This document shows, piece after piece, positions 1 to 64,000 of a stretch of 64,000 nt of DNA (positions are counted from its first letter, which is position 1; each line of letters begins with the position of its first letter). Made by a program: the position numbers and the translations under genes. The stretch lies in the NCBI GenBank assembly GCA_001798185.1, contig MGRM01000009.1:85745-149744 (forward strand), read 5' to 3'. The notes under the pieces are model-generated. The model ran no database searches. It saw nothing but the letters and a program-made list of their open reading frames with translations, and was not told the origin of the DNA. This DNA comes from Deltaproteobacteria bacterium RIFCSPHIGHO2_02_FULL_44_16. GTDB taxonomy: Bacteria > UBA10199 > 2-02-FULL-44-16.

Positions 1-806
1 CGATCCCCTTCTTCGATATTCTTGGCGCTCGAGGGGTCACGTACCTCATTATGGTTCTCAATTATCCCGCAAGCCAAGCTGCCTTTGCCTATTATCTGAA
101 ACGACGCTACAGCATTCCGATCTTTCATTGCCTCAGCATGTTTCTTCTTATTGTCGTGGTCGATCTTCTGTGGGTGACGACACTCGGATTTGCAGGAAGC
201 TTTGTGAGCACGGTTCAACTCGGAACGGTCAATCTCCAACCGACCATTCAAATAGCGGCGCTTTGTATTTATGTTGGATTTTTTTTATGGCTTCTTTTTT
301 GGAGAAAAAAATTTCGATTTCCCTTTCTTGAAAAATTTCGAACGCATCCAAGTTTTTCTATTTTCGCTCAAGCAAAATTATCTGACTATCTCTCCATTGC
401 AATCATGCGGATTCCTATTCACTTCACGCTTATTATCTCCATGTATATTGTCGTGCAGACGTTTCAAACGCACATTCCCTTTCTCGAAATTCTTGCAAAA
501 CTTCCTGTAGTCTTTTTCATCGGTACCATTCCGATTACTCCGGGGGGACTTGGGACCACCAATGCCGCGATGGTAGAACTCCTTGCTCCTTCCATGGTCA
601 GTTCTATTTTTGCCGAAGGGAAAGTAACCCCTGCAGAACTTATGTTTACGATTACCATTCTCTGGGTCTTCGCGAATTATGTCCTCAAAATCTTATCGGG
701 CATGTTTTTTTTGAAACGCATTTCGAAAAATCTCTTTAAACCGACACCCGATGTCCCCCTTGAAAAAGCCGAAAAGGCAGCTCCTCATCTGGGAGGAAAC
801 ATTTAA
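1..806 (+). CDS. Integral membrane protein, UPF0104 / lysylphosphatidylglycerol-synthase-TM-like (flippase-like) family; 5' end runs off the window
   Basis: Multiple hydrophobic segments; conserved 'GTIPITPGGLGTTNAAMVELL' motif typical of the PF03706-like family. Reading frame is open upstream of the first ATG (pos 51) to the window start. Confidence 0.45.
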   Translation, partial: IPFFDILGARGVTYLIMVLNYPASQAAFAYYLKRRYSIPIFHCLSMFLLIVVVDLLWVTTLGFAGSFVSTVQLGTVNLQPTIQIAALCIYVGFFLWLLFWRKKFRFPFLEKFRTHPSFSIFAQAKLSDYLSIAIMRIPIHFTLIISMYIVVQTFQTHIPFLEILAKLPVVFFIGTIPITPGGLGTTNAAMVELLAPSMVSSIFAEGKVTPAELMFTITILWVFANYVLKILSGMFFLKRISKNLFKPTPDVPLEKAEKAAPHLGGNI

Positions 807-969
807 CATCCTGCCTGATTTCGTGTATCTTTAGGCTCGTCACGCCGAAGCCCTTCGACAAGCTCTGGGCGGAGGCGGAAAAGTTGGCGTATTCCTTGCA
901 TATTTAATGTTTTTGTAACCCTCCACTGAAACTTTGGAGGGTTCCCCTTTCGGGGAAGCGGAGGCCAAC

Positions 970-1569
970 ATGAAGAAAAAAGAACTCGTCGAGGGGGCAG
1001 AACTCACCGAATATTTCCGCGAAAAAATTCAGCACGCACTGGCCATTACCAATGTCGAAACCAGTGAAATGACAGAATACTATCTCGTCAATCTCCTCCA
1101 TGAATTCCGCCGTGCGGAAACACTTCATGCAAAAGATGGAGAACAGGAGAAACCTCTGGCCATTCTTTTTCTGGAAGCGATGGAAGGAAATCTGGGAACA
1201 AAAACGCGATGCCTCAAAAAGATCGGAGACATCTCACTCTACACCGCTGGTTTTTTTGCTGACAACGTGAAGGAAAGTGTCGTCAATCTCAGTTACTATA
1301 TTTCCATGGGTGGAAGCGCGTATCGCAGCCTTGCTGCCATGTTCGAAAATGAAACAACTTTTGGTGAAATTTATCATGAGCTCGGTGAAAAATTTTCCAG
1401 CTACGTCAACGTACTCACAGAAATTGCGCCGTGGCATAATGCGGAAAATTATCAAAATCTCATTCGTCTCTATGAACGTTGGCTTTTCAAGCGCGACGAG
1501 AACGTCGCGAATCTCTTACGTCGTCAAGGGATTGTCATTGATCCCCTGGCAAAGAGGAACATCCAATGA
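970..1569 (+). CDS. Hypothetical protein (start chosen at MKKKEL with GGAGG ~7 nt upstream; ORF track starts at 934)
   Basis: Long ORF; ATGA overlap with the downstream ORF (1566) suggests an operon. No recognisable domain. Confidence 0.45.
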   Translation: MKKKELVEGAELTEYFREKIQHALAITNVETSEMTEYYLVNLLHEFRRAETLHAKDGEQEKPLAILFLEAMEGNLGTKTRCLKKIGDISLYTAGFFADNVKESVVNLSYYISMGGSAYRSLAAMFENETTFGEIYHELGEKFSSYVNVLTEIAPWHNAENYQNLIRLYERWLFKRDENVANLLRRQGIVIDPLAKRNIQ

Positions 1570-2195
1570 ATTTTTATGAGATGTATTCCCTCTTTCGTCG
1601 TTTCTATCACGTCGCGGAAGCGCCTGAAAAAATTGACTCCTATCTTATAACTTCACTTTCGTTTCCAGCCACATCTCTCTTCCACCACATCGGTCACCGT
1701 TTATCACATCGAGAAACATTATTCGTGCGTGAAGAAGAAAATGCAGTTGAACTTGGTCTTTATATTGCTCCGGAAATCCTTCAACATCTGGAAGATCATC
1801 GAGCATCGCTCGATGACATTGCGTGTGCAACAGAAGGTATCAGTCATTTTCTTTACATCGTTGATCGCGCTTCAAAAAACCAGAGTTGCACGCTTTTAGA
1901 ACTCGAACTTCAAGCAGAGGTCGATAAATTTTTATCTCTTCATCATCTGGCACTGACATCACACCAATCGTGCGATTCACTTTTCCGTCAACTTTTTGAA
2001 AACTTTACCTACGATGACGCTTTAACCACAGAAGAAAAAAACAGATACCAAACCGCACATCATCTTGCCGCGCATTATTGTCATTACCTTCAAGAGCGTT
2101 ACTTTCATCCTTTACGGAAAGCTGAACTTGCTGAAGAAGCCCGCAGATTCTTTCAAAAACGCTTTCCGGAGAAGATGAAATATCTCATTGCATAA
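1566..2195 (+). CDS. Hypothetical protein
   Basis: 209 aa ORF translationally coupled (ATGA) to the upstream gene. No recognisable motifs. Confidence 0.45.
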   Translation: MNFYEMYSLFRRFYHVAEAPEKIDSYLITSLSFPATSLFHHIGHRLSHRETLFVREEENAVELGLYIAPEILQHLEDHRASLDDIACATEGISHFLYIVDRASKNQSCTLLELELQAEVDKFLSLHHLALTSHQSCDSLFRQLFENFTYDDALTTEEKNRYQTAHHLAAHYCHYLQERYFHPLRKAELAEEARRFFQKRFPEKMKYLIA

Positions 2196-2224
2196 CCTTC
2201 TCTTTCCCCTTAGATGCTTTTTCC

Positions 2225-2599
2225 ATGCAATTTTTTCTCTCTCTTATGGCCATCGTTTTTGTAACGTGTGGGACAGATGGCAATACTGGAATTTCTAGCG
2301 ATATCTCTCTCAACATCACACCTGTTATTACTCGTATTTCACCGTCAAGCGCTGTCACCGGAGATGAAGTCACTATTTTTGGTCTCGGATTTTCTGTGGT
2401 TCCACAAAAAAATATTATCTCTGTTGGTAATGCAGCCACTTCAGCGGAAACATACTCATTGGTAAGCCCACCGGCAGAGGGAGAAATAGAATCGATTACA
2501 TTTCGTGTACCTGCTGGAGTCACTGTTGGCGCAAATTCCATTTTTGTCACCGTTGGGGAAAATACGAGTAATGCAAATATGAATATTACGATTAACTAG
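2225..2599 (+). CDS. Small secreted/lipoprotein-like protein with an IPT/TIG-like Ig-fold domain
   Basis: N-terminal hydrophobic signal with Cys (…FVTCG…). 'ITRISPSSAVTGDEVTIFGLGFS…ISVGN' resembles an IPT/TIG domain. Confidence 0.4.
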   Translation: MQFFLSLMAIVFVTCGTDGNTGISSDISLNITPVITRISPSSAVTGDEVTIFGLGFSVVPQKNIISVGNAATSAETYSLVSPPAEGEIESITFRVPAGVTVGANSIFVTVGENTSNANMNITIN

Positions 2600-2617
2600 C
2601 GTCTGTTTTCAAAGAGT

Positions 2618-2650
2618 GTCATCGCGAGCCCGAAGGGCGTGGCGATCTCC
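2618..2650. repeat. Degenerate single-arm member of the GTCAT…ATCTC hairpin repeat family
   Basis: gtcatcgcgagcccgaagggcgtggcgatctcc directly after the stop of the 2225-2599 gene. Same GTCAT-stem-GAA-stem-ATCTC layout as the family at 4933, 5054, 7020, 42236 and 62941. Confidence 0.35.
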
Positions 2651-2750
2651 TGAAAAATACTATCTACAAGAGATTGCTTCGTCACTAACGCTCCTCGCAA
2701 TGACATACAAGGTTTTGAAGAGAGACATTTTCGCCGAATAGGATTTTAAA

Positions 2751-3779
2751 ATGAACGACCAGGAACTGACCTCAAAAGTTAGAGCGCTTCTTCAGAAAAA
2801 AGTTTCTCTGAGCGTTCCCATCGAACGAATCGAAAAACTTTTTGGCGATGCATCAGCGCGCGTTTACACGCGTATCTTTCTGACGAATGGACAAACTTTT
2901 ATTGCAATGCAGATGCCAAAGGGAAACGCTTCGGAAGAGATCACAAATGTAAAGCAGGCACCAGCGCAGCTGCCTTTTCTTAATATTCAGCGCTTTTTGA
3001 AAGAGCGAAAGCTTCCTGTTCCTCAAATTTTTGCGTACAACGCAGAAGACGCCTTGATGCTCCTCGAAGATTTAGGCAATACGGTTCTCGCCCATAAAGT
3101 GACGAATGTTCCTGAGTCGACGCAAGAAGAGTGGTACTTCAAAGCCATCGATCTTCTCTCTCTCTTTCAACAAAAAACAAAAGAACGTGATCACGATTGT
3201 ATCGCCTTCACTCGAAGTTTTGATGCAACACTTCTGAATTGGGAATTTGATCATTTTTTAGAATATGGTCTTGATGCTCGTGGTATTCATCTCACCCAAG
3301 AAGAGCGTGAGCTTTTTGAATCTGAGACACGAAAAATCACGGAAGAAATTCTTCAGTTTCCGACGTGCTTCACCCATCGTGATTTTCAAAGCCGAAACTT
3401 AATGGTTCGGAATAATGAACTGGTGCTCATCGATTTTCAAGATGCCCTTCTAGGGCCCGCAGTTTACGATCTGGTCGCACTTACACGCGATTCGTATATT
3501 TCGTTGTCGAAAAACCTTTTGAAAAAATTAATTGCTTATTACGCACAAAAAACAAAACAACCAGAAGACGCGGTGCGCAAGCACCATCAACTGATGACCG
3601 TGCAGCGAAAACTCAAGGATGCGGGACGATTTGTGTATATCGATCAGGTGAAAAAAAATCCTCATTTTCTCTCTTTTATTCCGACTTCACTTCAATATGT
3701 TCAAAATGCTTTGCAAGAGCTTCCTGAGTATAAAGCGCTTTATGAGTTGCTGGCAGCATGCCTTCCGGAGTGGCGATGA
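2751..3779 (+). CDS. amgK: Aminoglycoside-phosphotransferase-fold kinase, AmgK-like (anomeric MurNAc/GlcNAc kinase)
   Basis: Kinase-fold motifs 'HRDFQSRNLMV…LIDFQDA' (HxDxxxxN…DFQD). ~340 aa. ATGA-coupled to a MurU-like nucleotidyltransferase, as in the known amgK-murU cell-wall recycling pair. Confidence 0.55.
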   Translation: MNDQELTSKVRALLQKKVSLSVPIERIEKLFGDASARVYTRIFLTNGQTFIAMQMPKGNASEEITNVKQAPAQLPFLNIQRFLKERKLPVPQIFAYNAEDALMLLEDLGNTVLAHKVTNVPESTQEEWYFKAIDLLSLFQQKTKERDHDCIAFTRSFDATLLNWEFDHFLEYGLDARGIHLTQEERELFESETRKITEEILQFPTCFTHRDFQSRNLMVRNNELVLIDFQDALLGPAVYDLVALTRDSYISLSKNLLKKLIAYYAQKTKQPEDAVRKHHQLMTVQRKLKDAGRFVYIDQVKKNPHFLSFIPTSLQYVQNALQELPEYKALYELLAACLPEWR

Positions 3780-4483
3780 CCATTCAACGCGCAATGCTTC
3801 TTGCAGCGGGGTTTGGAAAACGTCTTCAGCCCCTCACGAACAACGTGCCAAAACCACTTATACCGCTGGATGGAAAACGACTCATCGATTTTGCGCTCGA
3901 ATATCTCGCAAAAGGAGGCGTAAAAGAAGTGATGATCAATTTACATCACCTTGGGGATCACATTGAGACGTATGTTGGCGATGGATATCGGTATCGATTG
4001 CGGATTTCTTATTCCCATGAAAAAGTAATTTTGGGAACTGGCGGTGGCATTAAAAGGGCTGCACCCTTTTTTAACCACGAACCGTTTATTTGTTTAAATG
4101 CAGACACACTTATCAATTATGATCTTAAAAAACTGCTCGCACATCATATGACACAAAAAGCTGATGCGACAATGGTGATTCGCCCGCTTCAACCGCACGA
4201 TCCCTTTCAAGCCGTCACTCTCAATGAACAAGGAACAGTGACAGGTTTTCAAAGCAAAGGAGATTATTTCTACACCGGTCTTCAAGTGATTGGACCGAAG
4301 CTCGTCGAGCTCCTTCCAGCAGCAGGACAACCTTCATGCCTTATCAATGACGGGTACATTCCTCTTCTCAGATCAAACGGAAAAGTCGCCTCCTGTATTC
4401 ACACCGGTTATTGGAATGATCTTGGAACCCTCGAACGATACGAACAAGCCAAAAAAGATTTTGCTCAGAAAAAAATTAAGTAG
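3776..4483 (+). CDS. murU: Sugar-1-phosphate nucleotidyltransferase, MurU-like (N-acetylmuramate alpha-1-phosphate uridylyltransferase)
   Basis: N-terminal 'LLAAGFGKRLQPLTNNVPKPLIPL' nucleotidyltransferase G-x-G-x-R-L motif. ~235 aa. Overlaps the amgK-like stop. Confidence 0.55.
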   Translation: MTIQRAMLLAAGFGKRLQPLTNNVPKPLIPLDGKRLIDFALEYLAKGGVKEVMINLHHLGDHIETYVGDGYRYRLRISYSHEKVILGTGGGIKRAAPFFNHEPFICLNADTLINYDLKKLLAHHMTQKADATMVIRPLQPHDPFQAVTLNEQGTVTGFQSKGDYFYTGLQVIGPKLVELLPAAGQPSCLINDGYIPLLRSNGKVASCIHTGYWNDLGTLERYEQAKKDFAQKKIK

Positions 4484-4709
4484 AACCAGCTTCAAACCAA
4501 CGAAAGACAAGTCTCCCCTCTTTATCGTGAAAGAGACCGATGAGGATTAACACCAAATCAACAATCCACCAAATACCTAAACCGCCAACCGTCAAAAACA
4601 TGAGCACTGCTGTTCCCACTTTTCCGACATAAAAGCGATGAGCTCCAAAAATTCCTAAAAACCAGCAAAGTAACAGTGTAACAAGACGTGAACGTGGTGA
4701 GTGATCCAT
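4476..4709 (-). CDS. TM2 domain-containing small membrane protein
   Basis: 'LGIFGAHRFYVGKVGTAVLMF…GGLGIWWIVDLVLILIG' is the characteristic TM2 domain signature; two TM helices. Confidence 0.6.
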   Translation of the reverse strand: MDHSPRSRLVTLLLCWFLGIFGAHRFYVGKVGTAVLMFLTVGGLGIWWIVDLVLILIGLFHDKEGRLVFRWFEAGST

Positions 4710-4932
4710 ATATCCTCCTTAAAGAAAATATCGAAAGACTTCGTTTGAGAGTTCAATGCTGCTAACGATAACTCAACAGTTGTCTTCTCATCAAGAAAAA
4801 GTTGTACTTTTTGAAGCTTTGACAGATTGGAACTGAAGAACGTAATCGTCAAAAGAGGCAACTTTTTTACAGGAGAGGCGATCATGCATAAGTAGTCATT
4901 ACTATACCGAATGAGTTTTTTGCTCGCACGGT

Positions 4933-5003
4933 GTCATTCCTGCGAAAGCAGGAATCCAGCCATTTATAAGCTTTTCTGGATCCCCGCCTACGCGAGGATG
5001 ACA
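4933..5003. repeat. Hairpin-pair palindromic repeat element (family 1), copy A
   Basis: gtcattcctgcgaaagcaggaatc…ggatccccgcctacgcgaggatgaca. The left arm forms an 8 bp stem with a GAAA loop; the right arm is degenerate. Confidence 0.6.
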
Positions 5004-5028
5004 TACTAAAAAAAATAAAAATATGACT

Positions 5029-5180
5029 AGGGCGTGTCCTCATTTGGTAGAATGTCATTCCCGCGAAAGCGGGAATCTCCAGTGTTTGAAGGAGATCCCC
5101 GCTTAAAGCATGCGGGGATGACAAATCATCGAGATTCCTTTTTGTTTCAAATAGTTACGCCTCAAATGAGGACACGCCCT
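5029..5180. mobile_element. ~152 bp element bounded by perfect 18 bp terminal inverted repeats (AGGGCGTGTCCTCATTTG … CAAATGAGGACACGCCCT) enclosing a family-1 hairpin-pair repeat
   Basis: Perfect 18 bp inverted repeats at ~5029-5046 and ~5163-5180 flank copy B (5054-5123). MITE-like nested structure. Confidence 0.35.
5054..5123. repeat. Hairpin-pair palindromic repeat element (family 1), copy B
   Basis: gtcattcccgcgaaagcgggaatctcc…gatccccgcttaaagcatgcggggatgaca. Both arms form perfect 8 bp hairpins. Confidence 0.65.
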
Positions 5181-6434
5181 AAACCTTCTCCGACAAATCT
5201 CACACACGCTTTTGTTCAACTCTTTGGGCTCAACGACTATGACACGAATGGTCGTTATGAACAAACATTCGCTCGAGCCGTGCAAGAAACGGGAGAAGTT
5301 CCATCTGCACTTTATCGTGATCTGGATGTCATCGATGGTAAGGAAGGAAATGGTTTTACCGAAAATGACGTTAAAACTTTTATGCAAAAATTCGGATTAG
5401 ATGCTCTTCAAAAAAAATATTATCCTTTTTACTCATTTCAATATCGAGAGCGATGTCAATGTATCCACATAACAGCTTTTGAGAACACTTTAGAGGGAAA
5501 TGTCCCCTTCGACGATAAGCACGTAGCAAAGACACTTCGCCGAATCGGGCTAGAGCAGAACGAGCTCAAGTCTCTGAATGTCCTTATTCCGGCCGTCTCA
5601 TATCAACCAGATAAACCACAACTGATTGCTATCGAGGATGTACATGGCAACCCCAAACACGGCGCTCTCATTTATAATCTCGCTTCACGTTTTGCTGAAA
5701 AACGGCGCCAGTTAGTTATACTCTTTGAAGAAGCAAGAGGACCCATTCGTTATGATGTCCGAGAGGCTCGCAAAGATTGGGACATCATCCAATATATTAT
5801 TTTAAATACATGGTACAAGGATCCGAATAGAGTTCCAAATGGCGAGACAACTGAAGGGCGAGCTATTCGGATTGCTATTAGAGCTCGCATGCAAGCTCGT
5901 GACATAAGTCAAACGACGATTAAATCGCTCACCGTTGAACAATTAAAAGATTTTTTTATTGCACATCCCGAATTCAAGACAATGATTCTCGCAATCTCAC
6001 CTAGTCTTGTTTTGTTCTGCGACTATGGCAATCAACTGCTCATCGCAAATAGCGAATCGGAAATACCTCTCAATTTCAAAGTTCCTTCAGAGAAAGGAGA
6101 CCATCGCACACCCGACATGCCTGAAATGAATACTCTGCTCCAGGCTAAAGACGCCACCTTTCGTGACCCTGCAGTTAAACAGAACCCCGTACTTGCGAGC
6201 AAACTCGTGCTGAGGGATCCCCTACTCACCCTCGTAAAAGAGGTAGACAGAGCATCTCAGGAAAGAACTAGAAGATGGGCCACCAATGTTCTAAGTTTAG
6301 CTCAAGACGAAGCTTCCTGTGGAAAGAGCAGTGAATGCATTGTTATCCTTTTCGGAGGAGCGAGTCACTTTCCTCTCCTGAAGGACGAATTAGACGGAAA
6401 AATCTCACTTATGTTTTTGCGACCTGCGAACTAA
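5166..6434 (+). CDS. Hypothetical protein. Start uncertain: the ORF track start at 5034 lies inside the repeat elements.
   Basis: Long ORF with no recognisable catalytic motifs. Its N-terminal ~44 codons in the track are translated repeat sequence. Convergent 4 bp overlap with the hemW-like gene. Confidence 0.35.
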   Translation: MRTRPKPSPTNLTHAFVQLFGLNDYDTNGRYEQTFARAVQETGEVPSALYRDLDVIDGKEGNGFTENDVKTFMQKFGLDALQKKYYPFYSFQYRERCQCIHITAFENTLEGNVPFDDKHVAKTLRRIGLEQNELKSLNVLIPAVSYQPDKPQLIAIEDVHGNPKHGALIYNLASRFAEKRRQLVILFEEARGPIRYDVREARKDWDIIQYIILNTWYKDPNRVPNGETTEGRAIRIAIRARMQARDISQTTIKSLTVEQLKDFFIAHPEFKTMILAISPSLVLFCDYGNQLLIANSESEIPLNFKVPSEKGDHRTPDMPEMNTLLQAKDATFRDPAVKQNPVLASKLVLRDPLLTLVKEVDRASQERTRRWATNVLSLAQDEASCGKSSECIVILFGGASHFPLLKDELDGKISLMFLRPAN

Positions 6435-7753
6435 AGAAAATGTCGAAAGACTTCGTTCGAGAGTTCAATGCCTAAAAAAGTTAACGTAAAAGAATTCTCA
6501 TGTCGAAGAAGAAGTTTTTGTTGTTCAAGTTTTTTTGTCAGTCCCGGATAAACAGATTCGAGTGATACACCAAATCGTTTCTCAAACTCAGATAGTGAAA
6601 TTCCCTCTCGCGTTCGTAGTCCCAAAAAACAAAACTCAGCCATTGCAGTTTTGTGATCAATGACATCGACATCTTTTGGTTCAAAGTCTCCTTCAAGATA
6701 ACGGTGGACGTTACGAGTGGTTGTAAATCGCTCCGCGATGCGCCTGTCTGCTTGACCTTTGTGCGCGCGGTCCAGTTGGTCCGTGCTGACAAAGGTCTGC
6801 ACAGCGGCGCATGGAGATGAAAGAAACGATACAGCACCGCTTCCAAGTCCAAGATATTCTCCATAGCGCCAATAATTCAGATTGTGTCGCGATTCAAAAC
6901 TTGGACGCGCAAAATTCGAGATCTCATATCGATGCAATCCTGCTTTGTCTAAAAGTTGATGAACGAGACGAAATTGCTCAAGAGATGTTTCATCATCAAG
7001 TTTTGGTGGAAACATCTTTGTCATTCCCGCGGAAGCGGGAATCTCTTGACTGTCATGAGATCCCTGCCTTCGCAGGGATGACAAGTCTCTATATCTTTTC
7101 TCCAGCAGCGTTCCTGGTTCGAATGTCAATTGATACGCAGAAATATGATCCGGCTCAAACGAAAGCGCTCGTCTGATATCATCTTCCACTTCTTTCGTTG
7201 TTTGTCCTGGAATGGAGTAGATCAGATCGCAACTGAGATTTTGAAAACCGGCTTCTCTCGCATCGATAAGCACATGCTGAACATCATCAGCTGTGTGATC
7301 GCGATCGAGAAAGGTGAGATATTTTGGATTGAAAGATTGAATACCAATCGATAATCGATTCACTCCCGCTTTTTGCACAGACTTTAACCAATCGATGGCG
7401 CTGGTCCGCTGCGAAGTTTCGTCAGCACGGACCGACTGGACCGCGCCACCCATTGGATTCATCTCTGATGTAATTTCAATATCAGCCGAAAACGAAAATA
7501 TTTTGTGCAGTTCATTCAAAACATTTTCAAAAAATGAAGAATCCATGAGCGATGGTGTTCCACCACCAAAAAAGACTGCGTCTACTTTTCTTCCTTGAAG
7601 CGAATACAACGGAACCAAAGAGTGCAACTGCTTTATAACCGCTTGGGTATAGGCATGATGCGGAATCTCATCGCGTTTCGTCGGCAGCGAATGAAAATCA
7701 CAGTATCCGCACTTCACAATGCAATAAGGGATATGGATGTAGATGGTGAACAC
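6431..7753 (-). CDS. hemW: Radical SAM protein, HemW/HemN-like (heme chaperone / oxygen-independent coproporphyrinogen III oxidase-like)
   Basis: N-terminal 'YIHIPYCIVKCGYCDF' CxxxCxxC radical-SAM motif and HemN-like C-terminal region. Contains an in-frame family-1 repeat (translated …EIPASAGMT…). Confidence 0.7.
   Translation of the reverse strand: MFTIYIHIPYCIVKCGYCDFHSLPTKRDEIPHHAYTQAVIKQLHSLVPLYSLQGRKVDAVFFGGGTPSLMDSSFFENVLNELHKIFSFSADIEITSEMNPMGGAVQSVRADETSQRTSAIDWLKSVQKAGVNRLSIGIQSFNPKYLTFLDRDHTADDVQHVLIDAREAGFQNLSCDLIYSIPGQTTKEVEDDIRRALSFEPDHISAYQLTFEPGTLLEKRYRDLSSLRRQGSHDSQEIPASAGMTKMFPPKLDDETSLEQFRLVHQLLDKAGLHRYEISNFARPSFESRHNLNYWRYGEYLGLGSGAVSFLSSPCAAVQTFVSTDQLDRAHKGQADRRIAERFTTTRNVHRYLEGDFEPKDVDVIDHKTAMAEFCFLGLRTREGISLSEFEKRFGVSLESVYPGLTKKLEQQKLLLRHENSFTLTFLGIELSNEVFRHFL
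7020..7083. repeat. Hairpin-pair palindromic repeat element (family 1), copy C, embedded in frame inside the hemW-like coding sequence
   Basis: gtcattcccgcggaagcgggaatctcttgactgtcatgagatccctgccttcgcagggatgaca lies within the continuous 440 aa ORF. Confidence 0.6.
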
Positions 7754-7807
7754 CGACGACCAATAAGTGTCGGATACTTTCTGGTCAATAACCTAATTCA
7801 TGTCAGA

Positions 7808-7828
7808 AACTGTCGAAATATGACAGTT
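7808..7828. promoter_or_regulatory. Inverted repeat AACTGTC-N7-GACAGTT, candidate AbiEi operator (site 1)
   Basis: aactgtcgaaatatgacagtt in the promoter region upstream of abiEi. A second copy lies ~71 bp downstream. Confidence 0.4.
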
Positions 7829-7878
7829 TTTAACATATATCTTGATTGTTTCAATAAAATTCTGTAATTTATGCTAAC

Positions 7879-7899
7879 AACTGTCAAAAAATGACAGTT
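7879..7899. promoter_or_regulatory. Inverted repeat AACTGTC-N7-GACAGTT, candidate AbiEi operator (site 2)
   Basis: aactgtcaaaaaatgacagtt immediately upstream of the abiEi start (7911). AbiEi antitoxins are known to autoregulate through paired inverted repeats. Confidence 0.4.
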
Positions 7900-7910
7900 T
7901 CAAACTTATT

Positions 7911-8546
7911 ATGAATCAACTTCTCGCAAAAATTAAAGAGAAGATTCCTTCTGAATGCTTCACGGACACCGAACTTGCCACCATTCTGGAGGGATCTAAG
8001 CATCGCCGCTATGGCCTCGTGAAGCGAGCCATCGCTCACGGCGATCTCATTTCGCTGCGCCGTGGACTCTATTGTCTCGGCTCCCTGCATCAACAATCTT
8101 CCCTTGATTCCCTCGCATTAAGCCAACGTCTGTATGGTCCTTCCTACATCAGTTTTGAACTTGCTCTCTCCCACCATGGATGGATTCCTGAAGGGGTGCA
8201 CGTTGTCACCGCTGCTTGTCTTAAACGCTCGCAACAATTTAAAACACCCCTTGGAACTTTTTCCTACCGACATGTAAGCTCAAAACCTTTTTTCGCAGGA
8301 GTCCGCACGATTCCCCTTGAAAAGGGAACGATCTTTATGGCCACTCCCTGGAAAGCACTCGCTGATTATATTTTTTTCTTTCACAAGAAATGGAAAGGGC
8401 TCACACCCCTTCTTCATTCACTCCGAATCGACGAAGATATTTTTCAACAGATGAACATGGAAGAATTCACTGAAGCAGAACAAGCTTATAAAAATCATCG
8501 CGTCATATCATTTTTTGCACATCTTCGAAAGGATCTCTTGCTATGA
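7911..8546 (+). CDS. abiEi: AbiEi-family antitoxin / transcriptional regulator (type IV TA / abortive infection)
   Basis: N-terminal AbiEi_4-like wHTH with '…HGDLISLRRGLYCLGS…'. ATGA overlap with the downstream AbiEii gene. Confidence 0.65.
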   Translation: MNQLLAKIKEKIPSECFTDTELATILEGSKHRRYGLVKRAIAHGDLISLRRGLYCLGSLHQQSSLDSLALSQRLYGPSYISFELALSHHGWIPEGVHVVTAACLKRSQQFKTPLGTFSYRHVSSKPFFAGVRTIPLEKGTIFMATPWKALADYIFFFHKKWKGLTPLLHSLRIDEDIFQQMNMEEFTEAEQAYKNHRVISFFAHLRKDLLL

Positions 8547-9424
8547 GCACAAAAATTCTTCAGGATCGACTTGATACCTACAATGCTCAAACTTCGTGGG
8601 AAGAAGAGATCGCGCTGAAAGAAATTCTTCAAGAGATTATTCTTGCAGCTCTTGGGAGAACCGATTTTTTTAAATATGCTGCGTTCCAGGGAGGAACAGC
8701 TCTTCGCATTCTTTATAGTCTTGAACGCTTTTCCGAAGATCTTGATTTTATTTTGCAGCAGGAAGAGAAAAGTTTTGCAATCACATCTTATCTTCAAGCA
8801 ATCCAACTTGAATGCACCTCGTATGGTATGTCACTTGAATTTCAGGATCGATCAAAAGCAGATCAAGCTGTTAAAAAAGCTTTTCTCAAAGACAATTCTC
8901 TCGGTAAAATTTTGCACATCAAACATCCCAGCATCTCTTCGCCTTCAACCCCTAAAAAACTACGCATTAAACTAGAGATCGATACGAATCCACCTGCAGG
9001 GAGTCATACAGAAATCAAATATCTGAACTTTCCCTTTGCTTCAGCTGTAACGATGCAGAATCTTCCAAGTCTTTTTGCAGGAAAAAGTCACGCGCTGCTC
9101 TGTCGCGAATATGTGAAGGGAAGAGATTGGTACGATTTTCTCTGGTACGTCGTCCGAAAAACATCTCTCAATTTTGAATTCCTGACACAGGCTTGTCGAC
9201 AACAGGGACCATGGAAACATCAAACGATGGTGATCACCCAAGAATGGTATTTGCATGAAATGAAAAAAAAGATTGAGTCCATCAATTGGCAAGAAGCGCA
9301 ACAAGATGTGATGCCATTTCTCCGTGCACATCATCTGAAGTCTCTTGAACTCTGGAGCACTGATTTTTTTCTGGATGCACTTCAAAAACTTGAACAGATC
9401 TTATCTGAAAAATCCGTAAGCTAA
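8543..9424 (+). CDS. abiEii: AbiEii/AbiGii-family nucleotidyltransferase toxin (DUF1814)
   Basis: Signature 'AAFQGGTALRILYSLERFSEDLDFI' (GGTAL…RFSEDLDF) of AbiEii nucleotidyltransferases. Confidence 0.75.
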   Translation: MSTKILQDRLDTYNAQTSWEEEIALKEILQEIILAALGRTDFFKYAAFQGGTALRILYSLERFSEDLDFILQQEEKSFAITSYLQAIQLECTSYGMSLEFQDRSKADQAVKKAFLKDNSLGKILHIKHPSISSPSTPKKLRIKLEIDTNPPAGSHTEIKYLNFPFASAVTMQNLPSLFAGKSHALLCREYVKGRDWYDFLWYVVRKTSLNFEFLTQACRQQGPWKHQTMVITQEWYLHEMKKKIESINWQEAQQDVMPFLRAHHLKSLELWSTDFFLDALQKLEQILSEKSVS

Positions 9425-10032
9425 AACCGCCCTGACACGGAAACACCAGGCGCTGCTTCTCGTGTGGACATTTGGGTCGGAAGAATGGTGATTTTTGCTT
9501 TGGCAGGAGTTGCTGCGCCAACACCAAGACCAATAGCGCCACCAATCAGAGCACCGAGAGGAAAGGAAAGAAGATAAAAAGCTGCTCTCATAGCTTCACA
9601 ATCATCAGTTTCTATTGCATTTCTACAATCCGAAACTGAATTACCGATAATCGCAGTAGTGCCAAGCACGCCTGCACCAATAAGTGCACCATACCCCAAT
9701 CCTGCGAGAGCACGATTGCCAACGCGTTCAGTTCCAACACCATCGATTCGATAAATATGCTCTGGCTTGAAGAGATACGTTTTCCCTTCTTCACTCACCG
9801 TCACACGCACATTCTCTTCGCTCCATGAAAGATGTGTTCCCGGCTCTCGGATTTTTCCATACTCGCGCACACGAACAGTGTACGTGGAGGTCAGTTCAAA
9901 AGGGGTCTCTCCCCACTTTCCATATCGATGTTTCGGAATGTCGGATTTTTTCGCGCAAGCAAATGCGTGGAAGAAAATGAACAAGAGCAAAAGAGATGCT
10001 CTTTTCCTGTTCGATCTTTTTGTCTGAGCCAT
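9421..10032 (-). CDS. Hypothetical lipoprotein-like / glycine-zipper protein (start chosen at MAQTKR; ORF track extends to 10083)
   Basis: Basic N-terminus, then a hydrophobic stretch and Cys (…FFHAFACAKK…). Gly-rich C-terminal hydrophobic segments. Confidence 0.3.
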   Translation of the reverse strand: MAQTKRSNRKRASLLLLFIFFHAFACAKKSDIPKHRYGKWGETPFELTSTYTVRVREYGKIREPGTHLSWSEENVRVTVSEEGKTYLFKPEHIYRIDGVGTERVGNRALAGLGYGALIGAGVLGTTAIIGNSVSDCRNAIETDDCEAMRAAFYLLSFPLGALIGGAIGLGVGAATPAKAKITILPTQMSTREAAPGVSVSGRF

Positions 10033-10090
10033 AGCATCAATGATAAACCTCAGACCAATAAGTGTCTGACACTTATTGGTCAAAATTGGA

Positions 10091-10993
10091 TTATCGTCTC
10101 GTCATTACTCTCGCCAAGGACTCTAGCTGACATAACTGATCATTGTCATCAATTTCAAAACCTCCTGCAATTCCAACGTACGGCGAAAAAAGCCGAATTT
10201 TTTTGTGATCCTCTCCAGAAGAAGTAAGAAAAGCACACCCTTGAAGCATCTGATTTGCAGACCAATGTGCCTTACGAAGAGCATCAATATGTTTCTGAAG
10301 TACAGAAGGAATATCATCGAGATTAAAATAAAAAGCAGACATGAACCCGCAAGCATCTCCAAATGCGGGAGAAAAGCGTGTTGCGGGCATTTCCCTCATG
10401 AGCGAAGAACGAAAACTATAACTCTGAGGATCGCTGAGATCATGAATCATAAAATAAAAAAGTGTGTGATAAGAATTGATATTTACAAAGTTCGCATTCG
10501 GGTTTTCATGAGCCACAAAATATGTTTCATCTTGAAAAAAAGGAGCTACCGATGCATCCCAAATGTCTCCCGATAGTGCACAAGAATTTCCTGACTGTTG
10601 AAGAGCTTCACCCCAACGCGTGAGAATATCGTGCAGAACAACAAAACGATTATAGTCGCCAAAAAATCGCTGAAAAGCAGTCTGCTGCAAAGACGAAAGA
10701 TGTTCTACGTCAGCAAAGGCTCCCACAACTATTTTGCTTAATTCAAAACGGGCATAGAGAATTTCTTCCTCTGTAGGATTTATTTTGTTCTTCAAAAAAT
10801 CATCGACAGAGAGAATGCCATCATCCGTTCCAAAAGAATCATAATCTCCGAGTCTTTTCTGAACACGAAGATCTTCAACCTGAATACTCAAAGCGCGATC
10901 GCGAACTTCTTTCACAAGCATAGTTTCACCTTTCAAGAGGGTTATCGCAGATTTTAAAAAAAGTTGCGTCCATTCCCAATAACTAACTCTCAA
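10091..10993 (-). CDS. Hypothetical protein (alternative start with an AGGTGA RBS at 10921)
   Basis: 300 aa ORF with no recognisable motifs. Confidence 0.35.
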   Translation of the reverse strand: MRVSYWEWTQLFLKSAITLLKGETMLVKEVRDRALSIQVEDLRVQKRLGDYDSFGTDDGILSVDDFLKNKINPTEEEILYARFELSKIVVGAFADVEHLSSLQQTAFQRFFGDYNRFVVLHDILTRWGEALQQSGNSCALSGDIWDASVAPFFQDETYFVAHENPNANFVNINSYHTLFYFMIHDLSDPQSYSFRSSLMREMPATRFSPAFGDACGFMSAFYFNLDDIPSVLQKHIDALRKAHWSANQMLQGCAFLTSSGEDHKKIRLFSPYVGIAGGFEIDDNDQLCQLESLARVMTRR

Positions 10994-11060
10994 TTATTGG
11001 TAAATGATCTTTAAAGAAGCGGCTTGTCATAGCGGCGAAAACCCGTTAGGAGCGGTGTTC

Positions 11061-14000
11061 ATGTCAGATAACCGACAACAACGCGTGAAAGCCTTGAAAC
11101 AGGCGCTTCAGGAACGAATTCTCGTCCTTGATGGGGCCATGGGGACAGCACTGCAAGGTTTTAATCTGACAGCCGATGATTTCGGAGGAGAAAAATATGA
11201 AGGATGTAATGAGCATCTGATTCTGACGCGGCCCGATGTCGTTAAAAAAATTCACAACAGCTATTTAGAAGCGGGGGCTGATATTATTGAAACGAACACA
11301 TTTGGCGGCACTCCTCTGGTGCTCGCTGAATACGATTTGCAAGAGAAAGCATATGAGATCAACAAACGTGGTGCTGAAATAGCTCGCGGCTGCGCTGATT
11401 CCTTTTCAACTGCTGCGCAGCCACGGTGGATTGCTGGTTCCATTGGTCCCACCACAAAAGCCATTACGGTCACTGGCGGTGTTACGTTTCAACAACTCAT
11501 TGATCATTTTTATGCGCAAGCAAAAGGTCTCTATGATGGTGGTGTCGATTATTTTCTGATCGAAACCTGTCAAGATACGCGCAACATTAAAGCAGCTATT
11601 CTTGGCATTCAAAAATTATTTCAGGAAGGGCGACAGCCCCTGCCGATTGCAGTTTCCGGAACGATTGAAAACACCGGAACTATGCTGGCTGGACAATCTG
11701 CTGAAGCACTTGTCGTTTCACTTTCACATCTCGATCTTCTCTATATCGGTATTAACTGCGCTACTGGTCCTGACTTCATGACCGATCACATCCGTTCGAT
11801 GTCAGGGCTAGCGCCCTTTTCTGTTGCTTGTGTGCCAAATGCCGGCTTGCCCGATGTCGATGGAAATTATCTTGAGACACCACAAATGATGGCAACGATT
11901 CTCGCACGCTTTTGCGAGGCGGGATGGATCAATCTCCTCGGCGGTTGCTGTGGCACCACTCCAGCGCATATTCGAACATTTGTGGACGTGGCAAAGAAAT
12001 ATCGACCGCGTGTTCCAAAAAAACAAGGGACCAGCCTTTTGGCGGGGATTGAACTTCTCGAAGTCACCGATGAAAAACGACCGATGCTTGTGGGAGAGCG
12101 AACCAATGTCATCGGCAGTCGAAAATTTAAAAAACTGATTTGCGAAGAAAAGTTCGACGAAGCGAGTGAAATTGCGCGAGCGCAAGTGAAAGCTGGAGCT
12201 CATGTCATTGATGTTTGTCTCGCAAATCCTGACCGAGATGAACTGTCAGACATGAAACAGTTCCTCGAAAAAGTGATTCATAAAATCAAAGTTCCACTCA
12301 TGATTGATTCCACGGATGAAAAAGTTGTGGAACTGGCACTCACCTATTCTCAAGGCAAAGCCATTATTAACTCTATTAATCTTGAAGATGGCGAAGAGCG
12401 CTTTGAAAAAATTATTCCACTGGTGAAAAAATATGGCGCTGCTGTTGTCGTGGGATGTATTGATGATGACCCACAACAAGGGATGGGAGTCACACGAGAG
12501 CGCAAACTTGAAATTGCAACACGATCGCATGAACTCCTTACCAAAAAACATGGTCTTCCTTCTGAAGATATTTACTGGGATCCACTTGTCTTCCCATGCG
12601 CGACTGGCGATGCACAGTACATCGGTTCTGCAGCAGAAACCATTGAAGGTGTCGGACTCATCAAACAAAAACTTCCACAAACAAAAACGGTTCTGGGTAT
12701 CTCCAATGTCTCGTTTGGTTTGCCGCCAGCTGGACGCGAAGTTCTCAATTCTGTTTTTCTTCATCATTGCGTCAAAAAGGGTCTCGACCTCGCAATTGTG
12801 AATGCAGAGCAGCTCGTGCGCTTTGCTTCTATTTCAGAAGAAGAGTTACAACTTGCGGATGACCTTCTTTACAATCGTGGTGAAGATCCAATCGCAGCTT
12901 TTGCTGCGTTCTATCGTGGAAAGAAAAAAGAAAAGCAGGTCTCTTCTCGCGAGCACATGTCGCTCGATGAACGACTCGCCGCATATATTGTTGAAGGAAC
13001 AAAAGATGGTCTCTTTCCAGATTTAGATGCAACATTAAAAGAGGAGCGCAGTCCTTTGGAAGTAATCAATGGCCCTCTCATGAAAGGGATGGATGAAGTC
13101 GGTCGTCTTTTTAATAACAATGAATTGATTGTCGCTGAAGTGTTGCAAAGCGCTGAGTCGATGAAAGCGGCGGTTGAATATTTAAAACCACACATGCCAA
13201 AAAATGAGAACACGTCTTCCCGCGGAAAAGTTATCCTCGCAACGGTGAAAGGTGATGTGCACGATATCGGAAAAAATCTCGTCGAAATTATTCTTTCGAA
13301 TAACGGATTTGAAGTGGTCAACCTTGGCATCAAAGTGCCATCAGAACAGCTGATCAAAGCGATCTCAGAGCACCGCCCTGATATCGTCGGTCTCTCAGGG
13401 CTTCTCGTGAAATCAGCGCAGCAGATGCAACTGACTGCTGATGATTTGAATCGTGCAGGCATTGATCTTCCGATTATGGTGGGAGGCGCTGCGCTTTCAG
13501 AAAATTTTACCAATAAACGCATCGCTCCTGCATACGGCGAAGGAACAGTGGTCTATGCAAAAGATGCGATGGAAGGTTTAAATCTCGCGCGTCGTATTCG
13601 AAATCCGAAAGAATTTATTTTGTTGAAAGAAAAATTAAAAACAAAGCAAACAGCATCGGTTGAAAATGAAAAAATTGAGGCGCTGAAACAAGAATCTGCG
13701 CAGCAGAGATCTTCTCTCATAGAAACAGCGTCGCTTCCAGTTCCACCTGATTTTGAACCGCATATTCTTACCAACACCCCGCTCGATCACATCTGGCCCT
13801 ACATTAACAATCTCATGCTCTATACACGTCATCTTGGTGTGAAGGGAAAATATGTAAAACTCCTGGATGCAAAAAAATTTGATGAACTCAAAAAGGACCC
13901 AGAAGAAGGACGTAAGGCCTTTGAAATATTTGAAACGCTTGAAGAGCTGAAAAAAGAATGCCGCGCTGGCCTCATGCACGTGAAAGCGACCTTTCAATTC

Positions 14001-14666
14001 TTTCGTGCAACAAGTCATGGCAATACAATAGACCTTTTTCAAAACGTTGTTTCGAAACGGGTCCTGCCGTCTGCGGTGTTCCGGCCCTCCCGCTTATCGC
14101 GGGAGACCCTCCCGGAAGCACCTCCGACGTCACCCGATTCATGGAATTTTGAAAAAGATCTATTGTCACCAGATGCAACCTTTACATTTCCACGACAACA
14201 AAAAGAAGAGGGTCTATGTCTCGCTGATTATGTGCTTCCAAAAGAACGAGATGCTATTGACACCGTCGCTCTTTTTGTTGTTACGGCCGGAAAAGGCATT
14301 CGCCATCTCGCAGAGAAATGGAAGCAAGAAGGACTTTATCTCAAATCGCATCTCATCCAAGCACTCGCGATTGAAACAGCTGAAGCCTATGCAGAAATGT
14401 TACATGCGAAACTTCGCTCTATGTGGGGTTTCCCTGATCCAATTGACATGACCATGATGCAGCGCTTTCAAGCAAAATATCGTGGCAAGCGATATTCTTT
14501 TGGATATCCGGCATGTCCGAATCTGGAAGATCAGAAAACACTTTTCGATCTTTTATCTCCAAAAAACATTGGCGTCGAACTCACCGAAGGATTCATGATG
14601 GATCCTGAGGCGAGCGTCTCCGCCATTGTTTTTCATCATCCACAGTGTACGTATTTTGGTGTTTAA
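11061..14666 (+). CDS. metH: Cobalamin-dependent methionine synthase
   Basis: Hcy-binding, pterin-binding and B12-binding ('TVKGDVHDIGKNLV', DxHxxG) domains plus an AdoMet activation domain; ~1200 aa. Confidence 0.9.
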   Translation: MSDNRQQRVKALKQALQERILVLDGAMGTALQGFNLTADDFGGEKYEGCNEHLILTRPDVVKKIHNSYLEAGADIIETNTFGGTPLVLAEYDLQEKAYEINKRGAEIARGCADSFSTAAQPRWIAGSIGPTTKAITVTGGVTFQQLIDHFYAQAKGLYDGGVDYFLIETCQDTRNIKAAILGIQKLFQEGRQPLPIAVSGTIENTGTMLAGQSAEALVVSLSHLDLLYIGINCATGPDFMTDHIRSMSGLAPFSVACVPNAGLPDVDGNYLETPQMMATILARFCEAGWINLLGGCCGTTPAHIRTFVDVAKKYRPRVPKKQGTSLLAGIELLEVTDEKRPMLVGERTNVIGSRKFKKLICEEKFDEASEIARAQVKAGAHVIDVCLANPDRDELSDMKQFLEKVIHKIKVPLMIDSTDEKVVELALTYSQGKAIINSINLEDGEERFEKIIPLVKKYGAAVVVGCIDDDPQQGMGVTRERKLEIATRSHELLTKKHGLPSEDIYWDPLVFPCATGDAQYIGSAAETIEGVGLIKQKLPQTKTVLGISNVSFGLPPAGREVLNSVFLHHCVKKGLDLAIVNAEQLVRFASISEEELQLADDLLYNRGEDPIAAFAAFYRGKKKEKQVSSREHMSLDERLAAYIVEGTKDGLFPDLDATLKEERSPLEVINGPLMKGMDEVGRLFNNNELIVAEVLQSAESMKAAVEYLKPHMPKNENTSSRGKVILATVKGDVHDIGKNLVEIILSNNGFEVVNLGIKVPSEQLIKAISEHRPDIVGLSGLLVKSAQQMQLTADDLNRAGIDLPIMVGGAALSENFTNKRIAPAYGEGTVVYAKDAMEGLNLARRIRNPKEFILLKEKLKTKQTASVENEKIEALKQESAQQRSSLIETASLPVPPDFEPHILTNTPLDHIWPYINNLMLYTRHLGVKGKYVKLLDAKKFDELKKDPEEGRKAFEIFETLEELKKECRAGLMHVKATFQFFRATSHGNTIDLFQNVVSKRVLPSAVFRPSRLSRETLPEAPPTSPDSWNFEKDLLSPDATFTFPRQQKEEGLCLADYVLPKERDAIDTVALFVVTAGKGIRHLAEKWKQEGLYLKSHLIQALAIETAEAYAEMLHAKLRSMWGFPDPIDMTMMQRFQAKYRGKRYSFGYPACPNLEDQKTLFDLLSPKNIGVELTEGFMMDPEASVSAIVFHHPQCTYFGV
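14059..14136. repeat. GC-rich palindromic segment embedded in frame in metH (linker before the activation domain)
   Basis: gggtcctgccgtctgcggtgttccggccctcccgcttatcgcgggagaccctcccgg… contains the hairpin ctcccgc-ttatc-gcgggag. The local GC content clearly exceeds that of the surrounding coding sequence. Confidence 0.35.
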
Positions 14667-14729
14667 ATGTCGCGTGCTTCCACTTGAAAGGTAGACACAA
14701 CAATTTTGAAGAAAGGTCGATAAAGAGTC

Positions 14730-17078
14730 GTGACATTTATCAATTCTAAATCATTCTGTAAAATCGATATTCCTGAGGTTCCAAGAATCGAAGAACTCAC
14801 CGTGGGAAATCCCGAGGTTCTGGATGAAGTTCTTCCTCAAATTGAAGCGCAACAACAGTTCATAGCAACAAAACCACAACATCATCTCATTGCAAAAAGA
14901 ACTGCATTAGAAAATGAGGCAAAGACATTGAGGGATAAAGGTCCTCCTGAAGAAAAAGAACATGCGCGTCTTCTCGATATTGAAACACAACTCAAAGCCA
15001 TTCCGCGAAGTGATGCTCCGATTACGATCAAGAGCAAATGGGATGCTGTCAAAATGCCGATCGTCAGTCGTCTCTTCGGCGGATTTGATTTCAATAACGA
15101 CAATCATGAAGATTTTGTTTTGATTCGCTCCTTTACCATTTACGTTGCAAAAGGAGAAACACCTCAAACCATTTCCTTCGTTTCGAAAATTATGGGAACT
15201 GAAGCTTCAGACGTTTCAGGAAAACCTGATGCGCAGATGCTCGCATCTGCAGAATTTATGTGGTCAGAGAAACATGCTGTCAGCGAACGCATGGATGCGT
15301 TCCAAAAAGTCATTTTTCATGATGGAAAAGAATCCATCAAACTCTTTTTCTATAATGCCGACAAAATGGAACGACGTGAAGTCATTGTCCCTTCTTCCAT
15401 TGCACGTTCTTCCCTCGAAGAAGCCTATCAAGCTGATCTTCGACTTTATAAACATATAAGTGAAGTGCAGGCCTATATTGGAAACTCTTCAGGATATTTT
15501 TCAATGTTACGCGGCGTTTCCATGTCACCAGAAGAGAAAAAAACCGCTCAGGCAGCGCGCGATAAAATGCACCCAACCCTTTATAGCCGTTCACATGCTG
15601 CTCTTCGTGCATTAAAACTCCGTTATGCAGAAGTGATGGGAGATCCACAAAAGAAATCATTTTATGAACTCCGAAAACCGGACCTTCTTCCTTTTATGTG
15701 CGCGATTATTAGAGATGCGGCTCAGTATACAACCTACACCGAAGAAGAAGAGGCGTTCTTTTCTGAACTTATTCCACAAAAGGCATACGGCATCTCTGAT
15801 ACGGCAGCAAAAACATTTGAGTGGAAAGGAGCAAAGATGGACCGATGGAAATTCTTTGCAGACCTTCGCATGATTTCTGATCCAATAGAACGGCGTGAAC
15901 TCTTTCAAGCCTACACCCATCATCATCTTGTGGCGATGCAACAAAAAGATGGTCTTTTGCATGAAGAAAACGGCGAACTCGTTGTCATTCGCGAACTCAA
16001 TGCACTTGCACGAAACCACGGGTTTCGCAGCCATGCTGATTTCATCACCAAAGTAAACTACGCCACAAGTGTCGAAGATGTTGATCGAGCTTTTCAAGAA
16101 CATGCCGACAAAAAACAAAATGATGTCAATGCCTATGTGGCTGAACTCGAAGCCCTCAACGGGGGACCAGTTGCAGAATGGGATGTTCCCTATCTCACCC
16201 AACAACTCATCTCGTCACGTTTTGGTGGAAAAGAAATTCCTAAGTTGAGTATTGAAGAAGCAGGATCGGTTGCAAAAGACTATTTGCGTGATCTCGGTTT
16301 TGATTTGGATCAACCTCCTTTTCAGGGGAAAATCATTATGGATTTGTATGCCCGAGAGGGGAAAGATGCACAAACGCATGCACGGGGAGTACACGATGGG
16401 AGTTCTACTGTACTCCATGGAAATTTTAAACCAGGACAACAGATTTCGCTTGAAGAATTTAATGTTCTCCTTCATGAACTTTTTCACAATATTCATTTTA
16501 TTCTTGGTGCAGAAAAAGCTGGTGGGAAGAGCATCAATGGTTTTTATGGACAACCACGAGTATGGGGAGAAGGGAGTGCTCAAGCCATTGCAAATGTCAT
16601 CTATGAAAAATCATGGATGGATCGTTACTTGAAACTGCTTCCTCAGTTTGCAGATGACAAATTCCGTGCAGCCATCAGCAATGCGAAAAAAATTGCGATT
16701 GCGTATGAAGAAATGCAGTTCTTCTGTTACGCAAAATGGGAAATTAATCTCTACGAAAGAACTGACCTTCCTGTCAAAGATCGTCTGGCGCTTTGGAGAG
16801 AGATGTCCAAAAAATATCTTGGTGTTGAAACAATGGATATGATGGAGGGGGGATATCCCTATACACGAAGTCAATTCTCATCCTTCCCCATATACTATGT
16901 CAATTATGCTCTCAGTTCTCCTCTTGCAACTCCAGCTGTAGAAGCAATTGTGAATGGACTGAACGAAAATGATCTCCCAGCAGTTCAGCGTGCAGGAGTG
17001 AAAATGAGGAATATCCTACGCGCTGGAAGCCGACTCCCCACAACTGCAGATGTGAGTCGCGCTCTCAAAGCAAATTAA
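14730..17078 (+). CDS. Large hypothetical protein with an HExxH zinc-metallopeptidase-like motif (possibly M3/gluzincin-like); GTG start per ORF track
   Basis: 'LLHELFHNIHFILG' (HExxH) with downstream Glu residues. No other assignable domains. Confidence 0.4.
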   Translation: MTFINSKSFCKIDIPEVPRIEELTVGNPEVLDEVLPQIEAQQQFIATKPQHHLIAKRTALENEAKTLRDKGPPEEKEHARLLDIETQLKAIPRSDAPITIKSKWDAVKMPIVSRLFGGFDFNNDNHEDFVLIRSFTIYVAKGETPQTISFVSKIMGTEASDVSGKPDAQMLASAEFMWSEKHAVSERMDAFQKVIFHDGKESIKLFFYNADKMERREVIVPSSIARSSLEEAYQADLRLYKHISEVQAYIGNSSGYFSMLRGVSMSPEEKKTAQAARDKMHPTLYSRSHAALRALKLRYAEVMGDPQKKSFYELRKPDLLPFMCAIIRDAAQYTTYTEEEEAFFSELIPQKAYGISDTAAKTFEWKGAKMDRWKFFADLRMISDPIERRELFQAYTHHHLVAMQQKDGLLHEENGELVVIRELNALARNHGFRSHADFITKVNYATSVEDVDRAFQEHADKKQNDVNAYVAELEALNGGPVAEWDVPYLTQQLISSRFGGKEIPKLSIEEAGSVAKDYLRDLGFDLDQPPFQGKIIMDLYAREGKDAQTHARGVHDGSSTVLHGNFKPGQQISLEEFNVLLHELFHNIHFILGAEKAGGKSINGFYGQPRVWGEGSAQAIANVIYEKSWMDRYLKLLPQFADDKFRAAISNAKKIAIAYEEMQFFCYAKWEINLYERTDLPVKDRLALWREMSKKYLGVETMDMMEGGYPYTRSQFSSFPIYYVNYALSSPLATPAVEAIVNGLNENDLPAVQRAGVKMRNILRAGSRLPTTADVSRALKAN

Positions 17079-17140
17079 AATAAAACTCCTTTTCTCACGC
17101 TCATTTCCTTGTTAAGAATAGAAATCTTTTAGAGGAAAGC

Positions 17141-17530
17141 ATGCGTCACATTTCAGGTTTTACGCTGATTGAACTGATCGTTACCTTGCTTCTTGTCGCG
17201 ATTCTTGCGGTCGCGGCTCTTCCCCGTTTTATGAATCTCAGCACCGAAGCTGAAAACTCGAATGAAGCTGCTGTCGTCAGTGCTCTCAGAACTTCACTTC
17301 AGATATGGAAAGCCAATGATATGCTCCAAAATGGAGGGAGTGGCGCTTATCCTCCAGAACTCGATAGTAATGCGAATAGCAGTCCTTGTGCTTCGTGTTT
17401 CAGTACTCTCTTAGATTATGGAGTCACCGACAACAGTTGGTGGCGTATTCATGCAACACAGTACAGTTTCAGCGATGGAACAGATACCACAATTTATACG
17501 TATGACCCTGTCGCAGGGACGTTTCAATAA
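17141..17530 (+). CDS. Type IV pilin / pseudopilin-like protein with a prepilin-type N-terminal cleavage/methylation domain
   Basis: 'GFTLIELIVTLLLVAILAVAALP' class III signal peptide motif (G-F-T-L-I-E). Confidence 0.6.
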   Translation: MRHISGFTLIELIVTLLLVAILAVAALPRFMNLSTEAENSNEAAVVSALRTSLQIWKANDMLQNGGSGAYPPELDSNANSSPCASCFSTLLDYGVTDNSWWRIHATQYSFSDGTDTTIYTYDPVAGTFQ

Positions 17531-17537
17531 TTTCTTT

Positions 17538-17945
17538 TTATTTCTCTAAAAATAAAGAAATTGTTTTGTAGAGTTTTTCGGCTGTCGCGAAAGCTTGTGC
17601 AGCATCGGTTTTATTGGGGAGACGATGAGGAAAACTTCCCGGAATCCCGTCGGGATATCGAGTTGGAGCGTAGTAAAGATTGAGCACCATCAGCGGTTCC
17701 TCAAAAACTTGGAGTATTTCTTCATTCACAGGAAGACATATTCGAAACAGTTCATTGAGATCATGTATTTTTTTAAACGAAATAGCGTGAAAATGAAGAA
17801 AGGCTTTCAATAATTTTTCAGCACATTGTTGAGCATGAAAACAGGCTTGTGAATAAATTCCTTCTTTGGAAAGAACATGCGCTGCTTGCAAATCCTCTCC
17901 TGCAAAGACTAGCCATTCAAGCGCCAGATCACGCTGCTTTGTCAT
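17538..17945 (-). CDS. HEPN domain protein (toxin partner of the HEPN/MNT module)
   Basis: HEPN-like helical protein (PF05168-type, '…AHVLSKEGIYSQACFHAQQCAEKLLKA…'). Overlaps the upstream MNT gene by 17 nt. Confidence 0.55.
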   Translation of the reverse strand: MTKQRDLALEWLVFAGEDLQAAHVLSKEGIYSQACFHAQQCAEKLLKAFLHFHAISFKKIHDLNELFRICLPVNEEILQVFEEPLMVLNLYYAPTRYPDGIPGSFPHRLPNKTDAAQAFATAEKLYKTISLFLEK

Positions 17946-18444
17946 AGAGCACTTTTCCTTTTCCCTTTATCTCTTCCGTAAAAAAAGGCCGTTCACTTTT
18001 CTCAGCATCAGCCCATTCCTTTGGCGTATAGACAAAAAAATCACACGCAAGCTTCGGACGAATGAGCTTCACCACTTCTTTTTGTCGATCCCAAAATCGT
18101 TTCTTCGTCTGCTTGATGATGACTAAATCGATGTCACTGCTTTCGTGAACTTTTCCCGCGGCAAGCGAGCCAAAAAGAATAATTTTTTCTGGCTGATATT
18201 CAGCAGCAAGTTTCGTGACCATACGCAAAAGCTCCCCCGTCAACTCACGCTCACGGATTGAAACCGTATCAAGCGCACGTTGAGTGAGCTTCTCAAACAC
18301 GTCGCAGCCAACAAGAACTAAGGTGGGTTTCCCATGTTGCGTTAAGATCACCGGTTCTTTTGCTTCCAGCACGCGCTCAATGAGCTTTCCCGGTTCCCGC
18401 TGCATTTCCGTAGCGGTGGCTAAATGTTCTGATTTGAGTTGCAT
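17929..18444 (-). CDS. Minimal nucleotidyltransferase (MNT) with an N-terminal Phd/YefM-like antitoxin domain
   Basis: 'ILFGSLAAGKVHESSDIDLVII' (GS…SDIDL) MNT motif. The N-terminal ~60 aa ('…PVILTQHGKPTLVLVGCDVFEKL') resembles Phd/YefM. Confidence 0.55.
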   Translation of the reverse strand: MQLKSEHLATATEMQREPGKLIERVLEAKEPVILTQHGKPTLVLVGCDVFEKLTQRALDTVSIRERELTGELLRMVTKLAAEYQPEKIILFGSLAAGKVHESSDIDLVIIKQTKKRFWDRQKEVVKLIRPKLACDFFVYTPKEWADAEKSERPFFTEEIKGKGKVLYDKAA

Positions 18445-18456
18445 ACGCCTCCTGTA

Positions 18457-18488
18457 TTACGTATAAGATTATGTATTTTTATACGTAA
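18457..18488. promoter_or_regulatory. Palindrome TTACGTATA…TATACGTAA in the promoter region of the MNT/HEPN operon (candidate autoregulatory operator)
   Basis: attacgtataagattatgtatttttatacgtaa lies just upstream (on the minus strand) of the MNT start. Confidence 0.3.
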
Positions 18489-18721
18489 AAATACAACTTC
18501 TTTTTTAAGGAGAGAAATATCGCGAAAACTTTTTTAAAAGGGCACCTCTGAGCAGACGGAGATTCAGATTATTTTTATCCCTCAGGGAATACAGACAGTA
18601 GGAATTTTTGCAGAAAGTCCGACAGGACTCCATTTTTTCCCTCCACCATCATTATGATACGGTCATCAATCGTGCATTCACTGAATTCTTGACACGGAAG
18701 ATCAGTTCGTCGAAAACGCGA

Positions 18722-21466
18722 ATGGCTATGACCATCTCTCTTCATCCCACAAATGTCGTTTATATTGAGCAGCTTCTCCAACAGTATCGGGACAATCCTT
18801 CTTCTCTTGAGCCAACATGGCGCGCTTTTTTTGATGGGATTGAATTTGCGCGCGAAAATGGAAAGGATCTCGGAGACAAACTTCTTTTTGAGTTCAATGT
18901 GTTTCAACTCATTCAGGCGTACCGAGAAATGGGATTTCTCATTGCCGATGTTAATCCACTCGACCGCACCCCAAAGTCTCATCCTCTTTTGACATTGGAA
19001 CAATATCATCTCTCTCCCTTCGATCTCGATCGTCCCTGTGACGCAGGAAAACTTTTAGGTTTAGAAGCAGCCACCCTGGGCGATATTGTGGCACATTTAC
19101 GAACCTCCTATTGCGGGCCGGCCACTGTAGAATTTAGTCATATTGGAGATCCAGAACGTCGACTCTGGATTCAACAGCGCATCGAATCACATGAGCTTCT
19201 TCAATCTACTGAAGCAACAACGAAAAAAAATATTCTTCATCTTCTGGTTCAGTCTGAAACATTTGACATGACGCTTCACAAACGTTTCGTGGGACAAAAA
19301 CGTTTTTCCGGTGAAGGAAACGACGCCATGATTCCGATGTTGGCTGATCTTATCGAACAATCAGCACAGACACATACAGATGAAATCATTTTTGGCATGG
19401 CGCATCGAGGACGGCTCTCATTTTTAACCAATGTTCTCAAAAAAGATCTCAAAACTCTTTTTGCTGAATTCTTGGGAAATCTCGAAACAAATACAACTCC
19501 AGGCGATGGCGATGTGAAATATCATTTAGGTTTTTCAGGAGAAATCACAACTTCTTCTGGGAAGGAAGTTCACCTTTCACTTGTTCCAAACCCCAGTCAC
19601 CTCGAAGCCATTAATGCTGTGGTCATGGGCATGGTCCGTGCAAAACAGCAATGCAAAGATGACAGCACACGGATGAAAACACTCGCGGTGTTGTTGCATG
19701 GAGATGCTTCCTTTGCAGGTCAAGGAAATGTCTATGAAACCCTGAACATGTCGGGCTTACGCGGCTATACGATTGGTGGCACCATTCACGTGATCATCAA
19801 TAATCAAATTGGTTTTACCACAAACCCGAAAGATGCTCGATCAACTCCGAATACGACTGATATTGCCAAAATGCTTCAGACTCCCATCTTCCGGGTCAAT
19901 GCGGACGAGCCGGAAATGGCAGTACGATGCATGCGGCTTGCACTCGAATATCGCAACCTTTTTCAGGATGATGTTTTTATCGATCTCATGGGCTACCGTC
20001 GCTATGGACACAATGAAGGAGATGAACCCTCTTTTACCCAACCTCTTCTCTCTGAAAAAATTAAACATCACCCTCGTGTGGCTGAAATCTATACCGCTCG
20101 ACTTCTCGAAGAGGGAATCATCACCCAAGAAGAGGCGCAAGCCTTTCGTGAAAAACTTCAGACTTCCTATGAAACATTGATTGAAGAAGCAAAAAAAGCA
20201 AAAATTCCTCGCACCATGAGTGCGTTTGAAAAAACATGGCACGATTTTTCTCCTGTTCCTCAAACAGAAACTTTTTTTCAAACCATCGACACCGCAGTTG
20301 CCGAAAAAATTCTTCAGAAGATGGGAGATGAACTTTCAACCTCTCCAGAAAATTTTCAACCTCATCCAAAACTGATCCGTTTTTTTGAGGATCGAAAAGA
20401 GATGATCGACGGAAAACGCGGAATTGACTGGAGTTTAGGAGAAGCTTTGGCTTTTGGCTCTCTTCTTTGTGACAATTTCTCGATACGATTGTCGGGCCAA
20501 GATGTGGAACGAGGAACATTTTCGCATCGGCACTCTGTGCTTTATGACATCACCAATAATGAACGATATATTCCTCTCAATCATCTCTCTGAAAGAAAAA
20601 AAGATTATGAAGTGGTGAATAGTTTGCTTTCAGAATTTGCTGCCATGGGTTTTGAATTTGGTCAAAGTCTTGCTGATCCTTACAAACTCACCCTTTGGGA
20701 AGCACAGTTCGGTGATTTCTTTAATGGCGCCCAAGTGATCGTCGATCAATTCTTGGTAAGTTCAGCCATTAAGTGGCAACGCTCGAGTGGACTCGTTCTC
20801 CTGCTCCCTCATGGCTACGAAGGGATGGGGCCGGAGCATTCATCGGCACGACTGGAACGATTTTTACAGGCATGTGCGCAACAGAATATTCAAGTCTGCA
20901 ATGTCAGTACACCTGCACAATACTTTCATCTGTTGCGTCGTCAAATGCTTCGATCCTTTCGTCTTCCCCTTGTCATCATGTCGCCGAAAAGCCTTCTTCG
21001 ACATCCACGTGCAACTTCATCGATGGCTGAACTTACCACCGGAACCTTTTGCGAAATACTCGACGAAACGATGCTCAAGTCATCAAAAGAGATGAAACGT
21101 CTCATTCTTTGCAGCGGTAAAATTTATTACGAACTCTTGGCAGAGCGCGAAGCACAAAAAATAATGAATGTTCCGCTCATTCGTATTGAACAATTTTATC
21201 CTTTTCATGCGAAATATTTACAAACGATTTTTCAACGATATCCAAAAATAAAAGAAATCGTCTGGTGTCAGGAAGAAGCGCAAAACATGGGAGGTTGGCA
21301 TTTCATGAAAAATCAGCTTGTGCCACTTCTTGACCAGAAGGTGAAGCTTCAGTATGTCGGTCGTCCACCGCAAGCAAGTGTTTCGGGTGGTTATCTGCAT
21401 GTTCACGAAGCAGAACAAAAACGAATCGTCACCACCGCATTCAGCGATCTTGAAGGAGCACTATGA
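18722..21466 (+). CDS. sucA: 2-oxoglutarate dehydrogenase E1 component
   Basis: ~915 aa; the N-terminal region aligns with SucA ('…VYIEQLLQQYRDNPSSLEPTWRAFF'); transketolase-like ThDP domains. Confidence 0.85.
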   Translation: MAMTISLHPTNVVYIEQLLQQYRDNPSSLEPTWRAFFDGIEFARENGKDLGDKLLFEFNVFQLIQAYREMGFLIADVNPLDRTPKSHPLLTLEQYHLSPFDLDRPCDAGKLLGLEAATLGDIVAHLRTSYCGPATVEFSHIGDPERRLWIQQRIESHELLQSTEATTKKNILHLLVQSETFDMTLHKRFVGQKRFSGEGNDAMIPMLADLIEQSAQTHTDEIIFGMAHRGRLSFLTNVLKKDLKTLFAEFLGNLETNTTPGDGDVKYHLGFSGEITTSSGKEVHLSLVPNPSHLEAINAVVMGMVRAKQQCKDDSTRMKTLAVLLHGDASFAGQGNVYETLNMSGLRGYTIGGTIHVIINNQIGFTTNPKDARSTPNTTDIAKMLQTPIFRVNADEPEMAVRCMRLALEYRNLFQDDVFIDLMGYRRYGHNEGDEPSFTQPLLSEKIKHHPRVAEIYTARLLEEGIITQEEAQAFREKLQTSYETLIEEAKKAKIPRTMSAFEKTWHDFSPVPQTETFFQTIDTAVAEKILQKMGDELSTSPENFQPHPKLIRFFEDRKEMIDGKRGIDWSLGEALAFGSLLCDNFSIRLSGQDVERGTFSHRHSVLYDITNNERYIPLNHLSERKKDYEVVNSLLSEFAAMGFEFGQSLADPYKLTLWEAQFGDFFNGAQVIVDQFLVSSAIKWQRSSGLVLLLPHGYEGMGPEHSSARLERFLQACAQQNIQVCNVSTPAQYFHLLRRQMLRSFRLPLVIMSPKSLLRHPRATSSMAELTTGTFCEILDETMLKSSKEMKRLILCSGKIYYELLAEREAQKIMNVPLIRIEQFYPFHAKYLQTIFQRYPKIKEIVWCQEEAQNMGGWHFMKNQLVPLLDQKVKLQYVGRPPQASVSGGYLHVHEAEQKRIVTTAFSDLEGAL

Positions 21467-22647
21467 TTCATCCTGTGAAAGTACCAAGTGCTGGCGAATC
21501 CGTAACAGAAGCGTTCATTGGCGAATGGAAAGTCCATAATGGTGATGTCGTCAAAAAAGGCCAGGTGATTGTCGATCTTGAAAGTCAAAAAGCAACGTTT
21601 GAACTGGAAGCTGAATCAACAGGACGCATTGAGATCAAACGTCCAACTGAAGGCGATCGCGTTACAATTGGCGAAGTCATCGCAACGATTGATGATGCCA
21701 ATGGAAAATCTGTAGGGGCGCATGGCCATGCGCCTGAGGGCGAACGCCGTTCGCCCCTACAGCAACAAACATTCATGCAAACATCCCAGAAAACTTCTTC
21801 TTCGCAAGTTGGTCCTGCTGCACGACGACGTGGAGCTGAAGTTATAGAGGTACCGGGCTCTGCGCCCGAGGGCGAACGCCGTTCGCCCCTACCTGCAACC
21901 CCATCTGTACAACCGATAAAATATACGCTCGATACAGCACGCGGTGAGCGAGCTGAAAAAGCATCACGCATTCGAAAACAGATCGCGCAAAATTTAGTTA
22001 CAGCTCAACATACTGCTGCGATTCTCACGACCTTTAATGAAGTCGACATGTCAGCAATCACTGAACTTCGAAAAAAGTATAAAGATTCCATCCTCAAAAA
22101 ACATGGTGTGAAAATCGGAATGGTTGGACCTTTTGCGATGGCCGCAAAACGAGCTCTCCTCAAATATCCTCTCGTGAATTCAACTTTTACGGGCGAAGAA
22201 ATTATCAAGCGCGATTTCATCGATCTCTCGATTGCTGTCAGCACTGAAAAAGGACTTGTGGTTCCCGTCATAAAAGACCTGCAAGGTCTCGATTGGATCG
22301 GATTTGAAAAAAAATTAACTGAACTCGCCACCAAAGCACGAGATGGAAAACTCTCCATTCCAGAGATGACCGGCGGAACGTTTACGATTACGAACGGCGG
22401 CGTGTTTGGTTCTCTCTTAGCCACTCCACTTCTCAATATGCCGCAAAGTGCGATTTTAGGCCTTCATAAAATCGAAGATCGTCCCGTTGCTCTCGAAGGA
22501 AAAGTGGTGGTACGTCCGATGATGTATATTGCTCTTTCGTATGATCACCGTCTGTTAGATGGAAAAGATGCCATTGAATTTATCGTCTCGATAAAAGAAG
22601 CAATCGAAAATCCGAGTTTGATCATTGATGAATCAATATTGAAATGA
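21463..22647 (+). CDS. sucB: Dihydrolipoyllysine-residue succinyltransferase (2-oxoglutarate dehydrogenase E2)
   Basis: N-terminal lipoyl domain ('…DLESQKATFELEAESTG…'), linker, and C-terminal catalytic domain ('…SYDHRLLDGKDA…'). Confidence 0.85.
   Translation: MIHPVKVPSAGESVTEAFIGEWKVHNGDVVKKGQVIVDLESQKATFELEAESTGRIEIKRPTEGDRVTIGEVIATIDDANGKSVGAHGHAPEGERRSPLQQQTFMQTSQKTSSSQVGPAARRRGAEVIEVPGSAPEGERRSPLPATPSVQPIKYTLDTARGERAEKASRIRKQIAQNLVTAQHTAAILTTFNEVDMSAITELRKKYKDSILKKHGVKIGMVGPFAMAAKRALLKYPLVNSTFTGEEIIKRDFIDLSIAVSTEKGLVVPVIKDLQGLDWIGFEKKLTELATKARDGKLSIPEMTGGTFTITNGGVFGSLLATPLLNMPQSAILGLHKIEDRPVALEGKVVVRPMMYIALSYDHRLLDGKDAIEFIVSIKEAIENPSLIIDESILK
21730..21760. repeat. 31 bp palindromic repeat embedded in frame in the sucB linker (copy 1)
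   Basis: gcgcctgagggcgaacgccgttcgcccctac. The core GGCGAACG/CGTTCGCC is a perfect palindrome and translates to APEGERRSP. Confidence 0.55.
21863..21893. repeat. 31 bp palindromic repeat embedded in frame in the sucB linker (copy 2)
   Basis: gcgcccgagggcgaacgccgttcgcccctac, 133 bp downstream of copy 1. It also translates to APEGERRSP. Confidence 0.55.
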
Positions 22648-22834
22648 AGAGGAGTTTGCTCGCAGGGCGACTATAAGCGAATATGAAGCGGAGTGTATAA
22701 GGAGTTTAAAATTGTATTGGTGTCACCATTTGGAGGCTGACGCGAGGAAGACATCCAAATGGAAAAGACACCAAACAATTTTGGACGACGAGTAACGTAG
22801 CGAAATGCGCGGAGCACGAGAGTAAACTCCTCTT
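22647..22834. repeat. ~188 bp structured element filling the sucB-lpdA spacer, closed by a ~17 bp imperfect terminal inverted repeat and nested internal stems
   Basis: 5' aagaggagtttgctcg … 3' cgagagtaaactcctctt. Internal ggtgtc/gacacc and ccatttgga/tccaaatgg pairings. MITE-like or a structured RNA. Confidence 0.35.
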
Positions 22835-22853
22835 CATTTAAAAGGAATGCGAA

Positions 22854-24254
22854 ATGACAGAACAAACATTTGATCTTATCGTTATTGGCGCTGGCCCTGC
22901 TGGCTATGTCGCTTCCATTCGCGCTGCGCAACTCGGAATAAATGTGGCGTGTGTTGAAAAAGAATATTTGGGTGGCACCTGTTTAAATGTTGGTTGTATT
23001 CCCAGCAAAGCACTTCTTGAGTCGAGTGAACTCTACTTCCAAGCCAAACACGGCATGAAAGACCATGGCATCAATGTCGGCGATCTCACCATCGATCTGC
23101 AAAAATTTATGGATCGCAAAAACCAGATCGTCAGCAAATTCACCTCCAACATCGGTATGCTCTTCAAAAAAAAGAAAGTAACGAGCATCAAGGGAAGAGC
23201 CAAGTTTACGAGCACCACAACACTTGAAGTGACGAGTTCTGAAGGAACGAAAACAGTTTCGGCGAAGAATATCCTCATCGCAACGGGAAGTGCCCCTGTC
23301 GCTATTCCTAACGTTCCCTTTGATGGAAAAAGAATTATCGATTCCACGGGAGCACTTGCGCTGACGGAAATTCCAAACGAATTAATTGTTATTGGTGGCG
23401 GTTACATTGGACTCGAAATGGGATCTGTTTACATGCGTCTTGGAAGCAAAGTGACCGTAATCGAAGCACTCGATCGACTTGTTCCTGCGATGGATAATGA
23501 CATCAGCAGCGGTTTACAAAAAGTTCTCACGAAACAAGGAATGGAATTTAAACTCTCCACCAAAGTACAGAAAGCGTCGGTTATCGGCAATCGTGTTGAG
23601 GTGACGACACTCGATCCGCAGGGGAATAGTACCGCCATTACCGCTGATTACGTTCTTGTCGCTGTTGGCCGTCGTCCGTATACTGACGGCCTCAACCTCA
23701 ATGCTGCAAATATCACAACAGATGAAAAGGGACGCGTCAGCGTCAACGAAAATTGGCAGACATCAACACCGAATATTTATGCGGTCGGCGATGTGATTGC
23801 AGGTCCCATGCTCGCGCACAAAGCTTCAGAAGAGGGGACTGCGTGTGTTGAGCGTATTGCAAACCATAACGCTTTTGTAAATTACGACACCATTCCGGGT
23901 GTTATTTATACCTGGCCAGAAGCAGCATCTGTCGGCATCACCGAAGAACAGGCGAAACAACAAAACATCAATTACAAAGTTTCAAAATTTCCGTTTATGG
24001 CCAATGGCCGCGCGATTTCGATGAACGAAAAGGACGGCTTTGTAAAATTGATTGCGAGCAAAGATGACGATCGCATCTTAGGCGCGCACATTTTAGGTCC
24101 GCGCGCTTCTGACATGATCGCCGAAATCGTCCTCGGTATGGAGTTTTCAACAACCGCCGCCGACATTGCTCTCACCATCCACGCCCATCCCACTCTTTCC
24201 GAAGCGGTTAAAGAAGCTGCCCTCGGCCTCGGCACCGGCATGATTCATTTGTAA
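22854..24254 (+). CDS. lpdA: Dihydrolipoyl dehydrogenase (E3)
   Basis: FAD-binding 'IGAGPAGY', redox-active 'GGTCLNVGCIPSK', dimerisation domain; 466 aa. Confidence 0.9.
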   Translation: MTEQTFDLIVIGAGPAGYVASIRAAQLGINVACVEKEYLGGTCLNVGCIPSKALLESSELYFQAKHGMKDHGINVGDLTIDLQKFMDRKNQIVSKFTSNIGMLFKKKKVTSIKGRAKFTSTTTLEVTSSEGTKTVSAKNILIATGSAPVAIPNVPFDGKRIIDSTGALALTEIPNELIVIGGGYIGLEMGSVYMRLGSKVTVIEALDRLVPAMDNDISSGLQKVLTKQGMEFKLSTKVQKASVIGNRVEVTTLDPQGNSTAITADYVLVAVGRRPYTDGLNLNAANITTDEKGRVSVNENWQTSTPNIYAVGDVIAGPMLAHKASEEGTACVERIANHNAFVNYDTIPGVIYTWPEAASVGITEEQAKQQNINYKVSKFPFMANGRAISMNEKDGFVKLIASKDDDRILGAHILGPRASDMIAEIVLGMEFSTTAADIALTIHAHPTLSEAVKEAALGLGTGMIHL

Positions 24255-24357
24255 GCCTAAACACCCTTCTTTTCGAACAATTTGCCTGCTAAAATAATAG
24301 TGGTAATAATAGATGTAATATGTGACATTTTTACTGAAGTCTGTGGAGGAAAGGCTC

Positions 24358-25269
24358 ATGACAAAATGGTATACATTAGCTCTGATCAATCCCTACTATC
24401 AAGATAACCATAATCTTTTCCAATCAGACATTTCTTTTGATGATGTGCTTATAACAAAAAAACCAACGTGGATCGATCGTGAGGATATCAAAAACAAGTT
24501 TGGTTTAAACCAAAGACGTATCATTGAAAACGCGGAGCTTTGTTTTATGACAGAATATAAAGCAAAATCTCTTGGAGAGCCCGATCCTTTGTGGAAAGGA
24601 AAAAAGCAGCGATCAAAACAAGATTTGCATGTTGAAAAGATCATGTTCTGTAACCAGGCACTGTGGCTATCTCAACCGACCTCTTTGAACTTTCAGGTTC
24701 TTCTCCACATTGAAAAAAGAAATGGAAAACATACCGGAAGAGAATTCTCAACTTTTCCAGCTGCTCTTCCTCATAGCGAAGATAGTGAAAGTCTGATTCA
24801 TCAAAAAAATATTCAGGAAGCTCAAACTCTTTTCAGTAAGATTTGCTCTTTACACCGTAAGGGTTCCACATGGATTGCTTTGCATAATCTTTGGTCCGCA
24901 CTTTCAGCTCCTCAAGGTCAATGGCTCATGAGATATTTGTTGCTGTGGATCGCTCTTGAAGCACTTTTTGGATCTGATATCGAGATTACACATCGACTTT
25001 CCGAAAGAATTTCCTTTTTCATTGCCGATGATCGTTTTCAAGCGAAGGATTTGTATGAAAGATCTAAGTATTGTTATCGCTGGCGCTCTAAAATTGTTCA
25101 CGGTAACGGAATGGATAAGCTTACACCAAATGATTCAGAGAAAATCATGTATGACTCTGAAGATTTGGTCAGAACTGCTTTGAAGAAAATTCTTTTGAAT
25201 GATGACCTGATAAATACGTTTAGCGGAAATGGACGAGAAAAATGTCTCGACGAACTGATTTTTGCTTAA
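24358..25269 (+). CDS. Hypothetical protein with a HEPN-like R-x4-H-G motif (candidate Abi/RNase effector); AT-rich gene
   Basis: 'YRWRSKIVHGNG' matches the Rx4-6H HEPN consensus in a predicted helical C-terminal region. GGAGGA RBS 8 nt upstream of ATG 24358. Confidence 0.3.
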   Translation: MTKWYTLALINPYYQDNHNLFQSDISFDDVLITKKPTWIDREDIKNKFGLNQRRIIENAELCFMTEYKAKSLGEPDPLWKGKKQRSKQDLHVEKIMFCNQALWLSQPTSLNFQVLLHIEKRNGKHTGREFSTFPAALPHSEDSESLIHQKNIQEAQTLFSKICSLHRKGSTWIALHNLWSALSAPQGQWLMRYLLLWIALEALFGSDIEITHRLSERISFFIADDRFQAKDLYERSKYCYRWRSKIVHGNGMDKLTPNDSEKIMYDSEDLVRTALKKILLNDDLINTFSGNGREKCLDELIFA

Positions 25270-25280
25270 AAATATTAACT

Positions 25281-26318
25281 ATGAAAACTCTCCAACAATT
25301 CGAAAATGAACTCAGAGAAGTACCGGCATCTGCCGCATGGTATATTGGCGACCTTGGAGAAGCACGCGGTAAGCAAGAACTCTTCACACGGCAATCTCAA
25401 CAGAGACTCAAGGTCCTACGTCAGCATGCGTTGATTGAAAGTGCGGTCTCGTCCAATCGGATCGAAGGAGTAACGGTTGATCAAGATCGTGTAAAAGCCG
25501 TGATTCTAGGCCGCTCAGCTCTGCACGATAGAGATGAAGAGGAGATACGGGGATATCGCAATGCACTTAAGTGGATTCACGAAAAGAAGCCAATGATTAC
25601 GGAAAAAACGATCAAAGAACTTCATCATCTCGCTCGGGGAAAAATTGGAGACGCTGGGCAATACAAAACAAAGGACAGTGATATTATCGAACGCCACACA
25701 GATGGTACATATACTGTTCGCTTCAAAACCGCTTCTGCAAAAGAGACATCCAAAAATATGAAGGAGCTTGTTTCGTTGTGGCAAGATCATCTCAAAAATA
25801 AAGCTATTCATCCACTTGTCATTTTGGCGGGATTTAATCTCGATTTTCTTTGCGTACATCCCTTGCGCGATGGCAATGGTCGTGTGTCGCGATTGCTGCT
25901 TCTGCTTCAGCTTTATCATCTGGGTTATGAAGTTGGACGGTACATTAGTCTTGAACGACTGATCGAAGAAAACAAAGAACGTTACTACGAAACCTTGAAG
26001 CTCAGCTCACAGGGTTGGCATGAGGGAAAGCATGATCCGTGGCACTACATCAACTTTTTACTATTCATTCTCAAAGAAGCCTACAAGGAATTTGAAAAAA
26101 GAGCCGGACAAATCAAAGAACCTAAAGGAGCCAAAACAGAATTGATTGAAGCGGCAATTCGATCACTGGGAAATGGATTCACGGTTTCGGATCTAGAAAA
26201 ATCCTGCCCTACTGTCAGTCGTGACATGATTCGCCGTGTGCTCCACAATTTGAAGAAAGCAAAAAAGGTTGAATGCCTTGCACGGGGCCCAGGGGCCACC
26301 TGGAAGCAAAAAGGGTAA
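25281..26318 (+). CDS. Fic-family protein (class II, auto-inhibited AMPylase type) with a C-terminal wHTH-like region
   Basis: Fic motif 'HPLRDGNGRVSRLL' (HPFx[DE]GNGR) and N-terminal inhibitory 'SSNRIEG' ([ST]xxxE[GN]). Confidence 0.8.
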   Translation: MKTLQQFENELREVPASAAWYIGDLGEARGKQELFTRQSQQRLKVLRQHALIESAVSSNRIEGVTVDQDRVKAVILGRSALHDRDEEEIRGYRNALKWIHEKKPMITEKTIKELHHLARGKIGDAGQYKTKDSDIIERHTDGTYTVRFKTASAKETSKNMKELVSLWQDHLKNKAIHPLVILAGFNLDFLCVHPLRDGNGRVSRLLLLLQLYHLGYEVGRYISLERLIEENKERYYETLKLSSQGWHEGKHDPWHYINFLLFILKEAYKEFEKRAGQIKEPKGAKTELIEAAIRSLGNGFTVSDLEKSCPTVSRDMIRRVLHNLKKAKKVECLARGPGATWKQKG

Positions 26319-26411
26319 TACACATTAATAAGTGTAATAATAAGTGTAATGTATATAGGAATTTGTAGCGTTTTGTTTACGTTGTCTAAACCTCTCACTA
26401 CAGAATCATGA

Positions 26412-26440
26412 TTGAATTTTCGCCTGTAAAATTCTAGTAT
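26412..26440 (+). promoter_or_regulatory. Candidate sigma70-type promoter for the MTase operon (TTGAAT-17-TAGTAT)
   Basis: ttgaattttcgcctgtaaaattctagtat in an AT-rich spacer carrying 'ataagtgtaat' direct repeats, ~40 bp upstream of the MTase ATG. Confidence 0.3.
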
Positions 26441-26479
26441 TATGGCTCTCAAAATTTTGATTCGTGTAGACCTAAATCT

Positions 26480-28465
26480 ATGACTAAAGAAATTGAAAAA
26501 AACCAAACTTTGCCAACGCAAGAAAAGTTTTTTTCTACCGAGAAACTACGTCGGTCAGCGCGAGCGGGGACAAATCTACCTGACCCCACGATGGCACCCT
26601 ATGGGTATGATGCCAAACAGCACTACGGCCATCTCTTTCCCAAGTTGGAATTGCCGCGATTGTTTCCGCCGGCGTCGCATCATCCCGATGACCACGTTAG
26701 CTTTGGCTCGCCAAGTATGGAACCCCATCAGCTTTATCTGGGGGACAACCTCTATGTTCTGCGCCAGTTGCCCACTGAATCAATCGACCTGATTTACATC
26801 GACCCGCCCTTCTTTTCCAATCGGACCTACACCCAAATCTGGGGTGACGACAATGAAGTGCGTTCTTTCACCGATATTTTTCAGGATGGGATGTTTTCTT
26901 ATCTCGCTTGGCTGAATGCCCGATTGTGGGAAATGAAGCGGGTACTCAAGTCTACCGGTTCCATTTACGTTCATTGCGATTGGCATGCAGCTCATTACAT
27001 CAAGTGTGAACTCGATAAAATTTTCGGCTATGACAATCTTCGGAACGAGATTATCTGGTGTTACCAAAATGGCGGCAAAGGAAAGGAAAATTTTGCCCGC
27101 AAGCATGATATAATTTTTTGGTACTCAAAAACGCAACAATGGATTTTTAACGAAGCCGACGTTCATATACCCTATGAATTAATTTCGCCTAATTCTGTAA
27201 CGCCATTTAATCTGAAAGACGGACAAGGTAGACGCTATCGGGAGAGAATCTCAAATGGGAAGAAGTATGTCTACTATGAAGATAATGGGAAAATTCCCAA
27301 CGATTGGTGGTTAGATGTACAGCCGTTGACTGGGCGTCATGGGTGGGATGAGAGATTAGGGTATCCTACACAAAAACCGGAATCTTTACTTGAAAGAATC
27401 GTTAAGGCGTCTTCAACTTCCAACGGTATAGTCGCTGATTTTTTCATGGGTGGTGGCACAGCGGGATCTGTCGCTCTGAAATTGGATCGCCGTTTTATCG
27501 GCTGTGACATTTCTCGCGTTGCTGTCAGCGTTACCGCTAGCCGTTTAATTGATATCGCTGAAAATATTTCAGGCATAACAGTAACAAACAAAGCCCAGCC
27601 GACTCTACCAATGAAACAGGCAGACGTTGCCGATATTCGCGTGGGCTATGTGGGGAGCTACCCTCAAGATAAATTTCGCGGTATCTCCCATGAGGAATTT
27701 TCAAAATTCATCCGCACTGTATACCAGGCCATGCCCTTTACGGGTCAGGCTCAATGGATTCATGGCTTGGCCAACAACAAAATTATCCTTTCCATTGGCC
27801 CGGGCGACCCCAATGAACGGGTGACGCTTACACAAGTGGATGGCGCCGTCAAAGACACGGTCAAACAGTATTCTCGACAATTCGCCGAGGGAGAAGACAA
27901 AATTCTTCAGATTATCGGGTGGTCTTTTGATCCTCAGTGTGAAGGTTGGAAGCGCAAGGCGGCAGAAACCCTCAACAGCAAGGGAGTCAAGTTACAAATC
28001 GATCTGATTTCTTTGGGGAGCGAGAGTTTCCGTCAGAAAATTTTCCGCAACGTTGGTGAAAGCAATCTTGATCTCAAATTCAATCGTCTTAATCAACTCC
28101 TCTCATTCACCGGCGCGCCCTATGCCGGAAAAATCACTGTCACCAGTAGGAACAAGTTGACCGTCTCTTTTGCTTTGGAAGGGGCAAGGGCTATCGGTGC
28201 GGGCGCCAAGCTGATCAACTGTCAGTGGGATTTTTCCTATGACAACAACCGCTTTGCCAGTCGGGAACATGCTTTGAACCGGGACGGAAAGAATGGAGAT
28301 TTTATCGCTATCCTGACAACGGATCACACGTTTCCAAAGTCAGGAACGTACAGCATTGCGGCGAGGGTACAGGACAATCTCGACGGACAAGCCACAGTTG
28401 CCGCCCGAATCGAAGTGAGTGAAACCGATTGCAGGATTATTGAAGAGAAGATCGTGAATGTATGA
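26480..28465 (+). CDS. DNA methyltransferase (N6-adenine/N4-cytosine, beta-class, type III Mod-like / PF01555) with a ~300 aa C-terminal extension of unknown function
   Basis: Motif IV 'IYIDPPFFSN' precedes motif I 'DFFMGGGTAGSV' by ~220 aa (beta class), with 'SIYVHCDW…NEIIWCY' in between. 661 aa total. Confidence 0.8.
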   Translation: MTKEIEKNQTLPTQEKFFSTEKLRRSARAGTNLPDPTMAPYGYDAKQHYGHLFPKLELPRLFPPASHHPDDHVSFGSPSMEPHQLYLGDNLYVLRQLPTESIDLIYIDPPFFSNRTYTQIWGDDNEVRSFTDIFQDGMFSYLAWLNARLWEMKRVLKSTGSIYVHCDWHAAHYIKCELDKIFGYDNLRNEIIWCYQNGGKGKENFARKHDIIFWYSKTQQWIFNEADVHIPYELISPNSVTPFNLKDGQGRRYRERISNGKKYVYYEDNGKIPNDWWLDVQPLTGRHGWDERLGYPTQKPESLLERIVKASSTSNGIVADFFMGGGTAGSVALKLDRRFIGCDISRVAVSVTASRLIDIAENISGITVTNKAQPTLPMKQADVADIRVGYVGSYPQDKFRGISHEEFSKFIRTVYQAMPFTGQAQWIHGLANNKIILSIGPGDPNERVTLTQVDGAVKDTVKQYSRQFAEGEDKILQIIGWSFDPQCEGWKRKAAETLNSKGVKLQIDLISLGSESFRQKIFRNVGESNLDLKFNRLNQLLSFTGAPYAGKITVTSRNKLTVSFALEGARAIGAGAKLINCQWDFSYDNNRFASREHALNRDGKNGDFIAILTTDHTFPKSGTYSIAARVQDNLDGQATVAARIEVSETDCRIIEEKIVNV

Positions 28466-29556
28466 TGGTATCAAAAGGAAACAAAATGGAAGGACTCAAA
28501 CCTCAAGATTGGAAGGATTTACTAAGCGGGGTACGCAATCTTATTATTTCAGCCAGGCGAGCCGCCTCGCGAAGCATTGACACTCTTCAGGTGTTCACCA
28601 GCTTTGAGATCGGACGCCGTGTTGTCGAACATGAACAACTCGGAGAAAAGCGAGCCACTTATGGAAAACACGTGCTTACAAGACTTTCAGAGAGCCTAAC
28701 TCGTGAGTTCGGGCGCGGATTTTCAGAGGACAATCTCTCAAATATGCGGCGTTTTTATCTTGAATATCGGAAATGCTTGCCGAAGATTTCCGAGAAGCCT
28801 TCTCGGAAATCCATTTCCGCGCCAGGCCAGTCAATCTTATCGAATGTCAGCTCTGTTTTGAGCTGGTCCCATTACGTTTTTCTGATGACAATTTCAGACA
28901 AGGATGAACGACAATTCTATGAAATCGAATCTGCCCAAAACGGCTGGTCTCTGCCGGAACTCAAACGCCAGTTCAATTCCAGCCTTTATGAACGTCTGGC
29001 CTTAAGCCGGAACAAGAAAAAAGTCCTGGAGTTGGCCAAAAAGGGCCAATTGATAGAAACTTCCTCCGACCTGATCAAGCAACCCCTTGTGCTGGAATTT
29101 CTCGGCTTGGATGAAAAAAACAAATATGCGGAGTCGGATCTGGAATCCGCCATTATCGATAAACTGGAACATTTTCTGCTTGAGTTGGGCAAAGGCTTTC
29201 TTTTCGAAGCCCGGCAAAAACGTTTCACCTTTGACACCGATCACTTCTACGTTGACCTTGTATTTTATAATCGCCTTCTACGCTGCTACGTGCTCATCGA
29301 TCTCAAGATCGGCAAACTCACCCACCAAGATTTGGGACAGATGCAGATGTACGTCAATTATTTCGACCGCTTTGTAAAAAGGGATGGCGAACATCCCACC
29401 ATCGGCATCATTCTTTGCCGAACAAAAGGTAGTGCCTTGGTTGAAATCACGCTTCCTGAAAAAGCCAACATCTATGCGTCAGAATATAAACTCTACCTCC
29501 CATCGAAAAAAGATCTGAAAAGAAAACTTTTGGCATGGGCCGCAGAGGAAGAATAA
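28462..29556 (+). CDS. DUF1016 / YhcG-family PD-(D/E)xK nuclease-like protein (alternative start at 28486)
   Basis: YhcG-like N-terminal region plus a C-terminal '…FYVDLVFYNRLLRCYVLIDLKIGKL…' (D…[I]DLK) PD-(D/E)xK core. ATGA overlap with the MTase. Confidence 0.6.
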   Translation: MMVSKGNKMEGLKPQDWKDLLSGVRNLIISARRAASRSIDTLQVFTSFEIGRRVVEHEQLGEKRATYGKHVLTRLSESLTREFGRGFSEDNLSNMRRFYLEYRKCLPKISEKPSRKSISAPGQSILSNVSSVLSWSHYVFLMTISDKDERQFYEIESAQNGWSLPELKRQFNSSLYERLALSRNKKKVLELAKKGQLIETSSDLIKQPLVLEFLGLDEKNKYAESDLESAIIDKLEHFLLELGKGFLFEARQKRFTFDTDHFYVDLVFYNRLLRCYVLIDLKIGKLTHQDLGQMQMYVNYFDRFVKRDGEHPTIGIILCRTKGSALVEITLPEKANIYASEYKLYLPSKKDLKRKLLAWAAEEE

Positions 29557-29559
29557 TTC

Positions 29560-31695
29560 ATGATTACCGAAGAAGAATTACAATGGCGACTCTGGACGGA
29601 GACGCCCCAGTTCCCAAATCTGAATGACCATCAAAGACTGGTGGCTCAAAGGTTTTTCGAGCGCCTTAGCGGACAGGATTTCTTCAAACCACTTTATCGT
29701 CATCAATGGGAGGCGATTGCACGTGTTATTCATAATGGTGAAGTACGAGGAAAGTGGGAATGCCTTCTCGATATTGTAACCGGAGGCGGTAAGACCGTCA
29801 TCATGGCTGGTTTGATGTCGTACTTTTGGCAGGTTCGTAAGTGCGAAAAATTCCTGATTCTTGTTCCCAACACCATTGTTCGTGAACGGGTCAAAGACGA
29901 CTTTGAGTTTAATAATCCAGCTAATGCATTCAAAGAATTCCCTTTTTTCTTCAACTCTTGCTCCAGGGTACCTGAACGCCTTGTGTGTAAAGTCCTGCGG
30001 GATGGAAGCGACGCCTCCGGCATCCGTGACGCCCATGTGATTGTCGCAAACATCCATCAACTTTACGAAGGCAAGGGTTCTCCTGCCCTTGAAGTGCTCC
30101 TTGCAGACAAGGTTACACCCGAACTCGTGATTTTTAATGATGAGGCGCATAACGCAGCGGCGGGAGAATATCGGGAAGTGTTAAAACTTTTGCGTCGAAA
30201 AACCGTTGCCCGGATTGACCTGACTGCAACCCCTTACCGCCTCGACAAGCAGGACCTCGATACCTATCCGCCGCTGTATGAATACCATGTGCAGGAAGCC
30301 ATGCGCGATGGAGTGGTAAAACAGATCGTAGTGACCAGACCAGACATCCAGAGCGTCAAACTGCAATATGAAGAGTGGGACGAAAACAATCAGGTGATTC
30401 GCACGCTTGATGCCGAAGAAATGCCCTGGGAGCAGATCGAAAGTGAACTCAGGCGAAGCGGTGCCGTTCGTTTCGTCACGGCAGATAACGCCCGCAGACA
30501 ACAGCTTCAAATTGCAAAAAGCTGTTTGGATTATCAGAAAAAATGTGTCCCTCGCGGAGTGGATGATAAGCCACAATGGGAACCGTTGATGCTGACAGTT
30601 GCACTCTCCCAAAAAGATGCTTTTAAAATTTATGAAACCCTTCAGAAAAAACCATTTGGCTATAAACCAGAAGAATTATTGCTTGTTCACAGCAAACAAG
30701 AAGAACTGCAGAACAGGAAAGCATTTTTGCTTGGACGTAAAGGTCCAGAGGGTTTGAATAAAGAAGATGAAGAGTTATGGCATGAGACACGAAAAGTACG
30801 GGTCATCATTGCTGTTTCTATGTTGCGTGAAGGTTGGGATGTTAGAAATATTGCCATTATTTGCCTTTTTCGCAAATTCAGTTTTCAGAAAAAGGGGGAT
30901 CGGACTTATACAGTTTATGGCCCACAGATCATTGGTCGAGGCCTAAGACGAATCCGCCAGCCCAACGAACGGGATTTTCTGTTTGTCATCGATCATCCGG
31001 CTTTCAATCATGATTGGCTTTGGGAGATTCTTTCAGCTCACAAGTACGCCAAGCCACTGAATCCAGGCGACGCCGTGGAAGATTCTTGTATTGAAGACAT
31101 CCCTCTGGAAAAGCCGAAAATAGAGGAATCGGAGGAGGCCAATAAGGAAGACAAGAAACCGGAATTGGATGTTGAAGATATACTCAATAGTCTCCCTTCC
31201 ATTGATGGCAAGGGTGTTCATCCCATCGCCAATTGGCAAAAACATTTTCGAGAGTTTCCCCTAGCAAAAAAAATATCATCGGCCCTCCAAAGAATTACCA
31301 ATATAAAAAGTCAAAAGCTGGGGGGCGATACAACTGCGCATGTCTTGCCTGAAGAAGAGATTAATATTGAGGAACTCAATGAAAGTGTGGCCGGTCAATA
31401 CAAAGATAAAAAACGGGAAGACTTGATTCGGGAACTCCAAACAGACCTGCTCAACGAGCCTCATCATGCACTGATGCTTTGTTTCAAGATGGAGACCGCC
31501 GAGGAAACGCTTAAGTTGATGCAAGCGCTGGAATGGATTTTGACCGAACTTTTTGCCATTCAGGGGGTTAGTGGTTTGGGCGAATCTCCGGAGGCCCAAT
31601 TGCGTAAACTGCATTTTTCCTTACCCCAGATTTTGGATGAGTTTCGGAAGCCGGAAATCGTCTTGGGCATTCTTGGTGAGGGGTCTGAAAAATGA
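29560..31695 (+). CDS. SF2 DEAH-box helicase, type III restriction Res-subunit-like, lacking a recognisable C-terminal endonuclease domain
   Basis: Motif I 'DIVTGGGKTVIMAG', motif II 'VIFNDEAHNAAA', 'LTATPYR', motif VI 'QIIGRGLRR'. 711 aa. Begins 4 nt after the DUF1016 stop. Confidence 0.7.
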   Translation: MITEEELQWRLWTETPQFPNLNDHQRLVAQRFFERLSGQDFFKPLYRHQWEAIARVIHNGEVRGKWECLLDIVTGGGKTVIMAGLMSYFWQVRKCEKFLILVPNTIVRERVKDDFEFNNPANAFKEFPFFFNSCSRVPERLVCKVLRDGSDASGIRDAHVIVANIHQLYEGKGSPALEVLLADKVTPELVIFNDEAHNAAAGEYREVLKLLRRKTVARIDLTATPYRLDKQDLDTYPPLYEYHVQEAMRDGVVKQIVVTRPDIQSVKLQYEEWDENNQVIRTLDAEEMPWEQIESELRRSGAVRFVTADNARRQQLQIAKSCLDYQKKCVPRGVDDKPQWEPLMLTVALSQKDAFKIYETLQKKPFGYKPEELLLVHSKQEELQNRKAFLLGRKGPEGLNKEDEELWHETRKVRVIIAVSMLREGWDVRNIAIICLFRKFSFQKKGDRTYTVYGPQIIGRGLRRIRQPNERDFLFVIDHPAFNHDWLWEILSAHKYAKPLNPGDAVEDSCIEDIPLEKPKIEESEEANKEDKKPELDVEDILNSLPSIDGKGVHPIANWQKHFREFPLAKKISSALQRITNIKSQKLGGDTTAHVLPEEEINIEELNESVAGQYKDKKREDLIRELQTDLLNEPHHALMLCFKMETAEETLKLMQALEWILTELFAIQGVSGLGESPEAQLRKLHFSLPQILDEFRKPEIVLGILGEGSEK

Positions 31696-32138
31696 TTCAG
31701 TCGAAGAGAGGTATTCTTAAAGGACTCAAGAAAACTCCAAAAGGTGAATCTACTTATGACAGTCTTTTGGAGCGAGATTACATGTTTGAATTGGAAAATA
31801 TGGGTGGCGTGGTTTCATGGACCAAGGACCACGGGATCCGAATTCCCTACAAAATCTTCGGGATCATTTCACGCCACTACTTGCCGGACTTCCTTGTCAC
31901 CTATGCGGACGGGTCAAAGGAGATTCATGAAACCAAAGGTGCTGGCTTTCTCGCCTGGGTTTCCACGCACGCCAAACGGCATGCCGGTGATGCCTGGTGC
32001 CGCCAGCGCGGGATGGTTTACCGGTTTATTGAAAACTCCAAAGGGGCGCTGTTTGCGAAGAATAATAGCTTGTCTCAACTTGAGGGAAGTTCCTCCTTCA
32101 AGCAGAAAAAACAAGTCGGGTCATTTGAAGATTTGTGA
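31692..32138 (+). CDS. Small PD-(D/E)xK-type nuclease-like protein (148 aa), translationally coupled to the helicase
   Basis: 'YLPDFLVTYADGSKEIHETKG' is a D…ExK core. ATGA overlap with the helicase stop. Confidence 0.4.
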   Translation: MIQSKRGILKGLKKTPKGESTYDSLLERDYMFELENMGGVVSWTKDHGIRIPYKIFGIISRHYLPDFLVTYADGSKEIHETKGAGFLAWVSTHAKRHAGDAWCRQRGMVYRFIENSKGALFAKNNSLSQLEGSSSFKQKKQVGSFEDL

Positions 32139-32276
32139 ATGTGACTAGAAATGCGGGCATGGAAATTATTTGAACAATTATTTTACTCCACCTAACGCGT
32201 CTTTCGGGGGGAGTCGTAATAGAAACCGCGCTCCGCCCCAACTCTTTATATTCACCTTCTTTACACCATTGTTAAA

Positions 32277-32711
32277 TTGTTTAAAATTATTATTGCAATA
32301 TCTGTAAGAATGGCTTACTCGTCACAAATGGCCACCAAAGGTGAAAAGAAAAGTGAGTTTCTGAGACACAAGAAAGAGATCGAAGAGACTTACAACCGTA
32401 AACTTGAAGCCCTGTATGAGCTTTATCCTGAGTTCAAAAATACCACATCTTCAATCAATGGCGGCAGTGTTAGCACAAGCTCTTATGGCAGCCTTAAAAA
32501 GGTTTTACATCAAGCCATAGATAGGCGCGAGGGTGAGTTTACTTCGCGTGATCTAAAAAAATGGATCTCCGAGATTGATGCATCTGTGGGGGCGGCGATG
32601 ACACCTGCATCAGTTTCAAATGCGTTGGCGCGACTGAAGAAGGAGCAAAAAATAGAGCAAATTAAAAAGGGAGCAGGATCATCACCATCGATTTTTAAAA
32701 AGAAAAATTAA
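32277..32711 (+). CDS. Hypothetical protein (start uncertain)
   Basis: 144 aa ORF upstream of the HNH gene. Lys/Glu-rich; no recognisable motif. Confidence 0.3.
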   Translation: MFKIIIAISVRMAYSSQMATKGEKKSEFLRHKKEIEETYNRKLEALYELYPEFKNTTSSINGGSVSTSSYGSLKKVLHQAIDRREGEFTSRDLKKWISEIDASVGAAMTPASVSNALARLKKEQKIEQIKKGAGSSPSIFKKKN

Positions 32712-32862
32712 AGGCCAACCGCGCTAACGATTGGCCCTTAAATAGGGGACAGGAAAACCCGTCCACTTGTTCAATGCAAGTACACTTGTAGCGGTTCCCC
32801 TCCATTAAATCAAGAGCCCTTTCGTTTTCCTGTGGGTTCAATTTAAATAGGGAGGTTCTGAA

Positions 32863-33123
32863 ATGAACTTAACTCAAGAACAGCTTAAACAAATTTGGTT
32901 TAAAGCTAAAAACGCAGGTGCAGAAAACGACCGGAATGGCTTTCGTAAAGACAAATACGGAGCTTGGATAAAATGGTCTGACTACGGCAACAGAAACAGT
33001 CAATATGGATGGGAAGTTGACCACATTATTGCCACCGCAAATGGTGGGTCTGACACTATGAGCAATCTTTGCCCACTGCATTGGAAAAACAACGCATCCA
33101 AAAGCGGCAGCAGATTCTTATAG
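32863..33123 (+). CDS. Small HNH endonuclease
   Basis: 'YGWEVDHIIATANGGSDTMSNLCPLHWKNNASK' H-N-H core. GGGAGG RBS 6 nt upstream. Confidence 0.65.
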   Translation: MNLTQEQLKQIWFKAKNAGAENDRNGFRKDKYGAWIKWSDYGNRNSQYGWEVDHIIATANGGSDTMSNLCPLHWKNNASKSGSRFL

Positions 33124-33237
33124 CTTGAATGTTAATGGCCTTCAGAATAAAACGACGGTAGCTTGCAATGCCGTCGTTTTTATTTTGCAAGCAAACTGCT
33201 TGGGCGCCAGATATCAAGGATATTCCCTAGAGTGAGC

Positions 33238-33336
33238 ATGATGAAACACTACATCACCGCCACTGACCTCTATAATTTCAAAAAATGCGCTTATTGGCCG
33301 TACATGGATGGCAATACGTTGATAAAAGCACTTTAA
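33238..33336 (+). pseudogene. Orphan duplicated 5' fragment of the TM0106-type nuclease gene (encodes MMKHYITATDLYNFKKCAYWPYMDGNTLIKAL*)
   Basis: Its first ~23 codons are ~85% identical at the DNA level to 34580-34650, the N-terminus of the downstream nuclease ORF. It terminates after 32 codons. Confidence 0.4.
33244..33315 (+). repeat. Direct repeat DR-L (~70 bp) flanking the DUF4143 ATPase gene
   Basis: aaacactacatcaccgccactgacctctataatttcaaaaaatgcgcttattggccgtacatggatggcaat, matching 34580-34652. Confidence 0.55.
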
Positions 33337-33426
33337 AATCAATTGGTTATAAATAAATAAGCTCTGCGAAATATATGATGTTTTCAGCAACACCATTGCG
33401 TATTTTTTAACTTCTGTTAGGCTCTC

Positions 33427-34581
33427 ATGATGGTGGATTACACACGTATTCTTGACCTTCAAACTCCTCTCAAACGGAAAAGCCTTTTTCTTTTTGGGCC
33501 TCGCCAGACGGGGAAAACCTTTTATCTCAAGAAAACTTTTCCCAATATCCCTTTTTATAATTTGCTTGAGTCGAAAACATTTCTTCGGCTGAGTCAGCGC
33601 CCTCATTTACTCCGAGAAGAATTGATGGCAACTGCATCCGCGAATCCGCTGATTATTATAGATGAAATACAAAAACTTCCTCTTTTGCTTGATGAAGTTC
33701 ATTCATTGATTGAGGAAAAGAAAATGAAGTTTATTTTAACGGGGAGCAGCGCGCGGAAGTTAAAAAGAGGTGGAGCCAATCTTTTGGGAGGTCGGGCAAC
33801 AACGCTTCACCTCTATCCATTAGTTTCCGCTGAAATTCCCAATTTTGATTTGATCCGAGCTTTAAATTGGGGAACACTTCCTTCTCTTTACCCCTCTGAC
33901 GACCCGGAAAACGATCTTCATGATTATGTCGGAAATTATCTCAAAGAAGAAATCCAGGCGGAGGGGTTGGCGCGAAACATCGGAAATTTCTCTCGTTTTC
34001 TCCAAACAGCATCACTCTGCAACGCGGAACAAACTCATTTTACAAATATTGGAAACGATGCCCAAATATCGCCTCGCACTGTAGCGGAATATTTCTCCAT
34101 CTTGGAAGACACACTCATCGGATACATTTTAGAGCCCTATACAAAGACGAAAAAACGAAAGGCAGTTTCTACCGCGAAATTCTATTTTTTTGATTGCGGC
34201 GTTTGCAACGTTTTGGCCGGACGAAGAAACATCAGTCCAAAAACAGAACTGTTCGGAAAGTCGTTTGAGCAATTTATTTTTACAGAATTGAAAGCCTATC
34301 TTTCCTATAAGCGGGATTCCCGGCCGCTTACTTTTTGGAAATCCCAAATATCAGATTACGAAGTTGATTTTTTGATCGGAGATGAAATTGCCATTGAAGT
34401 AAAAGGTTCTGAATTGATTACAGAACGCCATTTAACGGGTATTAAGGCTCTTAAAGAAGAGTTGAAATTGAAAAAGAACATTATTGTTTCCATGGATGAA
34501 AAACCTCGAAAATTGGACGGCATTGATATTTTCCCCGTTTCTCATTTCCTTGAAATGTTATGGAGCGGAGAAATTGTCTAA
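33427..34581 (+). CDS. AAA+ ATPase, AAA_14 / DUF4143 family
   Basis: Walker A 'LFGPRQTGKTFYL', Walker B 'LIIIDEIQK', and a DUF4143-like C-terminal region. Confidence 0.7.
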   Translation: MMVDYTRILDLQTPLKRKSLFLFGPRQTGKTFYLKKTFPNIPFYNLLESKTFLRLSQRPHLLREELMATASANPLIIIDEIQKLPLLLDEVHSLIEEKKMKFILTGSSARKLKRGGANLLGGRATTLHLYPLVSAEIPNFDLIRALNWGTLPSLYPSDDPENDLHDYVGNYLKEEIQAEGLARNIGNFSRFLQTASLCNAEQTHFTNIGNDAQISPRTVAEYFSILEDTLIGYILEPYTKTKKRKAVSTAKFYFFDCGVCNVLAGRRNISPKTELFGKSFEQFIFTELKAYLSYKRDSRPLTFWKSQISDYEVDFLIGDEIAIEVKGSELITERHLTGIKALKEELKLKKNIIVSMDEKPRKLDGIDIFPVSHFLEMLWSGEIV

Positions 34582-36088
34582 ACACTACATCACCGCCACT
34601 GATCTCTATAATTTCAAGAAGTGCGCCTATCGACCATTTATGGATTTCAATGGGGATCTATCGTTGAAAGTCGACGTGCATCCGCTCGTGAAACTGCTGT
34701 GGGAATCGGGAGTGCAATATGAAGCAAAGGTCATTGAATCGTATCAGCGAGATCATTCCGAAAAATCGTTTCGTGCAATCGATCCTGAGAAGCCGGCATC
34801 CGAAGCTTTGGCCAAGGAAACGCTCAAAGCAATGCAAGATGGGATTGATATCATTTATCAAGGTGTTTTGATTTCAGGAAATAAACTCGGTCGTCCTGAT
34901 CTGCTTCTGAAAACACCGGGATCTTCGTCGCTCGGCGCGCATCATTATTATCCGATGGATATTAAACTCACTCGCATTGATGCGACATGGGATGATGGCA
35001 ATGAAAAGGTTCCCATAGAACAATTCTGGCAAATCTATTTTTATGGTGAACTTTTAGAGCACGTTCAAGGCAAGCGACCAGAGAAAGGTTATATCTATAA
35101 GACCAAGTCGCGCATTCTTCCGATTCCTCTTTATAAAGCTCCCAAGAATTACGAATGGTCAGTGAATCAATTAGAAAATTATCTTCAGGGAAATGCGTTC
35201 GGAGCAGAGCCAACGATCAACAGCAATTGCGGCTTATGCGACTGGAAAGATTCATGTCGAAGTTGGGCCGATGAAAAACAGGATATTTCACTCGTCTATT
35301 ATGTTGGTCAGGCAATGAAACTCGGACTCAATCAACTCGGCATTCGTTCGATCGAAGATCTTGCGGCGCAAGATCCAGACTATTTGACGAGAAAAGTTAT
35401 AGAACTGAAAAACCAAGGATTCTTTTGGAATGCAATGCCCGCCGATCTCCCTGCAAAATCTGTTGTGCGCGCGAAGATTCACCTGAGCAAAAAACCGGTC
35501 ATCCATAACCCCATCACTTTTCCTGATGCTGAAAAAGAGATTCATTACGATATCGAAGATGACCCAACACAGGATTTTGTCTATTTGCACGGCGCCTTGC
35601 TTATCGAGAAAGGGAAAGAGCCAAAGTATTACGCCTTCTTTGCAGAACATCGCGATGAGGAACGCACCATCACCGAACACCTGTTTGATTTTTTCAATCA
35701 GCACCCGGATGCGACTGTGTATCACTACAGTGATTACGAAAAGACAACGCTTAAGCGACTCATCAGTAAGCATCAACTCGATTCGACATCGTATGAACGA
35801 TTGTTCGGTAAAAATGGAACAGCAATCGATCTTTATAAAATTGTCACCGAGAATACTGACTGGCCGCTGACAAGCTATGGCGTCAAGGCGATCTGCAAGT
35901 TTTTGGGATTTCAGTGGGATGCCAGTGATGCTGGTGGCGCCGCATCGATTGTCTGGATGAATGAATATTTAAGCGGACATACAAGCATGAAAGAGAAAAT
36001 ACTCCGATATAATGAAGACGATTGTCGGGCGACCTCTTTTCTCAAAAACGAACTCATCAAAATGCAAAATCACACGAACGATGTGTAG
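34484..36088 (+). CDS. RecB-family nuclease, TM0106-like (Cas4/RecB-like N-terminal domain with Cys cluster, RNase-H-like C-terminal domain). Start ambiguous.
   Basis: Conserved N-terminal 'HYITATDLYNFKKCAYRPFMD'; Cys cluster 'CGLCDWKDSC'; C-terminal 'HYDIEDDP…VYLHG' RNase H-like. No ATG immediately precedes the conserved N-terminus, so the only in-frame ATG (34484) overlaps the ATPase gene. Confidence 0.5.
   Translation: MFPWMKNLENWTALIFSPFLISLKCYGAEKLSKHYITATDLYNFKKCAYRPFMDFNGDLSLKVDVHPLVKLLWESGVQYEAKVIESYQRDHSEKSFRAIDPEKPASEALAKETLKAMQDGIDIIYQGVLISGNKLGRPDLLLKTPGSSSLGAHHYYPMDIKLTRIDATWDDGNEKVPIEQFWQIYFYGELLEHVQGKRPEKGYIYKTKSRILPIPLYKAPKNYEWSVNQLENYLQGNAFGAEPTINSNCGLCDWKDSCRSWADEKQDISLVYYVGQAMKLGLNQLGIRSIEDLAAQDPDYLTRKVIELKNQGFFWNAMPADLPAKSVVRAKIHLSKKPVIHNPITFPDAEKEIHYDIEDDPTQDFVYLHGALLIEKGKEPKYYAFFAEHRDEERTITEHLFDFFNQHPDATVYHYSDYEKTTLKRLISKHQLDSTSYERLFGKNGTAIDLYKIVTENTDWPLTSYGVKAICKFLGFQWDASDAGGAASIVWMNEYLSGHTSMKEKILRYNEDDCRATSFLKNELIKMQNHTNDV
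34580..34652 (+). repeat. Direct repeat DR-R (~70 bp), coinciding with the conserved N-terminal coding region of the nuclease gene
   Basis: aaacactacatcaccgccactgatctctataatttcaagaagtgcgcctatcgaccatttatggatttcaatgggg. Confidence 0.55.
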
Positions 36089-36251
36089 CATTTTTTCACT
36101 TTCTGTACAGAATCACTCCACTTTCATTTTTGTAACTCACTGATTTTCAATAGCTAACACTGGCATTACTTTTGCTTTGTCTTTCTTTGACAATAAAAAG
36201 GAGGAGTGCCATGAGTGATCTCAGCTTGAACATACCTCCTAAGGAACATAT

Positions 36252-36704
36252 ATGCCCTGTAACGATGTGACAGACTCTTTAAAACTGACCCTTGATGAAC
36301 ACGACCACATTTTGAGCTATGAACTTTCAAAACGGACGTGTGGCGCCGAAGTTGGGGAGCTGTCGCTCATTTCTGATTGGATTAAAGAAAAAAAGATCAG
36401 CGAAATCCTTAGCACACCAGCAGAACACTTTTTGGAAGAATATCTTCCCCCAAAAGATGACATTGAAGAGTTTCTCTTCTTAAAACATTTCTTCTCGATT
36501 CAAAATGGTTTGCGATCTCTCTTAGGAGATGTCTCTGCAACGAACCAAGATGTCTGCACGGTGGACGGTGTCGAACAAGATGGAAATCTCACCCACCTTA
36601 TGGCTTCGCTCAAAGTCGATTTGATCACGAAGGAAATCAAGTCCTGCGCCGGTTGCGCTTGCACGAAAAAACGAGATGAGCGAAGAGCCAAAAGAGGTTT
36701 TTAG
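36252..36704 (+). CDS. Hypothetical protein (Cys-containing C-terminus CAGCAC)
   Basis: 150 aa ORF upstream of the DtxR-family gene. A 19-codon uORF with a strong SD overlaps its start. Confidence 0.3.
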   Translation: MPCNDVTDSLKLTLDEHDHILSYELSKRTCGAEVGELSLISDWIKEKKISEILSTPAEHFLEEYLPPKDDIEEFLFLKHFFSIQNGLRSLLGDVSATNQDVCTVDGVEQDGNLTHLMASLKVDLITKEIKSCAGCACTKKRDERRAKRGF

Positions 36705-36722
36705 CATATCCCATCTTTTTGT

Positions 36723-36750
36723 TTGACATATAAAACACTTGCTCTATAAG
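36723..36750 (+). promoter_or_regulatory. Candidate sigma70 promoter TTGACA-16-TATAAG for the DtxR-family gene
   Basis: ttgacatataaaacacttgctctataag ends ~10 bp upstream of the ATG at 36761. Confidence 0.35.
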
Positions 36751-36760
36751 CAGGCGCATT

Positions 36761-37288
36761 ATGTCACAAACCACGACCTGGAAACTCTTTGAAGAGAATG
36801 CCCTCACCCACAGTGCGGCTCATTATTTGATGACGGTTCATGAACTTATCGAAGAGCAAGGTTATGCGCGCGTGACCGATATTGCCAAAGCGCTCAATAT
36901 TACCCGTGGAAGTTGTTCGATCAGTTTAAAGCCTCTCAAAAAACGTGGCCTCATTCGTGAAGATCAAAATAAATTTCTCTCACTTTCAGAAGAAGGACTT
37001 CGCCTCACAAAGCTGATCGAAAAAAATGATGAACTTCTGGAAACTTTTTTCCGGGATGTGCTGAGTGTAGAAATTGATCAAGCGGAAATCGATGCCTGCA
37101 AAATCGAACATCTTATCAGCATTGAAACAAGCGTGAAACTCGCGCACTTCATTTCTTTTCTCAAAAGCGATCACGAAGCCGTACGCAATTTCATGATGGA
37201 ACTCAAAAAATTTCCGGCGTGCCAAACATTACTTCCTGTCACGCCAAAGAAAGGGACGCAGTCCCGAAGGGGGAAACAATGGAACTAG
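36761..37288 (+). CDS. DtxR/MntR-family metal-dependent transcriptional regulator
   Basis: N-terminal HTH '…AAHYLMTVHELIEEQGYARVTDIAKALNITRGSCSISLKPLKKRGLI…' typical of the DtxR family. Adjacent to feoAB. Confidence 0.7.
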   Translation: MSQTTTWKLFEENALTHSAAHYLMTVHELIEEQGYARVTDIAKALNITRGSCSISLKPLKKRGLIREDQNKFLSLSEEGLRLTKLIEKNDELLETFFRDVLSVEIDQAEIDACKIEHLISIETSVKLAHFISFLKSDHEAVRNFMMELKKFPACQTLLPVTPKKGTQSRRGKQWN

Positions 37289-37515
37289 TTTCACTTGCAA
37301 CGATTCAACCTGGGCAAAAAGGAACCATTAAACAAATTACCGGGGAAGGACTTTTCTTTACGCGACTTCGGGAACTCGGCATGCGCCCTGAAACAGCCAT
37401 CGCCGTTGTCCGTCGCGCTCCTTTCGGCGGCGCTCTTCATGTTCGTCTTGGAGATCAAAATAATATTGCGGTATCGATACAAGAAGCATCCCAGATTTTA
37501 TTAGCCATCATTTAA
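37279..37515 (+). CDS. feoA: Ferrous iron transport protein A
   Basis: ~78 aa SH3-like FeoA ('…LATIQPGQKGTIKQITGEG…GMRPETAIAVVRRAPFGG…'). Sits upstream of feoB. Confidence 0.7.
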   Translation: MELVSLATIQPGQKGTIKQITGEGLFFTRLRELGMRPETAIAVVRRAPFGGALHVRLGDQNNIAVSIQEASQILLAII

Positions 37516-37530
37516 TATTTGTTTGTACCG

Positions 37531-37566
37531 CTCATCCTGAGCCTGTCGAAGGATGAGCAGGATGAA
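37531..37566. repeat. Hairpin element in the feoA-feoB spacer
   Basis: gctcatcctgagcctgtcgaaggatgagcaggatga contains the perfect 8 bp stem gctcatcc/ggatgagc and is followed by a T-rich stretch. Confidence 0.35.
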
Positions 37567-37612
37567 GTTTTTCATGGTTCGACAGGCTCACCATGAGCGA
37601 ATTGTCATAAAG

Positions 37613-39823
37613 ATGAAAACTTTTCTCCTTGTTGGAAATCCTAATACCGGCAAAACCACTCTTTTCAATGCTCTCACCGGTCTTCATCAAAAAGTCGGAA
37701 ACTATGCAGGAGTCACCGTTGAAAAAAAAGAAGGAACGTTTCACGTCAACGATCAAAAAATTCGTCTCATTGATCTTCCTGGCACCTACAGTCTGACACC
37801 GAGTTCTCCTGACGAAGAGATTGTGGTCCAAACTCTATTGGGCCTTTCATCAGAGAAAATGTCCATTGATGGCGTCATTGTCGTTGCTGATGCCACGAAT
37901 CTCGAACGAAATCTTTATCTCACCACACAAGTCATTGATTGCGGTTTTCCGACAATTCTTGCGGTCAACATGATCGACGAAGCCAAGAAAAAGGGACAAT
38001 CCATTGAATTGGAGCTTCTTTCAAAGCGACTCGGAATTCCGGTTTTTTTTACGGCAGCAAATAAAAAAAGGGGTGTTGCTGAACTCAAAACGTATCTTGC
38101 CACAGAGACACTGCGTGCACCCCCTTCCATTTTGACACAACTGCAGCTCTCCTCTTCGGTTCGTTCACACTTAGAACAACTTGAACCGCATCTTGCTCAT
38201 ATCTCTCATTCCAATTCACGACGTGCGGAAGCGCTTCGTCTCCTTTCGCGAGATGACAAACTCGAAACTTATCCGCAGAAGCAAAATCTTTTGAAACTCT
38301 GTTCTACGATTCATTACATGCTCGAAACAGAACATGTTGATTGGAAATCTCTTGAAGCAGATGCGCGTTATCAGTGGATCAACCATGTCTGCAAATCTGC
38401 GTGCTCACGTCTTTTGCAGAAACCAAAGACTTCAATGACAGATCGCATTGATGCCATTGTCACCCATCGCATGGTGGGTCCGCTCTTCTTTTTTCTGATC
38501 GTCGGTATTATCTTCCAGGCTCTTTTTAGTTGGGCTACATTTCCGATGGACTTCATCGATAGTTTCTTTGGAAAAGCGAGCAATGTCATTCATCGGACGC
38601 TTCCCGAAGGACCAATTCGAAGTCTACTGGCTGATGGAGCAGTGGCGGGCATTGGCGGGATTATTATTTTTCTTCCTCAAATCGCGTTTCTTTTTTTCTT
38701 TATCGCGCTTCTTGAAGACTCTGGCTATATGGCACGCGCGGCATTTGTCATGGAACAGTTGATGGCAAAATTTGGTCTTCACGGAAAATCGTTCATCCCG
38801 CTCATCAGTTCTTTTGCATGTGCCATTCCGGGCATTATGGCCACACGAACGATTGAATCGAAACGAGATCGACTCATTACCATTCTCATCGCACCCCTCA
38901 TGAGTTGTAGCGCACGGCTTCCGGTGTATACGCTTCTCATTGCCGCATGCATTCCGTCACTCACGTTTCTTGGCATCTTCAATCTTCAAGGTATTGTCAT
39001 GTGGAGTCTCTATCTTTTAGGCGTTATCGCGGCTATTGCGGTTGCTTTTCTGCTCAAAAAAACAATTCTAAAAACTCCCTCACTCCCCTTTTTCATTGAG
39101 CTTCCTCCTTATCGTCTTCCTCAATTTTCAAATGTCTTTAAAAAAACGTGGGAGCGATCAAAACTTTTTTTGACGAATGCCGGGACGATTATCTTTGCCC
39201 TCTCGATCATCCTTTGGTTTTTGACGAGTTATCCGAAACCGAAAAATCATGTTGCAGAGAATTCATTTCAAAATGGACAAATGATTCGGGTGGCGTCGAC
39301 GTCGGATCCCAGGGGCGCCCCGCGTCAGCGGGGAGGTGGAACGACGGAGACGACAGGACCCGTATCAGAAAATAATTTTGAAATGAATTCTTCTGAGTCA
39401 AAAATCGCGTATAGTTTCGCCGGCCGCATGGGAAAAGCCATTGAACCTCTCATTGAACCGCTCGGTTTTAATTGGAAAATCGGAATCGGTTTGATCGCTT
39501 CTTTTGCAGCACGTGAAGTTTTTATCAGCACGATGGCCATTGTCTATAGTCTCGAAGATACTGACGAAACTTCTGAATCACTGATAAGTGCAATCAGAAA
39601 TGACGTTCATGCAGATGGACGAAAAGTTTTTAATCCGCTTGTGGCCTTAAGTCTTCTCGTTTTTTATGTGCTCGCTTGTCAGTGCATTTCTACTGTTGCG
39701 GTCGTCAAACGCGAAACCAACTCCTGGCGTTGGCCCATTTTTATGGTCGTCTATATGACTCTTCTCGCTTACGGGGCTTCGTTTATCGTCTATCAAGGAG
39801 GAAAATATTTTTTCCCTCTGTAA
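37613..39823 (+). CDS. feoB: Ferrous iron transport protein B
   Basis: G-domain 'LVGNPNTGKTTLFNALTG', 'DLPGTYSL', and a polytopic membrane domain. The ORF track start at 37553 lies within the upstream hairpin. Confidence 0.85.
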   Translation: MKTFLLVGNPNTGKTTLFNALTGLHQKVGNYAGVTVEKKEGTFHVNDQKIRLIDLPGTYSLTPSSPDEEIVVQTLLGLSSEKMSIDGVIVVADATNLERNLYLTTQVIDCGFPTILAVNMIDEAKKKGQSIELELLSKRLGIPVFFTAANKKRGVAELKTYLATETLRAPPSILTQLQLSSSVRSHLEQLEPHLAHISHSNSRRAEALRLLSRDDKLETYPQKQNLLKLCSTIHYMLETEHVDWKSLEADARYQWINHVCKSACSRLLQKPKTSMTDRIDAIVTHRMVGPLFFFLIVGIIFQALFSWATFPMDFIDSFFGKASNVIHRTLPEGPIRSLLADGAVAGIGGIIIFLPQIAFLFFFIALLEDSGYMARAAFVMEQLMAKFGLHGKSFIPLISSFACAIPGIMATRTIESKRDRLITILIAPLMSCSARLPVYTLLIAACIPSLTFLGIFNLQGIVMWSLYLLGVIAAIAVAFLLKKTILKTPSLPFFIELPPYRLPQFSNVFKKTWERSKLFLTNAGTIIFALSIILWFLTSYPKPKNHVAENSFQNGQMIRVASTSDPRGAPRQRGGGTTETTGPVSENNFEMNSSESKIAYSFAGRMGKAIEPLIEPLGFNWKIGIGLIASFAAREVFISTMAIVYSLEDTDETSESLISAIRNDVHADGRKVFNPLVALSLLVFYVLACQCISTVAVVKRETNSWRWPIFMVVYMTLLAYGASFIVYQGGKYFFPL
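39287..39365. repeat. GC-rich palindromic segment embedded in frame in feoB
   Basis: …gtcgacgtcggatcccaggggcgccccgcgtcagcggggaggtggaacgacggagacgac… contains the hairpin ccccgc-gtca-gcgggg. Encodes the hydrophilic stretch STSDPRGAPRQRGGGTTETTGP between membrane segments. Confidence 0.3.
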
Positions 39824-39827
39824 AGCA

Positions 39828-39974
39828 GACCAAACTGATTCACATTTTCTCTCGGGGCACGGACGCTTCGGTTGCGCTCCTCGCGTCCTCTCTTTCAGTC
39901 GGCGCGATTTATCACATCGCATCGACGCGCCTCCCTCAAAGGTCCCCTGCGAGAAAATCTTCACCAGTTTGGTC
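39828..39974 (+). mobile_element. MITE family 2 (~147 bp, terminal inverted repeats GACCAAACTG…CAGTTTGGTC), copy 1
   Basis: gaccaaactgattcacattttctctcggggcacggacgcttcgg…cccctgcgagaaaatcttcaccagtttggtc, immediately after the feoB stop. Confidence 0.7.
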
Positions 39975-39987
39975 TGTGGTTCATAAT

Positions 39988-40116
39988 ATGCAAGATATCA
40001 TCATCTACATCGTCGTCGGACTCACTACACTTTGGCTTCTGAAGCGTTTCTTTGGCAGGCGCCAGAAATCGATGTGCGGGGGAGCATGCAATTGTCCCTT
40101 CAAGTCAAAAAATTGA
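39988..40116 (+). CDS. FeoB-associated Cys-rich small membrane protein (42 aa)
   Basis: MQDIIIYIVVGLTTLWLLKRFFGRRQKSMCGGACNCPFKSKN: one TM helix, then a basic stretch and a CGGxCxC motif, downstream of feoB. The ORF track hides it inside a 146 aa ORF that translates the MITE. Confidence 0.5.
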   Translation: MQDIIIYIVVGLTTLWLLKRFFGRRQKSMCGGACNCPFKSKN

Positions 40117-40208
40117 TGTGTGTCATTTTTTTGACTTCCTCTTTCGCCAAAGAGACTGCTTCCACGCCTTTCTTCTTTATTGAACTCCATTAATCTTTAT
40201 AAAAATCA

Positions 40209-40823
40209 ATGAGTTATGTATTTGCACCGGCGCAAGCCGGCTGGCACAATCTTTGCTTTTTTAGTTCTCTAGCAAGTGGAGACAAGGAGATCTTTATGGG
40301 AAGAAACCAAGAACCGGTTCCAAATTTTGCCGAATCGCTGCGTGCTCTCGTTGCTCCTCTCTGCAAATTGCAACCGAGCAAAATCAACATGGTGCATGTG
40401 CGAGCGAGCTATGGAAATTACAAAATAACTCTCGGCCAAAACACAGAGCAAGATCCTTCCGTTGAAATTGATGGAGAGATTCATCATCTTTTTCTGACCC
40501 CTGGCCGTATTGCTCCAAATCCGACCAATCTTCAGATCGAAAAAAATATGAAAGATACCGTCATTATGCGCGATTTGAGTGTTCATCTTTTGAATCCAGA
40601 TGGACAGGCCGAGGAACAGAATGATGCAGCGGAAAAAGGGAATCACTCTGTTGAAGCACGTGAAATGATTAATCTTGCCGGAGAACGGGGAGAAGAACTC
40701 ATTCAAGAAGCCGTGGCCAGTGGAAAACTTTCAAAAGCAGCGTATGAAATCATTCGGCATGATATTTTGACAGCTCTCACCGATCATCCCGAAGACTCGC
40801 TCGGAGAAGTTTCCGAGTTTTAA
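40209..40823 (+). CDS. Hypothetical protein (possible start at 40296)
   Basis: 204 aa acidic ORF with no recognisable motif. Confidence 0.3.
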   Translation: MSYVFAPAQAGWHNLCFFSSLASGDKEIFMGRNQEPVPNFAESLRALVAPLCKLQPSKINMVHVRASYGNYKITLGQNTEQDPSVEIDGEIHHLFLTPGRIAPNPTNLQIEKNMKDTVIMRDLSVHLLNPDGQAEEQNDAAEKGNHSVEAREMINLAGERGEELIQEAVASGKLSKAAYEIIRHDILTALTDHPEDSLGEVSEF

Positions 40824-40886
40824 TTCGAGGGTTGTTTTTCTTCTCATCTCGATTAAAGAGATACACTCTAAAGGGAGTAACGTAGA

Positions 40887-42236
40887 GTGAAGAAAACCAA
40901 CTATCTCCTCACATCCTTTCTTTTTTTTTCGCTTCTTTTTTCTTCTTTTCCTGCAGCAGCAGCGAAAAACGGTGATGTCATCAACCTTTTCCCGACCAAT
41001 GATAGCGGGCTCTTTTTAAGTATCTATGACAGTCATACCTTTGGTTGGAGAAGTTTTTCCATCAGAACCGTTTGGAATTATGCACCACGTACGCTTGAAC
41101 TCAACAATACATCAGGTCGACGTGTACGAGGTGTGATCGATGATCTGCTCATCACGGATATTGGGGGGGCCATTGGGATTCTCCCCTGGTGGCATATCGG
41201 TTTTAATCAACCTGTCATCCTCTGGCAAACCTATCAAGATCCTTCTCTTCTCACGACAACTGCGCCAAAAGAGAATCGATTTGGGAAACTCGGTGATCCT
41301 CGTCTCGATATGAAATTTCGCTTGCTGGAAAATTATAGAACTCCTCTTGGAATTGCCATCATCCCCTTTGTGTATCTCCCTTATGGTGATGAAGAACATT
41401 TTTTAGGAAATGGAATGTGGTCTCCAGGCGCCACGTTAGCGCTCGACACTTCTTTGAGAAAGCGACTCTTTTTTGCTTTCAACATTACCTATCGAAATTA
41501 CGAAAAATTTCAGTATCGAACTGGCGCCAATTCTTTTATCGATGACACGCTCGGTTTCGGCCTGGGATTCCGTATTCAGATGAGCGAAAAACTCGCACTT
41601 TTAAGCGAACTTTGGGGTGAAAGCGTCATCAGTTCATTTGCAAAAAACAGTTTGCAGAACCCATCGGAATTTTTAGCAGGATTACGCTATGAACCTTCTC
41701 GCAAAAAATCACATCTGGGAATGACGCTCGCTGGCGGAAGATCCATCGTTTCAGGTCTTGGATCTCCTGAATACAGAGTCACCGCTGGCATTGATTATCT
41801 TCACTATGCCAGCGCAAAGAAAGAAAAACAAAAAGAGGCGGAGAAAGAGAAAAAGGAGAAGAGAAGAGAAGAGAAAAAAATAATAGAATTTAAGATTGAT
41901 CAGAAGATTCATTTTTCTTTCGCAAGCGCTTATATCAAAGAAGTCTGGAATCCGGTACTTGAAGAAGTGGCAACATTTCTTCTGAAACATCCTCGACTCA
42001 ATAAAATGATCGTCGAAGGATACACTGATGTACTGGGACCTCAAAAGTACAATCAGCGACTCTCTGAAGAACGAGCGAAAGCAGTGCGGGATGCTCTTAT
42101 TGCACGTGGGGTTGAACCAGATCGTCTTGAAGTTATTGGCTTTGGATCGAGCCAACCTCTCGCTGACAATGCGACCGCAGCAGGAAGAGCGCTCAATCGG
42201 CGTGTTGAATTTTCTCTTCCGGTGCAGCAACCATAG
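40887..42236 (+). CDS. OmpA-family outer membrane protein (N-terminal beta-barrel, K/E-rich linker, C-terminal OmpA domain)
   Basis: Signal peptide; C-terminal 'VEGYTDVLGPQKYNQRLSEERAKAV…NRRVEF' peptidoglycan-binding OmpA domain. GTG start. Confidence 0.7.
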   Translation: MKKTNYLLTSFLFFSLLFSSFPAAAAKNGDVINLFPTNDSGLFLSIYDSHTFGWRSFSIRTVWNYAPRTLELNNTSGRRVRGVIDDLLITDIGGAIGILPWWHIGFNQPVILWQTYQDPSLLTTTAPKENRFGKLGDPRLDMKFRLLENYRTPLGIAIIPFVYLPYGDEEHFLGNGMWSPGATLALDTSLRKRLFFAFNITYRNYEKFQYRTGANSFIDDTLGFGLGFRIQMSEKLALLSELWGESVISSFAKNSLQNPSEFLAGLRYEPSRKKSHLGMTLAGGRSIVSGLGSPEYRVTAGIDYLHYASAKKEKQKEAEKEKKEKRREEKKIIEFKIDQKIHFSFASAYIKEVWNPVLEEVATFLLKHPRLNKMIVEGYTDVLGPQKYNQRLSEERAKAVRDALIARGVEPDRLEVIGFGSSQPLADNATAAGRALNRRVEFSLPVQQP

Positions 42237-42299
42237 TCATCCCCGCGAAAGCAGGGATCTCATGTTTTGACTCGAGATTTCCGCTTTCGCGGGAATGAC
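42236..42299. repeat. Hairpin-pair palindromic repeat element (family 1), copy D, between the convergent OmpA and giant-protein genes
   Basis: gtcatccccgcgaaagcagggatctcatgttttgactcgagatttccgctttcgcgggaatgac followed by TTTTT. Probably acts as a bidirectional terminator. Confidence 0.6.
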
Positions 42300-45200
42300 T
42301 TTTTGATACCCACAAGCAGTATGAGGAAGAAAAGAAGCATCTGCTTCGAAGAAGCTTTAGTTGAAAGCGAACATCCTCCGCCACCATCAAAGGAGAACTC
42401 ATCTCCTGGGTTGGTGTTAATAGAACCATAAAGGTCCACTTTATAAACACTACTCGTCGATTTCGTCGTAAAGATTTCATCAATTCCATCTGAATTTGTA
42501 TCTCTGAGGAAGATACCTGCAAAACATCGATCGCCACTCGACTCACACGGAACTTGGATAATTCCCTTTTCATCATTGACATTCATCGTACTGCTCCACG
42601 TCGTTCCTCCCGGGATGACATAGAGAATTCCAGTATCATTATTATGTGTTGGAGCGCCGATCAGCAGATCAATATAGCCGTCACCTGTCACATCTTTAAA
42701 TGCCAGACTTTGACCAAATCCGTCACTGGCGCTTCCATTACTGATCACCACAGCAGCATCGTCTTCAGAATAGACCGTGCCATCAACGAGAGGACCATTG
42801 ATAATGTAAACAGCTCCGTTCGTTGTTGCCAAAGCAACGTCTTGATTGCCGTCAGCGTTATAATCTCCAACTGCTGTCGTTTGAATATTTGCATCGGGAC
42901 TGAGCGATGCATCGACACCAGTGCTTGAAAGCTGGACTTCTCCGGTTAAACTCGACGCTTCATTCAACGCAAAACTCTTGGAGACGGCTACTTTCACCGT
43001 AAGCGTGCTTCCCACTTGAAGATTTTTCTTAATGCCTGGATTATCCGGACCAACGAGAAAAGCATTGTTGGTCTTGGTAAAAAGATTTTGGACGACGAGA
43101 GAATAAATAGGATTATTGCTGCTTCCAAAAATGAGGCCCGTAAGCACATAGTTCTGGTTGTAGAGATAGATACAACCATTAAATCCGCAACCGGGCGCCG
43201 CAATCGCAATATCAATTTCTCCATCACCGTTGATATCGCCTGTCCCGAGATAGGAAGCAAAACCATCACTTTCATTGCGTTCAAGAATCAAGAAGGGGTC
43301 AGAGCTTGACGCTGAGAGCACTGCTGGCAGCAAATCACTCTCAAATTTGGAAGATGCTTTTGAAACAGACTTTGAAACTGCAAGATCAGCAAGCTCGCTC
43401 AAATCAATCGTCCTTGGAAGATTAGCTAACGTTCCTGTGCTCTCTGTTGCGAGGAAAACCTGCGATCTTCCACTCGGGAATTGAATACCGACCATCATTC
43501 TTCCGGTACTGGTTTCATCAATTGTATAACTTGAATATCCTGAGGGAAGTGTCAGCGTCAGGAATCCGATTTCAAGAAAATGAGCTTCACTTCCTCTTAT
43601 TTGCGTGCGGCGTTCATAGACCGTATATCCTCCAACAGATCCAACCACCATGAGGTTACTCTGGGTCTCTGTTTGAATGCTGACCGCTTCGAGATAACGA
43701 TTCACTGTCACAACCGCATCGTCAGTTGCTGAGGTACTGCCATCAGTCACCGTGAGGCGTAAGGTAAGTGATCGACTGCGAGCGCTTTGTGAAACCGAAA
43801 GCGTTGATGAAGCGGAAGTCGCGCTTCCAAGCGATGCAACTCCGTCAGTATTTCCGCTGATGATCGTCCATGAATAACTGATACTTGAACCTGTTCCACT
43901 TCCACTTAACGTAATCGATTCGCCTGCATTCATGCGTCGATCACTTCCGGCACTCGCTGAAACAAGTGTTGATTCTGTATCGTTATCGGTGATCGTTCCG
44001 GTTCCCTGACTGTCGTTGATCGTGGCATTGGCATTCACGTTGCTCAAGTTGATGACAAAGGTCTCATCGCTTTCGGTCGTGCTATCGTCAGTTGTCGAAA
44101 CGGAAACCGTCTTGCTCGTTTCCAGTGCAGCGAATGTCAGCGTTCCACTATTTGCAGTGTAATCAGAACTTGTTGTGGCAGTTCCATTGGCAGTGGCATA
44201 GTCAACCGTAATTGTTTGCGTGCTGGCACGATTCAACAACACCGTAAATTGAAGAGTGTTGCCCTCTGTTGCAGAGACATCATCGATGGTGATTCTCGGC
44301 TTAGGTCCAGATGTATCATTATTCGTTAATGTGCCAGTCCCCTGGCTATCGCTGATCGTGGCATTGGCATTCACGTTGCTCAAGTTGACGACAAAGGTCT
44401 CATCAATTTCATTGAGACTATCATCAGCTGTCGTTACAGAGATCGTCTTACTGGTTTCCAACGCTGCAAACGTCACTGTTCCACTGGTCGCAGTGTAATC
44501 GGAACTGGAGGAGGCTGTCTCGTTCGCGGTGGCATAGTCAACCGTAATCGTTTGAATGCTGGCATGATTCAATGACACAGTAAATTGAAAGGTATTCCCC
44601 TCTGTTGCAGAAACATTGTCGATGCTGATCGTCGGAATTGAACCACTATCCGTGATCGTACCAGTTCCCTGACTGTCGCTGATCGTGGCATTGGCATTCA
44701 CGTTGCTCAAGTTGATGACAAAGGTCTCATCGCCTTCGGTCGTGCTGTCGCTGGCGGTGGAAACATCGACCGTCTTCGTGGTCTGCCCTGCTGTGAATGT
44801 CAATGTCCCGCTTGTCGCAGTGTAATCAGAATCTGCAGTCGTCGCTGTCCCATTGGCGGTGGCATAGTCGACGGTGATCGTCTGAGAACTTGCGTTGCTC
44901 AACGAGACCGTAAATTGAATACTACTCCCCTCCACCGCAGAAACATCGTTGACGCTGATGCCTGGAGTACTATCGTCATCGGTAATCGTCACCGTATGTA
45001 GGGTCGGACTAATCGCAACAGCATTGGTGGGAGTTCCCATTGTCAGAATGACGGTTTCATCACTCTCATCGATCGTATCTGCTGTTACGGTAAAAGTTGT
45101 AGTCCCGGTAGAAACATTATCCGCACTCAAAATTGTAATATTGCCATCGGCGAGATTATGGTCTGTTCCGCTCGCCGTTGCACTTCCACTGACCGTGAAC

Positions 45201-46690
45201 GGGATCGTGACATCTGAAGAGGGAACTTCAGGAAGGGTAGCAGTCACCGTCACCGTCCCTACTGCTTCAGCTACACTCTGCGATGATGCAGAGAAAGAGA
45301 CACCGGGATCTACGGTAATATCGGTTACATTTCCGGAATGATAACTATTGGTCGTCGTAATCGTTCCACCAACACCATCAGCATCCTTTAAATCGCAATA
45401 GTCCATGGTGTTATTACTTCCTTGATCGATCCCAAATTGGGTTCCTGCAACACTGGAACGAAGTGCCAGATAGGCGCCAGAGGCACCTTGAAAGGTCATG
45501 TTGTTTGTAATCGTCACTGTTTTGCTTGCTTCTATGGTAAGGGTATCAGCCGTATTCACACTTTTTGAAAAATTATAAAATGTGGGAGAGCCATTAATGG
45601 CTTGATTTGTTCCATCCAGGGTAACCGTACATGTGCGTCTATTGAACACCCCTCCGGAAGTAAACGTAAAATCTCCACCAACCGTAATATCGTAACAAGT
45701 TGGAGTTCCTGCCTCCAAAGTTCCGTCAGCACTGATGGAAAGATCGTCGTTAATATCAATGGCAGCTGCTAAGGTGGCTGACGCATCTTCAATATCCACG
45801 TCATTGAACGACATACTACTGGCAGGAGCATTCACGATCATATTACGGAAGACGATTTTCGCATTGGCAGTATGAGCAACAGTTCCGGCGGTATGTGTAA
45901 AATTCTTGGTCACGCGCAATGTGCCGTCAAACGTAAGTGTTCCGCCAGTTTTGTTGATCACGATCTCCGTCGTGGTTCCACTCGACGTGCTGTGATTTCC
46001 CGTACAGGTTTGATTGTTATCGCCAGTAAAAGTAATTTTACCGTTCGGAAAATCTGTAAACCCACTTTCAAAAGAAACATCTCCCTGTGCTTCAACCCCT
46101 GAGCCTGAGTTTCCACTCTGGAGTTTTCCAGAAGTCAACGTTGTGGTTGCTGTCACAATAAGCGTATCGTCATTTGCCACCGTAAGGTTTGCGAAAGCAT
46201 TTTTTGCGACCGTAAAATTTTTCATCGTAAATGACGTGCTCACATCGATCGTTGACGAGCTTCCCGTGAACTTCAGCGTCGCCGCATCAGCATCCAATGT
46301 ATTTGCGCCAAGGGTAAAATTCCCTGAAGTCGTGAACGTCGTTGTTCCGATATCAAGAACGCCGGTGTAGTTTGTCGTCGTTAATGAACTCACAGTGGTA
46401 TTGGACGAAAGCGTACAATTTCCCGTTCCACTTGCATCAAACGTGACCGCATCAGAACTTCCTGGAACGGAACCTGTTGTCAGTTTTGATCCACCGCTCG
46501 TACCGGACCAACAGGCCAGCTCACTCCACAGACCAGTACATGCAGAATCACCATCAGCAGTATCGTAAATCCAAAAACGAGACGCAGCATGCGCTTCGGA
46601 GATAAGAGCCCAGGAAAAAATCAGAACGGGGATGAAGTATTTGAGTGCGTATTTCTTCACGACTTTTCCTCCACCAACATTGTACCGCAA
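42260..46690 (-). CDS. Giant repetitive cell-surface protein (1476 aa): signal peptide, FG-GAP/VCBS-like and Calx-beta repeats, C-terminal hydrophobic anchor with a basic tail
   Basis: Calx-beta signatures ('DETFVINLSNVNANATISDSQGTGTITD' x3-4), FG-GAP-like 'DINGDGEIDIAIAAPG'. C-terminus 'GGGGCSLS…LLFFLILLVGIKKSFPRKRKSR'. Confidence 0.75.
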   Translation of the reverse strand: MRYNVGGGKVVKKYALKYFIPVLIFSWALISEAHAASRFWIYDTADGDSACTGLWSELACWSGTSGGSKLTTGSVPGSSDAVTFDASGTGNCTLSSNTTVSSLTTTNYTGVLDIGTTTFTTSGNFTLGANTLDADAATLKFTGSSSTIDVSTSFTMKNFTVAKNAFANLTVANDDTLIVTATTTLTSGKLQSGNSGSGVEAQGDVSFESGFTDFPNGKITFTGDNNQTCTGNHSTSSGTTTEIVINKTGGTLTFDGTLRVTKNFTHTAGTVAHTANAKIVFRNMIVNAPASSMSFNDVDIEDASATLAAAIDINDDLSISADGTLEAGTPTCYDITVGGDFTFTSGGVFNRRTCTVTLDGTNQAINGSPTFYNFSKSVNTADTLTIEASKTVTITNNMTFQGASGAYLALRSSVAGTQFGIDQGSNNTMDYCDLKDADGVGGTITTTNSYHSGNVTDITVDPGVSFSASSQSVAEAVGTVTVTATLPEVPSSDVTIPFTVSGSATASGTDHNLADGNITILSADNVSTGTTTFTVTADTIDESDETVILTMGTPTNAVAISPTLHTVTITDDDSTPGISVNDVSAVEGSSIQFTVSLSNASSQTITVDYATANGTATTADSDYTATSGTLTFTAGQTTKTVDVSTASDSTTEGDETFVINLSNVNANATISDSQGTGTITDSGSIPTISIDNVSATEGNTFQFTVSLNHASIQTITVDYATANETASSSSDYTATSGTVTFAALETSKTISVTTADDSLNEIDETFVVNLSNVNANATISDSQGTGTLTNNDTSGPKPRITIDDVSATEGNTLQFTVLLNRASTQTITVDYATANGTATTSSDYTANSGTLTFAALETSKTVSVSTTDDSTTESDETFVINLSNVNANATINDSQGTGTITDNDTESTLVSASAGSDRRMNAGESITLSGSGTGSSISYSWTIISGNTDGVASLGSATSASSTLSVSQSARSRSLTLRLTVTDGSTSATDDAVVTVNRYLEAVSIQTETQSNLMVVGSVGGYTVYERRTQIRGSEAHFLEIGFLTLTLPSGYSSYTIDETSTGRMMVGIQFPSGRSQVFLATESTGTLANLPRTIDLSELADLAVSKSVSKASSKFESDLLPAVLSASSSDPFLILERNESDGFASYLGTGDINGDGEIDIAIAAPGCGFNGCIYLYNQNYVLTGLIFGSSNNPIYSLVVQNLFTKTNNAFLVGPDNPGIKKNLQVGSTLTVKVAVSKSFALNEASSLTGEVQLSSTGVDASLSPDANIQTTAVGDYNADGNQDVALATTNGAVYIINGPLVDGTVYSEDDAAVVISNGSASDGFGQSLAFKDVTGDGYIDLLIGAPTHNNDTGILYVIPGGTTWSSTMNVNDEKGIIQVPCESSGDRCFAGIFLRDTNSDGIDEIFTTKSTSSVYKVDLYGSINTNPGDEFSFDGGGGCSLSTKASSKQMLLFFLILLVGIKKSFPRKRKSRVKT
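44003..45000. repeat. Three near-identical ~333 bp tandem repeats inside the giant surface-protein gene, each encoding a Calx-beta unit
   Basis: The block …ctgtcgctgatcgtggcattggcattcacgttgctcaagttgatgacaaaggtctcatc… recurs at ~44003, ~44341 and ~44669. Confidence 0.65.
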
Positions 46691-46854
46691 CTTATGTGCC
46701 AGCTTAGAGGGAAATTTTTTACTATAACTACATGATATTATTTATATTTTTAAATTCCCCTCTTTCTCAAAATGGGAGAAAAAAGGGGCAAAAAGTCAAA
46801 AAAATGACGCTTTTCAGGAGTATAACAAAAAACTTTCGACATGCATGTAAAAAC

Positions 46855-48600
46855 TTATGCTATTCCAAGCTCTTTGAGCTGTTTCGCGGAGACCTGCGAT
46901 GGAGCATCGCACATGAGATCAGAAGCGCTTGTGGTTTTGGGAAAGGCGATCACATCGCGAATATTTTCCGTTCCCGTGAGAAGCATGATCAGACGATCAA
47001 ACCCCAAAGCAATGCCACCATGTGGAGGGGCTCCCATTTGTAAGGCTTCGAGCAAAAAACCAAATTTTTGCTGCGCCTCTTCTTTACCAATACCGAGCAA
47101 GCGAAAGACTTGATCTTGAATCTGCTGGTGATGAATTCGAATCGAACCCCCACCGATTTCAGAACCGTTGAGCACAATATCATACGCGAGCGCGCGAACT
47201 CGCCCAGGATCGTTTTCCAAAAATGGAAAATCTTCTATATGCGGCGAAGTAAAGGGATGATGCACTGCCACAAACCTTTTTTCCTCTTCGCTCCAATCAA
47301 AAAGAGGAAAATCATAGACCCACAAAAAATCAGGCTGCACCTTTTCTAGGAAACCTTGTCTCTTTCCAAGGTGCAAGCGAACTGCTCCAAGCGCTGCATT
47401 CGCAACAGATGCTTTATCAGCGACAAACAAGAGAAGATCTCCTTCTTTGATTGAACAGATTTTTGTCAGCGGCGCTTTTTCTTGCTCCAAAAATTTTGCA
47501 ATCGCTCCCTTCCATTCTTTCTCTGCTTTAATCCACGCAAGTCCTTTTGCTCCATGTGTTTTTGCAACTGCTTCGAGATCATCAATCTCTTTTCGAGAAA
47601 GGTCCTGCGCACCGCAGTTAAGAACTTTTACAATCCCTTGGTTTTCAACCACAGAGGCAAATGTTTTGAACGAGGCATTCCGAAAAATCTCTGTCACATT
47701 CTGCAACTCCCACGGAATGCGACGATCAGGACGATCATTGCCGTAACGTTCCATAGCGTCAGCATAACGAAGTCGATCAAATTGTTTCGGAATTTCAACA
47801 GCGCAAATTTCTTGAAAAAGGGTACGCAATACCTTCTCAATCAATGCAAAAACAGTTTCCTGTGTTGGGAATGAAATCTCAATATCGACTTGCGTAAATT
47901 CCGGTTGGCGATCCGCACGAAGATCCTCATCGCGAAAACATTTGACGATTTGAAAATAGCGATCAAATCCCGCAACCATCAAAAGCTGTTTGAACAATTG
48001 CGGTGACTGTGGAAGCGCATAAAATTTTCCCTTCGCAATGCGCGAGGGGACAAGATAGTCGCGCGCTCCTTCAGGTGTCGATTTCGTGAGAACCGGTGTT
48101 TCGATTTCCAGAAAATTTTCTTCCGAAAGAACACGACGGACAATTTGTGCTGCTCGGTGTCGAGTGATCAATTGCCGTTGAAGAACCGGACGACGAAGAT
48201 CGAGATAACGATATTTGAGTCGCAACTCTTCTGAAGCTGTCGTGTCGTTTTCAATCAGAAAAGGGAGCGGCTTCGCGGTGTTCAATATTTCAATCGATGA
48301 GACTTCGACTTCAATCTCACCGGTCGCAAATGCTTTATTGACTTGATCGTCAGGACGCTTCTGAACCACCCCTTCGACTTCGATCACATATTCATAACGA
48401 AGGTCATGCGCACGCTTCATCGTTTCTTTCTCAACGGTATCAGGGTTCAGCACTACTTGCGTAATCCCATAACGATCGCGAAGCTGCAGAAAAATAAGCC
48501 CTCCAAGATCGCGACGTGCATGGATCCAACCTTGAAGAATCACTTTTTTCTTTGTCTCATTTTTGGTCAACTCACCACATGTGTGTGTACGCTGTTTCAT
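46855..48600 (-). CDS. aspS: Aspartyl-tRNA synthetase (start corrected to [11 protein letters not shown]; the ORF track N-terminus is translated MITE)
   Basis: Class II aaRS motifs ('…FLQLRDRYG…', '…GGGSIRIHH…'); ~580 aa after start correction. Confidence 0.9.
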
Positions 48601-48622
48601 GAAAGCTCCGCTAAAAACTATG

Positions 48623-48769
48623 GACCAAAGTGGTGAAGATTTTCTCGCAGGGGGCCTTTGACTGAGGCGCGTCGATGCAGTTTGATAAATCGCGCCGATG
48701 GAAACAGAAGACGCGAGGAGCGTAATCGAAGCGTCTGTACCCCGAGAGAAAATGTGAACCAGTTTGGTC
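48623..48769 (-). mobile_element. MITE family 2, copy 2 (reverse orientation), in the hisS-aspS spacer
   Basis: gaccaaagtggtgaagattttctcgcagggggc…ccccgagagaaaatgtgaaccagtttggtc is the reverse complement of the other copies. Confidence 0.7.
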
Positions 48770-48771
48770 AA

Positions 48772-50034
48772 TTAATTCCATAGATTTTCTAAATCAGAAA
48801 GTTTGACTTCCTTCTGCTCTTTGGTCACCAGATTTCGAACGATCACACTCTGTTTTGCAATTTCATCATCACCCACAATGATCACCATTTCAGCTCCTGA
48901 TTTATCAGCACGTTTCATGAGACTCTTCAGCGATTTCGGTTCATAATCCCATTCAACGTGAATTCCCTTTTGGCGCAGTGACTGAATTTTTGGGGACATC
49001 ACTTCAATGGCCTTCTCACTCATCGCCGCCACATAGGCCTTGCAGCCTTTCTGGGTAAAGTTTGATTGTAGTGACTGCAGAAGCAAGATGAGTCTTTCAA
49101 TTCCAATCGCAAATCCGACTGCTGGAATATCAGGCCCACCAAGATCACGCACAAGACCGTCATAGCGACCGCCGGCAGCTACTGCATTTTGCGCACCGAG
49201 TTGATCGGTCGTAAACTCAAAGGCAGTCCGTGTATAGTAATCGAGTCCTCTCACGATTCGTTCATTCACCACATATTTCACATTGAGCAATGTCAGATAT
49301 TTTTGAACGGCCTCAAAATGCTCACGATCTTCGACAGAAAGAAATTCAGCAAAACGGGGAGCATTTTTTAAAATGTGTTGGGTCGACTCCACTTTACTAT
49401 CGAAAATACGAAGTGGATTTCGATGCAAACGTTTTTGAGAATCTTCGTCAAGTTTCCGTCGATAGGGTTCAAGATAGGATAAAAGCTTCTCGATATATTT
49501 CTTCCGCGATGATTCTGATCCGATCGAATTGATCTCAAGCGTTATATGTTCCAATTTCATGCGATCAAAAAAATGCGAAAGCATGGCCATCACTTCAGCA
49601 TCGGAAGAAGGATGCGAAGGGCCGAGCAACTCAGCACCAAGTTGATAAAACTGTCGTTGTCTCCCTTTTTGCGGACGTTCGTAACGAAACATCGGACCAA
49701 AATACCAGTACCGTGAAATCGGCTCGAGTCCATGGACGTTTGCGTTGATATAAGCGCGCACCACAGAAGCCGTCCCTTCGGGACGAAGCGTCACTTCATG
49801 TCCACCTTTATCGACAAAATCATACATCTCTTTGGACACAATATCGGTCGACTCTCCAACGCTTCGTTTGAAGAGAGCCAGAGGCTCGAGAATGGGAGTG
49901 ACAATCTCGTCATATCCATACGACGAAAAAACAGCTTGCGCCGTTTCAATGACTTTTCTCCAAAGATGACTCTCAGGAGGAAGAATGTCTTCCATCCCGC
50001 GGAGGATTTCGACTTTGTTTCCGTGGTTCTTCAT
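48772..50034 (-). CDS. hisS: Histidyl-tRNA synthetase
   Basis: Class II motifs, 'RPEGTASVVRAY', HisRS anticodon-binding domain; 420 aa. Confidence 0.9.
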   Translation of the reverse strand: MKNHGNKVEILRGMEDILPPESHLWRKVIETAQAVFSSYGYDEIVTPILEPLALFKRSVGESTDIVSKEMYDFVDKGGHEVTLRPEGTASVVRAYINANVHGLEPISRYWYFGPMFRYERPQKGRQRQFYQLGAELLGPSHPSSDAEVMAMLSHFFDRMKLEHITLEINSIGSESSRKKYIEKLLSYLEPYRRKLDEDSQKRLHRNPLRIFDSKVESTQHILKNAPRFAEFLSVEDREHFEAVQKYLTLLNVKYVVNERIVRGLDYYTRTAFEFTTDQLGAQNAVAAGGRYDGLVRDLGGPDIPAVGFAIGIERLILLLQSLQSNFTQKGCKAYVAAMSEKAIEVMSPKIQSLRQKGIHVEWDYEPKSLKSLMKRADKSGAEMVIIVGDDEIAKQSVIVRNLVTKEQKEVKLSDLENLWN

Positions 50035-50070
50035 AAGAACGAGGAGATGTAACAGAGCGGAAAAGGAGCG

Positions 50071-50901
50071 TCAATTGTTGGCTGCGACAAGACGAAGGTC
50101 TTCAGCCACACTCATAATGATGTCAGGAGTCAGAGGAAAAGAGGCTTTTCGGATATATCCTTCGAAGAGGGCATTATCACAGATGACATTCACGAGACGC
50201 GGAATCCCTTTCGAAAAAGAAAAGATAGCAGCAAGAGCCGCTCCAGAAAATATTTCTCGACTCGCACCCGCATGCTGCAAACGAAAACGAATATAGTCGA
50301 CCATGACATTTTGAGGAAATGGTTTGAGTTCACATCGAACGGCTGTTCGTTGTGCGAGCGCTGGCTCCAAAGCAATCACTTGATCGAGCTCCGGCATTCC
50401 AAAAAAAACAAAGGAGATTAATTTTTGTTCTGGAAGTTCAAGATTGAGTAAGCCTCGAATTTCTTCAAGCAAATCTTGCGTGCGAAGCATATGCGCTTCA
50501 TCAATCAGAACTGCAGCGCGCTTTCCGGTCTCGGCAATTTCTTCTAAACGACGATACAAGCGCGTCATGATATCGACCTTTTTTTCATCTTCTTTAACTT
50601 CAATTCCAAATTGCGCTGCGATTCTTCGCACAAGCCAATTGCTATCGACATCGCTATGGAGCACCACAAGCAGAGAGACTTCATATTCTTCTTCCGGAAG
50701 ACTTTCAAAAAGACGACGCGCCAAGAGCGATTTTCCCGTCCCAACAGGACCGGTCAGAAGCGCTAAGCCCTTCATCGCTTGAATCGCTCGATGAAGATGA
50801 AGATAGGCGCGATCATGCTGCTCATTGTTATAATAAAAATCGGTCAACGGCATGATGGAGAAAGGTTCTTTTTTCAATCCATAATATTCAAGATGACTCA
50901 T
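50071..50901 (-). CDS. ExeA/GspA-like AAA ATPase (type II secretion / T4P-associated)
   Basis: 'GLALLTGPVGTGKSLLARRL' Walker A and an ExeA-like N-terminal region. Confidence 0.55.
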   Translation of the reverse strand: MSHLEYYGLKKEPFSIMPLTDFYYNNEQHDRAYLHLHRAIQAMKGLALLTGPVGTGKSLLARRLFESLPEEEYEVSLLVVLHSDVDSNWLVRRIAAQFGIEVKEDEKKVDIMTRLYRRLEEIAETGKRAAVLIDEAHMLRTQDLLEEIRGLLNLELPEQKLISFVFFGMPELDQVIALEPALAQRTAVRCELKPFPQNVMVDYIRFRLQHAGASREIFSGAALAAIFSFSKGIPRLVNVICDNALFEGYIRKASFPLTPDIIMSVAEDLRLVAANN

Positions 50902-50913
50902 GGGATCCTCTCG

Positions 50914-52335
50914 TTAAACAAAGGAAGCTTTCTTTTTGGATTTTGGAAACGGTGGCGTATCTTGCTTCGGTTTTTCTTCTTTTTTTTGAACTTTTTTTTC
51001 GCCGCGCAAATCTTCAATGCGCTGCACAAGAAAAGGATCGGGTTTCCCTTGCGTTTGAAGCGCTTCGTACAACTCCAGCGCTCTGCGGCGCTCTTCGTCA
51101 GCTTCTTTTTCCAACCCCATCTGTTCATACATGTTCATCAGTCGAAAAGCTGCATCAGCTTCGTGTGTCTCATTTTTTGGAGCTGCAACGGACGGAGGTG
51201 GCGGAGGAAGCGATGAAGGGACAACGCCCTTTTCCGCTAATCGTTTTTGGATTTTTTCACGACGGATTTTTTGCGCCTCTTCTTCTTGAACACGACGCGT
51301 TTCATCTTCTCGTCGGCGAAGTGAGACTTCACGTTTTCGTTCTTCTTCTTCTCTCTCTTTTAATTCTTCATCAAGTTCTTTCCGTCGCTTCAGCGCCCAC
51401 GCTTCGGCGCGAGCAAAAGCATCAGGACCCAAGAGACTTATCTTTGTTCGCACTTCTTCTTTTTCTCCTGGAATATATACCAAAATTTCAGCATACGCTC
51501 TCAGCGCTCCTTCAACATCTCCATTTTCCTGATAGAGTTCTGCCAGAGAAAAATATTTGCTCTTTGCGGTATCAAATTGATTGAGAGAGGCATAGATTTC
51601 AGCCTGCATTCCTAAAAGTTCGGGGTCATACGGAGTCAGATCTTCGGCAGCATCCAGCCACTTGAGCGCTCTCTTTTTATCCCCCTCAACATACGCATAT
51701 CGAATAAGTCTCTCGATCAGAAACGTTCGATCGGGACGATGTGAAAGAATCTTTTCGTAAAGTTCGATCAGTTTCTTTTCTCGTCCCCCTCTTTTTTCCA
51801 GAGCTTTTGCAAGCTCTTCAAATTGATCAAGGGCTTGTTCTGTTTTCCCCACACTTTGATAAAATTCTGCAAGTCGAGTCCGCGATGCAATGTCATCAGG
51901 ATGCAACTGAACAATTTTTTCTCGAATTTCGAGTGAACGTTCTCGATCGCCACGACGATCTAAAGCATTTGCCACAATGTCATATTGCCGAACAGCGTCT
52001 CCAAGAATCCCCATACGCTCATACAGTTTCGCAAGTTCTTCGTTGATCTCAATCAATGACGGATTTAAACGCAAAATTTGTTTATAGACCGTGACGGCTT
52101 TGAGATAAAAACCTTCATCAGTATATTGCAATGCTACTTCTCGATAAAGTTTGATCGCTTGTTCACTCTGTTTTTGTTTTGTGTAGAGTTCTGCAATCCG
52201 AATTTTGACGCGCAAATCTTTCACATCTGAGAAAAGAATTTTCTCATATTCACGAATAGCCTTATCAATCTTTCCCTCATCGACAAAAGCTTGAGCCTGT
52301 TCAAGCAATTTTTCTTTATTGAGAATGGTCGTCAC
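50914..52335 (-). CDS. TPR-repeat protein with a charged coiled-coil region and a Pro-rich C-terminus
   Basis: Multiple TPR-like helical repeats; 'EEEERKREVSLRRREDETRRVQEEEAQK' and 'SSLPPPPPSVAAP'. Confidence 0.5.
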   Translation of the reverse strand: MTTILNKEKLLEQAQAFVDEGKIDKAIREYEKILFSDVKDLRVKIRIAELYTKQKQSEQAIKLYREVALQYTDEGFYLKAVTVYKQILRLNPSLIEINEELAKLYERMGILGDAVRQYDIVANALDRRGDRERSLEIREKIVQLHPDDIASRTRLAEFYQSVGKTEQALDQFEELAKALEKRGGREKKLIELYEKILSHRPDRTFLIERLIRYAYVEGDKKRALKWLDAAEDLTPYDPELLGMQAEIYASLNQFDTAKSKYFSLAELYQENGDVEGALRAYAEILVYIPGEKEEVRTKISLLGPDAFARAEAWALKRRKELDEELKEREEEERKREVSLRRREDETRRVQEEEAQKIRREKIQKRLAEKGVVPSSLPPPPPSVAAPKNETHEADAAFRLMNMYEQMGLEKEADEERRRALELYEALQTQGKPDPFLVQRIEDLRGEKKVQKKEEKPKQDTPPFPKSKKKASFV

Positions 52336-52345
52336 GTCTCTCGCC

Positions 52346-52837
52346 TCATTTCGATAGCTCGATTAATCTCTTTTCTGCTTCATGATTATGAGGGTCGCGG
52401 CGAAGAATGGATTCAAAAATTTTCCGCGCTTTGTCAGCATGTCCTTGAGCTTGGAAAATTTCTGCCATCGTAATGGTCTCCCAATTTTCCGGAAGTTTCT
52501 CTTCATGTTTTTCTTCTTGGATTTTGGACTCTTTGATTTTCTGATGAAGAATCAAAGCTTGCTGATGGCCTGGATGATTTGCGAGAATGGTCTGAACTTC
52601 TTCTTCTGCCTCTTCCCAATTTCCGCGCGCAATATGGACCCTTGCCAGAAGCAACTTCGCGCTGAGACACTGAGGATGATGACGCAACCCTTCCCGACAT
52701 ACCTTTAAGGCATCGTCCAAAAGATGATAGCGGAGAAAAAAATCAGCAATGGCGACAAAAACAATGGATTGAGGATCGCGTTGCCATTGATGGTAATAGC
52801 GCAAAAAGAGAGGATTGTTCAAAAGATCTGGATGCAT
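52346..52837 (-). CDS. TPR-repeat protein
   Basis: 163 aa with TPR-like repeats ('…LLLARVHIARGNWEEAEEEVQTIL…'). Confidence 0.45.
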   Translation of the reverse strand: MHPDLLNNPLFLRYYHQWQRDPQSIVFVAIADFFLRYHLLDDALKVCREGLRHHPQCLSAKLLLARVHIARGNWEEAEEEVQTILANHPGHQQALILHQKIKESKIQEEKHEEKLPENWETITMAEIFQAQGHADKARKIFESILRRDPHNHEAEKRLIELSK

Positions 52838-52875
52838 TGATCTGATATCAAAGATTTTTCTTCAAGGATCAAGAT

Positions 52876-53130
52876 TTAAATGACTGGCTTTGGAAAAACC
52901 TTTTCTTTGTCCGTGAGTTTGAGACCAAGCGCGAGCAAAATTTTACGCATCGTATCCATGCGACACGACATCCCATGTTCAATGCGATCAATCGTGAGAG
53001 AAGAGATGCCGGCTTTACGAGCAAGCTCCGCTTTACTCATTAAGAGTTCTTCACGAAACTGACGAACATTATTTCCTATCGACTCTTTGCTTTTCACATT
53101 CTTCTCCTGAATCTGTATGACGGCTTTCAT
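52876..53130 (-). CDS. XRE-family helix-turn-helix transcriptional regulator
   Basis: 'LMSKAELARKAGISSLTIDRIEHG' HTH_3-like. Confidence 0.55.
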   Translation of the reverse strand: MKAVIQIQEKNVKSKESIGNNVRQFREELLMSKAELARKAGISSLTIDRIEHGMSCRMDTMRKILLALGLKLTDKEKVFPKPVI

Positions 53131-53232
53131 GAAGCGGGATATAGACTCAGAAATGCAAAGAGCGTCAAGGCTTTTCTTAAATTATATTAAAATATATATA
53201 ATTTTTAATCTTTTATATATAAAAGATCAGCT

Positions 53233-54030
53233 TTAAAAAAGGCTGAGGTACCAGGAAACCATTTGAGGACCAATGAAGAGATAGATGATACCGGCAAAAG
53301 CAATAAAAGGACCAAAAGGGAGTTGATATTGAAATCCTTTGCGAAAGAAAATCATCAACACGATACCAATCAAAAGTCCTAAGACAGAACTGAGAAGCAT
53401 GATGAAAAGAGTTGCTTGCCATCCAAAAAAAGCGCCGAGCATGGCCATTAACTTTACATCCCCTCCTCCAAGGCCCTCCCGCTTTTTTATTTTTTCATAG
53501 GCAAACGCGATGAGGAAAAGAGTTCCTCCTCCTACAAGAATACCAATGACACCATCCATCAATGCAGAAAGATGAGTACCTTCAGGTGCAAGAAGAAGAC
53601 GCACGATCAAACCGACCACAATTCCCGGCAAGGAAATGGAGTCAGGAATGATAAGATGTTTCAGATCAATAAAAGAGATGACCATAAGAGGAGCGATGAA
53701 AAAAAGAAAATAGAGGAGATAGGAGAGAATATCGCGAAACCACCACCAGGTCAGAAGAGAAAAAAAGATCGTGAACAGTTCAACCAAAGGATATTGCCAT
53801 GAAATGGCTGCGTGACAATGACGACATTTGGCTCGGAGAAAGAAAAAGCTGAAAAGAGGAATATTTTCGTACCACGAGAGGGAGTGGCGACAGTTGGCAC
53901 AGTGCGAACCGGGGAAAATAATCGATTCACCTTGAGGTAAACGCGAAATACAGACATTCAAAAAACTTCCGACAATAGCGCCGAGCACGCCGACAACAAT
54001 CCAAAGGTAAATTTCTGGGAGAAAATGCAT
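53233..54030 (-). CDS. pilD: Prepilin peptidase (A24 family, PilD-like)
   Basis: N-terminal tetra-Cys 'CANCRHSL…CRHCHAAIS', 'GGGDVKLMAMLGAFFGW', polytopic membrane protein. Confidence 0.75.
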   Translation of the reverse strand: MHFLPEIYLWIVVGVLGAIVGSFLNVCISRLPQGESIIFPGSHCANCRHSLSWYENIPLFSFFFLRAKCRHCHAAISWQYPLVELFTIFFSLLTWWWFRDILSYLLYFLFFIAPLMVISFIDLKHLIIPDSISLPGIVVGLIVRLLLAPEGTHLSALMDGVIGILVGGGTLFLIAFAYEKIKKREGLGGGDVKLMAMLGAFFGWQATLFIMLLSSVLGLLIGIVLMIFFRKGFQYQLPFGPFIAFAGIIYLFIGPQMVSWYLSLF

Positions 54031-54071
54031 TGAACATCTTTAACATAGAAAACAGTTGATGACTATAGATT

Positions 54072-54219
54072 AGCCAAACTGATTTCGCATTTTTTCTCGG
54101 GGTACAGCGGCTTCGGTTACGCTCCTCGCCGCTTCTGTTTCCGTCGGCGCGATTTATTATATTGCATCGACGCGCCTCCCTCAAATGCCCCCTGCGAAAA
54201 AATCCTTATCAGTCTGGCT
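54072..54219 (+). mobile_element. MITE family 2, copy 3 (degenerate termini), between the divergent prepilin peptidase and gatC genes
   Basis: agccaaactgatttcgcattttttctcggggtacagcggcttcggttacgctcctcgcc…ccccctgcgaaaaaatccttatcagtctggct. Confidence 0.6.
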
Positions 54220-54265
54220 TTATCATTGTCAGTTCTTTTCCCCTATGTTAGCCCCGCATGCATCT

Positions 54266-54562
54266 ATGAAAAAAGAGCTTATCGAACATGTGCGCCAACT
54301 TTCTCGCCTTCGTTTTTCCAAAGAAGTCGAAGAACGCCTCGTGAAAAAAGTAACAGCAATCATGGGCTATGTCGAACGCCTCAATGAATTAAATACCGAA
54401 CATATTGAACCAACCTCACATGCGATGATCTCCTCTGGCCCCTCTTCGGGAAATCTTCGTGAGGATCGCGTGATTCTCTCCACACTTGCATCAGACATTT
54501 TATCTGTCGCCCCAGAGCGGGACGGCGCTTCTATTCAAGTTCCCAAGGTAATCGATTCATGA
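54266..54562 (+). CDS. gatC: Glu-tRNA(Gln)/Asp-tRNA(Asn) amidotransferase subunit C (start corrected; the ORF track N-terminus is MITE-derived)
   Basis: ~98 aa; '[25 protein letters not shown]…' is typical of GatC. Overlaps the gatA start. Confidence 0.8.
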
Positions 54563-56022
54563 ATGAACTCACTTCTCTGACACTTCATGAAACGCATGAC
54601 CTTCTCACCAAAGGTGAAATCTCTTCCGTTGAATTGACGAAGCAATATTTTTCGAGAATCGAAAAATATGACACCACACTCCACTGCTATCTTACATTAT
54701 CTGCGGAAGCAGCACTCCAGCAAGCAGAAGCATCTGATCAACGTCTCAAAAGGAAAAGAGAGCTGACCCCCTTCACCGGAATCCCCCTCGGTCTCAAAGA
54801 TATTTTCGTCACCAAAGGGATTCGCACCACTTGTGCTTCAAAAATTTTAGAGAACTATGTTCCCCCCTATTCTGGAACGATTGTTGAAAAACTCGATCAG
54901 GCAGGAGCTATCCTCCTGGGAAAATTGAATATGGACGAGTTTGCCATGGGATCATCAAATGAACACTCGGCCTTTGGAACTACGTTGAATCCATGGAACC
55001 CCTTCGTTATTCCAGGAGGATCCAGTGGCGGCAGCGCTGCTGCGGTCGCTGCAGATCTCTGCACGGCTTCTCTCGGTACTGACACTGGTGGTTCCATTCG
55101 TCAGCCCGCGGCAATGTGCGGTATTGTGGGACTGAAACCGACCTATGGTCGCGTCTCGCGTTACGGCATTATCGCGTTTGCGTCATCTCTTGATCAACTT
55201 GGTCCTATGACTAAAGATGTCACGGATGCAGCACTCATGATGAATCTGATTGCAGGGAGAGATGAACGCGATGCGACATCTCTTGATGCTCCGGTTCCAG
55301 ATTATACGAAAAATCTTTCCCAAGGGATCAAAGGAATGCGCCTTGGCATTCCGAAAGAATATTTTGTGAAAGGAATTGATCCTGAAGTCGAAGCAGCTGT
55401 AAAAGCAGCCATTCAACAACTTTCTGAACTCGGTGCAAGCATTGAAGAGGTGACACTTCCGCATACCGAGTACGCAATTCCTGCCTACTATATTATTGCT
55501 CCTGCTGAAGCCTCTTCGAATCTCGCGCGCTACGATGGCGTTCGATATGGAGTGCGGAGCAACGAAGCACACGACCTTCTCGAACTTTACGAAAAAACGC
55601 GCTCTGAAGCTTTTGGTCCAGAAGTCACGCTTCGCATTATGATCGGGACGTACGTCCTTTCATCCGGTTATTATGATGCCTATTATCGTAAGGCGCAGAA
55701 AGTTCGGACTCTTATTGCGCAGGATTTTACAAACGTCTTTCAACAGGTCGATGCGCTGGTGACGCCAACAGCACCGACGGCTGCATTTAAAATTGGAGAA
55801 AAAACAGAAGATCCACTAAAAATGTATCTCAATGATATCTTTACCTGTCCGGTGAATCTTGCGGGACTTCCGGCAATATCGGTACCATGTGGTTTTACCA
55901 ACGCGAAGCTCCCGATCGGACTTCAATTGATTGGAAAACCTCTTGATGAAGCAACCCTGCTCCGCGTTGCATATACGTATGAACAATCAACGCCGTGGCA
56001 TAAACAAAAACCGACGCTATGA
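54559..56022 (+). CDS. gatA: Glu-tRNA(Gln) amidotransferase subunit A (amidase)
   Basis: Amidase signature '[13 protein letters not shown]…[13 protein letters not shown]'; 487 aa. Confidence 0.9.
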
Positions 56023-56032
56023 CCAATGACTC

Positions 56033-56179
56033 TTCCAAACTGGTTCACATTTTCTCTCGGGGTACAGACGCTTCGGTTACGCTCCTCGCGTCTTCTGTTT
56101 CCATCGGCGCGATTGATCGAATTGCATTGACGCGCCTCAGTCAAATGCCCCCTGCGAGAAAATCTTCACCAGTTTGGTC
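56033..56179 (+). mobile_element. MITE family 2, copy 4, in the gatA-gatB spacer
   Basis: ccaaactggttcacattttctctcggggtacagacgcttcggttacgctcctcgcgtcttc…ccccctgcgagaaaatcttcaccagtttggtc. Confidence 0.7.
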
Positions 56180-56215
56180 CATCGTCAATAGTCCATGGTC
56201 AATGGTCGATTGTTT

Positions 56216-57637
56216 ATGACAACTTACGAAGCCATCATTGGATTAGAAGTCCACGCTCAGCTCAAAACAGCGAGCAAAATGTTTTGTGGCTGTGCCACTT
56301 CATTTGGGAATCCACCTAATAGCAACATTTGCCCGGTGTGCATGGCACATCCAGGCACTCTTCCGACGGTGAATAAACGAGCTATTGAAATGGCAATCAA
56401 AGCAGGACTTGCTGTTGGATCCAATATCCAGGAAAAGAGCATCTTCGCTCGAAAAAATTATTTTTATCCTGATCTCAGCAAAGGTTATCAAATTTCCCAA
56501 TATGAGTTCCCTCTTTGCCTCGGCGGGGCTATCGCGCTTTCCACTAAAACTGTCTCTATCATTCGCATTCATCTCGAAGAAGACGCGGGAAAACTGACGC
56601 ATGATCTTGGCCATCCCGATAAAAGTCATGTCGATTTTAATCGGTGTGGCGCTCCCCTGATCGAAATCGTCTCTGGGCCTGACATGCGCACGCCAGAAGA
56701 GGCGGGAGAATATTTACGAAAACTCCGCACGCTTCTTGTCTATCTCGATGTCTGTGAAGGCAATATGCAAGAAGGGAACTTGCGTTGCGATGCCAATGTT
56801 TCAATTCGTCCACTCGGAGAAGAAAAATTTGGAACTCGAACTGAAATGAAAAATTTAAATTCCTTTCGTGCTGTAGAACGCAGCATTGCCCATGAAATTG
56901 GACGCCAAACACAAATGATTCAAGAAGGAAAAAAAATTATCCAAGAGACACGTCTTTGGGATGAACAAGCTGGCGTCACAAAACCGATGCGGGGAAAAGA
57001 AGAGGCGCACGACTATCGTTATTTTCCTGACCCCGATCTTTTACCTCTTATCGTCGAAAAATCGTGGATAGAAAACGTGCGCAGCACTCTGCCCGAACTT
57101 CCAGATGCAAAACAAAAACGTTTTGTCACAGATTACGGCATTCCTGAATATGATGCCGAAGTGCTCACCGCAGAAAAGGAATTGGCACATTATTATGAAG
57201 CCTGCATCGCTGTTCATGCTTCCCCAAAAATGATTTCAAATTGGATGATGACCGAACTGCTGCGAGAGCTAAAAAACGAAAATATTTCCATTACGAAATG
57301 CAAGATCACACCAGAACAGCTCGCCACTCTTGTGAAACTGATCGATGAAGGAACGATTTCGGGGAAAATTGCGAAAGATGTTTTCGCGGAGATGTACAGA
57401 TCGGGGAAAGATCCGACGAAAATTATCGAAGAAAAAGGATTGAAACTGGTAAGCGACACCGGAGAACTGGAATCAATTATTGAACGTGTCCTTGCGAACA
57501 ACACAAAACAAGTGGAACAATATCGCTCCGGAAAAACCGCTGTCTTCGGCTTCCTCGTCGGTCAAGTCATGAAGGAAACCAAAGGCCAAGCAAATCCAAA
57601 TGTGGTGAATGACTTGTTGAAAAGGAAATTAGCATGA
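56216..57637 (+). CDS. gatB: Glu-tRNA(Gln) amidotransferase subunit B (start corrected to MTTYEAIIGLEVH)
   Basis: Canonical GatB N-terminus 'YEAIIGLEVHAQL' and GatB/YqeY C-terminal domain. Confidence 0.9.
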   Translation: MTTYEAIIGLEVHAQLKTASKMFCGCATSFGNPPNSNICPVCMAHPGTLPTVNKRAIEMAIKAGLAVGSNIQEKSIFARKNYFYPDLSKGYQISQYEFPLCLGGAIALSTKTVSIIRIHLEEDAGKLTHDLGHPDKSHVDFNRCGAPLIEIVSGPDMRTPEEAGEYLRKLRTLLVYLDVCEGNMQEGNLRCDANVSIRPLGEEKFGTRTEMKNLNSFRAVERSIAHEIGRQTQMIQEGKKIIQETRLWDEQAGVTKPMRGKEEAHDYRYFPDPDLLPLIVEKSWIENVRSTLPELPDAKQKRFVTDYGIPEYDAEVLTAEKELAHYYEACIAVHASPKMISNWMMTELLRELKNENISITKCKITPEQLATLVKLIDEGTISGKIAKDVFAEMYRSGKDPTKIIEEKGLKLVSDTGELESIIERVLANNTKQVEQYRSGKTAVFGFLVGQVMKETKGQANPNVVNDLLKRKLA

Positions 57638-58668
57638 ACCTTATCAAAACTCTTCAATGGAAAGATGACAAAGTGATTTTACTCGATCAGCGGAAGCTCC
57701 CGCATGAAGAAATTTATGTGGTCTGTGAAGATTATGAAAGTGTGGCACAAGCCATTGAACAGATGATCGTACGTGGCGCCCCTGCAATCGGCGTTGCAGC
57801 GGCCATGGGAGTAGCACTTGGTGCCATGGGGATCGGCGTTTTATCGAAAGAAATCTTCTTTCAAAAATTAAGCGGGATTTGTGAACGACTCACAAAAACG
57901 CGACCAACCGCAATCAATCTTTTTTGGGGTATCGAACGAATGAGAGCTATCGCTCTTTCTTTATCAGATCCTTCCATCGATCAACTCATTTTGGCACTCA
58001 AAAATGAAGCGCTGAAAATTTATCACGAAGATATTGAATCGGGTCAGCGCATTGGAAAATTTGGGGCTTCACTTCTGCATGATGGAGATACGGTGCTCAC
58101 GCATTGCAATGCCGGCGGACTTGCAACAGCCGGCTATGGAACTGCACTCGGAGTCATCTATGCCGCAGCTGATGCCGGAAAAACAATTCATGTGATTGCT
58201 GATGAAACCCGACCTCGTTTACAAGGGGCAAGCCTCACCGCATGGGAACTTCAGAAACATGGCATTGATGTCACGGTCATTAGTGACAACATGGCCGCAA
58301 GTCTCATGCGTGCGAAAAAAATCGACAACGTGATTGTGGGTGCTGATCGCATCGCCGCAAATGGGGATACAGCGAATAAAATCGGAACCTATGGTGTGGC
58401 GGTGCTTGCGTCTTATCACAAAATTCCTTTTTATGTAGCTGCCCCTTTTTCGACGATTGACCTGACAATCTCTGACGGATCACAAATACCGATTGAAGAA
58501 CGTGATCATCGCGAAGTAACCCATATTGGACACACACAAATTACTCCAACGCTTGTGAATGTGATCAATCCATCATTTGATGTCACTCCTCACACACTCA
58601 TTACTGCAATCATCACTGACCGTGGAATTGTAGAAGCACCATATCAAGAAACAATAAGAAACATCTGA
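57634..58668 (+). CDS. mtnA: S-methyl-5-thioribose-1-phosphate isomerase (eIF-2B alpha/beta/delta-like family)
   Basis: '…VIVGADRIAANGDTANKIGTY…' eIF-2B-like isomerase signature; 344 aa. ATGA-coupled to gatB. Confidence 0.7.
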   Translation: MNLIKTLQWKDDKVILLDQRKLPHEEIYVVCEDYESVAQAIEQMIVRGAPAIGVAAAMGVALGAMGIGVLSKEIFFQKLSGICERLTKTRPTAINLFWGIERMRAIALSLSDPSIDQLILALKNEALKIYHEDIESGQRIGKFGASLLHDGDTVLTHCNAGGLATAGYGTALGVIYAAADAGKTIHVIADETRPRLQGASLTAWELQKHGIDVTVISDNMAASLMRAKKIDNVIVGADRIAANGDTANKIGTYGVAVLASYHKIPFYVAAPFSTIDLTISDGSQIPIEERDHREVTHIGHTQITPTLVNVINPSFDVTPHTLITAIITDRGIVEAPYQETIRNI

Positions 58669-58740
58669 ACTGGTCGCAAATTGTGACCGGTTAAGCAAAA
58701 TTAAGTTGCATCAGGACAAGTGTTTTTGTAGCTATTTCGT

Positions 58741-58785
58741 GCGCCAGACTTCGGTTTTTTCCCGAAGCTGGCGTTTTTTGTTTTG
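58741..58785 (+). terminator. Rho-independent terminator after mtnA
   Basis: gcgccagacttcgg-ttttttc-ccgaagctggcg followed by ttttttgtttt. Confidence 0.5.
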
Positions 58786-58861
58786 AAGTTCAAAAAACAT
58801 ATATTTTTCAATTAGTTACAATCTTGATATCGCAAACTGCGATACCAAGTTGGGAGGAACA

Positions 58862-59395
58862 ATGAAAAATACCAGCCTGATTCCAATCAATGTCATTGCA
58901 AATCAAATCTACCTGATCCGCGGCACGAAAGTAATGTTGGATAAAGATTTAGCCAAACTTTATGGTGTAAAAACATTTCACCTCAATGAGGCAGTAAAGC
59001 GTAATATGGAACGCTTCCCCCTCAATTTTATGTTTCGGCTTACAGAAGCGGAGTTTGGAGAAATACGCGGTTCCGGATGGGGCGGCAGACGCACTCTTCC
59101 ATACGCATTCACCGAACAAGGGGTTTCAATGCTTTCGAGTGTTCTTCGGAGTAAACGAGCAATTCAGGTCAACATTGCGATTATGAACACTTTCGTTCGA
59201 TTACGACAAATGATTGCATCCCACGAAGATATTGTTCATAAAATCGATGCCATGGAGAAAAAATACGATTCGCAATTTAAAGTTGTTTTTGATGCTCTTC
59301 GTCAGATGATGCTTCCAGCAAAAACGAAAGACAAATCGATTGGATTTGAGTTGAAGAAAAAAGAGCAAAAACAAAACCCGCTACGGGTGAGGTAG
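58862..59395 (+). CDS. ORF6N-domain protein (phage-type DNA-binding/antirepressor-like)
   Basis: 'NQIYLIRGTKVMLDKDLAKLYGVKTFHLNEAVKRNMERFP…FMFRLTEAE' ORF6N signature. GGGAGG RBS. Confidence 0.6.
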   Translation: MKNTSLIPINVIANQIYLIRGTKVMLDKDLAKLYGVKTFHLNEAVKRNMERFPLNFMFRLTEAEFGEIRGSGWGGRRTLPYAFTEQGVSMLSSVLRSKRAIQVNIAIMNTFVRLRQMIASHEDIVHKIDAMEKKYDSQFKVVFDALRQMMLPAKTKDKSIGFELKKKEQKQNPLRVR

Positions 59396-59440
59396 CGGGC
59401 TCGAGGAAAAGGAGAGGATATGATCCTCCCGAGGATTTCG

Positions 59441-59779
59441 TTAGTTCATCGATTCTTTTTGCTTCACGAGATACAAAACATTTTGCGGCTTTCGTCCTGC
59501 AACCACTTTGACCGGCGCTTGATCATTCGGCGTAGTTAAAATGTGATACAAAAGATGTTTCGCTTTCTGGTGCGCGTACGGAATATAAATACCGCCACAG
59601 GAAAGAATGAGTGGATTTTTGGTGGAAAGTTCTTTTGAGTCTTGATCCATCACCTCTTTGAGAATCAACTCTCCACATCCTTGCTTTGCCTCTTGATCCC
59701 GTTTCATGTTTCCCCCTTGGGCACAATGCCAAGAAGAGCAAAGAATATGCCAAGAGAGAAAGAGAACTCCTTCGATCAC
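59441..59779 (-). CDS. Hypothetical small protein
   Basis: 112 aa ORF downstream of uvrC; no recognisable motif. Confidence 0.25.
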   Translation of the reverse strand: MIEGVLFLSWHILCSSWHCAQGGNMKRDQEAKQGCGELILKEVMDQDSKELSTKNPLILSCGGIYIPYAHQKAKHLLYHILTTPNDQAPVKVVAGRKPQNVLYLVKQKESMN

Positions 59780-59887
59780 AAACCTACTGAATTTTCAGGA
59801 TAATTTTCTCTTTTATCGCGAAGTTCTTAAAAGAGAATTGACGAAGCGTGTGATTTCCAACCCAGAAACGTCAATCCTTCGACTTAC

Positions 59888-61552
59888 TCAGGATGAACTC
59901 GTCGCTTTGTCGGTGAGCATTTTTCGGGTCCGTTGCTTGCGGTGAGTTTTGAGTCCAAAGCGATGAGCTTCGTCCCGAATCCGCATCAAATACAAAAGTT
60001 CTTTACTCCCTTTCTTGAACGTCACCGGATTTTTTCGCAGAGGAATATAAATCTGATCGCTTTCTCTCTCCTCTTTTGCTTTGGCAATAGCCGCAACCGA
60101 AAGTCCTGTCACGCCAATCTCTTCCAACGCACGAAGCGCAACAGCAAGTTGTCCTTTGCCACCATCAATAAGAAGAATATCTGGAAATGGTAGGGACAGG
60201 CCACTCGCCTCTACACCAAATCGGCGTTTCAGCACTTCCATCATCATCCCATAGTCATCCGGAGTATTGAGACTGCGGATCGTGTAGAGACGATAGCGAT
60301 TTTTTTGAGGCTCTCCATCCACAAAACAGACAAGAGAACCGACTGCTTCGCGTCCTGAAAGATTGGAAATATCGACACACTCCACAACACGAGGGATGTT
60401 TGAAAGCCCCAATTTTTGTGCAAGTTGCGAAAGAATCTCTTCGATCCCCTCTTTTTTCTCGCGCAACCGCTTGAGTTCTTCCTGAGCATTTCTTTCAGCG
60501 AGGAGCACCATATCGCGCTTGAGTCCGCGCTTCGGCGTTATCAGTCGCACAGCTCTTCCACTTTTTTCTCTCAAAAGTTCTTCTCCAGCCTGTTGGCCTT
60601 CGAAAGAAAAGGGAATCAGAATTTCCGGGGGAATGTCAGAACGCTTCAAATAATGTTGGACCAAAAAATCAGAGAGAAGATCGTCGTCTTCGCTTTTGAT
60701 ATGGTGAAAACGATACTGCAAGCGATCAAGCAAAGCTCCATGACGAACCATCAAAAGACAAAGCGAAACATCATCTCCGACTCTTGCAAAAGAGATTGCA
60801 TCGTAATCTCCACCGCCGTGCACGACCACCTTCTGTTTTGCGTTCAGTCCTTCGAGAAGAAACAGAGCATCGCGCATCCGTGCTGCTTCTTCAAAATGAG
60901 CTTGGAGCGAAGCTTCATCCATTCTCTCTTTCAGACGATGCAGTAACTCACGACTTCTGCCACGCAAAAAAAGGACGGCGTCCTCTACTTGATGGGCATA
61001 CGCTTCCTTTGAAACCAATTTCACACAGGGAGCAGTGCAACGGCCGATATCATATTTTAAACAGGGACGAACACGATTGGAAAACTCACGATCGGTACAC
61101 GTTCGCACACGGAAAAAACGGGTGATCTGATCAACCGCTTCTCGCGCGCCAGCGGCAGATGCGTACGGTCCAAAATAACTCGCTCCATCTTTGATCACGC
61201 GACGAGTCGTCGCAATTCCGGGAGAAGAATGTTCGAGACCGATACGAATACTGATGTAATTTTTGTCATCGCGAAGATCGATGTTGTAATGAGGCCGATG
61301 TTGCTTAATCAGCGTATTTTCAAGGAGCAGCGCCTCTTTTTCTGTATCCGTCACGATAAATTCGAGCTGCGAAGCTTTTTTGAGAAGAAACGAAATTTGA
61401 GTGCGATCATCTTTTCCAAAAAAATAAGCCTGAATTCTTTTTTTGAGATTCTTCGCCTTCCCCACATAGAGCATCTCGTTTTTCTTCCCTTTAAAAAGAT
61501 AAACTCCCGGAGATGTCGGAAAGGTGCGGGCTTGTTCTGTGAGAGACTTCAT
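59888..61552 (-). CDS. uvrC: Excinuclease ABC subunit C
   Basis: N-terminal GIY-YIG ('PTSPGVYLFKGKKNEMLYVGKAKNLKKR'), UvrBC-interaction region, C-terminal RNase H-like/HhH. Confidence 0.85.
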   Translation of the reverse strand: MKSLTEQARTFPTSPGVYLFKGKKNEMLYVGKAKNLKKRIQAYFFGKDDRTQISFLLKKASQLEFIVTDTEKEALLLENTLIKQHRPHYNIDLRDDKNYISIRIGLEHSSPGIATTRRVIKDGASYFGPYASAAGAREAVDQITRFFRVRTCTDREFSNRVRPCLKYDIGRCTAPCVKLVSKEAYAHQVEDAVLFLRGRSRELLHRLKERMDEASLQAHFEEAARMRDALFLLEGLNAKQKVVVHGGGDYDAISFARVGDDVSLCLLMVRHGALLDRLQYRFHHIKSEDDDLLSDFLVQHYLKRSDIPPEILIPFSFEGQQAGEELLREKSGRAVRLITPKRGLKRDMVLLAERNAQEELKRLREKKEGIEEILSQLAQKLGLSNIPRVVECVDISNLSGREAVGSLVCFVDGEPQKNRYRLYTIRSLNTPDDYGMMMEVLKRRFGVEASGLSLPFPDILLIDGGKGQLAVALRALEEIGVTGLSVAAIAKAKEERESDQIYIPLRKNPVTFKKGSKELLYLMRIRDEAHRFGLKTHRKQRTRKMLTDKATSSS

Positions 61553-62343
61553 CGAGATGAGGCAATATAAGAACGTAAATATTCTTTTGCTTCAGAAGTT
61601 GCTTCGGGAAGCAAGCGTCCTTTGGCAAGTGAAGCCGCAAGCGCTGATGAAAAACGGCACCCTGTTCCTCGCGGGTTTTTTCCTGGGATACGTGCTGCAG
61701 AAAAAGGGAGAAATTGTTGACCATCGTAGAGCATATCCACAGCATCACCTTGCAGATGTCCCCCCTTAATTAAAATCGCAAGAGCAGGAGCGTTCTGAGA
61801 ACGAAATTGCATGACATGATCATAGATCACTTTTGCTGCTGTACGCATTGTTTCAAGGTTTGCGACTTGCATTCCTGCAAGCGCAGAGGCTTCCGACAAA
61901 TTAGGCGTAATGACGGTTGCCAGGGGAAAAAGTTCTTGTCGATAAAAAGCAGTTGCCTTGCTTTCAAGAAGAGCAATGCCCGAAGAGGAATGTAATATCG
62001 GATCAAGAATCACATGCGATGTTTTCAACTGTTTTAAAAACCAACTGATCACACGAATATTCGCCTGCGTTGCCACCATTCCGATCTTTACCGCATCGGG
62101 AATCTGTTTCTTACATGCTGTAGAGAGCTGCTGACTTAAAATGTCCGCTGGAGTCGGATGAATCGCAATGACCGCTTGGTCTGTCTGTGCCGTGATTGCC
62201 GTGATCGCAGAAATACCGCGCACACCACAATCCGAAAGCGTTTTGAGATCTGCCTGCACTCCTGCTCCTCCAGAAGGATCACTTCCAGCAATCGCAAGAA
62301 CCACTTTTTTTTCAGGAGATGAGGTCATATGCATGAGCTTCAT
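61549..62343 (-). CDS. thiD: Hydroxymethylpyrimidine/phosphomethylpyrimidine kinase
   Basis: 'LAIAGSDPSGGAGVQADLKT' ribokinase-like ThiD motif; overlaps the uvrC start. Confidence 0.75.
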   Translation of the reverse strand: MKLMHMTSSPEKKVVLAIAGSDPSGGAGVQADLKTLSDCGVRGISAITAITAQTDQAVIAIHPTPADILSQQLSTACKKQIPDAVKIGMVATQANIRVISWFLKQLKTSHVILDPILHSSSGIALLESKATAFYRQELFPLATVITPNLSEASALAGMQVANLETMRTAAKVIYDHVMQFRSQNAPALAILIKGGHLQGDAVDMLYDGQQFLPFSAARIPGKNPRGTGCRFSSALAASLAKGRLLPEATSEAKEYLRSYIASSR

Positions 62344-62849
62344 TATTTAATATCGAGTTGTTTGATCTTTGCCCGCAACGTATTGCGATGCATTCCAAGA
62401 AGCCTTGCTGCCTTGAGATGATTCCCCTCTGCCCACTGAATCGCAAGTGAAATCATCGGTCGCTCAACATGTTCGACCACCGTGCGATGAATGCCGGTGA
62501 CTTCGTGCCGTCCAAGGCGTTCAAAAAAATGCGCAAGCTTATGAAAAACAGCGTCGCCAAGGGAAAGTTCATCAAAATGGGTATTGAAAAAAGCTTCATG
62601 ATCTTGACGATAGCGAGGAGGAAAATGAAACACATCGACTTCCGCTGTCGAAGAGAGAAGGGCAGCGGTAAAAATCAGACGACGAAGTTCATCCTCCTTG
62701 CTTTCATCAAAGGTGCGACGCTCAATCCATTCTTTTGCTTTTTCCGAAAAATATTTTTGTGGCAGAGAAAGAAGAAAACAACATTCGTGAAGATACATTT
62801 CGGCAGATGCAATTTTTTCTTTCACCTTTTCTGATCCGTTTGAGTTCAT
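62343..62849 (-). CDS. Fis-family helix-turn-helix DNA-binding protein
   Basis: C-terminal '…NHLKAARLLGMHRNTLRAKIKQL' Fis-type HTH. Confidence 0.45.
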   Translation of the reverse strand: MNSNGSEKVKEKIASAEMYLHECCFLLSLPQKYFSEKAKEWIERRTFDESKEDELRRLIFTAALLSSTAEVDVFHFPPRYRQDHEAFFNTHFDELSLGDAVFHKLAHFFERLGRHEVTGIHRTVVEHVERPMISLAIQWAEGNHLKAARLLGMHRNTLRAKIKQLDIK

Positions 62850-62940
62850 GCGAAAGCACTACTATCTTTTTGCTTCATGATTGCAAGCCTTGAATCATGA
62901 TGTTAGAATCCACCTCACAAATGTCTTTTGATCATTTGTT

Positions 62941-63010
62941 GTCATCCCTGCGAAGGCAGGGATCCAGTGTTTTTGATGCTTTCTGGATTCCCGCCTCCGC
63001 GGGAATGACA
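62941..63010. repeat. Hairpin-pair palindromic repeat element (family 1), copy E
   Basis: gtcatccctgcgaaggcagggatccagtgtttttgatgctttctggattcccgcctccgcgggaatgaca; the right arm is a perfect 8 bp hairpin. Confidence 0.6.
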
Positions 63011-63049
63011 ATAAAAGTGATTTATAAGATAGCCTCTAGCACCTTTCAC

Positions 63050-64000
63050 ATGCGACAAATATTTTTCACTTTTTTTCTCTTTTTTTTCGCTCTCTTTCCC
63101 TTTTTTCTTCATGCACAAGAAAAAATTCCCGTTCACGATATTTATATCATCCATTTTATTCTTGACGGAGCAAATGCAGATTTCTTTCATCAACTTTTGG
63201 CTGATGGAAAACTTCCAACGGTTCAAAAAGAAATAGTAGAAAAAGGCATAAAATTTACAGAGGCAATTGCCTCTTTTCCGAGTGTCTCAGGAGCTAACTA
63301 TCAAAGTTTTGTCACCGGACTTTTTCCAGGTCATGCGGGTATTCCGCATCTTGAACGCTTTGATCGAGAAAAAAATAAAAACATCGGCTATCTCACTCTT
63401 TCGGGATATCGACGTATTAATGATGACCTCATCAACATGAGATCTTTTGAAACTGGCGGATCACTTCAACCATCCACTACAATTTTTGAACTTCTCAGCG
63501 GACATCCGACAGCATCGATTTACTCTTCTTTTTATCGCGGCGCTTCTTACGTCGCTCCACACTTTCTTCCCATGCGCGCAATTTGGGCGGCTTTTGTTTC
63601 AAAGCGAACCTGGTACGTTGATCTGCTCGCGATGCGAAAAGTCTTCAGACAGTTTCGAAAGCAAGAGCGTAAGCTTCCGCGTTATACCTTGGTGGGGCTT
63701 ATTGGAACTGATCTTGCCGGGCACGCCAATGGCGCACGGAGCAAAGAAGTGGAAAAAACGCTCGTGCACTTTGACACACAACTTGAGCGCTTCATCGTCC
63801 TTTTAAAAAAACGAAAGCTTTTGGACAAAACTTATATCATCATTTCATCTGATCACGGCATGCATGATACGCAAAAATATTTTGCGCTCAAAACACGGCT
63901 CGAAAAAGAACCATTCGACGATCTTCTTTTTGTAGGAGATCGGGGTGTTGCATCGAGTCAAATTTATTTCAAACAATCTCTCTCTTCAGAAAAGAGAGAG
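63050..64000 (+). CDS. Alkaline-phosphatase-superfamily phosphodiesterase/nucleotide pyrophosphatase-like protein with a signal peptide; 3' end runs off the window (unterminated, so absent from the ORF track)
   Basis: Manual translation gives MRQIFFTFFLFFFALFPFFLHAQE… with 'HFILDGANADFF', 'PSVSGANYQSFVTG' and 'IIISSDHGMHD' (AlkP/PF01663-like metal-binding motifs). No stop codon before 64000. Confidence 0.45.
   Translation, partial: MRQIFFTFFLFFFALFPFFLHAQEKIPVHDIYIIHFILDGANADFFHQLLADGKLPTVQKEIVEKGIKFTEAIASFPSVSGANYQSFVTGLFPGHAGIPHLERFDREKNKNIGYLTLSGYRRINDDLINMRSFETGGSLQPSTTIFELLSGHPTASIYSSFYRGASYVAPHFLPMRAIWAAFVSKRTWYVDLLAMRKVFRQFRKQERKLPRYTLVGLIGTDLAGHANGARSKEVEKTLVHFDTQLERFIVLLKKRKLLDKTYIIISSDHGMHDTQKYFALKTRLEKEPFDDLLFVGDRGVASSQIYFKQSLSSEKRE

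What the first reader, a model, noticed from the sequence alone, without database searches (positions are those of the whole stretch)
4933..63010. Hairpin-pair palindromic repeat family (GTCATTCCCGCGAAAGCGGGAATC…) scattered through the window, including a copy inside a coding sequence
At least five ~64-70 bp copies are present (4933, 5054, 7020, 42236, 62941). Each is built from two inverted arms, and each arm is itself an 8 bp stem with a GAAA-type loop. Single-arm relatives sit at 2618 and 37531. Most copies lie between convergent or tandem genes; 42236 is followed by a T-run and probably terminates transcription. Copy 7020-7083 lies inside the uninterrupted hemW-like ORF and contributes the residues EIPASAGMT, the same peptide the element yields in spurious ORFs elsewhere (EIPAFAGMT). 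The family behaves like REP/BIME-like or Rickettsia-RPE-like elements.
Basis: seen in the sequence. Interest (0 to 1): 0.6.

Follow-up and report, generated by a model that had tools for sequence, protein, structure and literature searches.

The report
Known palindromic repeats, one inside hemW
The repeats are real, but they belong to an already described family of small bacterial palindromic repeats (CGTC-1 REPs, the same kind as Neisseria dRS3 and Rickettsia RPE-6); one copy has been absorbed in frame into a floppy loop of the heme chaperone HemW, which is a new example of a known phenomenon.

Summary
Five 63-70 bp elements lie at 4933-5002, 5054-5122, 7020-7082, 42236-42299 and 62941-63009. 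Each has two inverted arms of the form (T/A)GTC + 8-bp stem starting AT + 4-nt loop (one arm has 9 nt) + CCA/CTC tail. This matches, feature by feature, the CGTC-1 REP family of Di Nocera et al. 2013, arranged as head-to-head dimers. That family includes Neisseria dRS3 and Rickettsia conorii RPE-6, and the paper's supplement lists the same encoded peptides (VIPAKAGI, SFPRKRES, DSRFRGND, PASAGMT). Copy 7020-7082 is exactly 63 nt (21 codons). It sits in the only stop-free frame of that strand, inside an intact hemW. The segment is absent from 119 of 120 homologues and falls in a low-confidence loop of an otherwise confident AlphaFold model. hemW also carries two further single palindromic inserts, and sucB carries two GTAG-type REPs in its linker. 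The arm occurs in genomes labelled with about 20 phyla and in viral contigs, and its stem covaries strongly. No transposase was found in the window, so how the family spreads remains inferred (RAYT-like). Two details are wrong: the "single-arm relatives" are two-armed elements of other families, and three of the five copies lie between divergent genes. Verdict: new member of a known kind, moderate to low interest.

The parts
4933..5002 (.). CGTC-1 REP head-to-head dimer E1. Left arm TGTC-ATTCCTGC-GAAA-GCAGGAAT-CCA; right arm, reverse-complemented, TGTC-ATCCTCGC-GTAG-GCGGGGAT-CCA. Lies between the TM2-domain gene (minus strand) and an unknown ORF (plus strand), which are divergent.
   Evidence: RNA fold -28.2/-37.9 kcal/mol, z -3.9/-6.9
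5054..5122 (.). CGTC-1 REP dimer E2. The right arm has a 9-nt loop. The dimer is nested inside a 19-bp perfect inverted repeat (5028-5046 / 5163-5181).
   Evidence: sub-threshold Rfam match to FtrB, RF02748
7020..7082 (-). CGTC-1 REP dimer E3. It is 63 nt (21 codons) and is read in frame within hemW as SSLRRQGSHDSQEIPASAGMT (HemW residues about 225-245).
6431..7753 (-). hemW (radical-SAM heme chaperone), an intact 440-aa ORF that hosts E3 and two other palindromic inserts.
   Evidence: TIGR00539 287 bits against a cut-off of 205; alignment A1; AF2 pLDDT 87.6
42236..42299 (.). CGTC-1 REP dimer E4, between convergent genes. The first base of the element completes the TAG stop of the OmpA-family gene (40887-42236, plus strand). 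The last 13 codons and the stop of the 1476-aa Calx-beta/FG-GAP gene (42260-46690, minus strand) lie inside the element (..SFPRKRKSRVKT*). On the plus strand the right-arm hairpin is followed by GAC-TTTTT.
62941..63009 (.). CGTC-1 REP dimer E5, in the divergent region between the Fis-type HTH gene (62343-62849, minus strand) and a phosphodiesterase gene whose likely true start (MRQIFF..., a signal-peptide-like stretch) lies downstream of the element.
2618..2704 (.). Two-armed element of a related family: TGTCAT...ATGACA ends with longer, bulged stems. It starts 19 nt after the stop of the TIG-domain gene, between tandem genes.
   Evidence: -36 kcal/mol, z -5.5
7418..7446 (+). Single (C/T)GTC-tagged hairpin repeat inside hemW. 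It accounts for the private insert GGAVQSVRADETSQR (about aa 103-112).
   Evidence: (I7)
6765..6793 (-). Second copy of the same 29-nt repeat, in inverted orientation, inside hemW (insert ..VSTDQLDRA.., about aa 321-330).
   Evidence: (I7)
21713..21760 (-). GTAG-tagged REP (reverse complement GTAG-GGGCGAAC-GGC-GTTCGCCC...) inside the sucB inter-domain linker. Encodes ..HAPEGERRSPLQ.
   Evidence: (D16)
21845..21892 (-). Second GTAG-tagged REP in the sucB linker. Encodes ..SAPEGERRSPLP.
   Evidence: (D16)
37529..37599 (.). Palindromic element of another family, with 28-nt arms that are 86% complementary, just upstream of feoB.
   Evidence: (I18)

Best explanation
The five elements are head-to-head dimers of CGTC-1 REPs, a described superfamily of small, non-coding palindromic repeats found across many bacteria. 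Each arm is a self-contained hairpin: an 8-bp stem, a 4-nt loop, an unpaired (C/T)GTC tag at the 5' end and a short tail. In all five copies an 'ATT' arm is paired with an 'ATC' arm (a heterodimer). As a single strand, each dimer folds into one long, imperfect hairpin.

Shown here: the elements match the family definition; the arm stem is kept by compensatory changes across many genomes; the hemW copy is an in-frame 21-codon insertion in a disordered linker, and the enzyme fold and conserved residues around it are intact.

Inferred: the elements are non-autonomous and spread through single-stranded hairpin intermediates, processed by an enzyme encoded elsewhere in the genome. The most likely candidate is a single-copy REP-associated tyrosine transposase (RAYT), with the GTC tag playing the role that GTAG plays for E. 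coli TnpA-REP. Copies survive only where they do little harm, namely intergenic DNA, gene ends and flexible protein loops. A copy inside a gene must also have a length divisible by three and lie in the one stop-free frame. Once transcribed, the strong hairpins probably act as 3'-end barriers or terminators, as at E4.
For: Family definition from PMC3733652: tag CGTC (often TGTC), 8-bp stem starting AT, 4-nt loop, a tail close to CCA, mostly head-to-head dimers, and known intragenic copies encoding 20-30 aa. The window arms have a TGTC tag in 8 of 10 and AGTC in 2 of 10. All 10 have an AT-first 8-bp stem, 9 of 10 have a 4-nt loop, and tails are CCA (4) or CTC (6). The paper's supplement lists the same peptides.

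Across 166 arms in 120 loci retrieved with a pattern that allowed all four base combinations, stem positions 6/21 were T-A 140, C-G 23, T-G 2, C-A 1 (Fisher p 8e-25). Positions 9/18 were C-G 137, T-A 27, and 2 others (p 9e-29). The base before the tag was C 96, T 61. The tail was CCA in 128 of 166.

RNA folding energies are -28 to -45 kcal/mol, z -3.9 to -10.5.

For hemW: the insert is absent from 119 of 120 homologues. It is 63 nt, and only one of the three frames on that strand is open. In the AF2 model (mean pLDDT 87.6), the only segments below 50 are 107-109, 231-245 and 315-335, which are the three repeat-derived inserts. A different homologue, P0069, carries an independent HPRLRGND arm in another loop.

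For a RAYT link: Bertels & Rainey (bioRxiv 10.1101/2021.07.10.451892) tie the Neisseria REPIN ATTCCCGCGCAGGCGGGAATC to a Group 2 RAYT. That sequence matches the window arm at 19 of 21 positions. They also report REPIN decay where the RAYT is frameshifted.
Against: No RAYT or any other transposase lies in the 64-kb window. This rests on Pfam scans of all 55 remaining ORFs of a 56-ORF set (hemW was scanned against NCBIfam only), plus a phmmer search with E. coli RayT and an HUH/Y motif scan.

No gene recurs next to about 240 sampled copies from other genomes and viral contigs.

Di Nocera et al. concluded that CGTC REPs lack a dedicated transposase.

In the one Neisseria gonorrhoeae RAYT locus I examined, the gene is directly flanked by GTAG-type hairpins, and the CGTC-1 dimer lies about 140 bp further out. 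The RAYT link to CGTC-1 is therefore not clean.

No empty-site allele was found: two other metagenome contigs are 100% identical to the window, and the nearest relatives are only 54% identical. Insertion is therefore inferred from comparison, not observed. Termination at E4 has not been tested.
Confidence: 0.8

Rival explanations
1. The elements are classical miniature inverted-repeat transposable elements (MITEs). A DDE-type insertion-sequence transposase would move them by recognising the GTCAT...ATGAC ends as terminal inverted repeats.
For: The outer ends are inverted repeats (TGTCAT...ATGACA), and size and copy number are MITE-like.
Against: No target-site duplication flanks any of the five copies. 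Each arm is a complete hairpin whose own pairing is conserved better than left-right complementarity: 77 of 80 intra-arm pairs are Watson-Crick, against 2-7 differences per 24 nt between partner arms (my reading). Single arms are common in other genomes, where only 75 of 166 arms have a recognisable partner. No insertion-sequence transposase lies in the window.
Confidence: 0.07
2. The elements are not mobile. They are host regulatory hairpins (terminators, mRNA stabilisers or small RNAs) that arose and are maintained in place because the cell uses them.
For: The hairpins are strong. E4 matches a terminator pattern. There are sub-threshold Rfam matches to two sRNA families, WsnRNA46 (38.6 bits, E 8e-7) and FtrB (31.8 bits), whose consensus contains the same arm. 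Stem covariation is compatible with selection on structure.
Against: One copy lies inside a coding sequence and another overlaps a gene end. Three lie in divergent promoter regions, where a terminator makes little sense. Near-identical 24-mers occur in about 20 phylum-level lineages and in viral contigs, in unrelated contexts. Copy number and presence vary between related species according to PMC3733652. A role once inserted does not exclude mobility.
Confidence: 0.08
3. The 21 residues in HemW are native protein sequence, and the DNA similarity to the repeats is coincidental or secondary.
For: The ORF is intact, and the segment lies in a region whose length varies among homologues.
Against: The 63 nt match the intergenic copies arm for arm: for example, 26 of 26 complementary to 62939-62964, and 96% to 62986-63011 (I9 and I11). 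The segment is absent from all homologues except the identical sequence P0001. Its pLDDT is below 50. The same peptides are catalogued as REP-encoded in other species.
Confidence: 0.02

Closest known systems
CGTC-1 family of CGTC-tagged REPs (Di Nocera, De Gregorio & Rocco 2013, BMC Genomics 14:522)
   Same: Unpaired (C/T)GTC tag, 8-bp stem starting A-T/T-A, 4-nt loop, 3-nt tail (CCA/CTC), head-to-head dimers including heterodimers, location next to gene ends, occasional in-frame intragenic copies, and the same encoded peptides (VIPAKAGI, SFPRKRES, DSRFRGND, PAFAGMT, PASAGMT).
   Different: The host is an uncultured groundwater MAG labelled Deltaproteobacteria (RIFCSPHIGHO2_02_FULL_44_16), which is not among the species surveyed in the paper. 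Spacers are at the short end of the range (15-22 nt). All five dimers are heterodimers. hemW was not found as a host gene in the paper's supplementary files.
Rickettsia palindromic elements, specifically RPE-6 (equated with CGTC-1 in PMC3733652). The original description of in-frame RPEs by Ogata et al. 2000 is cited from my own knowledge.
   Same: Palindromic repeats inserted in frame into housekeeping proteins at positions tolerated by the fold. Several inserts can occur in one gene.
   Different: I did not align Rickettsia DNA here. The equivalence rests on the paper and on the shared peptides. RPE-1, the classic case, is a longer and unrelated element.
Neisseria dRS3 repeats / Neisseria REPIN (ATTCCCGCGCAGGCGGGAATC)
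   Same: The 8-bp stem (ATTCCCGC/GCGGGAAT) and the CGTC tag are identical; only two loop bases differ. A dimer of this type is seen in an N. gonorrhoeae chromosome.
   Different: In Neisseria the repeats are clustered in intergenic mosaic arrays and, from my own knowledge, serve as integration sites for filamentous prophages. Neither clustering nor prophage junctions are seen in this window.
REPIN-RAYT systems of E. coli and Pseudomonas (GTAG-tagged REP doublets mobilised by TnpA-REP/RAYT)
   Same: The architecture is two inverted REP hairpins forming a long hairpin. The elements are non-autonomous, moderately abundant and mostly extragenic.
   Different: The tag is GTC, not GTAG. No cognate RAYT has been shown for this family. 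GTAG-type REPs coexist in the same window (in the sucB linker).
Rfam sRNA families FtrB (RF02748, Francisella) and WsnRNA46 (RF02625, Wolbachia)
   Same: Their consensus sequences contain the same kind of tagged-hairpin dimer. FtrB contains GUCAUUCCCGCG-uAGG-CGGGAAUCUC.
   Different: The matches fall below the gathering scores (31.8 against 66, and 38.6 against 65.3). These families describe particular transcribed copies, not the repeat family as such.

Membership tests
CGTC-1 REP (Di Nocera et al. 2013) | Unpaired terminal tag CGTC (TGTC or CCTC allowed) 5' of the hairpin | tested here: met
   TGTC in 8 of 10 arms and AGTC in 2 of 10. In 166 arms from other genomes the base before GTC is C 96, T 61.
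CGTC-1 REP (Di Nocera et al. 2013) | 8-bp stem whose first two pairs are A-T and T-A | tested here: met
   All 10 arms. 77 of 80 pairs are Watson-Crick; the other 3 are G-T or C-A depending on the strand.
CGTC-1 REP (Di Nocera et al. 2013) | 4-nt loop | tested here: met
   9 of 10 arms. The E2 right arm has a 9-nt loop.
CGTC-1 REP (Di Nocera et al. 2013) | 3-nt unpaired tail, consensus CCA | tested here: met
   CCA in 4 arms (E1, E5) and CTC in 6 (E2-E4). CCA in 128 of 166 arms elsewhere, with CTC as a minor variant.
CGTC-1 REP (Di Nocera et al. 2013) | Mostly head-to-head dimers with a spacer of tens of bp | tested here: met
   5 of 5 are dimers with tags facing outward and 15-22 nt between the ATC ends. 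This is the short end of the published 20-100 bp range.
CGTC-1 REP (Di Nocera et al. 2013) | Encoded peptides of intragenic copies match those catalogued for the family | tested here: met
   Window readings are VIPAKAGIQ, SFPRKRES, DSRFRGND, IPAFAGMT and IPASAGMT. The supplement lists VIPAKAGI, SFPRKRES, DSRFRGND, WMPAFAGMT and ..PASAGMT.
CGTC-1 REP (Di Nocera et al. 2013) | Preferred location between convergent or unidirectional genes, close to 3' ends | tested here: inconclusive
   One of five is convergent (E4), three lie in divergent regions (E1, E2, E5) and one is intragenic (E3). Five copies are too few for a preference test.
REPIN-RAYT system | Two inverted REPs that fold into one hairpin | tested here: met
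   The minimum-free-energy structure of every dimer, on both strands, is a single long hairpin.
REPIN-RAYT system | A cognate single-copy RAYT gene in the same genome, flanked by the same REPs | not testable with these tools
   Only 64 kb of the genome is available. No RAYT lies within it.
REPIN-RAYT system | GTAG tetranucleotide as the cleavage tag (Group 2/3 RAYT REPs) | tested here: not met
   The tag is (T/C/A)GTC. GTAG-tagged REPs do exist elsewhere in the window (21713-21760, 21845-21892), but they belong to a different family.
MITE (DDE transposase-dependent) | Target-site duplication flanking the terminal inverted repeats | tested here: not met
   No direct repeat flanks any of the five copies. 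The flanking T...A only extends the palindrome.
Intrinsic terminator (copy 42236) | GC-rich hairpin followed directly by a U-run on the transcribed strand | tested here: inconclusive
   The pattern scan reports the right-arm hairpin followed by GAC-TTTTTGA on the plus strand. The U-run is short and offset by 3 nt, there is no U-run for the minus-strand gene, and no transcript data are available.

The most novel reading that the evidence does not exclude
The same 24-nt arm, with compensated stem variants, occurs in genomes labelled with about 20 phyla. These include Patescibacteria and one Nanoarchaeota MAG, and the arm also occurs in many viral contigs, far beyond the 5 phyla reported in 2013. 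No transposase is linked to any sampled copy. The data do not exclude that CGTC-1 REPs are spread by a mobilisation route that is still unidentified and horizontally transmissible (possibly carried by phages or gene-transfer agents), distinct from the vertically inherited, lineage-bound REPIN-RAYT partnerships.
Probability: 0.15. Interest if true: 0.6.

Novelty: new member of a known kind. Interest (0 to 1): 0.3.

Why it matters
The practical value is for annotation. These repeats create spurious ORFs and false N-terminal extensions; in this window that affects the ORFs starting at 5034, 37553 and 62894. They also add private loops to real proteins, such as HemW and SucB.

The window shows an uncultured groundwater lineage whose housekeeping genes are unusually rich in in-frame REP inserts: at least five in two genes within 64 kb. 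That resembles Rickettsia conorii and Opitutus terrae, and makes this lineage a natural data set for asking which protein sites tolerate such inserts.

The cross-phylum survey made on the way suggests the CGTC-1 family is far more widespread than published. It also underlines that its means of spread is still unsettled. None of this changes the established picture of REPs.

Tried and rejected
1. An idea from memory, that small GIY-YIG (COG2827) genes sit next to these repeats. Among 120 loci I found one such gene, not adjacent to a repeat, and one remnant. Rejected.

2. Unbiased neighbour enrichment around about 240 arms from genomes and viral contigs. No gene family recurred, apart from a set of related terminase-portal (GTA or prophage-like) loci that share one conserved copy. 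Genes enclosed between successive dimers are ordinary housekeeping genes.

3. A search for a RAYT in the window and in all fetched loci, using phmmer with E. coli RayT and an HUH...Y motif. Nothing was found.

4. A look at RAYT loci available in the plasmid collection. The Chloroflexota copy is flanked by GTAG REPs, and the Chromobacterium and Methylomonas copies show no tagged REPs of either kind beside the gene. The N. gonorrhoeae locus has GTAG hairpins directly flanking the gene and a CGTC-1 dimer about 140 bp upstream. This is ambiguous for the RAYT/CGTC-1 link.

5. A search for an empty hemW site. The metagenome scan found no relative above 54% identity, and two JGI contigs are 100% identical to the window. 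The exact insertion junction therefore could not be shown.

6. An exact-protein lookup of the 440-aa HemW found nothing, because the deposited gene call starts 12 codons later.

7. A search of 1.84 billion representative proteins with the 30-aa insert peptide gave 0 hits at E <= 0.001. The query is too short to be informative.

8. Rfam at gathering thresholds gave no family anywhere in the window.


Full report

Yes. The stated motif, allowing up to three mismatches, hits six times in the window, against none in 100 dinucleotide-preserving shuffles. An independent repeat finder recovers the five left arms and four of the five right arms as families D5 and D9; the fifth right arm (5099-5122) carries a 9-nt loop. 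A structure-only scan (GTC followed by an 8-bp hairpin) picks out exactly ten arms with 7-8 of 8 pairs and an AT-first stem. These form five dimers, and nothing else in the 64 kb stands above a shuffled background.

Read from the sequence, the copies are:
- E1: 4933-5002, 70 nt
- E2: 5054-5122, 69 nt
- E4: 42236-42299, 64 nt
- E5: 62941-63009, 69 nt

Each arm reads (T/A)GTC, then AT plus six bases, then a 4-nt loop (GAAA, GGAA, GAAG, GTAG or GGAG; one arm has 9 nt), then the complementary eight bases, then CCA or CTC. The second arm is the same unit in inverted orientation after 15-22 nt.

In all five copies one arm begins ATT... and the other ATC..., so all are heterodimers. Each arm's own stem is close to perfect: 77 of 80 pairs are Watson-Crick. 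Partner arms, by contrast, differ from each other at 2-7 of 24 positions.

As RNA, every dimer on either strand folds into one long hairpin of -28 to -45 kcal/mol, z = -3.9 to -10.5.

**2.

The "single-arm relative" at 2618 is a full two-armed element (2618-2704). It has the same TGTCAT...ATGACA ends but longer, bulged stems. The one at 37531 is a two-armed palindrome of another family (37529-37599, I18).

Gene context, from ORF calling and Pfam scans, is as follows:
- E4 lies between convergent genes.
- E1 and E2 lie between a TM2-domain gene on the minus strand and an unknown ORF on the plus strand. These are divergent.
- E5 lies between a Fis-type HTH gene (minus strand) and a phosphodiesterase gene (plus strand). 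The likely start of the latter (MRQIFF...) is downstream of the element, so this region is also divergent.
- E3 is inside hemW.

**3. The copy inside hemW**

ORF 6431-7753 (minus strand) is HemW: TIGR00539 scores 287 bits against a cut-off of 205, as one continuous match.

Aligned with 20 homologues, the protein has a private stretch, SSLRRQGSHDSQEIPASAGMT, between the radical-SAM core and the HemN_C domain. This is where its nearest relatives (53% identity) have a 6-8 residue linker. Among the 120 best homologues, only the identical sequence P0001 contains it.

The element is exactly 63 nt. On that strand, only the frame actually used lacks a stop codon.

An AlphaFold2 model built from the alignment is confident overall (mean pLDDT 87.6, pTM 0.87). 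It has only three segments below 50: residues 107-109, 231-245 and 315-335.
- The middle segment is E3.
- The other two coincide with two further private inserts. At the DNA level these are two copies of a 29-nt (C/T)GTC-tagged hairpin in inverted orientation, at 7418-7446 and 6765-6793 (I7, 48, 51).

So hemW carries three repeat-derived inserts, all in loops. The CxxxCxxC motif and all invariant residues are retained.

Another homologue, P0069, carries an independent HPRLRGND arm in the third loop. This shows that these loops accept such inserts repeatedly.

**4. What it is**

A literature search led to Di Nocera, De Gregorio and Rocco 2013 (PMC3733652). They sort REPs into GTAG-tagged and CGTC-tagged superfamilies. 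Their CGTC-1 family is defined by:
- an unpaired CGTC tag, often TGTC;
- an 8-bp stem beginning with A-T and T-A pairs;
- a 4-nt loop;
- a 3-nt tail close to CCA;
- mostly head-to-head dimers, in some species exclusively heterodimers.

They equate CGTC-1 with Neisseria dRS3 and with Rickettsia conorii RPE-6. They also document in-frame intragenic copies encoding 20-30 residues.

The window elements meet every structural criterion (see the membership table). The paper's supplementary list of REP-encoded peptides contains VIPAKAGI, SFPRKRES, DSRFRGND, WMPAFAGMT and ..PASAGMT. These are the same readings the window copies give in their six frames.

Rfam has no family at gathering threshold. Sub-threshold matches to FtrB (Francisella) and WsnRNA46 (Wolbachia) show that transcribed copies of such dimers have been catalogued as small RNAs. 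The FtrB consensus contains GUCAUUCCCGCG-uAGG-CGGGAAUCUC.

**5. Distribution and structural constraint**

I scanned one genome per species with a degenerate arm pattern that allowed all four base combinations at two stem pairs. The 80 listed loci carry labels from about 20 phylum-level groups:
- Bacteroidota
- four proteobacterial classes
- Desulfobacterota
- Nitrospirota
- Chloroflexota
- Planctomycetota
- Verrucomicrobiota
- Acidobacteriota
- Patescibacteria
- Vampirovibrionales
- Ignavibacteria
- Fibrobacter
- Zixibacteria
- Cloacimonas
- Poribacteria
- one Nanoarchaeota MAG
- and others

MAG binning errors cannot be excluded for individual cases.

The same scan of viral contigs also hit its limit. 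A dozen of those hits are related terminase-portal loci that share one conserved copy.

In the 166 genomic arms:
- the two variable stem pairs are almost always complementary: T-A 140, C-G 23, others 3 (p 8e-25); and C-G 137, T-A 27, others 2 (p 9e-29);
- the base before GTC is C (96) or T (61);
- the tail is CCA in 128.

So the hairpin of the single arm is the conserved unit, and the family is much more widespread than the five phyla reported in 2013.

**6. How it probably works**

Shown: the anatomy, the family membership, the conserved hairpin, and the tolerated in-frame insertion.

Inferred: the means of spread. By analogy with GTAG REPs, the elements are most likely non-autonomous. They would be copied through single-stranded hairpins by a single-copy RAYT encoded elsewhere.

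Bertels and Rainey (bioRxiv 10.1101/2021.07.10.451892) identify the Neisseria REPIN as ATTCCCGCGCAGGCGGGAATC. It matches the window arm at 19 of 21 positions. They tie it to a Group 2 RAYT and report decay of the repeats where the RAYT is frameshifted.

Against this:
- Di Nocera et al. found no transposase associated with CGTC REPs.
- The window has no RAYT.
- No gene recurs next to about 240 sampled copies.
- In the one N. gonorrhoeae RAYT locus I could fetch, the gene is directly flanked by GTAG-type hairpins, and the CGTC-1 dimer lies about 140 bp upstream.

I therefore rate the identity of the elements as near certain, and the RAYT mechanism at about even odds.

Local effects are also inferred. 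At E4:
- the first base of the element completes the TAG stop of the OmpA-family gene;
- the convergent 1476-residue gene ends 13 codons inside the element;
- the right-arm hairpin is followed by GAC-TTTTT, which a pattern scan flags as terminator-like.

**7. Rivals**

- A DDE-type MITE is unlikely. There are no target duplications, the arms are autonomous hairpins, single arms are common elsewhere, and no insertion sequence is present.
- A purely in-place regulatory hairpin does not explain the intragenic copy, the copies in divergent promoter regions, or the cross-phylum identity.
- Native HemW sequence is excluded by the DNA identity with intergenic copies (I9 and I11) and by the homologue comparison.

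**8. Source and novelty**

The SucB protein of the window is 100% identical to a protein named by NCBI as from "Deltaproteobacteria bacterium RIFCSPHIGHO2_02_FULL_44_16". Two JGI metagenome contigs are 100% identical to parts of the window.

The finding is a new host and a new host gene for a known repeat family, so I rate it as a new member of a known kind. The density of in-frame REP inserts is worth noting but is not new in kind: three in hemW, plus two GTAG-type REPs in the sucB linker, where the E3-binding domain is also missing.

Noticed in passing
window 21713-21760 and 21845-21892 (inside sucB, 21463-22647 +): Two copies (83% identical) of a 48-nt GTAG-tagged palindromic repeat lie in frame in the linker between the lipoyl and catalytic domains of the 2-oxoglutarate dehydrogenase E2 subunit. 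They encode ..APEGERRSPL.. twice. The E3-binding domain (PF02817), present in most homologues, is not detected in this protein or in its two closest relatives. Relative P0122 has other REP-like peptides in the same linker.
   Followed up: partly
window 6765-6793 and 7418-7446 (inside hemW): Two further private inserts of HemW are copies of one 29-nt (C/T)GTC-tagged hairpin, in inverted orientation 624 nt apart. The hairpin is stronger on one strand because of G-T pairs (-16.6 against -8.9 kcal/mol). No other copy occurs in the window.
   Followed up: partly
window 4720-4759 vs 6432-6471: The last 13 codons and the stop of hemW are duplicated (40 nt, 95% identical) 1.7 kb away, directly in front of the ribosome-binding site and start of the TM2-domain gene. 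The 1.7 kb in between holds REP dimers E1 and E2 and an unknown ORF of about 420-460 aa with no Pfam or NCBIfam match, convergent with hemW. It looks like an insertion that split a former hemW-TM2 operon.
   Followed up: partly
window 5028-5046 / 5163-5181: A perfect 19-bp inverted repeat (TAGGGCGTGTCCTCATTTG / CAAATGAGGACACGCCCTA) brackets REP dimer E2. PMC3733652 describes CGTC-1 dimers nested in larger palindromes in Halothiobacillus neapolitanus.
   Followed up: no
window 39830-39985, 48617-48767 (-), 54075-54230, 56035-56190: A repeat of about 150 nt (76-95% identical, with internal 35-nt inverted ends) lies in four intergenic spots: after feoB, between hisS and aspS, before gatC, and between gatA and gatB. 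It inflates the predicted N-termini of AspS and GatC. There is no Rfam match.
   Followed up: no
window 7758-7786 / 10053-10081: 29-nt inverted repeats (86% complementary; the second is itself a perfect 12-bp hairpin) bracket a 2.3-kb block just upstream of hemW. The block holds an AbiEii toxin gene and two unknown ORFs, and may be a mobile toxin-antitoxin cassette.
   Followed up: no
window 26480-33123: A cluster of defence or restriction-type genes: an N6/N4 DNA methylase, a YhcG-type PDDEXK nuclease, a ResIII/SNF2 helicase, a TnsA-like endonuclease domain and an HNH protein. A HEPN/nucleotidyltransferase pair lies at 17538-18444.
   Followed up: no
loci L176, L177, L210, L219, L225, L239, L252, L269 (viral contigs): About a dozen related viral contigs share a CGTC-1 arm at a conserved position, 25-30 bp after a terminase large-subunit gene and near a portal gene. 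This is the layout of gene-transfer-agent-like or prophage head modules.
   Followed up: partly
locus L298 (N. gonorrhoeae NZ_CP119142.1, filed as a 'plasmid' of 2.17 Mb): This record in the plasmid collection is evidently a whole chromosome. Its frameshifted RAYT is flanked by GTAG-GTCGGAT hairpins at 1876 (+), 1974 (-) and 2518 (-), with a dRS3/CGTC-1 dimer at 1760-1864.
   Followed up: partly
window 43976-44938: Three tandem copies of about 300-330 nt (62-79% identical) lie inside the 1476-aa surface-type protein. They correspond to its repeated Calx-beta domains.
   Followed up: no

What the first reader, a model, noticed from the sequence alone, without database searches (positions are those of the whole stretch)
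7020..39365. Recurrent in-frame, GC-rich palindromic insertions in housekeeping coding sequences (hemW, sucB x2, metH, feoB)
Five short segments are far more GC-rich than the surrounding AT-rich coding DNA and contain perfect hairpins. They are hemW 7020-7083 (family-1 repeat), sucB 21730-21760 and 21863-21893 (palindrome GGCGAACGCCGTTCGCC, twice, each encoding APEGERRSP), metH ~14059-14136 (ctcccgc-ttatc-gcgggag) and feoB ~39287-39365 (ccccgc-gtca-gcgggg). Each falls in a predicted interdomain linker or loop and keeps the reading frame, like Rickettsia palindromic elements that colonise ORFs. The sucB palindrome reads GERRSP on both strands, which explains the antisense ORF 21585-21971.
Basis: partly seen in the sequence, partly recalled or inferred. 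Interest (0 to 1): 0.65.

Follow-up and report, generated by a model that had tools for sequence, protein, structure and literature searches.

The report
In-frame palindromic repeats inside housekeeping genes
Seven short hairpin-forming repeats from at least four families sit in frame inside four core metabolic genes of an uncultured groundwater bacterium and add floppy loops to the proteins, which is a real case of the "selfish DNA inside genes" already known from Rickettsia and from REP/REPIN elements.

Summary
They are GC-rich (0.56-0.77 against 0.44-0.46 for their genes), form hairpins, keep the frame, and are absent from orthologues.

Corrections to the finding:
- The metH and feoB segments are only the cores of whole-length hairpins of 142 and about 136 nt. 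The two belong to one family (B).
- Three more B copies are intergenic. Across the five copies, 13 of 46 stem pairs show compensatory changes.
- hemW carries three insertions, not one.
- One hemW insertion is a REPIN (family A). Its REP module differs by two loop bases from the Neisseria REPIN.
- The other two hemW insertions are inverted copies of a fourth family (D).
- The sucB pair (family C) is a REP doublet with GTAG at both outer ends.

AlphaFold models put the hemW and metH insertions in low-confidence loops between conserved secondary-structure elements. Distant HemW orthologues carry unrelated hairpins in the same loops.

Best explanation: non-autonomous palindromic mobile repeats whose surviving intragenic copies are in frame, stop-free and in permissive loops. 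No transposase, no empty site and no proof of translation was found. This is a new member of a known kind (RPE, intragenic REP/REPIN), of moderate interest.

The parts
7019..7083 (.). Family A copy (REPIN: two inverted REP hairpins, TGTCATTCCCGCGGAAGCGGGAATC ... GATCCCTGCCTTCGCAGGGATGACA) in frame inside hemW (gene on the - strand). It encodes about LSSLRRQGSHDSQEIPASAGMT.
   Evidence: Repeat families D5/D6/D9. 5-copy alignment A11. DNA fold z -5.95. A 19-aa gap in all 22 HemW orthologues. AF2 pLDDT 54-61 for residues 231-250, between helices 216-230 and 254-270.
7388..7457 (.). Family D copy b: hairpin in frame in hemW. Net insertion is 15 aa, MGGAVQSVRADETSQ (nt 7409-7453).
   Evidence: Inverted repeat I6. 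31/33 identity to copy a in opposite orientation. Fold z -3.8. Absent from 22 orthologues, from L001 and from the HemN/NocN structures. pLDDT 54 for residues 101-110.
6731..6816 (.). Family D copy a: 86-nt hairpin in frame in hemW. Net insertion is about 27 aa, SSPCAAVQTFVSTDQLDRAHKGQADRRI (nt 6737-6817).
   Evidence: (I17). Fold z -4.3. 27-aa gap against L001. Variable loop in A10. pLDDT 50-63 for residues 311-340, between strands 308-312 and 340-344.
14025..14166 (-). Family B copy in metH: 142-nt whole-length hairpin with a 20-nt terminal inverted repeat. It is inverted relative to the feoB copy. Net insertion is about 38 aa in a beta-hairpin loop of the activation domain.
   Evidence: IR of 20 nt, 95% complementary. 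Fold z -7.0. Covariance-model hit 112.8 bits, E 1.5e-21, on the - strand. Absent from 11 orthologues. pLDDT 40-58.
39256..39394 (+). Family B copy in feoB: about 136-nt whole-length hairpin with a 17-nt perfect terminal inverted repeat and a GC-rich core. Net insertion is 47 aa (nt about 39263-39403).
   Evidence: IR of 17 nt, 100% complementary. Fold z -8.55. Covariance-model hit 157 bits. 47-aa gap against the L001 FeoB.
21710..21762 (.). Family C copy 1 in the sucB linker: two GC-rich hairpins in an inverted doublet with GTAG at both outer ends (CTGTAGGGGCGCATGGCCATGCGCC TGA GGGCGAACGCCGTTCGCCCCTACAG). It encodes ...GAHGHAPEGERRSPLQ.
   Evidence: D12. I25. Fold z -5.2. Palindrome count. Lies between the Pfam lipoyl and catalytic domains. 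Absent from P0002 and P0003.
21845..21895 (.). Family C copy 2 in the sucB linker. The right half is 31/32 identical to copy 1 and the left half is degenerate. It encodes ...GSAPEGERRSPLP.
   Evidence: Fold z -3.55.
4932..5003 (.). Family A (REPIN) copy, intergenic.
5053..5123 (.). Family A (REPIN) copy at the 5' edge of the unknown ORF that ends at 6434. It is enclosed by a 19-nt perfect inverted repeat (5028-5046 / 5163-5181).
   Evidence: Public gene calls start inside it.
42236..42299 (.). Family A (REPIN) copy between two convergent genes.
62940..63010 (.). Family A (REPIN) copy, intergenic.

Best explanation
The segments are copies of small, non-autonomous, hairpin-forming mobile repeats of the REP/REPIN/MITE class. 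At least four families are present: A, B, C and D. All seven copies lie inside protein-coding genes.

Shown:
- The insertions exist, form hairpins and are lineage-specific.
- Families A and B are dispersed and have intergenic copies.
- The B hairpin is kept by compensatory changes.
- The hemW and metH insertions map to poorly ordered loops.
- The reading frames stay open.

Inferred:
- The elements spread as single-stranded DNA hairpins handled by a trans-acting transposase. A RAYT-type Y1 enzyme is the obvious candidate for family A, given the near-identity of its REP module to the Neisseria REPIN.
- Most intragenic insertions are lethal and are lost. The survivors have a net length that is a multiple of three, lack stop codons (helped by the GC-rich cores), and fall in surface loops or linkers.
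- The surviving copies are translated as extra disordered loops of 10-47 aa that are neutral or nearly neutral for protein function.
For: Real, lineage-specific insertions:
- HemW: three gaps against L001 and 22 orthologues.
- MetH: a gap of about 38 aa in 11 orthologues.
- FeoB: a 47-aa gap against a 61%-identical relative.
- SucB: the copies are absent from the closest relatives.
- SucA, in the same operon, has no insertion.

Repeat-family status:
- Family A has 5 copies in the window, 4 of them outside genes. Its 24-mer motif hits at least 120 IMG/VR contigs, several as inverted pairs 50-60 nt apart.
- Its REP module is 19/21 identical to the Neisseria REPIN master sequence.
- The metH and feoB B copies align over about 120 nt in opposite orientation, z 18.6. 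Three more copies are intergenic in L040 and L046. All five score 113-160 bits with the covariance model.

Structure is maintained:
- Family B has 46 stem pairs, 93.8% paired.
- 13 pairs show double compensatory changes, against 5.9 +/- 1.6 in shuffles (0 of 500 reach 13) and 1-4 in slid controls.

Hairpin stability: z from -3.6 to -8.6.

Loop positions: in the AF2 HemW model (mean pLDDT 88.9) the three insertions hold almost all of the low-confidence residues. The MetH insertion has pLDDT 40-58, the lowest stretch of that model, and lies between two strands.

Open frames: B copies are stop-free in 8 of 30 frames, against 7.8% for random sequence of that length.

Not an assembly artefact: the identical HemW with all three insertions is in two NCBI MAGs and several ENA/JGI assemblies, and L048 is 100% identical to the window.

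Permissive-site logic: distant HemW orthologues carry unrelated hairpins (z -5.2 to -8.4) in the same two loops. A sister SucB linker carries a different GTCAT...ATGAC palindrome, with a weaker fold (z -2.5).

Precedent: in-frame RPEs and intragenic REPs (PMC10969869; PMC3733652).
Against: - No transposase (RAYT, IS200/IS605 or DDE) was seen in the window or in the other loci sampled, about 100 kb in all.
- No insertion-free allele or empty site was found in any close strain.
- No target-site duplication is evident for A or B.
- Families C and D have only two copies each. Both copies lie in the same gene, and none occurs elsewhere in the sequence sampled. For these two families, local duplication is not excluded.
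- The whole source genome could not be scanned, because it is absent from both large DNA collections.
- Translation of the inserts is inferred from the intact frames only.
- The FeoB insertion rests on a single relative.
- In metH the left outer stem of the hairpin is conserved host coding sequence, which a simple cut-and-paste insertion does not explain.
Confidence: 0.8

Rival explanations
1. Local origin without mobility. The hairpins arose in place, by short intragenic duplication or inversion and by template-switch (quasi-palindrome) replication errors that create and extend palindromes. On this reading they are not transposable elements.
For: - Families C and D each have exactly two copies, in the same gene. 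C copies are 132 nt apart in direct orientation and D copies 624 nt apart in inverted orientation. No other copy occurs in the window or the fetched loci.
- In metH the left outer stem (14025-14039) encodes the conserved host strand TIDLF, and the right stem is its inverted copy. Template switching would produce exactly this.
- The outer stems of B copies differ between copies but stay complementary.
Against: - Families A and B are dispersed over unrelated loci with conserved internal sequence.
- Family A matches a REP module known to be mobilised by a RAYT in Neisseria.
- The sequence between the two sucB copies is not duplicated.
- Template switching can extend a palindrome but does not explain how the same 120-nt core reached metH, feoB and three intergenic sites.
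Confidence: 0.12
2. Selected cis-acting structures. The hairpins are kept because they act in the mRNA or DNA of these genes, for example by pausing translation between domains, stabilising or processing mRNA, attenuating transcription, or binding a protein.
For: - Compensatory changes preserve the B hairpin.
- G.T pairs outnumber A.C pairs 18 to 6 on one strand, which suggests a single-stranded functional form.
- Four of five B copies are co-oriented with the nearest or host gene.
- REPs downstream of genes are known to affect mRNA stability (PMC3733652).
Against: - The metH copy is inverted relative to its mRNA, yet it is equally intact.
- The same family sits in coding and non-coding contexts of unrelated genes.
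- Four unrelated families and unrelated hairpins in other lineages occupy the same permissive protein loops. This points to protein-level tolerance and not to a gene-specific RNA function.
- There is no Rfam match at gathering score. The only weak hit is FtrB, at 36 bits against a cut-off of 66, and it matches both strands.
- The G.T excess may partly reflect how the consensus structure was derived.
Confidence: 0.06
3. Nothing special. These are ordinary variable linkers or loops with chance GC-rich hairpins, or MAG assembly or annotation artefacts.
For: Linkers such as the one in SucB are naturally variable and rich in Pro, Ala and Gly. The HemW third site is a variable loop.
Against: - Inverted repeats of at least 14 nt within 200 nt: 7 observed against 1.2 expected.
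- Exact repeats occur at 0.00-0.02 expected by chance.
- Family relationships have z above 14.
- The covariance-model E-values reach 1e-21 to 1e-31.
- Identical sequence appears in independent assemblies.
Confidence: 0.02

Closest known systems
Rickettsia palindromic elements (RPE-1 and relatives; Ogata et al. 2000, Science 290:347, as summarised in PMC10969869)
   Same: - Palindromic repeats of about 100-150 bp, dispersed in the genome.
- A large share is inserted in frame in unrelated housekeeping genes and translated as extra surface segments compatible with the fold.
- Family B (134-148 nt; 2 of 5 known copies are intragenic) behaves in just this way.
   Different: - The host is a different, uncultured lineage with about 44% GC (NCBI label 'Deltaproteobacteria bacterium RIFCSPHIGHO2_02_FULL_44_16'), not an AT-rich obligate intracellular alphaproteobacterium.
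- Sequence homology to RPEs was not tested.
- Here the cores are GC-rich relative to the genome.
- Several unrelated families, from about 50 nt up to 148 nt, are involved at once.
REPINs and their RAYT transposases (Bertels and Rainey; Neisseria REPIN, REP = ATTCCCGCGCAGGCGGGAATC, Group 2 RAYT; bioRxiv 10.1101/2021.07.10.451892)
   Same: Family A consists of two 21-24-nt REP hairpins in inverted orientation about 20-25 nt apart, which form one long hairpin. Its REP module, ATTCCCGCGAAAGCGGGAATC, differs from the Neisseria master sequence only in two loop bases.
   Different: - REPINs are described as extragenic. Here one copy is in frame inside hemW.
- No RAYT gene was found in the roughly 100 kb sampled.
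- Genome-wide copy number is unknown.
GTAG- and CGTC-tagged REPs, including intragenic REPs (Di Nocera et al. 2013, PMC3733652)
   Same: - Short GC-rich stem-loops with a terminal GTAG, often as inverted dimers.
- The paper reports REPs entirely inside ORFs encoding about 10-30 aa, sometimes twice in the same ORF.
- The sucB doublet has GTAG at both outer ends and occurs twice in one ORF.
- One hemW D copy carries CGTC next to the stem.
   Different: - Families C and D were seen only inside one gene each (two copies each), not as abundant extragenic families.
- The CGTC tag is present in only one of the two D copies.
Bacterial MITEs found within genes (ERIC, Correia, BOX and others; reviewed in PMC10969869)
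   Same: Terminal inverted repeats (17-20 nt in family B), small size, no coding capacity of their own, and occasional in-frame fusion with host ORFs.
   Different: - No target-site duplication is visible.
- The outermost 8-13 bp of the B stems differ between copies while staying complementary. Transposase-binding TIRs of DDE-type MITEs are conserved in sequence.

Membership tests
REPIN / REP-RAYT system | A short (about 20-25 nt) palindromic REP module repeated many times in the genome | tested here: met
   Family A has ten modules in five copies in the window, plus a half copy at L050:5755-5790. The module is 19/21 identical to the Neisseria REP.
REPIN / REP-RAYT system | Two REP modules in inverted orientation less than 130 bp apart, forming one hairpin | tested here: met
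   All five family A copies have two inverted modules about 20-25 nt apart. The hemW copy folds with z -5.95.
REPIN / REP-RAYT system | A cognate RAYT (Y1 HUH transposase) gene in the same genome, typically flanked by REPs | not testable with these tools
   No Y1_Tnp or other transposase domain appears in the window ORFs scanned with Pfam or in the gene tables of L040, L048 and L050.
GTAG/CGTC-tagged REPs (Di Nocera 2013) | A GC-rich stem-loop with GTAG (or CGTC) at one end | tested here: met
   sucB copy 1 reads GTAGGGGCGCATGGCCATGCGCC on the + strand and GTAGGGGCGAACGGCGTTCGCCC on the - strand. In family D, CGTC is next to the stem in copy b only, and copy a has TGTC.
GTAG/CGTC-tagged REPs (Di Nocera 2013) | An abundant, mostly extragenic repeat family | tested here: not met
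   Only two copies each of C and D were found. All four are intragenic, and none occurs elsewhere in the window or the fetched loci. The sample is only about 100 kb, so this is provisional.
Rickettsia palindromic elements | A dispersed palindromic repeat of about 100-150 bp with copies inserted in frame in unrelated genes | tested here: met
   Family B has 5 copies of 134-148 nt, 2 of them in frame in metH and feoB.
Rickettsia palindromic elements | The inserted peptide lies at the protein surface or in a loop and is compatible with the fold | tested here: met
   AF2 models of HemW and the MetH activation domain place the inserts in low-pLDDT loops between conserved elements. FeoB and SucB were judged from domain coordinates and alignments only.
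Rickettsia palindromic elements | Sequence homology to the RPE-1 to RPE-10 consensus sequences | not tested
   No RPE reference sequences were available in the tools. Membership is therefore not claimed, only functional analogy.
DDE-type MITE | Terminal inverted repeats conserved in sequence among copies | tested here: inconclusive
   The inner TIR, TTTCAAAA / TTTTGAAA, is invariant in 5 of 5 B copies. The outer 8-13 bp differ between copies yet remain complementary.
DDE-type MITE | Direct target-site duplication flanking each copy | tested here: not met
   No consistent direct repeat was seen by eye in the flanks of the five B copies (alignment A8) or the five A copies (A11).
Intein or self-splicing intron | Splicing domains or motifs (Hint domain, or a group I/II ribozyme) | tested here: not met
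   The inserts are only 10-47 aa. Pfam finds no extra domains in the four host proteins. Rfam gives no intron match at gathering score or at E <= 1.

The most novel reading that the evidence does not exclude
Family B (and perhaps D) may be a self-correcting palindromic replicator adapted to live inside genes. On this reading its hairpin is kept perfect, and even extended, by intra-hairpin template switching that copies adjacent host coding sequence into the opposite arm.

The metH copy suggests this: the conserved strand codons TIDLF form the left outer stem and reappear inverted on the right. If true:
- The compensatory 'covariation' would be produced by the copying mechanism and not by selection.
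- The elements would actively rewrite host loops.
- The same permissive loops of HemW and the SucB linker would be recurrent landing pads across uncultured lineages.
Probability: 0.15. Interest if true: 0.65.

Novelty: new member of a known kind. Interest (0 to 1): 0.42.

Why it matters
The case shows that in-frame colonisation of core genes by palindromic repeats is not confined to Rickettsia. It also occurs, at high local density, in an uncultured groundwater lineage: seven insertions in four genes within 33 kb. Unrelated elements occupy the same HemW loops in other lineages.

Practical consequences:
- Such inserts inflate protein lengths, create spurious antisense and small ORFs, and can mislead domain annotation in MAGs.
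- They mark permissive loop sites in HemW, MetH, FeoB and SucB that could be used for protein engineering.
- Family B, with strong compensatory stem evolution, is a tractable model for how hairpin repeats persist.

Tried and rejected
1. Genome-contig scan with a 19-nt family B block. It returned 23 singleton hits in unrelated genomes. All match only the 19-mer, so they are chance hits. The window's own copies were not returned, so the source MAG is not in that collection.

2. Metagenome-contig scan with a 20-nt block of the 150-nt intergenic MITE, intended to sample the source genome. Of 15 hits, only L039 is a true relative.

3. PDB sequence searches. They were uninformative at the MetH insertion and found nothing for the FeoB membrane half or the YhcG-like protein.

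4. Cluster-member look-up for insertion-free alleles. Only start-codon variants turned up.

One window ORF was not on record.

6. Extra inverted repeats in L040, L048 and L050 that fall inside genes. Folding shows them to be chance (z -3.0 to +0.3). The one strong hairpin, L048:8150-8235, is intergenic.

7. Viral-contig scan for family B: no hit.

8. Rfam: nothing at gathering score. There is only a weak match on both strands to FtrB over the hemW REPIN, 36 bits against a cut-off of 66. It is not a member.

9. Tandem duplication of a 132-nt unit in sucB was rejected, because only about 48 nt are shared.

10. Intein or intron readings were rejected on size and the lack of motifs.

Full report
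**Source and genes.**
The window is about 44% GC throughout. Its SucB is 100% identical to a protein of the MAG 'Deltaproteobacteria bacterium RIFCSPHIGHO2_02_FULL_44_16' from Rifle groundwater. The locus L048, from an independent ENA assembly, is 100% identical to the window over 11.7 kb. NCBIfam and Pfam confirm the four host genes:
- hemW: 6431-7753, - strand, 440 aa
- metH: 11004-14666
- sucB: 21463-22647
- feoB: true start 37613, ends 39823

**Check of the observation.**
The five segments have GC of 0.56 (hemW), 0.74 and 0.77 (sucB), 0.72 (metH) and 0.72 (feoB). Their genes have 0.44-0.46. The 60-nt window distribution is 0.442 +/- 0.070. The sucB palindrome occurs exactly twice, against 0.02 expected. 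It encodes APEGERRSP twice. Every segment folds as DNA far better than shuffles, with z from -3.6 to -8.6. Close-range inverted repeats of at least 14 nt number 7, against 1.2 in shuffles.

1. The metH and feoB GC-rich bits are only the cores of whole-length hairpins. These span 14025-14166 (142 nt; 20-nt terminal arms, 95% complementary) and 39258-39391 (17-nt perfect arms), with z -7.0 and -8.6. The two align with each other in opposite orientation over about 120 nt, z 18.6 against shuffles. They therefore form one family (B).
2. hemW holds two more GC-rich hairpins, at 6731-6816 and 7388-7457. They share a 33-nt core (31/33 identical) in opposite orientation and form family D.
3. The sucB copies form family C and the hemW 'family-1' copy belongs to family A. 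No cross-family similarity was found.

**Are they insertions?**
- HemW was aligned with the syntenic relative L001 (52% identity) and with 22 orthologues.
  - Two gaps are clean and universal: 15 aa (MGGAVQSVRADETSQ) and 19 aa (the family A copy).
  - A third insertion of about 27 aa lies in a loop that is variable among orthologues.
  - The first gap is also absent from the HemN and NocN structures.
- MetH: 11 orthologues at 54-64% identity all lack about 38 aa.
- FeoB: the L001 orthologue (61% identity) lacks exactly 47 aa.
- SucB: the copies lie in the linker between the lipoyl domain (aa 4-76) and the catalytic domain (aa 161-387). They are absent from the two closest relatives.
- SucA, next door, has no insertion, so the effect is gene-specific.

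The identical insert-bearing HemW occurs in two NCBI MAGs and several ENA/JGI assemblies. This excludes an assembly artefact. No insert-free allele was found.

**Structural position.**
- AF2 HemW model (23-sequence alignment, mean pLDDT 88.9). Almost all low-confidence residues lie in or at the edges of the three insertions, and every 10-residue block averaging below 85 overlaps one of them.
  - Residues 101-110: pLDDT 54.
  - Residues 231-250: pLDDT 54-61.
  - Residues 311-340: pLDDT 50-63.
  - Each stretch bridges conserved secondary-structure elements.
- AF2 MetH activation-domain model. The insertion has pLDDT 40-58, the lowest stretch in the model. It lies between strands 76-80 and 126-129 of the modelled fragment.

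For sucB and feoB it rests on domain coordinates and alignment.

**Family A is a REPIN.**
Five copies in the window share the architecture TGTCAT[T/C]CC[C/T]GCG-loop-GC[A/G]GG[A/G]ATC ... inverted copy ... ATGACA. Four are outside genes or at a gene edge. Only the hemW copy is internal to a gene.
- The REP module ATTCCCGCGAAAGCGGGAATC differs in two loop bases from the Neisseria REPIN master sequence ATTCCCGCGCAGGCGGGAATC. That sequence is mobilised by a Group 2 RAYT (bioRxiv 10.1101/2021.07.10.451892).
The module is therefore cosmopolitan.

**Family B is a dispersed, structure-conserving hairpin.**
A library-wide search with the feoB insert peptide found two tiny spurious ORFs at 76-79% identity. 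Their contigs carry further B copies:
- L040:9976-10113, 90% identical to the feoB copy, just upstream of rpiB.
- L040:7693-7840, between a TerC-family gene and gdh.
- L046:295-431, 3' of an ORF.

L040 also carries the window's 150-nt MITE, so it comes from the same or a sister population. A covariance model scores all five copies at 113-160 bits and finds no others in 116 kb.

Across the five copies:
- 46 stem pairs are 93.8% paired.
- 13 pairs show compensatory double changes, against 5.9 +/- 1.6 in shuffles (0 of 500) and 1-4 when partners are slid.
- The inner termini, TTTCAAAA / TTTTGAAA, are invariant.
- The outer 8-13 bp differ between copies yet stay complementary.
- G.T pairs outnumber A.C pairs 18 to 6 in one orientation. 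This hints at a strand-specific single-stranded form, with the caveat that the structure was derived in that orientation.
- B copies are stop-free in 8 of 30 frames, against 7.8% for random sequence. This helps explain survival inside genes.

**Families C and D.**
- sucB copy 1 is an inverted doublet of two GC-rich hairpins with GTAG at both outer ends. It matches the GTAG-tagged REP format of Di Nocera et al. (PMC3733652).
- That paper also documents REPs wholly inside ORFs, sometimes twice in one ORF.
- One D copy has CGTC beside the stem and the other has TGTC.
- C and D each have only two copies, both in one gene, and none elsewhere in the sequence I could sample. Their mobility is therefore inferred, not shown.

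**Recurrence in other lineages.**
Distant HemW orthologues carry their own, unrelated in-frame hairpins at the same two loops:
- L053, from GCA_021810905.1: z -8.4 and z -6.3.
- L054, from GCA_016180845.1: z -5.2.

The sister SucB (L052) has a different GTCATTGCGAGG...CTCGCGATGAC palindrome in its linker, with a weaker fold (z -2.5). This fits selection for permissive protein sites and not a gene-specific RNA function.

**Mechanism.**
- Shown:
  - The inserts are lineage-specific.
  - They form hairpins.
  - Families A and B are dispersed.
  - The B stem evolves by compensatory change.
  - The inserts sit in loops.
  - The reading frames stay open.
- Inferred:
  - Mobilisation as ssDNA hairpins by a trans-acting Y1/RAYT-like enzyme. 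No transposase was found in about 100 kb, and no target-site duplication is visible.
  - Survivorship filtering for frame, stop-free sequence and loop position.
  - Translation into disordered loops.

**Unexplained.**
In metH the left outer stem (14025-14039) is the codons of the conserved host strand TIDLF (AF2 strand, pLDDT about 90). The right outer stem is its inverted copy. This suggests palindrome extension by template switching. It is the basis of the novel reading, to which I give a probability of about 0.15.

**Comparison and verdict.**
The behaviour matches RPEs (review PMC10969869) and intragenic REPs. Family A meets the structural definition of a REPIN. RAYT association could not be tested, and RPE homology was not tested. 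The finding is real and richer than reported, but it is a new member of a known kind. Interest is moderate (0.42). Its value lies in the local density of insertions, the multi-family picture, the convergent use of the same loops, and the strongly covarying family B.

Noticed in passing
window 21463-22647 (SucB aa ~100-160); also P0002, P0003: SucB of this lineage lacks the peripheral-subunit-binding domain (PF02817) that nearly all other close homologues keep. Only a 'GPAARRRGAE' remnant remains, and the second palindrome sits where the domain would be.
   Followed up: partly
window 39826-39985, 48617-48772, 54075-54230, 56035-56190; L039:12172-12316; L040:1309-1435: A 150-nt MITE-like repeat with about 35-nt imperfect terminal inverted repeats, 76-95% identical between copies. 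It is always intergenic (after feoB, before aspS, before gatC, between gatA and gatB) and has no Rfam match.
   Followed up: partly
window 37529-37599: A 71-nt palindrome (CGCTCATCCTGAGCCTGTCGAAGGATGA ... inverted) just upstream of the real feoB start at 37613. It creates a spurious N-terminal ORF extension (MSRMKFFMVRQAHHER). A related copy is in L039.
   Followed up: partly
window 5028-5181: A 19-nt perfect inverted repeat (5028-5046 / 5163-5181) encloses a family A REPIN. Its right arm contains the ATG at 5166 of an unknown ORF that ends at 6434. Public gene calls start that ORF inside the REPIN.
   Followed up: partly
window 14025-14039 and 14152-14166: The left outer stem of the metH hairpin is conserved host coding sequence (strand TIDLF). 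The right stem is its inverted copy. This suggests palindrome extension into host sequence by template switching.
   Followed up: partly
window 28769-28820: A hairpin of about 52 nt (13-bp inner stem and 8-bp outer stem), not GC-rich, inside the YhcG/DUF1016 nuclease gene. It may be another in-frame palindrome. It was not compared with orthologues, and there was no PDB hit.
   Followed up: no
window ~24300-36100; also 8543-9424 and 17538-18444: A defence and mobile-gene cluster: Fic, N6/N4 DNA methylase, YhcG nuclease, ResIII helicase, TnsA-like endonuclease, DUF4143 ATPase and RNase_H_2. There is also an AbiEii toxin and a HEPN/nucleotidyltransferase pair.
   Followed up: no
window 33244-33315 and 34580-34651: A 72-nt direct repeat (85% identity) lying just upstream and just downstream of the DUF4143 ATPase gene (33427-34581).
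   Followed up: no
L053:1622-1714 and 1883-2008; L054:1802-1897; L052:861-989: Other uncultured lineages carry unrelated in-frame hairpins in the same HemW loops and in the SucB linker (z -2.5 to -8.4).
   Followed up: partly
window 22639-22842: A 204-nt element with 19-23-nt terminal inverted repeats fills the sucB-lpdA intergenic space. Its left arm overlaps the sucB stop codon.
   Followed up: no
L049 versus the window, about 54.6-56.0 kb: A sister assembly differs from the window by a single 22-nt indel, and its gatA is called as two ORFs where the window has one. The indel was not located, so a link between the two is unconfirmed, as is whether it is a strain variant or an assembly error.
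   Followed up: no
window 7003-7101: The hemW REPIN gives a weak match on both strands to Rfam FtrB (Francisella sRNA B): 36 bits against a gathering score of 66, E 4e-4. That sRNA family may itself derive from a similar palindromic repeat.
   Followed up: no

What the first reader, a model, noticed from the sequence alone, without database searches (positions are those of the whole stretch)
22647..22834. The sucB-lpdA spacer is filled by a ~188 bp element with long-range terminal complementarity and nested stems
Positions ~22647-22663 (aagaggagtttgctcg) pair with ~22817-22834 (cgagagtaaactcctctt). Inside are perfectly complementary ggtgtc/gacacc and ccatttgga/tccaaatgg segments. No ORF is credible here; the minus-strand 86 aa ORF 22671-22931 is an artefact. 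It is either a third MITE type or a structured RNA between two genes of the same complex, and could attenuate or stabilise the sucAB-lpd transcript.
Basis: seen in the sequence. Interest (0 to 1): 0.5.

Follow-up and report, generated by a model that had tools for sequence, protein, structure and literature searches.

The report
Orphan palindromic insertion between sucB and lpdA
The 206-base gap between two genes of the 2-oxoglutarate dehydrogenase operon holds a real, very stable hairpin about 200 bases long. It was inserted in this species only and most likely comes from selfish palindromic DNA, not from a conserved regulatory RNA, so it is fairly ordinary.

Summary
Arms 22639-22661 and 22820-22842 are 91% complementary, and they enclose an 85-nt inner hairpin. 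The + strand RNA folds at -82.5 kcal/mol (z -9.3).

It is a lineage-specific insertion. A 7-nt direct repeat, GAAATGA, holds the sucB stop and, 210 nt later, the lpdA start. This fits insertion into an ancestral ATGA overlap.

I found no second copy in 72 kb of this genome, in relatives' loci, in viral contigs, metagenome contigs or plasmids, or in two protein-space searches. Rfam, Pfam and the promoter and terminator scans gave nothing.

The host is a groundwater Deltaproteobacteria MAG crowded with other palindromic repeat families.

Best reading (about 0.55): an orphan MITE-like palindromic insertion that is co-transcribed with sucAB-lpdA. It leaves the lpdA ribosome-binding site free. It probably breaks translational coupling and offers double-stranded RNA for RNase III. 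It looks tolerated, not selected.

MITE membership is unproven because no other copies were found. Interest is low to moderate.

The parts
21463..22647 (+). sucB (E2o, dihydrolipoyl succinyltransferase). Its stop TGA at 22645-22647 lies inside the left arm of the hairpin.
   Evidence: ORF list. Pfam Biotin_lipoyl plus 2-oxoacid_dh. The C-terminus has the same length as in the nearest relatives. sucA/sucB overlap by ATGA.
22641..22647 (+). Left copy of the direct repeat GAAATGA. It contains the sucB stop codon.
   Evidence: Read from the sequence. The second copy is 210 nt (70 codons) downstream. Among 32 long ATG-initiated ORFs in the window, only lpdA has this start context.
22639..22661 (+). 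Left arm of the outer inverted repeat (TTGAAATGAAGAGGAGTTTGCTC). Its outer 9 nt are sucB codons Leu-Lys-stop.
   Evidence: the repeat finder pair I1. It forms a 20-bp stem in the minimum-energy fold.
22662..22703 (+). Left side of the large internal loop. It carries a partial second copy of the arm motif (22681-22697, ATATGAAGCGGAGTGTA) and AGGAGTTTA (22700-22708). Either can pair with the right arm instead of the left arm.
   Evidence: Repeats D1, I2 and I4, and the constrained fold.
22704..22788 (+). Inner hairpin: three perfect helices of 8, 8 and 9 bp separated by small bulges, with a 19-nt apical loop at 22735-22753.
   Evidence: It forms on its own as soon as it is transcribed (prefix folds).
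22789..22819 (+). Right side of the internal loop, weakly paired.
   Evidence: and the self-alignment.
22820..22842 (+). Right arm of the outer inverted repeat (GAGTAAACTCCTCTTCATTTAAA).
22842..22853 (+). lpdA leader with the Shine-Dalgarno-like AAGGAA (22842-22847), 6 nt before the ATG. It sits immediately 3' of the hairpin base and is predicted to be mostly unpaired.
   Evidence: Sequence. Mean pairing probability over 22842-22848 is 0.22 in the free RNA and 0.15 with a ribosome placed on the sucB stop.
22851..22857 (+). Right copy of GAAATGA. It contains the lpdA start ATG (22854-22856), and its TGA is in the sucB reading frame.
   Evidence: Sequence. The frame arithmetic is 22855 minus 22645 = 210.
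22854..24254 (+). lpdA (E3, dihydrolipoyl dehydrogenase).
   Evidence: ORF list, source names of the homologues, and Pfam families listed for the called gene.

Best explanation
The element is about 200 bp of non-coding, imperfectly palindromic DNA. In this species only, it was inserted exactly at the sucB-stop/lpdA-start junction. That junction was probably an ATGA overlap, like the sucA/sucB junction of the same operon and like the GTGA overlaps of two relatives. The insertion left a 7-nt direct repeat, GAAATGA: the left copy keeps the sucB stop and the right copy keeps the lpdA start. I read it as an orphan MITE-like palindromic element, one of several kinds of selfish palindromic repeat in this repeat-laden genome. 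It is not a conserved regulatory RNA. How it behaves is inferred, not shown. It has no promoter or terminator of its own, so it should be transcribed as part of sucA-sucB-lpdA. In the RNA it folds into a long hairpin: a 20-bp closing stem, a large internal loop and an inner stem of about 30 bp. The base of the hairpin sits between the stop codon and the lpdA ribosome-binding site and leaves that site single-stranded. The likely consequences are these. The 4-nt overlap coupling is lost, so lpdA is translated by independent initiation. Ribosomes finishing sucB must melt the closing stem. The two long helices are plausible RNase III substrates, which would split the transcript into a sucAB part with a 3' hairpin and an lpdA part with a 5' hairpin. 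I think the insertion is tolerated rather than selected.
For: Insertion, shown: the closest relatives have no spacer. L005 (SucB 79% identical) and L012 both have a GTGA overlap. Others have spacers of 23, 28 and 45 nt. The window's SucB C-terminus and LpdA N-terminus (MTE against VTE) line up with theirs. The sucA/sucB junction in the window is an ATGA overlap. The GAAATGA repeat is 210 nt apart and in frame, with a chance probability of about 0.02. Palindrome. Non-coding: no Pfam match above cut-off and no homologues of any frame. No Rfam family matched, and there is no promoter or terminator consensus on the + strand. Context: the same 64 kb holds a 151-156-bp MITE family in 4 copies sitting at gene junctions, paired 27-nt hairpin repeats, and palindromic elements read through inside metH and feoB. 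The sucB-lpdA junction of another lineage (L095 230 nt, L098 206 nt) was invaded independently by unrelated hairpin repeats, which are already decaying in L098. The junction is therefore a permissive landing site. The lpdA Shine-Dalgarno site stays open. Literature: MITEs can occur at one copy per genome, and RNase III cleaves Correia-containing transcripts at the terminal inverted repeats (PMC10969869, read; PMC2649163 abstract).
Against: No second copy was found, and multiple copies are the defining evidence of a mobile family. The GAAATGA repeat does not abut the right arm: 8 nt lie between them, and the left copy lies inside the left arm. The geometry is therefore not that of a textbook terminal-inverted-repeat plus target-site-duplication element. 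The left arm includes sucB codons that look host-derived. No related insertion sequence or transposase is known. The + strand folds 21 kcal/mol better than the - strand (71 pairs including 5 G-U, against 60 including 2), which could hint at selection on the RNA. The other repeats in the window show strand differences too, so this is weak. All copies available are identical, so neither decay nor covariation can be measured.
Confidence: 0.55

Rival explanations
1. The hairpin was born locally. The spacer grew in place by replication template switching and inverted or direct duplication around the stop/start junction. No transposition was involved, so no other copies ever existed.
For: The element is a singleton in every search. 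The left arm contains the host's Leu-Lys-stop codons, and the right arm is their inverted copy. The arm motif recurs in direct orientation (22641-22658 against 22680-22697, 13 of 18; GCGAAATG at 22800 and 22849). Template switching is documented to create, homogenise and extend inverted-repeat arms and RNA hairpins (PMC8794818, PMC13100816, PMC7202029; abstracts).
Against: About 150 nt, namely the inner hairpin and both loop sides, have no detectable source in the neighbouring genes or anywhere else in the 64 kb. Template switches usually copy tens of bases, not 200. The genome plainly hosts mobile palindromic families that land at gene junctions.
Confidence: 0.2
2. It is a selected cis-acting RNA element of the sucAB-lpdA mRNA. 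Whatever its origin, the hairpin is kept because it sets the ratio of E1/E2 to E3. It could do this through RNase III processing and segmental stability, or by holding the sucB stop and the lpdA ribosome-binding site close together.
For: The + strand (mRNA sense) fold is much more stable than the antisense fold, with 5 G-U pairs against 2. The hairpin base sits exactly between the stop codon and the Shine-Dalgarno site, which stays unpaired. When a ribosome covers the left arm, the right arm can re-pair with an internal second copy at 22683-22698. The element is identical in all sampled populations.
Against: It is absent from all related junctions, which work with overlaps or short spacers. 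Another lineage carries different repeats at the same site, and in L098 they are decaying (z -1.9). There is no Rfam family. No sequence variation is available, so pair conservation is untestable. Strand asymmetry of similar size occurs in the window's D2 MITE copies.
Confidence: 0.18
3. It is a separate gene. It could be a 6S-like or other small RNA (closing stem, bubble, terminal stem, about 198 nt), or a minus-strand small hydrophobic peptide or type I toxin (43 aa, MKRSLLSCSAHFATLLVV…).
For: The overall shape recalls 6S RNA. A 43-aa ORF with a signal-peptide-like start exists on the minus strand, and a 27-aa + strand ORF follows AGGAG plus 7 nt.
Against: No 6S family or any other Rfam family matched, even at E up to 10 on a 501-nt slice. 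No Pfam family passed its cut-off. No homologue was found in 5.8 billion or 1.84 billion protein sets apart from the ORF's own call. There is no promoter or terminator consensus for a separate + strand transcript. The 43-aa ORF has no Shine-Dalgarno site (sequence). The element is absent in relatives.
Confidence: 0.05
4. It is an assembly artefact, such as a chimeric or fold-back join.
For: None beyond the general tendency of palindromes to confuse assemblers.
Against: The 241 nt across the spacer are identical in four contigs from four different samples, drawn from ENA, Logan and JGI. Ten contigs in total carry the same sucB. The 48-aa ORF inside the element was called on 4 contigs, all in the same context.
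Confidence: 0.02

Closest known systems
Correia repeat-enclosed elements (CREE/NEMIS) of Neisseria
   Same: They are 100-160-bp non-coding elements with terminal inverted repeats of about 26 nt. They are often inserted between co-transcribed genes. In mRNA they fold into a long hairpin that RNase III can cleave or that alters transcript stability (PMC2649163 abstract; PMC10969869). This is the best functional analogy for what the element here would do to the sucAB-lpdA transcript.
   Different: There is no sequence similarity. Correia elements occur in hundreds of copies and are described with a TA target duplication, an IHF site and outward promoters (partly from my own knowledge). Here there is one copy, no TA duplication, no promoter consensus, and a different phylum.
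ERIC/IRU and REP/BIME elements of enterobacteria inside operons
   Same: They are intercistronic imperfect palindromes that are co-transcribed and change the stability of the upstream or downstream segment. ERIC at the 3' ends of Yersinia genes affects transcript levels through RNase E (PMC10969869). REP elements as 3' stabilisers, and stalling when a stop codon lies close to a REP, come from my own knowledge and were not checked here.
   Different: REPs are GC-rich palindromes of about 35 nt with a conserved head. ERIC is a conserved 127-bp family. Both are multi-copy. The element here is longer, AT-rich (about 41% GC), a singleton and unrelated in sequence.
The window's own MITE families: D2 (151-156 bp) and the paired 27-nt hairpin repeats
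   Same: They share the same genome and the same habit of filling gene junctions. One D2 copy (56031-56181) fills the gap between ORFs 54559-56022 and 56195-57637. The 27-nt hairpin type fills the sucB-lpdA spacer of lineage L095/L098.
   Different: There is no significant sequence similarity to the element studied. One weak gapped resemblance links the apical region to a 27-nt-repeat pair at 4930-5008: score 42 against a shuffle maximum of 38, with lenient gap penalties and five comparisons. I treat this as a lead only.
Template-switch-generated hairpins (quasipalindrome correction and extension)
   Same: This replication mechanism makes and lengthens perfect inverted-repeat arms, including arms that run into neighbouring functional sequence (PMC8794818, PMC13100816). 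It would explain why the left arm includes sucB codons.
   Different: Documented events are short. They do not by themselves supply 200 nt of new sequence.

Membership tests
MITE (miniature inverted-repeat transposable element) | Small (about 50-500 bp), with no coding capacity | tested here: met
   The element is about 198-210 bp. Only short ORFs are present, and they have no homologues or domains.
MITE (miniature inverted-repeat transposable element) | Terminal inverted repeats | tested here: met
   The arms are 23 nt at 91% (22 of 26 when extended). The outer 9 nt of the left arm are sucB codons, so the true terminus is uncertain.
MITE (miniature inverted-repeat transposable element) | Target-site duplication directly flanking the terminal inverted repeats | tested here: inconclusive
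   GAAATGA occurs at 22641-22647 and at 22851-22857, with about 2% probability by chance. The left copy lies inside the left arm, and the right copy is 8 nt beyond the right arm.
MITE (miniature inverted-repeat transposable element) | Several copies at different loci (evidence of mobility) | tested here: not met
   No second copy was found in the window, in 8.3 kb beyond it, in relatives' loci, in viral contigs, in metagenome contigs, in plasmids or in protein space. Only about 72 kb of the source genome could be searched. The metagenome collection did not return the source locus itself, so this negative result is weak.
MITE (miniature inverted-repeat transposable element) | A related autonomous insertion sequence with the same terminal inverted repeats | not tested
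   No transposase with matching ends lies in the window. No database of IS ends was available.
MITE (miniature inverted-repeat transposable element) | Presence/absence polymorphism at orthologous sites | tested here: met
   The site is empty (overlap or 23-45-nt spacer) in L005, L012, L013, L015/16 and L006.
Correia element (CREE) | Conserved 26-bp Correia terminal repeat, TA duplication, Neisseria host | tested here: not met
   The arm sequence here is AAATGAAGAGGAGTTTGCTC. The flanks are not TA. The host is a Deltaproteobacteria MAG. The Correia consensus itself is recalled from memory.
REP/BIME | GC-rich imperfect palindrome of about 35-40 nt, multi-copy | tested here: not met
   The element is about 200 nt, about 41% GC and single-copy.
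6S RNA (Rfam RF00013 and related models) | A match to the 6S covariance models | tested here: not met
   There was no hit at gathering score. No 6S hit appeared at E up to 10 on 22500-23000.
Intrinsic terminator / attenuator | GC-rich stem followed by a U tract, or sequestration of the downstream ribosome-binding site | tested here: not met
   There is no terminator-like site in the spacer. The lpdA Shine-Dalgarno site has a pairing probability of 0.15-0.22.
Conserved cis-regulatory RNA of the sucAB-lpd operon | Presence and covarying pairs in related genomes | tested here: not met
   It is absent in all relatives fetched. The long spacers in L095 and L098 are not homologous to it. The only copies available are 100% identical.
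Type I toxin-antitoxin / small protein gene | A conserved small hydrophobic ORF with a ribosome-binding site, its own promoter and an antisense RNA | tested here: not met
   The 43-aa ORF has no Shine-Dalgarno site, no family and no homologues. There is no promoter consensus upstream of this ORF.

The most novel reading that the evidence does not exclude
The hairpin has been co-opted. It loops out 200 nt so that the sucB stop codon and the lpdA ribosome-binding site sit side by side at the base of a 20-bp stem. It may restore a structural form of translational coupling after the ATGA overlap was destroyed. Alternatively, RNase III may cut it out as a stable, 6S-shaped RNA of about 200 nt. The internal second copy of the arm (22683-22698) could act as a ribosome-dependent alternative pairing partner. 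A related unconventional possibility is that this element, and the window's other copy-specific stems, arise by template switching rather than by a transposase.
Probability: 0.1. Interest if true: 0.5.

Novelty: new member of a known kind. Interest (0 to 1): 0.25.

Why it matters
If the main reading is right, this is one more case of selfish palindromic DNA settling in an operon junction. It is useful mainly in three ways. It warns annotators about the spurious 48/86-aa ORF. It marks a lineage-specific change at the sucB/lpdA junction. It shows, as a natural experiment, that a tightly coupled stop/start overlap in a central-metabolism operon tolerates a 200-nt hairpin. The wider context is arguably more interesting. 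This groundwater Deltaproteobacteria lineage carries many distinct palindromic element families, some read through inside essential genes. The same junction was also invaded independently in sister lineages.

Tried and rejected
(1) Rfam at gathering score on the whole window and at E up to 10 on 22500-23000 gave only chance miRNA-like hairpin hits.

(2) I looked for a second copy in several ways:
- arm and inner-stem patterns with up to 3 mismatches in the window;
- blastn and nhmmer against the window, 8.3 kb beyond its right end, and all relatives' loci;
- the one 3-mismatch arm hit at 53018, which proved to be chance.

(3) Public collections:
- a 16-mer arm pattern in viral contigs gave 66 single, chance-level hits;
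- a 20-mer arm pattern in metagenome contigs gave 8 chance hits, and the source locus itself was not returned, so that collection says nothing about same-genome copies;
- distant blastn against plasmids gave nothing.

(4) Protein-space searches:
- a six-frame pseudo-protein against 5.8 billion proteins gave nothing;
- the longest frame against 1.84 billion representatives returned only its own 48-aa gene call plus one spurious repetitive protein;
- that 48-aa ORF occurs on 4 contigs, all in the sucB-lpdA context.

(5) Covariation was impossible. All available copies are identical, and no relative between 80% and 100% protein identity was retrievable. P0123 (98% identical LpdA) has no contig on record.

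(6) Homology to the long sucB-lpdA spacers of L095 and L098 was not found.

(7) Homology to the window's other hairpin elements was not found, except for the weak lead to a 27-nt-repeat pair.

(8) Promoter, terminator and attenuator readings were rejected.

(9) Walking to the left of the window failed because the first ORF's product is not on record.
Full report
WHAT IS THERE

The window carries sucA (18608-21466), sucB (21463-22647) and lpdA (22854-24254), all on the + strand. sucA and sucB overlap by ATGA. sucB and lpdA are separated by 206 nt.

The outer inverted repeat is longer than stated: 22639-22661 against 22820-22842, 23 nt at 91%, or 22 of 26 when extended. It includes the last two sense codons and the stop codon of sucB.

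Inside lies an 85-nt hairpin (22704-22788) made of three perfect helices of 8, 8 and 9 bp. Between the outer stem and the inner hairpin are two poorly complementary stretches, 22662-22703 and 22789-22819.

The + strand RNA folds at -82.5 kcal/mol, against -45.1 +/- 4.0 for shuffles (z -9.25). The - strand folds at -61.3 (z -6.4). The + fold has 71 pairs including 5 G-U. The - fold has 60 pairs including 2 G-U.

The sequence is identical in four contigs from four different samples, drawn from ENA, Logan and JGI, so it is not an assembly artefact.

WHO CARRIES IT

The source is a Rifle groundwater MAG, named 'Deltaproteobacteria bacterium RIFCSPHIGHO2_02_FULL_44_16' and '…LOWO2_02_FULL_44_10'. 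Close relatives are scarce. The next SucB sequences are a partial one at 79% identity (L005) and full-length ones at 64-65%.

IT IS AN INSERTION

The sucB-lpdA junctions of the relatives are as follows.

| Locus | Junction |
|---|---|
| L005 | stop and start overlap, gcGTGActgaa |
| L012 | stop and start overlap, gcGTGAcgagc |
| L013 | 28-nt spacer |
| L015 / L016 | 23-nt spacer |
| L006 | 45-nt spacer |

The window's SucB C-terminus (…IDESILK) has the same length as those of its nearest relatives. LpdA starts MTE…, against VTE… in L005. The stop and start positions are therefore ancestral, and about 200 nt have been added between them.

GAAATGA occurs at 22641-22647, where it contains the sucB TGA. 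It occurs again at 22851-22857, where it contains the lpdA ATG and a TGA in the sucB frame. The two copies are exactly 210 nt apart. The simplest history is an ancestral …TTGAAATGACAGAA… junction with an ATGA overlap, as at sucA/sucB, into which about 203 nt were inserted with a 7-nt duplication. Among 32 long ATG-initiated ORFs in the window, only lpdA has GAA before the ATG, and 66% have A after it. The match therefore has a chance probability of about 2%. That is suggestive but not proof.

The geometry is not that of a textbook element with terminal inverted repeats flanked by a target-site duplication. The left repeat copy lies within the left arm, and the right copy lies 8 nt beyond the right arm.

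IS IT ONE OF A FAMILY?

I could not find a second copy. The searches were:
- the window;
- 8.3 kb beyond its right end;
- about 84 kb of relatives' loci;
- viral contigs, where the 66 hits to a 16-mer were all chance;
- metagenome contigs, where the 8 hits to a 20-mer were all chance;
- plasmids;
- a six-frame pseudo-protein against 5.8 billion proteins;
- the longest frame against 1.84 billion representatives, which found only its own 48-aa gene call; that ORF occurs on 4 contigs, all in the sucB-lpdA context.

Two caveats apply. Only about 72 kb of the source genome was accessible. The metagenome collection did not return the source locus itself, so it does not test for same-genome copies.

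WHAT IT IS NOT

- It matches no Rfam family, 6S included.
- There is no sigma-70-like promoter on the + strand and no terminator-like site in the spacer.
- None of its small ORFs has a Pfam family above cut-off.
- It is not homologous to the other hairpin elements of the window.
- It is not homologous to the long spacers of L095 and L098.
- One weak gapped resemblance links its apical region to a 27-nt-repeat pair at 4930-5008. I treat it as a lead only.

CONTEXT THAT SHAPES THE INTERPRETATION

The same 64 kb is crowded with palindromic repeats:
- a 151-156-bp MITE family in four copies, several of them exactly filling gene junctions;
- paired 27-nt hairpins of the type TGTCATYCCYGCGAARGCRGGRATC;
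- a 118-bp GC-rich palindromic core read through in frame inside metH and feoB;
- a GC-rich double palindrome present twice in the sucB linker.

In a sister lineage the sucB-lpdA junction was filled independently by the 27-nt hairpin type. L095 has 230 nt there (z -9.8). L098 has 206 nt, already decayed (z -1.9). A third lineage has a 267-nt spacer with a called 79-aa ORF, but no DNA was available.

This junction therefore repeatedly accepts palindromic DNA, and at least one such occupant is decaying without apparent constraint.

HOW IT MOST LIKELY WORKS (INFERENCE)

The element has no promoter or terminator, so it should be transcribed within sucA-sucB-lpdA.

Prefix folds suggest that the inner hairpin forms first. 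The closing stem forms once the right arm is made.

The closing stem starts 3 nt before the sucB stop codon and ends 14 nt before the lpdA ATG. The AAGGAA Shine-Dalgarno site (22842-22847) stays mostly unpaired, whether or not a ribosome covers the left arm (pairing probability 0.22 and 0.15). With the left arm covered, the right arm re-pairs with an internal partial copy at 22683-22698.

Expected effects:
- the 4-nt overlap coupling is lost, and lpdA is translated by independent initiation;
- terminating ribosomes have to melt a 20-bp stem;
- the two helices of 20 bp or more are plausible RNase III substrates, which would separate a sucAB segment ending in a hairpin from an lpdA segment beginning with one.

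RNase III cleavage of Correia-containing transcripts at their terminal inverted repeats is the closest documented precedent (PMC10969869; PMC2649163). None of these effects is shown here.

RIVALS

(a) Local birth by template switching or duplication. It is supported by the singleton status, by the host codons inside the left arm, and by direct repeats of the arm motif. The mechanism is documented (PMC8794818, PMC13100816). Against it, about 150 nt have no local source.

(b) A selected cis-acting RNA. It is supported by the strand asymmetry and the tidy placement of the hairpin. Against it are the element's absence in relatives and the decaying, unrelated occupants of the same site elsewhere.

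(c) A separate sRNA or peptide gene. Nothing supports it beyond the overall shape.

(d) An assembly artefact. This is excluded.

VERDICT

The feature is real and statistically striking. Its most probable nature is ordinary: an orphan MITE-like palindromic insertion, a new member of a known kind. Membership in the MITE class is unproven because the multi-copy criterion was not met in the limited sequence available. Interest is 0.25.

The most novel reading that remains open is co-option, either as a structural bridge for coupling or as a processed RNA, or a transposase-independent origin. I give this a probability of about 0.1.

Noticed in passing
window 14025-14166 (inside ORF 11004-14666, metH) and window 39258-39391 (inside ORF 37553-39823, feoB): Two homologous palindromic elements (about 75% identical, opposite orientation, GC-rich core of about 118 bp between TTTCAAAA and TTTTGAAA) are read through in frame inside two conserved genes, much like Rickettsia palindromic elements. 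The MetH activation domain spans 294 aa for 256 Pfam profile positions. The outer arms differ between the copies (ACAATAGACCTT/AAGATCTATTGT against AGAATTCA/TGAATTCT), yet each pair is almost perfectly complementary. This could reflect compensatory change, template-switch homogenisation or inverted flank duplication. It is possibly more interesting than the finding itself.
   Followed up: partly
window 39826-39976, 48617-48767 (-), 54071-54221, 56031-56181: A clear MITE family of 151-156 bp has four copies in 64 kb (76-95% identity), with terminal inverted repeats of about 28-35 nt starting (G)ACCAAACTG. Several copies exactly fill the gap between the stop of one gene and the start of the next.
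   Followed up: partly
window 4932-5010, 5053-5125, 7019-7090, 42235-42300, 62940-63015; also L095 2785-2970 and L098 ~990-1025: These are paired 27-nt hairpin repeats of the type TGTCATYCCYGCGAARGCRGGRATC, with a mirror partner ending …GGGATGACA. The same type fills the sucB-lpdA spacer of another Deltaproteobacteria lineage (L095, 230 nt). A decayed remnant sits in L098 (206 nt). This is an independent invasion of the same junction.
   Followed up: partly
window 21713-21760 and 21845-21892 (inside sucB): A GC-rich double palindrome (GGCGCATGGCCATGCGCC … GGGCGAACGCCGTTCGCCCC) occurs twice in the sucB linker, encoding APEGERRSPL each time. In this clade (window, P0002, P0003, P0055) the E3-binding (PSBD) domain is reduced to about 'GPAARR' and is not detected by Pfam. 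More distant relatives keep it. This raises the question of how E3 (LpdA) docks onto E2o here.
   Followed up: partly
window 5028-5046 / 5163-5181: A perfect 19-nt inverted repeat (TAGGGCGTGTCCTCATTTG) encloses one of the 27-nt hairpin pairs. It is a nested palindromic element at the start of ORF 5034-6434.
   Followed up: no
JGI sample 3300050046, 3303-bp contig (no DNA available): In the lineage with LpdA 68% identical (P0124), the sucB-lpdA spacer is 267 nt and contains a called 79-aa ORF with no Pfam family. This is another long occupant of the same junction, and I could not inspect it.
   Followed up: no
window 43976-44938 (inside the 1476-aa minus-strand ORF 42260-46690): There are three tandem repeats of about 330 nt (62-79% identity) within a very large ORF, presumably a repetitive surface or adhesin-like protein.
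   Followed up: no
window 37529-37599: A 28-nt inverted repeat (CGCTCATCCTGAGCCTGTCGAAGGATGA / TCATGGTTCGACAGGCTCACCATGAGCG, 86%) overlaps the mechanically listed start of feoB (37553). The real start is probably further downstream.
   Followed up: no
L092 vs L093 (about 16.1-18.3 kb in those loci; window ~53.5-56 kb region): Two assemblies of the same organism differ by a 22-nt indel and 2 substitutions over 20.8 kb. The gatA (amidase) gene is called as one gene in L092 and as two in L093. This is strain-level variation or a frameshift.
   Followed up: no
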